Origin: an uncultured Lachnospiraceae bacterium
Lineage (GTDB): Bacteria; Bacillota; Clostridia; Lachnospirales; Lachnospiraceae
DNA length: 25,590 nucleotides
Direction of reading: 5' to 3'
Assembly (NCBI GenBank): GCA_946406305.1
Contig: CAMJKC010000001.1
Location: 1 to 25,590, forward strand
Position numbers and translations under genes: made by a program. Numbering within the stretch: the stretch's first letter is position 1; each line of letters opens with the position of its first letter. Positions 1-25,590 of this stretch are shown one piece after another. Under the pieces are notes generated by a model. It had not been told where the DNA came from and made no database searches. It saw only the letters and a program-made list of their open reading frames with translations.

Positions 1-47
1 AAAAAAATGAACACACATAGAGAAAAAATCCACATTTTATCGCAAAA

Positions 48-75
48 AAATGCTTTTTTTGACTAAAAAGCATTT
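48..75. repeat. Perfect 11-bp inverted repeat enclosing the -35 hexamer (operator or weak terminator)
   Basis: AAATGCTTTTT (48-58) / AAAAAGCATTT (65-75) with TTGACT as the 6-nt centre; extends by 3 more A/T pairs after one mismatch. Confidence 0.7.
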
Positions 76-87
76 CTTTTGTATAAT
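59..87 (+). promoter_or_regulatory. sigmaA/sigma70-type promoter of the giant gene
   Basis: TTGACT (59-64), 17-bp spacer, TATAAT (82-87); lies 70 nt upstream of the ATG at 158. Confidence 0.8.
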
Positions 88-92
88 TATAC
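81..92. repeat. Perfect 12-bp palindrome overlapping the -10 box
   Basis: GTATAATTATAC is its own reverse complement. Confidence 0.6.
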
Positions 93-147
93 TATAAAAA
101 TGGGACGGACTATGTTTTGTCTTTGTTTTTGTTTTTAAAAGAAAAAA

Positions 148-153
148 AAGGAG
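148..153 (+). promoter_or_regulatory. Shine-Dalgarno of giant ORF
   Basis: AAGGAG, 4 nt before ATG 158 (short spacing). Confidence 0.6.
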
Positions 154-157
154 AGTT

Positions 158-241
158 ATGTACTTAAAGAATCAGAAAATTATATCAATTATTTTAATTA
201 TTGCTTGTATGTTTGCTAATTCTGGTTTTAGTGTATTAGCG
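158..241 (+). other. Sec signal peptide (aa 1-28) of giant protein
   Basis: MYLKNQK (basic n-region), IISIILIIACMF (h-region), V-L-A|N signal peptidase I-type site; no canonical lipobox. Confidence 0.8.
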
Positions 242-3200
242 AATAGTTTTAATGTGCAAGTTGAAAATGAATTGAAAGAAAAATCTGAGTTAAAAAATTA
301 TTATGAAGAGTATATGAGTGAATATACTTCACTTTTAAGTGCAAAGGGTGTAAACGATGTTGATGAAGATATAGTTATGGACGAAATAATAGATGATGAT
401 ACTGTTAAATATAACAGGAGTGAAGAGAGTGAAGAAAATGAGATAAGTGAAGAAAGTGTAAAAGATGAAGAGAGCATAGAAGACGAAGAAAGTAATCTTG
501 ATAATCAAAAAGAAGAACCTGAAGAAGAACAAGACAAAACAGAAAAAGAGTCAACTGAAGAAGAAAAAGAGGAAGAGACAGAAGAAAGTAAAGAAGAGAC
601 AGAGGAAAAAAGAGAGGAGACAAAAAAATTAGAAGAAGAAACAACAAGTGAAACTAAAGAGGAAGCTCAAAATGAAAAAGATATTGTTGCTACAGAAAGT
701 GAATCAGAAGTTTTTGAAGTAGAAGAAAGTGAAGTCGCAACGGAAAGTGAGATAAAAGAAGAAGTTAATGTTGCAACAGAAAGCGAAACAGAAGATGATA
801 AAATAGATGATATAGAGTCTACAAAGAGTGAAACAGATGAGATAAAAATAAATGAAGATAATACATACGGTGCAGACATTAGAAATATTTCTACACTAAG
901 TGATGTTTTAGTTGCAACTTATTCAATAGTAGATTGGGAAATAGTAGAAGTGCTTTTGCCAGATATAACACAATCAAAAGCATTTGCAAAAGAGACTGAT
1001 TTTGAAATTATGGAAAATAGACTTGCAAAAACAGCAAGAGTGGTCATAAGAAATAAAGAAGGAAGAGAAGAAATAGTTAGAGTAAAAATAAAATGGAAAG
1101 TAAAAAACAGAATAGATGTAAATGCGCAAGATAGAGTGGATAAAACAATAGATGAATCTTATTTGCTTGAAGAGGTTAGAAAGAGAATTGGTGCTGATGA
1201 CGAAGAAGTGTCAACTGTTGAGATTTTGGCAACGACAAATGAAGCAAATGTTGTGAAAAAAATATATGATGAAATATCAGAATTAGTGGCAGACACAGAT
1301 ATAATAATCGTAGAAGACAAGGAAGCAGAAGTTTTATATGGAAAACTCATAGACATGGGTTATGATTCAAATAAAATAATAAACTACAATGAGTTAAACA
1401 AGAGTAAAGAAGATGAAGTTTACGAAGAGGAAATTTTTGAAAGTATAGAGAGTGAAAAAGTAGAAAGCACAGCAAGTAATATTGATGAAAATATAGAAAA
1501 TGATAAAATTGTAGACGAGATAGAAGAAGTGACTTTTGGAAAAGAAAACAATGAAGGTAAATTAGATTTTGAAGTAGATGAAGAAATAAAAGAAGAGTTT
1601 AATGAAACATATGAAACAAAAGAAGAGGAATCAAAGAAAGAAGATGTTGCTGAAGAAATAAATGTATTTGACGAAGACGGCAATTTAATAGAAGATGGAC
1701 AAGCCACTGGAGAGAAAGGTGAAGATATTGGGGCAGAAAATACGGGAACAGAAGTTGAAGTAAATAGAGTATATGACTATGAAGATGCGGCTCCAGGAAG
1801 TTTAAATTTGACAAAACATGACCAGTTGGCAAATTATGAAATATCAAATATTAGAGAGTTTGAGCTTGATATGGATTATCTAACTGAAAATCTTTTATAT
1901 GTACTTGAAAACAATATAATATATACAGAAGATGGCGAAGAAAAAAGTAAAGAAGAAAAAGAAGAAAAATACGAAGAGGAAAAAGAAGAAAATAATGGAA
2001 TAGTTGGCTTTATAAAAAATCTATTTTCTAACAATGAAGTTGATTATGAAACAGAAGATATGATAGATGAAGAAGAATATGTTTATGGTTATGGAAATGA
2101 GATAGAAGAAGTAAAAGACCCTATAGTAGAGGAAAATAACGCAAGCAGATTATATAGTAGTGAAAAATTAAATATACCAAAATTACAAGTTGCATCTTAT
2201 GTTCCTGCAGCAATTACAGACCACGAAAGAACAGGTCATAGAGCCTGTGGAGAGAGTAAAGATAAAGAGTGTACTCATAAAGATGCTATGTATATACATC
2301 AGGCATTGCAATATTCAAAATATACACCAAATGATGATATATTTAAGAAAAATACTATGTTCTCAGATACAAGAACTATGCCAACATATAATGTGGTCAA
2401 AGTAAATAGCATATATCTAACTGGAGATACGACGGTAGATGCTGTTTGGTCATTGTCATTTACAAAACCTTATACATCAGAAGAGTCTAATGTAAATGTG
2501 GAAGTAGGATATATAGAAAATAATCAAGCAGGTTTAGGAAAGAGTTTAAATATATGTTTAAATGGATATAATTTGAATTTTGGATTTAATTCTACAATAC
2601 AAGGTGTTGGAAGAATAAATATTTGTAACTGTTCAGCAACAAAAGAGAGCATCATAACTGCTGAAAATGAAGGAGAAATTTCAATAAGAGAAGATGGAAA
2701 AGTAGTTTCAAAATATGTTTATGGAAGACAAAACCCATGTATAAGAACTACAGGTATGGGAGTTTTCGGAGATATAAAAGTAAAAGATATTATAAATGAT
2801 GCATTGACAGGAACAGGAAATAGTGGACCTTACATAGCAGAGTGTTCAGCTTTCTATGGGTGGTTTAAACCTACAGAAATAGAAAAAGGAGAAGGAGAGG
2901 GCGAAGGAGGAAATGTAGGTTTTTACATATATGACTCAAAGAAAAAAGAAATTCCATTATATTATAGAATTGAAATTGATGGTGTAGATTTTGAAAATCT
3001 ATCAAGCCGAACTGGATCTGGAGGGGCTATCAATGCAGGAAATTTAAGTAGTGTAGTTATAATGAATACTACATTTACTGTATGTACGGCTTCAAATGCA
3101 GGAGGGGCTATTTGTGTAAATGCACAAAATTGTAATTTTGCAAATGTGACATTTGACAGATGTTCTTCAAGAGTTGCGGGTGGAGCGATATATGCAGAGT

Positions 3201-6200
3201 ACTATGGTGTGTATGGTGCACCTTATAAATATACATATGGTTCATCACATACTGAAAAGCAAGTGACACCAGTATTTGATTCAACAGGAAAAGACATTAA
3301 TTCATTTTTCTGCATGGAATTTAAAGATAATAGTGCTATAGGACAACCGGGAGAAGCTGGAGAAGAAAGAGTAGGAGGAAGAGGTGGAGCAATTGCACTT
3401 TTATATGTAAATAGTTTAACGAGGTTTGAACAAATAGAGGCAGTAAATAATTATGCAAATTTAAGCGGAGGTTTTATGTTGTGGCAAGACAGTAGCACAA
3501 GTAGTGACAATAAGCTTACAACAATGAAAACTATAATGTGTGATGGAAATAGTTCTTGTTATAGTGGTGGAACTATGGCAATAGTAAGTCAAGGTGAAGG
3601 GGATGGACATATAAATATACTTATTACTGGTAGCAAAGATGAAGAAACAGGAACGATTATGAATAGTACATTTAACAATACACTTGTTAAAGGTAATATG
3701 CCAGCAGAGATAGAATATGCAAGAAATGAAGACGGAACTATAAAAGAAAAAGAAACGGTTGCAGGTATAAAAGTGCCAGTATATGAAAAAGAATATTATG
3801 AAGTAATGGGACAAAATTATTACATGGGGTCATTTGGTGGAGCATTTTATATTGAAGGTTGTAAAATGCAAGTTGGTGAAAATGGAGTTGAAGGTGGAAA
3901 GGTAGAATTTATAAATTGTTATGCAAATGACGGAGGAGCAATTTATGTTCAACAACCAAGGTCAGCATATTTTTATAATAAGATAGGAGATAGTGTTTAC
4001 AAGCATTATGAATATGACTGGGAGGTAATAGAACAAAACAAATATCATTCAAAAGAAGATCAAAGTGTAATATTAGATATACCAAAATATACAAGTAGTG
4101 GTGCAACAGCAAGTGAAGCAAAGTATTATTATAATTCAAAATTATCTGAAGTAGTAGTAACAAATGCAAAATTTGAAAATTGTAAAACTCAAGATGGTGA
4201 TGATAAGACAATAAAAAATAGACTTCCAATATCAAGCGATGCACCAGAAGTTATGGGTAATTATGATGAGGGAGATGAGACAAAGACAGTAAAATATTTC
4301 ACAATGAGACAGTATCACACAAATACTGGTGGTGGGTGTATATATGTTGGTTATAAAGCAAATGTTAGCGTTGAAAATGATGTTAGCATATCTAAGTGTG
4401 TAGACCCTATATATTTGTGTAATGGAAATATTCAATTAAAAAATATATCAACAGGAAGTTTTGCGGCGGATAACACAGGTTCATACTTGTTTGGATATCC
4501 TTCTATAGCTGATATTGAAAATGTAATTACTCTTGATAATGTTGTTATCACAGGTTGTACTCTAAACAAGAACTCATTTTCACTTACAAATGCACCAGAT
4601 GATAATGAAAAACATGTGTATACAAAACTCATATTAAAAAATAAAGTTGTACTTGAAGATAATTATAAAAATGTCACGGATGCAGAAGGGACAACCACTT
4701 TTGTAGATATGGACTTATTCTTAAATCTTAGAACCATTGAGTGTATACTTGATAAAAGTCTTGACATAGACACTCATGTAGGAATATATCCAGATTTTAA
4801 AAAGGATCAACTTTTATTTGACTATTGGGACAGAGAACATTTGAAGTATTACGATGGTTTAGTTGTCTCAGAGATTTTTTATTTAAACAATGCAACAAAA
4901 GAAGATTCTGATTTTTACAATTATAGACTTTATAGAGATAACGAAAAAATATACATAGGGCAAGAATGGGATGAGATACATTTTGATATGGACTATCCAG
5001 AAAAAGACCATGCAGGAAATATGAGTCTTGAAGTGCCGTCTCATTTCATTTATAACAAGGCAACAGGTTCCATAGTATCAAAGCCAAGGAAAGTTTTTGA
5101 GAAAAACTTGGTAAATAATGAAGTTATAGTAAGGGAGTTAAACAAAGAAGGCGATTTTATAAAAGGATATTCTTATGTAGGATGGTTTGGAAGAGATGAG
5201 CAGACGAAGTATAAAGAAGAACCTTTTGTTGGTTGGGAATTTGAAGAAAATAAATTTAGAGGCTCTCTCTATACTGGACCTGATGGTTCGGCAAATGATG
5301 AGTATGCAAGAAGATTATTTGCAGTATTTACAGATAATACACTCGCTTTAAAAACTTGTGGAACAAAACTTGATGAAGAATGTGACCATGCAGATAAAAA
5401 TATGAAACACTATACACATAGGGGAGGAGCGACTGATAGCGAAGCAAAGCTTAAAAACTTTGTTGCAGTAGCTACTTTTGCACAACTTTATTATACTTAT
5501 GAAGGTAACAACTCACAATACATGTTGAAAAATGATGTATATATGACAGATAGCGATATACCTCTTAAGGGAAATAGAGTTATATACTTAAACGGATATA
5601 ACATATATATGGAAACAGATAAGCCTTTATTTGACTTTACAGATGATAGGGATATGGCATATAAAGAAGCACTGACAGAAGACTTGTCAGGATCTTATGA
5701 TGAAAATTTTGCTGGAGCTATAATAGGAGGAACAGCTGATAAAAAGGGTGGAATAATTTGGAGAAATAACAATAGGCAGCAAGAATTCATAAACACTGAT
5801 GGTAAAAAAATAATTTTGAAAAATGTATATTTAGAGGGATATAAGACAACAACTGACAACAAAAATATAAGCTTTATAAATGATAACACCGAAAAAGATG
5901 TAAAAGGAAACGGTGGAATATTTATAGAGGACAGTGTAATTAGAGACATTAAGACATATAGAGGAAGTTTGATAGAGGCACATAACTTGTATATGAAAGG
6001 TGTAACTATAGAAGAATGTGTATCATCAAATGTTGAATTAACAGGAGAAACAGAAGTAGATTATGACTTAGTGTCAGTTAAAGGTTGGGAAAATGCTCAA
6101 ACAAGTCAAGATATATATATAAGAGAAAGCACTTTTGACAATATAGTGAATGCAAAAAATTTATTTACAGCAAATTTGAATGCAGATGCGGCAAATAAAT

Positions 6201-9200
6201 CTACAGTTGTATTTGATTCTATATCTGTAACAACTTGTAGCCCTAAAGAGCACTTATTAAATATTATAAATGACAATAAAAATACTACTGTAGTGTTTAA
6301 AGGTGAAAATTATATAGAAGAAAATACATTAAAATCAAGTTACGAAGTCATTAATTTTGCAGGGACAAAAAAAGATGAAAATCATCTTCATATGAATGTT
6401 GAAGAAGGTACTACATATATAAGATATAATCACATAGAAGATGGCACAACTGTAGTGAATAATGTCAGAGCAGCATTAAACATGAGAAATGGTAACATAA
6501 GAATAGGTGGTCATTTAGAAATAACAGATAACTATTTTGACAATTATAGGACATCAACAACAATAGATGATGGACATGTAAATGCAGGAGTGTATGTTGG
6601 TGGGGAACAATCTCAAATTATTATGGCATCAGGTTCTTTCGTAGTTAAAGACAACAAAGGATTTAGGAATGGGGCTCCTGTTTCTTCAGTAGATAGCAAG
6701 GTATATCAAATATATGTAAATGCGAGCAGTAATATAAGGAGAGAAAAAGTTCTATTTCCACAAGAAGAGGGAACAAAAATGTGTGCATCAAAAACACAAG
6801 CATATATACATACAAAATATGCAGACAATAATGATTATTTAATATATGATGGCTGGTATGAGACAAATGTATCAGATCATAATACGACAGTGGATTCGCT
6901 TGCAAATAATACATTTATAATTGACGAGGTAAAAAGTTCTGGAGATAGCAGAAAAGTAGTTAAGCTTTATAATTTAAGTGAGACAAAGATATATATATCT
7001 GCAGATTTTTTGACTATACATTTTATGTTATACAACAGTAACAGAACAAGTCAAGAAGAAATAGGATTGCAATATATAAAAAATGGAATAGCTAATGAGC
7101 CAATTGAAACACAGCTTGAGAATCCAACAAAAGGGGAAAGAGTATTTTGGGAAGGGCCATCAAAACAATTTTTAACAAATAATAGAAATATTGTTTTCCA
7201 TAAAGATATGGAAGGGGCAACACTAACTCTCTTAAGTGCTGAAACTAAGGACTTTAATATGTATGGATATCAAAGTGATGAGCATAGACACGAATTAGCC
7301 TACGGTATTGACGATACAGAGTGTGACTATTGGGTAGATGCAAGCAAGCCAGAACATTTTGAAGTTAATGATGGAAATATCTTTTTAAGAAATGATATAA
7401 CTATAGACAAAGAAATGCTCGCAACACCAGTAGATAAGTATTCAATATGTTTAAATGGACACACTTTAAAAATAGCAAATGTTGAATGGTTTAAAGAAAC
7501 TGTAAATAATAATTATGATATTTATATTACAGATTGTAAGAAAACAGGTGCTATACAATTAGTAAATGGAAGTGGAAATGTAACAAAAACTCCTATAACG
7601 ATAGATGAAAATAGTTTAAATATTTCGGATGTGAGAATAATTGATTCAAATATTAGTGTTCCTGTGATAAGTGTAAATCAAAATGGAATATTAAGAACAA
7701 GAGGAGTTACATTTGAAAATGTTAAATTGTTATCAACAGACAATGAAGACAGAGCTGGAATATTTGACATTAATTCAAGTAATAAAGATTATAGTATAAA
7801 CAATATGTATTTAGTAGGTGGGGCAACGAAGAGCACATCAGACCACGAATTTTCAATTGTGAATTGTACTATGGGTAAAAACAAATCGGCAATTCATATA
7901 AAAAATGCAAAAATAGCAACAATAAATGAAGCTTATGTATATAACAATAGTGCAGAAACAAGCATATTTGATATAGAGAATTGCGGAGAAGTATACATAT
8001 CAAAAGGTTTATATCAAGGAAACAACATAACTGGAAATACAAACAATGTGACAGGAATATTTGACATAACAGGTGCTACATATACCTCTCTACAAGATGG
8101 TGCAGAGTTTGATTCAAATGTTGGTGGAGGAAATGGAGCAGTTATAAATACTACAAGTAGGTTGGTTCATATAGGAAGGAAACTTGGAGTTTCAGAATTA
8201 TATGATACCAAGTTTACGAACAACTCTGTCCCATCGGGCAAGAATGGAAGTGTAATATATGCAGGTGCATATGCGACAGTGGAGATTAATAATGCACTCA
8301 TAAATAATAACTTTAATGCAATATATGCAGCAGAGAATTCTGTGCTTACATTGAACAATACAGTTTTAACAGGAAACAGAGGGGCTTATGTTGTTGATTA
8401 CGAAAGAGGCGGAGGAAATGTAATCAACTTTATAAATACAAACATAACAGGAAATACATTTACAGAAGATGTTGTAGTAAGAACTCGAACAAATGTCGTA
8501 AAGACAATTCTTAATTTGTCTGGTGTAGTAAAGTATACAGAAAATAAAAAAATTATAAATGGAAGAACAGAAGAGTTTGATTTATATTTGCCAGACGATG
8601 ATACTGTTAAAGTTGTAGTGCCAGAGGGACATACATTAAGTGAAAATTCAAGAATTGGACTTTTGCCTATTAAGGCAGATATGAAGGTATTTGAATCTTG
8701 GAACAAGAATCGTATAGACCAATTTGGAGAAGGTGCAAGATTTGAAAAAATGTTTTATTATGACGCTGCTCCAAGCATTATGGATTATGATGCACTAGAT
8801 TATAAATTATTTAGGGATGGAGAAGAGTGGATTTCTGGTCCAAGTTATGATGAAATAAGTTATTATACAAAAAATAAATATTTAGATATTAACAAATTAG
8901 ATAGCACATATATCTATAAATATACAACAGGGACTCTAATAGATAAGCCAGAAATAACGACAAATTCTTATACATCATACAACACTTCATTTGTAGGCTT
9001 TATAGGAAGAAGTAAAAATACAACAACTGGTGGAGATTTTAAAAACTGGGATTTTAATACTGATTTAATGGTAGGAAGTGGAGTAAGAAATGAATATCAA
9101 TACGATAGAGTTTTGTATGCTATATTTACGGATGACAATATAAAATTAAAAGCCTGCGGACATACAGAAAACGAGGCTTGCTCACATGACAATGAGGTAA

Positions 9201-12200
9201 GTTATGTAGTGAGAGGTGGAAGTGAGAGTGGAAGTGAAGAAGCAAAATATAAAAATTATGTTTCTGTAAGTACAACTGCACAGTTGTTCTATAAATATAA
9301 CGACGAGATTTCAACTCAATACATACTTGAGAATGATTTAACAGTGCCAGATGGACTTGAGAGTATAACTTGTCAAGTGCTAAATTTGAATGGACATAAT
9401 ATAAATGTATTGAACAGTAAAAATGCAGCATTTGCTATAGGAAATGGAAAAAATAACAGTGGAGTTTCAGAGACAGAAAAGACTGGATTTATAGTAAGTG
9501 GATATGGAAAAGTAGGAACTATAACAGGTCAAAGTAATATAATGTATAAAAAAGGACTCTTCACAGACACATATAATGAAGGGGAGAGAGATTCTATATT
9601 TATGTCAAATATAAATATAGCTAATTTTGATACAAATAAAAATCCACAAGATGTAAATTCAATGATGCTATTTGAAAAAAATACTGTTTTAGAAAATGTA
9701 GATGTGTCATATATGAAGACATCAACAACCTTATTTAAGGCAAATGATATAAAACTTAAGAATGTAAGTTTCCTAAACAACGAAGTGCAAAACGGAAGCA
9801 TTATAGAATTTGTAAATGGTTATAAATCTAGCAATACAGGTATTAGTTTAAATGGAGACATACTAATTGAAAATAATACAGTGACAATAACTGAAAACAT
9901 TCCTGAAATAAAACTTGTATCAAAAGAAACAGCAATCAATGTTTCCCTTTTAAGTGATTCTAATTTTTCTTTATCTAATAATAAGATAATAAATCAATAT
10001 AATTTCCGAGAGGGAACAGAAGTTAGAGCAAGTATGTTTTATATGAAAAAAGGTGCTACTTCAACGATAGAATTTTTGAGCGATGTAGATTTCCTTGACA
10101 ATTCTTTTGAAGGGTTTGGCGACATTGCAAATACATACACGAGCAATATGAGGATAGATTCTTTTGCAAGAATAGATATAGGAGAGATATATTTAGACAT
10201 AGCAACTCCAAGTGCTGTAGGTGTAAGTAGAAATTATGGTATAGAAGTAGATAATTATAATACAGCATACTCACTTTTATCACAAAAAGCAAATACACAA
10301 TTAATAGCATCTTGCTCACACATATCTGTAGGTTATATAAATTTACCAACCACAGCAGAGCAACTTTTATATGAAGGTTGGTATTATCAAAAAGTTAAAG
10401 GGTATAATGAAGGTAACTTTACTGCGAATACTGTATTTACAACTGTAGAAAGCCCTACAAATTATATTTACAAATCAGGCACACAGGGAAATGCAAATGT
10501 ATACATAGGTGCATATAGTAAAATAGCTACATTACAGATAATAGAGAGAGATGATATTTTAGGAGATGTTTTATATTCAACGCAGTATATAAAAGGTGGA
10601 GTTGAAACTTCAATAGAAAGAGTTAAAAATTTTGATGTTATAAATACTTTGACGAGATGGAGTGGGCCAAGTAGAGATGGACAAGAAACTATCTTATATA
10701 CAAATGATATTATAAAGAAAGGGACAGAAATATTGATAGTGACAGTTCCTCTTGGCGAGACAAGAGCCATAATGGGCGAAGTTGTAGGGAACCATGTGCA
10801 TTCTCCAGTTATAGGAATAGAAGGATATGATCCGGTTGCATATGATTCACTTAGAACAAGGAGTGACTTTGGAAAGAACTATGCTCACTATTATTTACAA
10901 ACCGATGTTGTCATAGGGGCAAGCGTTGATTGGATGATACCAGGGGATGTTCATTCTCTTTGCTTGAATGGACATACTTTGACTTTTAGGGCTGGAACAA
11001 ATTATTTGACTGCCACAAATAAAAATATATTTATAACAGATTGTAAAGGTGACGGAAAGATAGTATTTTCTGGTGGTTCAAGCACGAGCAATAGTCCTGC
11101 ATTTCTTTTGACAGGCGGAAATATTAATATATCAAATGTAACATTTAGTGGAATTAGCAAAAAATTTATAGAAGCTAATGATGTAGATAGAATAAATATA
11201 GTAAATGTAAAAATAACAGAAAGTGGTAATACAATAAATCAACCAGCAATAATAAATGCAAAAGGAGTTAATGTTGCAAGCATAAGCAATATAGACATTG
11301 CAACGAATAGCAATGCAGTAATTGGATTAGAAAGTGTAAATCAGTTACTTATGAGCGATATCAAAATGAGGGGCAATGCCTTAACGGGAACAGAAGCTTT
11401 ATTTGTTATGGATAAAATTGCTACAGGCTCTATCACAGGAGGAATTTATAAAGGAAACAGCAGTAGCACTTCTCCAATATTTTATCACATAAAAAATAAT
11501 TCAAAAATTAACATTTCAAACATAGAAGACTTCTCAGAAAATGAAGGCGGAGGAATATATGTTGTAAATTCTACAGTAGAAATGAATAATATAAAACCAA
11601 AATCAAATGCGATAGAGACAGGCATAAATGGAAGTATAGTTACTGTAGGAGAACAAGGTGATGTAAAAATTAAGAATAGTATAATAAATGAAAATAAAAA
11701 TCCTGTATATGTTAGAAAAAATGCAACACTTAGAATGGAAAAATTAGAAATGAATTACAATACAGGTTCATATGCATTTGGGTATAGCATAGGAGAAGGA
11801 AATAAGATTTATATAGAAGACAGTGATATATCATTTAATGAATTTAGAGAAAATTTAAACCTAACTCTTCCAGTATCAAATGTAGAAAAAACTATAATTT
11901 ATGTGTCAGGGACAGTAACTATGAATATGAGCGAGAGATTTACTACAGCTGGAAATGGAACTATAGATTTGTATTTGCCAAGTGATGAGCATGTTATTAT
12001 GAGAACTCCTGATGGTAAAAAGTTAAATGCTGCATCTTCTATAGGCATACTCCCCATAAAGGCAGACACGAAGATATATGACACTTGGGATAAGGACCAT
12101 GTTGAAGAAGGTGCAAATTTTGAAAACATATTCTACTATGATTCATTTAGGAGTATGATAGATTATGCAAATTTGAAATATAGATTATTTAAAGATAATT

Positions 12201-15200
12201 CAAACATAATGTCTGGGCCAAGTTATGAAGAAGTGAAATTCTATGTAGAAAAAACAGAAGCAAATATAAATGTTTCTATCAGCCCTATATATATATACAA
12301 AAAGTCTACAGGAACATTGATAGATGAGCCAATCGTAAATGCTGAAGAATATACAAGTAGAGGATATACATTTGCTGGGTTTGTTGGAAGAAATGAAACA
12401 GGCGAAATCACAACATGGGATTTCTCAAAGAATAAAATGGTAGGTAGCGAAGTAAGAAATAATTTACCATATGACAGAACTCTATATATGGTAGTGACTG
12501 ATGACAATGTAAAGTTAAAAGCTTGTGGATTAAGAGAGGATGAGGCTTGTAATCATGATTCTAATACTACACATATGGTAAGAGGCGGGAATCAATCAGG
12601 AAGTGAAAGAGCAAAGTATTTGAATTATGTAATGGTAAGCACTGTTGCACAGTTGTTCTATGAGTATCAAGCTGATTCAGAGAAATACAGCACACAGTAC
12701 ATACTTAAAAATGATATAACAATATCAAATGGACTTAGCTCTATTACTGCACAAGTTATAAATTTAAATCACAATACTATATATGTTGAAAATGAGACAA
12801 ACACTCCATTTATGCCAGGAAGTGGAAGCAATAATAAATTGATAAATGACGGAGTAGAGTCATATGGGTTTATTGTTGATAGTAATGATTATAGTTTGCC
12901 AAGAGGAAAGATAGTAGGAAGAAGTAACTTAGGATACAAAAAGGGAATCATAGGTGATGATTTATCAAAAGGTGACAGAGAAGGAATTTTCATTGGCAAT
13001 ATTGATATATTAAGTTTTGATAATCAAAACTTATCGCAAGATGTAAATGGAATGATAAATACAATAAGAGATACATATTTGGAAAATGTAAAAATTGGCG
13101 ACATATATTCTAAATGCAGCATCTTAAATACGAATACTATATATATGAAAGATGTGGAGATAGTCGGTTGTATTACACATAATAGCCATTTAATAAATGT
13201 AGTGAATAATTATTCTTCAAAAAGAATATTTGCAATATCTAATATAGTGAATATTGACGAGAATAATGTTTATTCAAGTGGCACAACACAAAATAGCCTT
13301 ATAAATATAAATGCGAATGTTGACTTTAGACTATTAGCTGATAGTAATATAGAGATAACAAAAAATAAAATACATGCGAGACAAAGAGCTTCAAGCCGTG
13401 ATACTGAAAACAGTGCACAGCTTATAAACTTATTGCAGAATGCAAATAGCGATGACCAAATACTTGGAAAGATTAGTGTAATAGAAAATGGATTTTATGG
13501 TTTTGAAAGATTTACTACAAACCATATAAGGAGTATATATATTGACAACTTGTCACCTATTACTCTTGGAGATGTATATATAAACATTTCTGACCCTGTA
13601 GTAGATGGACTTTCAATAGAAACAGCAAGTATAGGCATAGGAAATTATTCTATGTCAAGGGCAATATTTAAACAAAAAGAAAATACACAATTATTAGCAA
13701 ATGAGTCGGTAATTGATTTTGACTGCTACAACCTTCCAAGTGGCACTTCACAGTTTGTATATGGTGGATGGTATCATACAAATGTAAAAGATTATAATGC
13801 TGGGTTGTTTACAGTTGAAGATGTATTTAAAGTAGTTAATAATGAAGAGGCGGTTATATATAAATCTAACAGAGACAATAACAGCAATGTATACATAGGA
13901 AGAAAAGCTAATCTTGGAAGAATTGAGTTTGTAGAGCAAGATGGGGAAGAAGGAAGCAATAATGTATTAAAAGTTCAATATGTAGCACCAGGAATTCATA
14001 CTTCATTTGAGAGAATAAAAGAATTTAACTACGGAGATGATTATGACTGGACAGGACCTGATACAGAAGGTGTAGAAACAATAATATATGAAGAAGATAA
14101 GATAGCAACAAATACAAATGCTCTTTATACAAAAGTGAACAGAGGAGATGTAAAATATGTAAAAGGAGATTTAAATTCTCTCCATGTTCATGAATTAGTT
14201 GTAGGCTCAGAAGAGTTTAATAAGGAAGCTTCATTTAGAGGAATTAAAAAAGCTGAAAGTATAAATGGAAGTTATGAATATGTATATCTTAAAAAAGATA
14301 TAGTCGTAAACGATACAGGTAGTTTGTGGGGAATAGCAAATGGGAGACTTGGAATATGCTTAAATGGTCATAAGCTCATATTTAGTGGTGGAGTAAATTA
14401 TCTTGATGATATGAATGCAAGTATTTTCATAACAGATTGTAAGGGGACAGGAGAAATCTCAAATGTAGGCAGTAGCACAAACATTATCCCTGCTATGTTA
14501 GTTGCAAATGGTGGAGTTCATATATCAAATATAAACATAACAAATATGACGAACCCACTTATAATGGGAGCCGACATAGATAAGTTCTCTATGATCAATA
14601 GTAAATTTATAAATAACAATGTAAGCAAAATAAACCCTATAATTGATATAGATGGTGTATTGAGTGATGCAACTGTAAAGAACATAGAAATTAGCAACAA
14701 TTCATCAAGTATTATGAGGCTTGACTATGTTAAAGATATGGTTGTGTCAGATATAAATATACATGACAATAATTTAAAAGAAGATGCACCAATATTTATA
14801 ATAAGTGAAGCAAAAGGAAGTATAAAAAATATTAAATTTGAGAATAATAAAAAAGAAATAGCAGATTCAGTAAATGCTGCAATGCTTTTAATACAAGGAG
14901 AAGCTTCAGACATAGTTATAGATGGGGACAATTATATAAATGGAAATACTTTAGCTGGAAGGGGAACTATAATAACTATTAATACAGGTGGAAAAGTAGA
15001 AGTAAAAAATGTTAAGGCTTCTTCAAACAAAGGTTCTGGCTATATGATTAAAAACTTAAAAGATAACATAAGCTTAAGTTTAAATAATATTGAGTTTAGA
15101 GATAGTGAAGGACAAGAATTATATGGCATATATTCAAATGATATAAACAGTGAAGGAAGAGCATCAATTTCAGAGATTACATTTGAAAACAATAAAATGG

Positions 15201-18200
15201 CAACAATGATTCATTTTACAGGAAGTGATAAGAATGTAAATAACCTTACTATATCTGGCATAAAGATGCTCACGAATACTATATATGATGAGTATGGTCT
15301 AATTATGTTAAACGGAGGAAGAGAAGTCAACATAAATGATATTGAGATAAGAAATAACAAATTATTTAATGCTTCACTAATAGATATTCTTGAAACAAGC
15401 GATATAGATATGTCAAATATAAAAATTGAGAATAATACTTTGACATCAAATAAGGCTGTTCCGTTGGTGCTTAATTTGACAAATTCAAATAATATGGTAA
15501 TAGATGGAATAGATGTATTAGGCAATAATTCTATAGGTGGAAGTGATGAAGGTATTATATCTATACTTGGAAATAGCACAGAAGTTAGTTTGAAGGGAAA
15601 TGTAAATATAGAGAAGAACTCTTTTGTAAACTATGGAGCTTTATATATCTCTGGTGCAGCATTAACTGCAAATAAAAACAGTTCTATTATATTAAGAGAT
15701 AACATAGCAACGGGAAGTTATGCAAATGCAGTTTATGCTGTAAACGCTCAAATGACATTACTTGGAGATAAGTTTGAGGTAGCTAAAAATAGTGGAGGAG
15801 AGCTTGGTGCAGTATATGTAAAAGATACAAACTTCTATGCAGCAAACAAAATATACATAAAAGAAAATAAAGACAGGAATAACATAAGTTCAAACTTGTA
15901 TTTAGCAGGAAACAGCTATATTAAAAAATATGAAACAGAAAAGATTTCAATGGATTCTTATATAGGAATCACAAAAGAAGAAAGTAAAAACAACACAATG
16001 GTATTTAATGGTTGGGGAAGAGAAAATGTTGAAGGATATAACAAAGGAGATTATTATTTCCCTCAAGCATTATTCTATGTTGATGAGAAGATAGAGGATA
16101 GAGGATGGAAGATTTATAGATATGGTCCAGAAGGGTTTATCTACATAGGAAGTAATTTTGTTGAACTCAAATTCTTGAGATATGATATGACAGAAATTGA
16201 TACAGAGTATATAGCAAAAAATGTCAGAACAGGAACTGACAAAATGACAATAGACAACTCAGATAGTTCAGCGATGTGGCAAGGGCCTATTGCTACTGAT
16301 GAAAACAGAAGAGATTACTGGGATATGGATAAAGATAGCGATGAAGAAAATGAAGTTTTATTATCAAAATCTAATTATGTCCGTTCTTTAATTCATGTTC
16401 ATAAAGATTGTGGCTTATTTGAGGGTAATAGTTGTAATCACTTAAACGGAGCAGTTCATTCAGAGAGTTCTAAATATACAAGTGTATATAGTGTGAATGA
16501 TTTTGACATAGCAAATTATGACCACTTTGCATTGTTTAGAGATATAGATATTACATCTAATACATTTGGAAATAGTTCAAAGAACTTGAATATATGTTTA
16601 AATGGCCACACAATGAGATTTGCAAGAGGAATGAATTGGCTTAATTTATCTTCTGGTCAAACTATGAATATTTGTGATTGCACAAAGAGTGGTAAAATTG
16701 AAACAAGCACTACTGATTTAGGAGGGAATTCATCACTCATAAATGTAACAAATGGAAGGCTTAATTTATATGGAATTACAATAAAAGACTTTGTGACATC
16801 TGGTGAAAATGGAAACATAATAAATGTAAATGAAAGAAACGCTCATTTATATGCTGAAGACATTGTCGTTGAAAATGTGAGGACAATAGGCGGAAATGTC
16901 ATTATGAGTGCAAATGGCAATGTGAATATAAAAGGAGCTAAATTTGCAAATTGTAACACAACAAGTACTAATTTACTATATGGAAATATAAATATATATA
17001 ATTCAACTTTTGACAACAACACAGGATTTTATGCTATGGTAAATGGCTTAGGCAGGATAGATGGTTGTAAATTTACAAACAATGTCACACAAGATAGTGA
17101 TGCAGCAGCAGTATATAGCATGGGATTTGAATTTACAGGGCACAATGAATTTGAAAAGAATGTAGTAAATGGAAATAGTGGAAGAGGTGGCGCTCTATTT
17201 ATTGATGGTGGAAACACAGGAAAGACAGTTTCGTTGGCAAGTATGTCATTTATAGAAAACTCTGCAAAAGATGGTGGTGCTATTTATGTAATAGGTGGAG
17301 TCACATTAAACTTACAAGAAGATATATATATGGCAGACAACACTAATACTATATATAACAACTCTTCTAAAGTAAACTTTGTTCATGTTGATGATTTATA
17401 TACAGAAAAAACGAGGGCAGTAAAAATTTTAGGTGCAAACGGAGAGTATGTTTTATCAAGTGATGTTTCAACTACGACATACTACTCTTTACTCAGTGGA
17501 AGAATAGTCAACACGAATGCAGACTTTACATATATAGCTTCAGCCAATAGCAACTTTAGTGGCTATATGTTTATGACATATGGAAGTAATTTGTTTATAG
17601 ATGGAGAGACAGAAGGAAGTGGTATATTCGTAACAGATGATGTACATGAATTATTCTACTCAGATAGCACACACAAAATAAATAAAAATACAAGACTTAG
17701 ATATTATGCAAATAAGAGAGATGTAAAAATATTAGACCAATTAAATGTAATAACAAATTATGGAGACGATTTTAAATTAAAAGATATTGTGACTATTGAC
17801 AATAAAAATAGAGAGGGAGCAGAAACTCCATATAGCATATATGAATATGGCGGACATGCATATATGGGATTCCCAAGAAGGAATTTGACAGTAAAAGCAA
17901 ATGGTGGATATTTTGTAAATCCAGATACTGGAGCTCATTATACAGAGTACACTATGGAAGTTGAAAAATATACACCTATTAACGATATAATTATACCAAC
18001 AAGAGGTAAATATGCATTTGTAGAATATAATACAAGACTTGGGAAAAATGTTGAAGGGGCAATGACTGTTACAAGTGGAATGGATTATTGGTCTGATGAA
18101 GATGAGACGATATATGCACTTTGGGAAACAGAGAAATATACAGTAAGGTTTAACAAAAATAACTCTCGTGCTGTAGGAACTATGTCAGAAATAAGAGTTG

Positions 18201-21200
18201 GAATAGAAGAGGTGTTTGATATGCCAAAACTTGGGTTTAATTTCCCAGGTGTAAAACTCGCTTATTGGCAACAAGATATAAAAGATAGTGCAGGAAGAGT
18301 GATAGGAATAGCAACTTATTCAGAGTTTGAGAAAAATATAGTCGGCATAGGGCAAGTTGATGAAATTGTAGTTTTGAATGCTATATGGGATATAAGAGTT
18401 CTTGACATAACATACGATAAAAACACCCCATTGTCACCACTTGGAGATGGTGAAAATGTGGTTACAGGAGATATGCCAACTCAACAAGTAATAATATATG
18501 AGAAAAAGAAGTTTGATGCAAGCGAATATAACCTACAAGGATATATATTTAGAGGATGGGATACGAAAAAAGTTGGGCCAGAGGAAGCAGAAGATAATGA
18601 TTATATAGTTCCTTATGGCAATAATGTAGATATACCTTTTGAAGAAGTATATGGGAAGTCAGATAATGGAAAAATTACTTTGTATGCGGTTTGGACAAGA
18701 AGAATATATAATGGCTATATACATGTAAATGATGCAAGAGAAAATATGGGAAGCACATATGCAAACTTTAGTGAAATAGGAGAAGGCGATACGGTAATAA
18801 CAGTTCCACTAAAATACGATACAGTGCTAAAAGACCTTCCTATAGGAGAAAGAAAAGGATATAAATTCGGATATTATACGAGAAATAGAAATGTGCCAGT
18901 AGAGAGTAAGGAAAGCTATGAAGATGTAATTAACAATACTACTGTGTCAAGGTTCACTGCCCCAGTAAATTTATATGCATTGTGGATAAATGAAAAATAT
19001 GAATTGAAGCTCAATATTAGAGATGGATATTGGGAAGATGGTAGCGAGAGTAAAACATTTAATGTATACTTTGATGAATTGCCTTTTGAAAATGAAAACA
19101 GCGTCAAACCAAAGAATGATAACTATAAATTTGATTATTGGAATAAGAGAGATGTAGATTACAAAGAATTGATTGTAAGCCAAGAAGTGTATGACAAAGA
19201 AAAAGAGAGCAATATGTTGAGTGGTGATGTGGGATATACATACGATGGAGATATGAATTTATATGCTGTATATTTCCCAACGAGAACAAATGTAGTATTT
19301 GATGTAAATGATAGTGAAGCAACATTTGAGATTGACGGTGTGAAGAGTAAGTTGGCAACATACTCTATAGCATTAAATGAAAGGATGTCTGAGAGCCTTG
19401 AGAAATTCCCTACACCTACGAAGAGCGGACATAGAATATCTTATTGGAGTTTAAATAAAGAAGATAACGGACAAGATATAATTGATGAAAATACTATATG
19501 GAAATATATATCTGAGTATACGAAGGTATATGCACACTATGTCACAGGTTCATACAATATCAAATATAGTCCTGGAAAAGCTGGAAGTGAAGTAGAAGGT
19601 GTGATGGAAGGTGAAAACGGAATAAAATTTGACGAACCACATAAAATTTCAAAAACAAAATACAAATGGGATAAGCACACACAAGTAGGTTGGTATATAA
19701 ATAATCCACAACTTGATGAAAATGGAAATCCTTATGCGATAGAAATAGTTGGCAAACAAGAAAAAGTAACGACATTATTTGGTTTAGATGCAACAGTTAA
19801 AAACTTGACAAATGTAAATGATGCGACAGTTGAGCTTGTGGCAGCTTGGGATACTTTTGAAAGAGTTTATTATATAAACTTCCATCAATCAACGCCATCA
19901 ACACCTGCAGCAGGAGCAGAAAATATAGTTAAAGGAGAAATGAAAACTCAAAGAGCTTCTTTGATTAAGTCGGAAGTAATAAATGAAAATAAATTTGAGT
20001 TAGAGGGCTATAAGTTTGAGCATTGGGTAACTGCAAGTGGGCGAATAATAAAAGATAAAGAAGTGATAAGACCTTTAGTAGAAGAAGAAAATGAGACAAT
20101 AGATTTGTATGCTGTATGGAGCAAGAAACAATATGTATGGAATTATGCGTTCCCAAGGAAGACACAAGAAATATCTACAACATCATACATAGCTACTTAC
20201 GACACAGTAATAACAATTCCAGATGTGACATTTACAAATCCTGTTTATGAGATATGGGGTTGGTCACTTGTAGAAGACAATACGGATTATGCAACTTACG
20301 AAGAAGCATATCCACATATAATAAATGAAGACAATGTTAAAAATATAGTTTGTAGAGGAGAGGGAACATTATACCCAATAATGCACAAGAAATTTTTAGA
20401 GATTATATATGTGACAGATACAGGGGTAGAACTTGAACTTGAGGATATGCCAGGATATATAGTGCCAGGACTTGATGTTTTAATACCTGTGCCAGAAAGA
20501 AAAGATGCTGAGTTTGACGGATGGGGTGAAAGTGAATATATTCCAAAAGTTTCATCAGAAAGTCAAACAAGTAGATATAAGGGCAGCTTTACTATACCTG
20601 CAAAATCACAAGAAGAGATAAGAAATATGGATGACATAACATTTGTGACTTATTGGTTAGCTGGTAAATACAAGATAATACTAAATAACAATGGAAGAGG
20701 TAAGACACCAGAAGGTAATACTACATATACAATTGATGCAAGAGTAGATGAAAATGTGACACTTCCAAGAGTATTTACGAGAAATGTATCATCATCATAT
20801 TATTTGTCATCATATAATACAGAATCTAATGGACAAGGAAAATCATATAGTGCAGGCACTGTATATACAAATATAGCAAAAGAAAACGAGACAATAACTC
20901 TTTATGCTATATGGGCAAGGGCAAGCAGTGGAGGTGGCAATACAGGTGGTTCATCAGGAGGTTCAAATAGTGCGAACTTCACAAGACCAAGCACGAATAC
21001 AAATAACACTATTAACTTGCCTAACAATATAACGATAGTTGGAAATTTGATAAATAGTACAGGTGGCAGCATGCCAAACATAATTCAAATAGGTATGGGG
21101 GTAGGCAATGTAGTAGAGGTAGTAGGAGCTGTAAGACAGACTCAACCTTCAGTAGATGTAACATTAGATCCAGTAAGTGATGTTCAATGGACAAGAAACC

Positions 21201-22060
21201 CTGTTACAAATAAATGGCAAGCAAGGTCAAATAAATATGGACTCCTTACAAATTGGAATTATATAAGATATAATAATCAAGCAAATTGGTATTATTTTGA
21301 GCCACAGACAGGAGACATGGTAACAGGTTGGATTTCATTAAATAATAAAAACTATTTCCTTGAACCAAACAACGAATCTGGATATATGGTAAAAGGATAT
21401 AGACAAATAAATGGAAATACATATTTATTTGCCGAAGATGGAAACTTGTTGCAAGCAAATAGTCCAAATATGATTGCGGCAAATACAACATACCTCTCTA
21501 ATGCTGGAGGACAAGCAAATAGTAACTGGGAATATGACCCTAATACAAATAGTTGGAAGTACTTTGATGTATCTTCAACAGGTGCGAGAACATATTACAC
21601 AAGCGGATGGTTTAGTTTAACAACAAATGGAAAATCAAATTGGTATTTATTTGATGCGCTTGGCAATATGCAAACTGGATGGATAGAAAATAATGGCAGG
21701 TATTATTATTTAAGCGAAAAAAATGATGGAAACAAAGGTGCAATGCTTACAGGTTGGCAAGTAATAAATGGACAAAATGTATATTTTGGAGAAGATGGGT
21801 TGCTTGTTCAAGGGAGTCCACAAGGTGTAATAAAAGTGCAAAAAGTTTTAACTAACAAAGATTTAGCAAGTAAAGTTGGAGCGAATATAACGGCACTATC
21901 AAATACAGTTATATGGAATAACGACCAAGCATTAAATCAATTATTAGGAAGAATGGTTTATAATGGGACAGCATTTAGTGCAAGTTTTTCAATTAACTAT
22001 AACAGCCAACTTATGAATGAATTAAAAACTATAATATATAGGATTAAACATTATAAATAG
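158..22060 (+). CDS. Giant (7300 aa) secreted, cell-wall-associated surface protein / putative adhesin with tandem beta-helix modules, InlB-B-like repeats and C-terminal choline-binding-like repeats
   Basis: Uninterrupted ORF with promoter, SD and N-terminal signal peptide. Contains GGAI/FxxN rung motifs, 8 copies of an (C/N/Y)LN(G/H) head, 11 Flg_new-like units ending LYAxW, and WYxF..GxMxTGW repeats at the C-terminus. The adhesin function is inferred. Confidence 0.9.
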   Translation: MYLKNQKIISIILIIACMFANSGFSVLANSFNVQVENELKEKSELKNYYEEYMSEYTSLLSAKGVNDVDEDIVMDEIIDDDTVKYNRSEESEENEISEESVKDEESIEDEESNLDNQKEEPEEEQDKTEKESTEEEKEEETEESKEETEEKREETKKLEEETTSETKEEAQNEKDIVATESESEVFEVEESEVATESEIKEEVNVATESETEDDKIDDIESTKSETDEIKINEDNTYGADIRNISTLSDVLVATYSIVDWEIVEVLLPDITQSKAFAKETDFEIMENRLAKTARVVIRNKEGREEIVRVKIKWKVKNRIDVNAQDRVDKTIDESYLLEEVRKRIGADDEEVSTVEILATTNEANVVKKIYDEISELVADTDIIIVEDKEAEVLYGKLIDMGYDSNKIINYNELNKSKEDEVYEEEIFESIESEKVESTASNIDENIENDKIVDEIEEVTFGKENNEGKLDFEVDEEIKEEFNETYETKEEESKKEDVAEEINVFDEDGNLIEDGQATGEKGEDIGAENTGTEVEVNRVYDYEDAAPGSLNLTKHDQLANYEISNIREFELDMDYLTENLLYVLENNIIYTEDGEEKSKEEKEEKYEEEKEENNGIVGFIKNLFSNNEVDYETEDMIDEEEYVYGYGNEIEEVKDPIVEENNASRLYSSEKLNIPKLQVASYVPAAITDHERTGHRACGESKDKECTHKDAMYIHQALQYSKYTPNDDIFKKNTMFSDTRTMPTYNVVKVNSIYLTGDTTVDAVWSLSFTKPYTSEESNVNVEVGYIENNQAGLGKSLNICLNGYNLNFGFNSTIQGVGRINICNCSATKESIITAENEGEISIREDGKVVSKYVYGRQNPCIRTTGMGVFGDIKVKDIINDALTGTGNSGPYIAECSAFYGWFKPTEIEKGEGEGEGGNVGFYIYDSKKKEIPLYYRIEIDGVDFENLSSRTGSGGAINAGNLSSVVIMNTTFTVCTASNAGGAICVNAQNCNFANVTFDRCSSRVAGGAIYAEYYGVYGAPYKYTYGSSHTEKQVTPVFDSTGKDINSFFCMEFKDNSAIGQPGEAGEERVGGRGGAIALLYVNSLTRFEQIEAVNNYANLSGGFMLWQDSSTSSDNKLTTMKTIMCDGNSSCYSGGTMAIVSQGEGDGHINILITGSKDEETGTIMNSTFNNTLVKGNMPAEIEYARNEDGTIKEKETVAGIKVPVYEKEYYEVMGQNYYMGSFGGAFYIEGCKMQVGENGVEGGKVEFINCYANDGGAIYVQQPRSAYFYNKIGDSVYKHYEYDWEVIEQNKYHSKEDQSVILDIPKYTSSGATASEAKYYYNSKLSEVVVTNAKFENCKTQDGDDKTIKNRLPISSDAPEVMGNYDEGDETKTVKYFTMRQYHTNTGGGCIYVGYKANVSVENDVSISKCVDPIYLCNGNIQLKNISTGSFAADNTGSYLFGYPSIADIENVITLDNVVITGCTLNKNSFSLTNAPDDNEKHVYTKLILKNKVVLEDNYKNVTDAEGTTTFVDMDLFLNLRTIECILDKSLDIDTHVGIYPDFKKDQLLFDYWDREHLKYYDGLVVSEIFYLNNATKEDSDFYNYRLYRDNEKIYIGQEWDEIHFDMDYPEKDHAGNMSLEVPSHFIYNKATGSIVSKPRKVFEKNLVNNEVIVRELNKEGDFIKGYSYVGWFGRDEQTKYKEEPFVGWEFEENKFRGSLYTGPDGSANDEYARRLFAVFTDNTLALKTCGTKLDEECDHADKNMKHYTHRGGATDSEAKLKNFVAVATFAQLYYTYEGNNSQYMLKNDVYMTDSDIPLKGNRVIYLNGYNIYMETDKPLFDFTDDRDMAYKEALTEDLSGSYDENFAGAIIGGTADKKGGIIWRNNNRQQEFINTDGKKIILKNVYLEGYKTTTDNKNISFINDNTEKDVKGNGGIFIEDSVIRDIKTYRGSLIEAHNLYMKGVTIEECVSSNVELTGETEVDYDLVSVKGWENAQTSQDIYIRESTFDNIVNAKNLFTANLNADAANKSTVVFDSISVTTCSPKEHLLNIINDNKNTTVVFKGENYIEENTLKSSYEVINFAGTKKDENHLHMNVEEGTTYIRYNHIEDGTTVVNNVRAALNMRNGNIRIGGHLEITDNYFDNYRTSTTIDDGHVNAGVYVGGEQSQIIMASGSFVVKDNKGFRNGAPVSSVDSKVYQIYVNASSNIRREKVLFPQEEGTKMCASKTQAYIHTKYADNNDYLIYDGWYETNVSDHNTTVDSLANNTFIIDEVKSSGDSRKVVKLYNLSETKIYISADFLTIHFMLYNSNRTSQEEIGLQYIKNGIANEPIETQLENPTKGERVFWEGPSKQFLTNNRNIVFHKDMEGATLTLLSAETKDFNMYGYQSDEHRHELAYGIDDTECDYWVDASKPEHFEVNDGNIFLRNDITIDKEMLATPVDKYSICLNGHTLKIANVEWFKETVNNNYDIYITDCKKTGAIQLVNGSGNVTKTPITIDENSLNISDVRIIDSNISVPVISVNQNGILRTRGVTFENVKLLSTDNEDRAGIFDINSSNKDYSINNMYLVGGATKSTSDHEFSIVNCTMGKNKSAIHIKNAKIATINEAYVYNNSAETSIFDIENCGEVYISKGLYQGNNITGNTNNVTGIFDITGATYTSLQDGAEFDSNVGGGNGAVINTTSRLVHIGRKLGVSELYDTKFTNNSVPSGKNGSVIYAGAYATVEINNALINNNFNAIYAAENSVLTLNNTVLTGNRGAYVVDYERGGGNVINFINTNITGNTFTEDVVVRTRTNVVKTILNLSGVVKYTENKKIINGRTEEFDLYLPDDDTVKVVVPEGHTLSENSRIGLLPIKADMKVFESWNKNRIDQFGEGARFEKMFYYDAAPSIMDYDALDYKLFRDGEEWISGPSYDEISYYTKNKYLDINKLDSTYIYKYTTGTLIDKPEITTNSYTSYNTSFVGFIGRSKNTTTGGDFKNWDFNTDLMVGSGVRNEYQYDRVLYAIFTDDNIKLKACGHTENEACSHDNEVSYVVRGGSESGSEEAKYKNYVSVSTTAQLFYKYNDEISTQYILENDLTVPDGLESITCQVLNLNGHNINVLNSKNAAFAIGNGKNNSGVSETEKTGFIVSGYGKVGTITGQSNIMYKKGLFTDTYNEGERDSIFMSNINIANFDTNKNPQDVNSMMLFEKNTVLENVDVSYMKTSTTLFKANDIKLKNVSFLNNEVQNGSIIEFVNGYKSSNTGISLNGDILIENNTVTITENIPEIKLVSKETAINVSLLSDSNFSLSNNKIINQYNFREGTEVRASMFYMKKGATSTIEFLSDVDFLDNSFEGFGDIANTYTSNMRIDSFARIDIGEIYLDIATPSAVGVSRNYGIEVDNYNTAYSLLSQKANTQLIASCSHISVGYINLPTTAEQLLYEGWYYQKVKGYNEGNFTANTVFTTVESPTNYIYKSGTQGNANVYIGAYSKIATLQIIERDDILGDVLYSTQYIKGGVETSIERVKNFDVINTLTRWSGPSRDGQETILYTNDIIKKGTEILIVTVPLGETRAIMGEVVGNHVHSPVIGIEGYDPVAYDSLRTRSDFGKNYAHYYLQTDVVIGASVDWMIPGDVHSLCLNGHTLTFRAGTNYLTATNKNIFITDCKGDGKIVFSGGSSTSNSPAFLLTGGNINISNVTFSGISKKFIEANDVDRINIVNVKITESGNTINQPAIINAKGVNVASISNIDIATNSNAVIGLESVNQLLMSDIKMRGNALTGTEALFVMDKIATGSITGGIYKGNSSSTSPIFYHIKNNSKINISNIEDFSENEGGGIYVVNSTVEMNNIKPKSNAIETGINGSIVTVGEQGDVKIKNSIINENKNPVYVRKNATLRMEKLEMNYNTGSYAFGYSIGEGNKIYIEDSDISFNEFRENLNLTLPVSNVEKTIIYVSGTVTMNMSERFTTAGNGTIDLYLPSDEHVIMRTPDGKKLNAASSIGILPIKADTKIYDTWDKDHVEEGANFENIFYYDSFRSMIDYANLKYRLFKDNSNIMSGPSYEEVKFYVEKTEANINVSISPIYIYKKSTGTLIDEPIVNAEEYTSRGYTFAGFVGRNETGEITTWDFSKNKMVGSEVRNNLPYDRTLYMVVTDDNVKLKACGLREDEACNHDSNTTHMVRGGNQSGSERAKYLNYVMVSTVAQLFYEYQADSEKYSTQYILKNDITISNGLSSITAQVINLNHNTIYVENETNTPFMPGSGSNNKLINDGVESYGFIVDSNDYSLPRGKIVGRSNLGYKKGIIGDDLSKGDREGIFIGNIDILSFDNQNLSQDVNGMINTIRDTYLENVKIGDIYSKCSILNTNTIYMKDVEIVGCITHNSHLINVVNNYSSKRIFAISNIVNIDENNVYSSGTTQNSLININANVDFRLLADSNIEITKNKIHARQRASSRDTENSAQLINLLQNANSDDQILGKISVIENGFYGFERFTTNHIRSIYIDNLSPITLGDVYINISDPVVDGLSIETASIGIGNYSMSRAIFKQKENTQLLANESVIDFDCYNLPSGTSQFVYGGWYHTNVKDYNAGLFTVEDVFKVVNNEEAVIYKSNRDNNSNVYIGRKANLGRIEFVEQDGEEGSNNVLKVQYVAPGIHTSFERIKEFNYGDDYDWTGPDTEGVETIIYEEDKIATNTNALYTKVNRGDVKYVKGDLNSLHVHELVVGSEEFNKEASFRGIKKAESINGSYEYVYLKKDIVVNDTGSLWGIANGRLGICLNGHKLIFSGGVNYLDDMNASIFITDCKGTGEISNVGSSTNIIPAMLVANGGVHISNINITNMTNPLIMGADIDKFSMINSKFINNNVSKINPIIDIDGVLSDATVKNIEISNNSSSIMRLDYVKDMVVSDINIHDNNLKEDAPIFIISEAKGSIKNIKFENNKKEIADSVNAAMLLIQGEASDIVIDGDNYINGNTLAGRGTIITINTGGKVEVKNVKASSNKGSGYMIKNLKDNISLSLNNIEFRDSEGQELYGIYSNDINSEGRASISEITFENNKMATMIHFTGSDKNVNNLTISGIKMLTNTIYDEYGLIMLNGGREVNINDIEIRNNKLFNASLIDILETSDIDMSNIKIENNTLTSNKAVPLVLNLTNSNNMVIDGIDVLGNNSIGGSDEGIISILGNSTEVSLKGNVNIEKNSFVNYGALYISGAALTANKNSSIILRDNIATGSYANAVYAVNAQMTLLGDKFEVAKNSGGELGAVYVKDTNFYAANKIYIKENKDRNNISSNLYLAGNSYIKKYETEKISMDSYIGITKEESKNNTMVFNGWGRENVEGYNKGDYYFPQALFYVDEKIEDRGWKIYRYGPEGFIYIGSNFVELKFLRYDMTEIDTEYIAKNVRTGTDKMTIDNSDSSAMWQGPIATDENRRDYWDMDKDSDEENEVLLSKSNYVRSLIHVHKDCGLFEGNSCNHLNGAVHSESSKYTSVYSVNDFDIANYDHFALFRDIDITSNTFGNSSKNLNICLNGHTMRFARGMNWLNLSSGQTMNICDCTKSGKIETSTTDLGGNSSLINVTNGRLNLYGITIKDFVTSGENGNIINVNERNAHLYAEDIVVENVRTIGGNVIMSANGNVNIKGAKFANCNTTSTNLLYGNINIYNSTFDNNTGFYAMVNGLGRIDGCKFTNNVTQDSDAAAVYSMGFEFTGHNEFEKNVVNGNSGRGGALFIDGGNTGKTVSLASMSFIENSAKDGGAIYVIGGVTLNLQEDIYMADNTNTIYNNSSKVNFVHVDDLYTEKTRAVKILGANGEYVLSSDVSTTTYYSLLSGRIVNTNADFTYIASANSNFSGYMFMTYGSNLFIDGETEGSGIFVTDDVHELFYSDSTHKINKNTRLRYYANKRDVKILDQLNVITNYGDDFKLKDIVTIDNKNREGAETPYSIYEYGGHAYMGFPRRNLTVKANGGYFVNPDTGAHYTEYTMEVEKYTPINDIIIPTRGKYAFVEYNTRLGKNVEGAMTVTSGMDYWSDEDETIYALWETEKYTVRFNKNNSRAVGTMSEIRVGIEEVFDMPKLGFNFPGVKLAYWQQDIKDSAGRVIGIATYSEFEKNIVGIGQVDEIVVLNAIWDIRVLDITYDKNTPLSPLGDGENVVTGDMPTQQVIIYEKKKFDASEYNLQGYIFRGWDTKKVGPEEAEDNDYIVPYGNNVDIPFEEVYGKSDNGKITLYAVWTRRIYNGYIHVNDARENMGSTYANFSEIGEGDTVITVPLKYDTVLKDLPIGERKGYKFGYYTRNRNVPVESKESYEDVINNTTVSRFTAPVNLYALWINEKYELKLNIRDGYWEDGSESKTFNVYFDELPFENENSVKPKNDNYKFDYWNKRDVDYKELIVSQEVYDKEKESNMLSGDVGYTYDGDMNLYAVYFPTRTNVVFDVNDSEATFEIDGVKSKLATYSIALNERMSESLEKFPTPTKSGHRISYWSLNKEDNGQDIIDENTIWKYISEYTKVYAHYVTGSYNIKYSPGKAGSEVEGVMEGENGIKFDEPHKISKTKYKWDKHTQVGWYINNPQLDENGNPYAIEIVGKQEKVTTLFGLDATVKNLTNVNDATVELVAAWDTFERVYYINFHQSTPSTPAAGAENIVKGEMKTQRASLIKSEVINENKFELEGYKFEHWVTASGRIIKDKEVIRPLVEEENETIDLYAVWSKKQYVWNYAFPRKTQEISTTSYIATYDTVITIPDVTFTNPVYEIWGWSLVEDNTDYATYEEAYPHIINEDNVKNIVCRGEGTLYPIMHKKFLEIIYVTDTGVELELEDMPGYIVPGLDVLIPVPERKDAEFDGWGESEYIPKVSSESQTSRYKGSFTIPAKSQEEIRNMDDITFVTYWLAGKYKIILNNNGRGKTPEGNTTYTIDARVDENVTLPRVFTRNVSSSYYLSSYNTESNGQGKSYSAGTVYTNIAKENETITLYAIWARASSGGGNTGGSSGGSNSANFTRPSTNTNNTINLPNNITIVGNLINSTGGSMPNIIQIGMGVGNVVEVVGAVRQTQPSVDVTLDPVSDVQWTRNPVTNKWQARSNKYGLLTNWNYIRYNNQANWYYFEPQTGDMVTGWISLNNKNYFLEPNNESGYMVKGYRQINGNTYLFAEDGNLLQANSPNMIAANTTYLSNAGGQANSNWEYDPNTNSWKYFDVSSTGARTYYTSGWFSLTTNGKSNWYLFDALGNMQTGWIENNGRYYYLSEKNDGNKGAMLTGWQVINGQNVYFGEDGLLVQGSPQGVIKVQKVLTNKDLASKVGANITALSNTVIWNNDQALNQLLGRMVYNGTAFSASFSINYNSQLMNELKTIIYRIKHYK
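245..2137 (+). repeat. Glu/Asp-rich low-complexity N-terminal region (about aa 30-660)
   Basis: Runs such as EEEKEEETEESKEETEEKREE and EEKSKEEKEEKYEEEKEE; three VATESE copies at 686-703, 734-751 and 770-787. Confidence 0.85.
3020..4345 (+). repeat. Pmp-like GGA(I/F) / FxxN beta-helix rungs in module 1
   Basis: GSGGAINA, NAGGAICV, VAGGAIYA, RGGAIAL, FGGAFYI, DGGAIYV, GGGCIYV and FKDNSA resemble the chlamydial Pmp repeat (PF02415-like); similar GGALF/GGAIY/FIENSA motifs occur in module 8. Confidence 0.7.
7283..14182 (+). repeat. Two diverged tandem copies of an A+B super-repeat (1170 aa and 1130 aa)
   Basis: Copy 7283-10792 aligns co-linearly with copy 10793-14182, e.g. DLYLP..IGLLPIKAD..FYYD..SGPSYDE vs DLYLP..IGILPIKAD..FYYD..SGPSYEE, and KLKACG..EACxH..VRGG..VSTxAQLFY in both; a more diverged copy spans about 2222-7282. 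Confidence 0.85.
17876..20923 (+). repeat. 11 tandem InlB B-repeat / Listeria-Bacteroides (Flg_new, PF09479-like) domains (aa 5907-6922)
   Basis: Units of about 85-105 aa with Y/FxV/IxF/Y start, central GYxFxGW-like motif and terminal TIYALW, VLNAIW, TLYAVW, NLYALW, NLYAVY, KVYAHY, LVAAW, DLYAVW, TLYPIM, FVTYW, TLYAIW. Confidence 0.8.
20924..20971 (+). other. Gly/Ser flexible linker
   Basis: SSGGGNTGGSSGGSNS immediately after the last B-repeat. Confidence 0.75.
21188..21811 (+). repeat. Two homologous blocks of cell-wall/choline-binding-like repeats (PF01473/PF19127-like), aa 7011-7099 and 7124-7218
   Basis: NWYYFEPQTGDMVTGWISLNNKNYFL..GYMVKGYRQINGNTYLFAEDG and NWYLFDALGNMQTGWIENNGRYYYL..GAMLTGWQVINGQNVYFGEDG. 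Confidence 0.85.
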
Positions 22061-22067
22061 TTTTTTT

Positions 22068-22099
22068 AAAATCTCAAATGAAAAATTTGAGATTTTTTT
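22068..22099 (+). terminator. Probable intrinsic terminator of giant gene
   Basis: AAAATCTCAAAT-GAAAA-ATTTGAGATTTT perfect 12-bp stem running into a T7 tract, 7 nt after the stop; the stem is AT-rich and therefore weak. Confidence 0.65.
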
Positions 22100-22137
22100 A
22101 TGAGTGTATAGAAAAAACACTTAAAAATTTGCATAAC

Positions 22138-22166
22138 TTGACAAAAAAAAGAAGAAGAGTTATAAT
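22138..22166 (+). promoter_or_regulatory. Consensus sigmaA promoter of iscS-iscU-recJ
   Basis: TTGACA (22138-22143), 17 bp, TATAAT (22161-22166): perfect consensus; SD GGAG at 22185-22188. Confidence 0.88.
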
Positions 22167-22195
22167 AGTTAGACTTACTTAACTGGAGAAAAATT

Positions 22196-23383
22196 ATGGA
22201 TAATAAAAAACTTATATATATGGATAATGCAGCAACTACTTCGGTAAAAGAAGAAGTTGTGAAAGAAATGATAAAGTATTTGAGTGAAAAATATGCTAAC
22301 CCAAGCAGTATTTACAGCATATCTCAAGAAGTAAAAGAAGATATAGAAAGTGCGAGAGAAAGAATTGCAAAAACTTTAAATGCAGATAGAAAGGAAATCT
22401 ATTTTACTTCTTGTGGGACGGAGAGTGACAACTGGGCGATAAAAGGAACAGCAAGTTTTTTAAAAGATAAAGGAAAGCATATAATCACATCAGCCATAGA
22501 GCACCATGCAGTCTTACATTCTATGAAGGCACTTGAAAGAGAAGGTTATGAGGTAACATATATAGGTGTAGATGAAAATGGTTTTATAAAAATTGATGAG
22601 TTAAAAAAAGCCATAAGAAAAGATACTATACTAATATCTATAATGGCAGCAAATAATGAAATAGGGACTATAGAACCTATAAAAGAGATAGCAAAAATAG
22701 CACACGAAAATAATATTTATTTTCACACAGATGCAGTTCAAGCTTATGGGCACATACCTCTTGATGTAAAAGATATGGATATTGATATGTTATCTGTTTC
22801 TGCACATAAATTTCACGGACCAAAAGGTGTTGGTTTTTTATATATAAAGAAAGGTGTAAAAATAAACAATCTTTTAGATGGCGGTGGGCAAGAAAGGGGA
22901 AAACGACCAGGCACAGAAAATGTAGCGAGCATTATGGGGATGGCAAAAGCTGCAGAAATAGCTACTGAAAATATGAGTGAAAATAATGAGAAGATGACAA
23001 AAGTAAGAGACCATTTGATAGATAGAATTTTAAAAGAAATACCATATACGAGATTAAATGGAGACAAAGTAAAAAGACTTTCTAACAATGTAAATATAAG
23101 CATTGAATATATAGAAGGGGAGTCTATGCTTCTTGGGCTTGATTTTAAGGGGATTTGTGCATCAAGTGGTTCAGCTTGCACAAGTGGTTCTTTAGACCCA
23201 TCACATGTTCTTCTTGCAATAGGTTTAAAACATGAGGTTGCACATGGCTCATTAAGATTAAGTTTGAGTGAAGAAAATACCATAGAAGAAGCTGATTATG
23301 TAGTAGATAATTTAGTAGAAATAGTAAACGAGTTAAGAAATATGTCTCCACTTTGGGAAGACTTTATTAAACAAAACAAGTAG
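22196..23383 (+). CDS. iscS: Cysteine desulfurase, group I (IscS/NifS)
   Basis: YMDNAATT, FTSCGTESDN, IEHHAV, HTDAVQ, PLP lysine SAHK205FHGPKG and catalytic SSGSAC328TS; C-terminal SPLW typical of IscS. Confidence 0.97.
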   Translation: MDNKKLIYMDNAATTSVKEEVVKEMIKYLSEKYANPSSIYSISQEVKEDIESARERIAKTLNADRKEIYFTSCGTESDNWAIKGTASFLKDKGKHIITSAIEHHAVLHSMKALEREGYEVTYIGVDENGFIKIDELKKAIRKDTILISIMAANNEIGTIEPIKEIAKIAHENNIYFHTDAVQAYGHIPLDVKDMDIDMLSVSAHKFHGPKGVGFLYIKKGVKINNLLDGGGQERGKRPGTENVASIMGMAKAAEIATENMSENNEKMTKVRDHLIDRILKEIPYTRLNGDKVKRLSNNVNISIEYIEGESMLLGLDFKGICASSGSACTSGSLDPSHVLLAIGLKHEVAHGSLRLSLSEENTIEEADYVVDNLVEIVNELRNMSPLWEDFIKQNK

Positions 23384-23393
23384 AGGAGGATAT

Positions 23394-23831
23394 ATGTATT
23401 CAGAAAAAGTAATGGACCATTTTAAGAACCCAAGAAATATGGGTGAAATAGAAAATGCATCAGGTGTAGGAACTGTAGGTAATGCAAAATGTGGCGATAT
23501 AATGAGAATGTATCTTGATATAGATGAAAATGGTATTATAAGAGATTGCAAATTTAAAACTTTTGGATGTGGTGCAGCAGTTGCTACAAGCTCAATGGCT
23601 ACAGAGTTAGTAAAAGGAAAAACTATAAAAGAAGCATTAGAGGTTACTAACAAGGCAGTTATGGAGGCACTTGATGGGCTACCACCAGTTAAAGTTCATT
23701 GTTCTTTACTTGCGGAGCAAGCAATACATGCAGCCCTTTGGGATTATTGTGAGAAGCACAATATAAAAATTGACGGTTTAGAAAAACCTGTAAACGACAT
23801 AGAAGAATTAGAGGAAGATGAAGACGAATAA
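23394..23831 (+). CDS. iscU: Fe-S cluster scaffold protein IscU / NifU N-terminal type
   Basis: YSEKVMDHFKNPRNMG, C33GD, KTFGC59GAAVA, LPPVKVHC103S; SD AGGAGG at 23384-23389; adjacent to iscS. Confidence 0.96.
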   Translation: MYSEKVMDHFKNPRNMGEIENASGVGTVGNAKCGDIMRMYLDIDENGIIRDCKFKTFGCGAAVATSSMATELVKGKTIKEALEVTNKAVMEALDGLPPVKVHCSLLAEQAIHAALWDYCEKHNIKIDGLEKPVNDIEELEEDEDE

Positions 23832-25530
23832 CAACTGGATTATATACAATAAAAAATTTGACAAAGAAGTAGCGAGTAAATGGAAGATTAGCCCATTGCT
23901 CGCTCGTATTTTGTCTAATAGAGAAATAAAAAATGAAGATATAAAATATATGCTATCAGAAGATATAAATGATATGCATAGTGAAGACCTATTAAATGAT
24001 ATAGAAAAAACAGTAGAAGTAGCAAAAGATGCAATAGATAAGAAAAAGCACATAAGAATAATAGGTGATTATGATGCAGATGGAGTATGTGCTACATATA
24101 TATTAGTGACGGCTATAAAAAAATTAAACGGCAGTGTCGATTATAGAATTCCAGATAGAGTAAAAGATGGTTATGGAATCAATATGAACTTAATAGAAGA
24201 AGCAATAAAAGATAAAGTAGAACTTATTATAACTTGTGATAATGGAGTAGCAGCAGTTAATGAAATAAAATATGCAAAAGAAAACAACATAGATGTTATA
24301 GTGACAGACCACCACGAGATAATAAGCATAATTGAAGATGCAGTAGGTGTAGTAAATCCTAAAGTAGAAAAGGAAAATATGTATCCATTTAGAGACATTT
24401 GTGGTGCTACAGTTGCTTTAAAATTTATAAGAAAACTTTTTAAGGTAAAAAATGAAGAACTTGGTATTGAAAAGTATAATTATGAAGAATTTATAGAATT
24501 TGCAACAATAGCAACAGTATGTGACATTATGCCTATTATAAATGAGAATCACATATTGGTAAAAGTGGGACTAAAAAAAATTAGAGAGACAAAAAATAAA
24601 GGGCTGATGAAGTTACTTGAAATAAATAATTTAAAAGACACAGAGATTACTACATATCATTTGGGTTTTATCATAGGACCGCTCATCAATGCTTCAGGCA
24701 GACTTATGACAGCAGAGTTGGCATTAAAATTATTTTTGAGCGAAGACGACAAAGAGATAGAAGAGATTTCCGAAATATTAAAAGACTTAAACGAAGAGAG
24801 GAAGAGGGAGACAAAAAAAGGCGAAGATAAATGTTTAAATGAAGTAGAAGAAAAGTATAAAAATGATAAAGTCATAGTAGTTTATGTAGAAGGAGTAAAG
24901 GAGTCGGTAGCAGGAATAATCGCAGGGCATATAAAAGATATGCTAAACAAACCTACGATAGTTATGACGGACACAAATGAAATAGATATAGTAAAAGCGA
25001 GCTGTAGATCAATAGATGAATATAATATATTTGAAGAATTGTCTATGCATAAAGAGTATTTTATAAAATTTGGTGGACATAAAGGTGCAGCAGGTTTTTC
25101 TATGAAAAAGGAAGATGTAGATATTTTAAGAAAAAATTTAAATGAAAGTTGCAAAATAGAAGAAAATATTTCAAAAAAAATATACATAGATGCAGAAATT
25201 CCTATAAAATATATAAATTTTGATATGATAAATGAGATAGAAAAACTAAATCCTTATGGATTTTGTAATGAGAGGCCATTATTTGCTGCAAGAAATGTAG
25301 AAATTAAATTTATAAATGCCTATGGAAAAGATAGGAATGTTTTGAAATTTAAAATTATAGACAAAGAGGCCTCTATAGATGCAGTATGTTTTATGGATGA
25401 AAATGAATATCAAAAGAAGATAAATGGGGAAAATATGGTAAATATAATATATTATCCGACAATTAATTGTTTTAATAATAGTAGAAAAGTAGAAATAAAT
25501 ATAAAAGATTTAAGGCCGATTAATCAATAA
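23818..25530 (+). CDS. recJ: Single-stranded-DNA-specific exonuclease RecJ (DHH/DHHA1)
   Basis: GDYDADG, ITCDNG, VTDHH, ATVCDIMP, GPLINASGR, CRSI and FGGHKGAAG motifs in RecJ order; 570 aa; start overlaps the iscU end by 14 nt. Confidence 0.93.
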   Translation: MKTNNNWIIYNKKFDKEVASKWKISPLLARILSNREIKNEDIKYMLSEDINDMHSEDLLNDIEKTVEVAKDAIDKKKHIRIIGDYDADGVCATYILVTAIKKLNGSVDYRIPDRVKDGYGINMNLIEEAIKDKVELIITCDNGVAAVNEIKYAKENNIDVIVTDHHEIISIIEDAVGVVNPKVEKENMYPFRDICGATVALKFIRKLFKVKNEELGIEKYNYEEFIEFATIATVCDIMPIINENHILVKVGLKKIRETKNKGLMKLLEINNLKDTEITTYHLGFIIGPLINASGRLMTAELALKLFLSEDDKEIEEISEILKDLNEERKRETKKGEDKCLNEVEEKYKNDKVIVVYVEGVKESVAGIIAGHIKDMLNKPTIVMTDTNEIDIVKASCRSIDEYNIFEELSMHKEYFIKFGGHKGAAGFSMKKEDVDILRKNLNESCKIEENISKKIYIDAEIPIKYINFDMINEIEKLNPYGFCNERPLFAARNVEIKFINAYGKDRNVLKFKIIDKEASIDAVCFMDENEYQKKINGENMVNIIYYPTINCFNNSRKVEINIKDLRPINQ

Positions 25531-25590
25531 AATATCCTCGATTTTTAGATTAAATTCCGTTTTAATTATAAAAATGAATATTCTCAAAGT

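Follow-up and report, generated by a model that had tools for sequence, protein, structure and literature searches.

The closest described analogues of the protein analysed here are the Giant1-5 proteins of Apilactobacillus kunkeei, which are 3,000–8,000 aa long and take up 90 kb, i.e. 6%, of a 1.5-Mb genome (PMC12863079). They combine a disordered N-terminus behind a signal peptide with an SRRP-like β-solenoid, a long stalk and a C-terminus that is positively charged and wall-binding (PMC12863079). The β-solenoid of the Limosilactobacillus reuteri SRRP binds epithelium, DNA and polyanionic glycans from plants and hosts (PMC5866549). Flg_new is a recognised stalk domain in fibrillar adhesins (PMC9210967), and large proteins of mammalian-gut Clostridia which combine Listeria-Bacteroides repeats with glucan-binding repeats, and probably act in adhesion, have been reported by West-Roberts et al. 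(bioRxiv 10.1101/2023.11.21.568195).

The DNA stretch analysed here (the window; 25,590 nt) is the entire contig C1 of G000, a sheep-gut Lachnospiraceae MAG (1.68 Mb in 224 contigs, 81.6% complete) from a fragmented short-read assembly. It encodes a giant protein of 817 kDa with an overall pI of 4.7. Like Giant1-5, this protein has a Sec signal peptide, a disordered N-terminus, a β-solenoid resembling the binding region of the L. reuteri SRRP and a long repetitive shaft, and it ends in a positively charged C-terminus of the non-covalent, wall-binding type. It is likewise rich in Asn, has several paralogues and resides in a small Gram-positive genome with a comparable share of about 6% (here ~110 kb of 1.68 Mb). 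Unlike Giant1-5, which have one N-terminal solenoid and a stalk of α-helical repeats, it shows eight His/Cys-capped modules in series and a stalk of B-repeat-like β-domains, and its anchor consists of cell-wall-binding repeats. Segment scans gave no DUF5776/SH3b-like C-terminus, and no sequence relationship to Giant1-5 was detected. The two are alike in working principle but do not belong to one family. An earlier note on this DNA had not recognised the combination and size as those of a characterised protein; this holds insofar as no named sequence relatives were found, but the working principle is like that of the A. kunkeei giants.

Compared with the L. reuteri SRRP (binding region PDB 5ny0; PMC5866549), serine-rich repeats are lacking (S+T ≤23% in any 200-aa segment of the giant protein), as are LPXTG and, in the 82% complete genome with its single copy of SecA, a second SecA. 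In the absence of serine-rich repeats, aSec (SecA2/SecY2) and LPXTG, the protein is not an SRRP. Pmp proteins and type V autotransporters such as Vag8 (PMC11166332, PMC10715098, PMC2997323) differ by their C-terminal β-barrel translocator. No autotransporter domain was returned here by Pfam/NCBIfam, the C-terminus being made of cell-wall-binding repeats; the protein is therefore not a Pmp or autotransporter. Moreover, only two of the eight modules contain the GGA-type motifs, and the host is a monoderm Firmicute by its Lachnospiraceae affiliation. With the Firmicutes fibrillar adhesins carrying Flg_new stalks (PMC9210967) the protein shares an N-terminal, unannotated, putatively adhesive region, a tandem stalk and a C-terminal anchor. 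Its size, however, is far greater, with a ‘head’ that consists of eight β-helices in a chain of 5,200 residues, and its B-repeats are too diverged for Pfam to call. Pneumococcal choline-binding proteins, CROPs and glucan-binding domains contain the same repeat family, and LicD and a LicC/LicA-like fusion are found in G000, but only the repeat domain is shared, there being no toxin, autolysin or glucosyltransferase catalytic domain.

Giant fibrillar surface proteins of Gram-positive bacteria are a known class, to which this protein belongs. What sets it apart is its unannotated, genus-restricted module family and an unusual serial-solenoid architecture. A distal region, a repetitive stalk and a surface anchor on one secreted polypeptide fit the layout of fibrillar adhesins and make adhesion the candidate function. 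The earlier reading as an undescribed giant adhesin or appendage thus stands as to fibrillar architecture, but not as to the class, which is known. On balance we favour, with reasonable though incomplete confidence, a Sec-exported, non-covalently wall-tethered fibrillar adhesin of ~817 kDa.

The open reading frame and its surroundings

The frame (158..22060, plus strand) runs for 21.9 kb and 7300 aa, free of stop codons throughout. At a GC content of ~30%, random sequence would be expected to show a stop about every 12 codons. Chance can therefore be ruled out and the frame is coding beyond doubt. The earlier note had claimed one uninterrupted 21.9-kb frame, and it is indeed intact and collinearly conserved in two other species (see below). 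A sigma-70-type promoter-like site (TTGACT-17 nt-TATAAT; 59..87, plus strand) matches the consensus at 11 of 12 positions, and a Shine-Dalgarno sequence, AGGAG, can be read four bases 5′ of the ATG start (149..160, plus strand). The gene begins 157 bp from the contig end. Since the nifS-like gene downstream has a promoter-like site of its own (22138–22166, 12 out of 12 consensus matches), the giant gene probably stands alone as a monocistronic unit.

The 3′ part of the window carries housekeeping genes for a NifS/IscS-like cysteine desulfurase (22196–23383), a NifU_N scaffold (23394–23831) and RecJ (23818–25530), the last of which overlaps nifU by 14 nt. All three are unrelated to the giant gene, and the neighbours of the orthologue in genome G009 differ from them.

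Signal peptide and acidic region

Residues 1–30 (158..247, plus strand) form a Sec-type signal peptide with a K-rich n-region, a hydrophobic core and a VLA/NS cleavage site. It contains the sole strongly hydrophobic 19-mer of the protein (KD 2.23 at residue 8; runner-up 1.44), and the pattern ..NSGF.VLA.. is common to the orthologues and to the paralogues P0005 and P0006. A lipoprotein reading of Cys17 (‘IIAC’) was rejected; this residue is not conserved in the orthologue P0003, which makes a lipobox unlikely. Within the 7300 residues there is no [LIV]PxTG and no second hydrophobic stretch, and segment scans gave no match to SLH at E≤1.

The signal peptide is followed by an acidic low-complexity region (aa 31–690; 248..2227, plus strand) with a pI of 4.06 and a D+E content of 19–35%. 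It carries short GAA-rich tandem repeats and is only 34–40% identical, with gaps, to the corresponding part of P0003. The signal peptide, the acidic N-terminal region and the lack of an LPXTG, SLH or TM anchor, all claimed in the earlier note, are in agreement with these data. Residues 236–450 may represent a folded island inside the acidic region; Big_4, suggested by an Atlas lead for aa 235–450, was discarded, its score of 0.84 being too weak for use. A periscope-type, length-variable array of near-identical tandem repeats was also dismissed, the only tandem DNA repeats of the gene being the short, GAA-rich ones of the acidic region.

Eight capped modules

The body of the protein is divided into eight modules, each comprising a His/Cys cap, an LNG(H/Y) strand, a right-handed β-helix and one or more small β domains. 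Eight LNG(H/Y)/LNHN motifs (aa 801, 1811, 2432, 3077, 3603, 4203, 4735 and 5481) mark them. Every one is preceded, at a distance of about 60–100 residues, by a His/Cys motif, which takes the form CG-x6-C-x-H at 697, 1734, 3000, 4123 and 5418 and an HxH variant at 2376, 3546, 4676 and 5413. The order of the regions and the numbers of eight modules and eleven B-repeat-like units given in the earlier note are both correct as judged by motifs and alignment.

Module 1 (aa 691–1733; 2228..5356, plus strand), assigned by motifs, conservation and the homology of its C-terminal third, is enlarged and Cys-rich, with a CG-x6-C-x-H cap and ICLNGY. It holds six of the nine counted GG(A/G)-hydrophobic rung motifs, and its nearest Atlas clusters are of the Bacillota beta-helix/Chlam_PMP/Flg_new kind. 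Modules 2 to 7 are alternately of A and B type. Module 2 (A-type; aa 1734–2370; 5357..7267, plus strand), with CG-x6-C-x-H at 1734 and LNGY at 1811, is homologous to modules 4 and 6. Module 3 (B-type; aa 2371–2999; 7268..9154, plus strand) was assigned by alignment and by HxH at 2376, CLNGH at 2432 and ITDC at 2457. It is followed by module 4 (A-type; aa 3000–3540; 9155..10777, plus strand), module 5 (B-type; aa 3541–4122; 10778..12523, plus strand) and module 6 (A-type; aa 4123–4670; 12524..14167, plus strand), which has its cap at 4123 and is 30–48% identical to module 4. Module 7 (B-type; aa 4671–5410; 14168..16387, plus strand; HxH at 4676, CLNGH at 4735) is enlarged. Module 8 (aa 5411–5905; 16388..17872, plus strand) shows both cap types (HVH and CG-x6-C-x-H) and two GGA(I/L) rungs.

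Self-comparison revealed an A+B super-repeat of ~1,130 aa, with residues 2700–3830 being 30–48% identical to residues 3830–4960, and an older copy at about aa 1381–2700. In profile-profile comparison, A-type and B-type modules proved homologous over 460 columns (probability 98.6%, E 7e-16), and the last third of module 1 proved homologous to the helix end of B-type modules together with the post-helix domains or stalk (hhalign 99.6%). It follows from these homologies that the eight modules are variants of one ancestral module.

The A-type cap, C-G-x6-C-x-H, usually has another His 6–7 residues on, and there is no Cys at its LNG motif. The B-type cap combines HxH with an invariant pair of cysteines, C(LNGH) and ITD-C, which are 27 residues, or about one rung, apart. 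The two forms are mutually exclusive, save for modules 1 and 8 which have both, and they span aa 697–5508 (nt about 2246–16681). Such caps might bind a metal (Zn) or form a disulfide; the model of the A-type cap has a pLDDT <50.

Fold of the modules

Models of one A-type and one B-type module were obtained. Both, module 4 and module 5, show a right-handed, three-stranded parallel β-helix of the pectin-lyase-like fold, followed in module 5 by post-helix β domains. By profile homology, the β-helix nature extends to the remaining modules, with the exception of the helix body of module 1. An AF2 model of this module, built from 8 sequences, reached a pLDDT of 49.9, which is too poor for fold searches. 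The β-helix guess of the earlier note is thus sustained by modelling for modules 4 and 5 and by profile homology for others, but not for the helix body of module 1, which could be neither modelled nor aligned.

Domain databases see little of this. Searches of Pfam and NCBIfam with long pieces and with segments of 800–900 aa yielded only the wall-binding repeats, plus sub-threshold Beta_helix, Flg_new and Chlam_PMP in Pfam. The best value for Beta_helix (PF13229) was 21.3 bits, for module 7, below the gathering cut-off of 25.9; a distant relative, P0010, passes this cut-off with 31.4 bits. Chlam_PMP reached 13.9 bits in Pfam (cut-off 20.6), and POMP_repeat (TIGR01376) of NCBIfam 18.3 bits in module 8 versus a cut-off of 15 bits. 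GGA[ILV] motifs occur seven times where 0.36 are expected and five of the seven are paired with F/I/V-xx-N/C; they are found only in modules 1 and 8. Profiles built from the module alignments gave no significant match among PDB sequences, the best being pectate lyase 1ee6 (E 0.028).

In the fold comparison, AlgE4, PL6 lyases and tailspikes scored level with Vag8 and the SRRP, and the models indicate that fold alone cannot separate adhesins from β-helix enzymes. Some or all modules might be polysaccharide lyases, hydrolases or epimerases, in the manner of PL6 lyases, AlgE epimerases and phage depolymerases, and the protein a multi-enzyme on the cell surface. We consider this unlikely: besides the non-significant 1ee6 match, CAZyme, lyase and GH families were all non-significant in Pfam/NCBIfam, the modules share no conserved catalytic constellation of acidic or basic residues, their invariant helix positions being mostly Asn, and the bodies of the internal helices are the fastest to evolve (17–30% identity to the orthologue P0003), contrary to what one would expect of a catalytic groove.

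Stalk and wall-binding repeats

Eleven B-repeat-like units of 83–103 aa each, with LYAxW-like ends, were delimited by alignment (aa 5906–6920; 17873..20917, plus strand). Pfam Flg_new (PF09479) scored 18.9 bits on the 11-unit block, below its cut-off of 27 bits, with weak matches in four of the eleven units (best E 0.0035). Compared with the PDB, the 11-unit profile matched only InlB B-repeat structures, and these weakly (2y5p, E 0.0017). BLAST connected the stalk block with repeats of same-genome paralogues (E 6e-16 to 1e-20), and the repeats of the paralogue on contig C6 match Flg_new at 123.7 bits. Taken together, the C6 score, the BLAST links and the restriction of PDB matches to InlB lead us to regard the eleven units as likely diverged B-repeats. 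Of the earlier description as eleven B-repeat-like domains, the number stands and the kinship is likely by way of InlB and the C6 repeats, without a Flg_new match above threshold.

A G/S/N-rich linker, assigned by composition (aa 6921–7035; 20918..21262, plus strand), leads to cell-wall-binding repeats of the choline-binding/CROP/glucan-binding type (aa 7036–7230; 21263..21847, plus strand). These belong to Choline_bind_3 (PF19127, PF01473 repeat group), which scored 65.2 bits over five stretches versus a cut-off of 27; with no covalent-anchor motif present, the earlier assignment of a C-terminal wall-binding repeat block is upheld. Their matches in the PDB include the TcdA CROPs (2.6e-24), CbpF and the glucan-binding domain of GtfS. 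The C-terminal block from aa 6921 onwards is basic (pI 8.9). The last 70 residues (aa 7231–7300, with the stop; 21848..22060, plus strand) are the least conserved part, with 29% identity to P0003. This tail is present in all three orthologues and missing from the paralogues checked (P0005 and two giants of genome G004), which end in sequence resembling wall-binding repeats.

In toxins and glucan-binding proteins, repeats of the wall-binding type have foreign glycans as ligands too, so that tethering to the cell's own wall is a presumed one. The protein might instead be released and serve as a matrix scaffold or aggregation factor, its repeats binding exopolysaccharide or a foreign or host glycan and thereby cross-linking cells or biofilm. 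In line with this, the C-terminal block matches glucosyltransferase glucan-binding domains and the TcdA CROPs as well as it matches choline-binding proteins, and cell-free supernatant was found to contain the A. kunkeei giants (PMC12863079). Set against it is the remainder of the genome: at least 20 other ORFs of G000 carry wall-binding repeats of the same type, and genes for LicD (124.6 bits, on contig C34) and LicC/LicA-like functions are present, one of them adjoining a repeat protein. Both findings fit general display on the own wall. The basic charge of the block is also that of wall-binding anchors. We hold release to be improbable, and prefer a wall-tethered fibre. The gene set of G000 would fit general Sec export with choline-type, non-covalent display, tethering being assumed; no sortase was found in this 82% complete genome.

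The LicC/LicA-like gene (G000:C41:4591-7437) encodes a 619-aa protein in which winged-helix, LicC-like nucleotidyltransferase and LicA/APH-like kinase parts are fused, and lies directly upstream of the gene for a 327-aa choline-binding-repeat protein. Its sequence and that of LicD suggest a phosphocholine-type wall decoration in a Lachnospiraceae.

Orthologues and divergence along the protein

An orthologue search, as proposed in the earlier note, returned two full-length, collinear orthologues, P0002 (7314 aa, 82% identity) and P0003 (7291 aa, 42.5%), the latter corresponding to a 7294-aa open frame on a 131-kb contig of a Lachnospiraceae MAG. At 42% identity, the orthologue in G009 is too far saturated for dN/dS purposes. 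In a module-wise comparison, identity to P0003 was 44% overall, and its distribution was uneven. Module 1 is the best conserved module (59–62%; 60% to G009), and the wall-binding repeats are conserved to a similar degree (63%). The B-repeats show 45%, while the internal modules are lowest at 35–46%, with the helix stretches at 17–30%, and thus evolve fastest. High identity in module 1 and anchor and low identity between them is what one would expect if a fast-evolving, exposed shaft connected a conserved tip with a conserved anchor.

These figures also bear on the idea that the protein is a non-specific protective coat or spacer, a dense brush of acidic rods that would keep off phages, predators or host factors and have no dedicated ligand. 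Such a coat would agree with the strong acidity of the protein (pI 4.7), whose polyanionic tip comprises 660 residues, with the fast divergence of the exposed helices and with the ~6–7% of the assembly that the giant paralogues occupy together. A distal module that is clearly more conserved than the rest, however, points to a specific function of the tip, and the nearest structural relatives include bona fide adhesins. A coat is the least likely of the functional alternatives considered here, quite improbable in our estimation, and an adhesive fibre remains the preferred reading.

In a tree of nine A+B units, grouping was by position and not by species (100/100 for u1 and u3, 68 for u2). Hence, the duplications predate the species split, and the modules have been kept without homogenisation.

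Paralogues and distribution

When 1.84 billion cluster representatives were searched exhaustively with HMMER, only 12 related clusters came up, all of them ENA or Logan metagenomic proteins without names. Some shorter relatives share the HxH...LNGH cap, and one reaches the Pfam Beta_helix cut-off. With module 1 alone as query, a word-indexed search of proteins of 574–1827 aa gave no relatives, and neither did two scans of JGI metagenome contigs. Among 40 related genomes, matches were confined to the same genus, where 7 of 12 genomes (1.2–2.1 Mb each) had them, as opposed to none of the 28 genomes of other genera. The same-genus relatives are open frames of 4,333–12,889 aa, often arranged in tandem. 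In G004, a 98% complete genome of the genus, the minus strand carries a head-to-tail pair of giant genes (6,212 and 12,889 aa; G004:C1:27433-84797; 57 kb in total). A frame of 12,889 aa ranks among the larger bacterial proteins.

At least seven further open frames of 2,300–6,540 aa are found in G000 itself, on contigs C6 (6,540 aa), C13 (6,229 aa, open at both ends), C23 (4,633 aa), C32 (4,358 aa), C46, C65 (2,891 aa) and C76. They share caps, B-repeats or wall-binding repeats, and several fill their contigs and are cut at both ends. Frames above 2,300 aa, this gene included, add up to ~110 kb or 6–7% of the assembly.

A wider proposal, which we put forward as speculative and would ourselves rather doubt than defend, is that a genome-reduced (1.2–2.1 Mb) rumen/gut Lachnospiraceae genus has evolved its own unannotated family of His/Cys-capped, possibly metal-clasped β-helices and strung them into several wall-tethered fibres of 4,000–13,000 aa, at a cost of ~4–7% of the genome. 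If so, fibres of capped modules would mark an obligately attached, epibiotic or host-surface lifestyle, with a conserved tip module recognising a specific partner and internal helices varying to escape phages or immunity.

Proposed architecture and role

In the favoured model of a fibrillar adhesin, the C-terminal repeats would tether the protein to a polymer of the cell's own wall, probably one that carries phosphocholine. B-repeats and internal helices would form a stiff, segmented shaft, the fast-diverging helices acting mainly as spacers or as a variable exposed surface, and the enlarged, conserved module 1, situated below the floppy polyanionic N-terminal region, would be the putative ligand-binding head. 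By analogy with the SRRP β-solenoid (PMC5866549), the best guess is that module 1 binds a glycan or a polyanionic surface, whether on plant material, on the host epithelium or on another microbe. With ~25 residues and 0.48 nm per rung and 3–4 nm per small domain, the extended length would be of the order of 100–170 nm, an upper bound since the angles between modules are not predicted.

To our knowledge, nothing is known of how uncultured, small-genome Lachnospiraceae of ruminants hold their niche. Several per cent of ~1.7 Mb is a large investment in giant surface proteins, and the fibres are probably central to the ecology of these bacteria, be it by attachment to feed particles, to epithelium or to other microbes. 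The parallel with A. kunkeei suggests that giant adhesins may have arisen convergently in reduced Gram-positive genomes. As the module family is invisible to Pfam/NCBIfam, such genes are annotated as ‘hypothetical’; a defined capped β-helix module would permit their recognition across rumen metagenomes. The protein also provides a natural example of a rod made of serial β-solenoids. Its relevance lies with rumen microbial ecology and domain annotation; it does not amount to a system of a new kind, and the function assigned to it is a presumptive one.

Occurrence in metagenomes and integrity of the frame

Sequences near-identical to the gene are present in sheep and goat gut metagenomes and in one sheep-gut metatranscriptome. 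In two DNA runs (X2, X3), the summed depth over positions 1–2000 was very high (31–594), and many short-sided ‘joints’ appeared in the acidic region with its GAA-rich sequence. Both have the look of foreign low-complexity sequence mapping here, not of structural variation; the joints of X3 were rejected as evidence for the latter, their sides of 20–25 letters in low-complexity sequence being unreliable.

Such joints in some metagenomic contigs, and the origin of the window from a short-read MAG in 224 contigs, might raise the suspicion that the long frame is an artefact, either a mis-assembly of repeats or a non-functional relic. The probability of this is negligible. Besides the 7300 codons that are open at 30% GC, the internal copies are at most 48% identical and cannot confuse an assembler, two independent assemblies yield collinear orthologues of 7314 and 7291 aa, exact contigs were recovered from independent DNA and RNA runs, and every reported joint has sides of fewer than 30 letters and was flagged as unreliable.

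In the sheep-gut RNA run (X1), 26 of 33 contigs were ≥99% alike to the gene, and at least eight contigs of 261–483 nt are free of substitutions and spread from nt 1651 to 18695. The gene is probably transcribed along its length, with the proviso that RNA libraries can contain DNA. Contigs of this run also showed a 1-nt deletion at 1714 and an A inserted after 9447; these have a depth of only 2–4, are absent from the DNA runs and are probably low-depth homopolymer errors, not frameshift variants.
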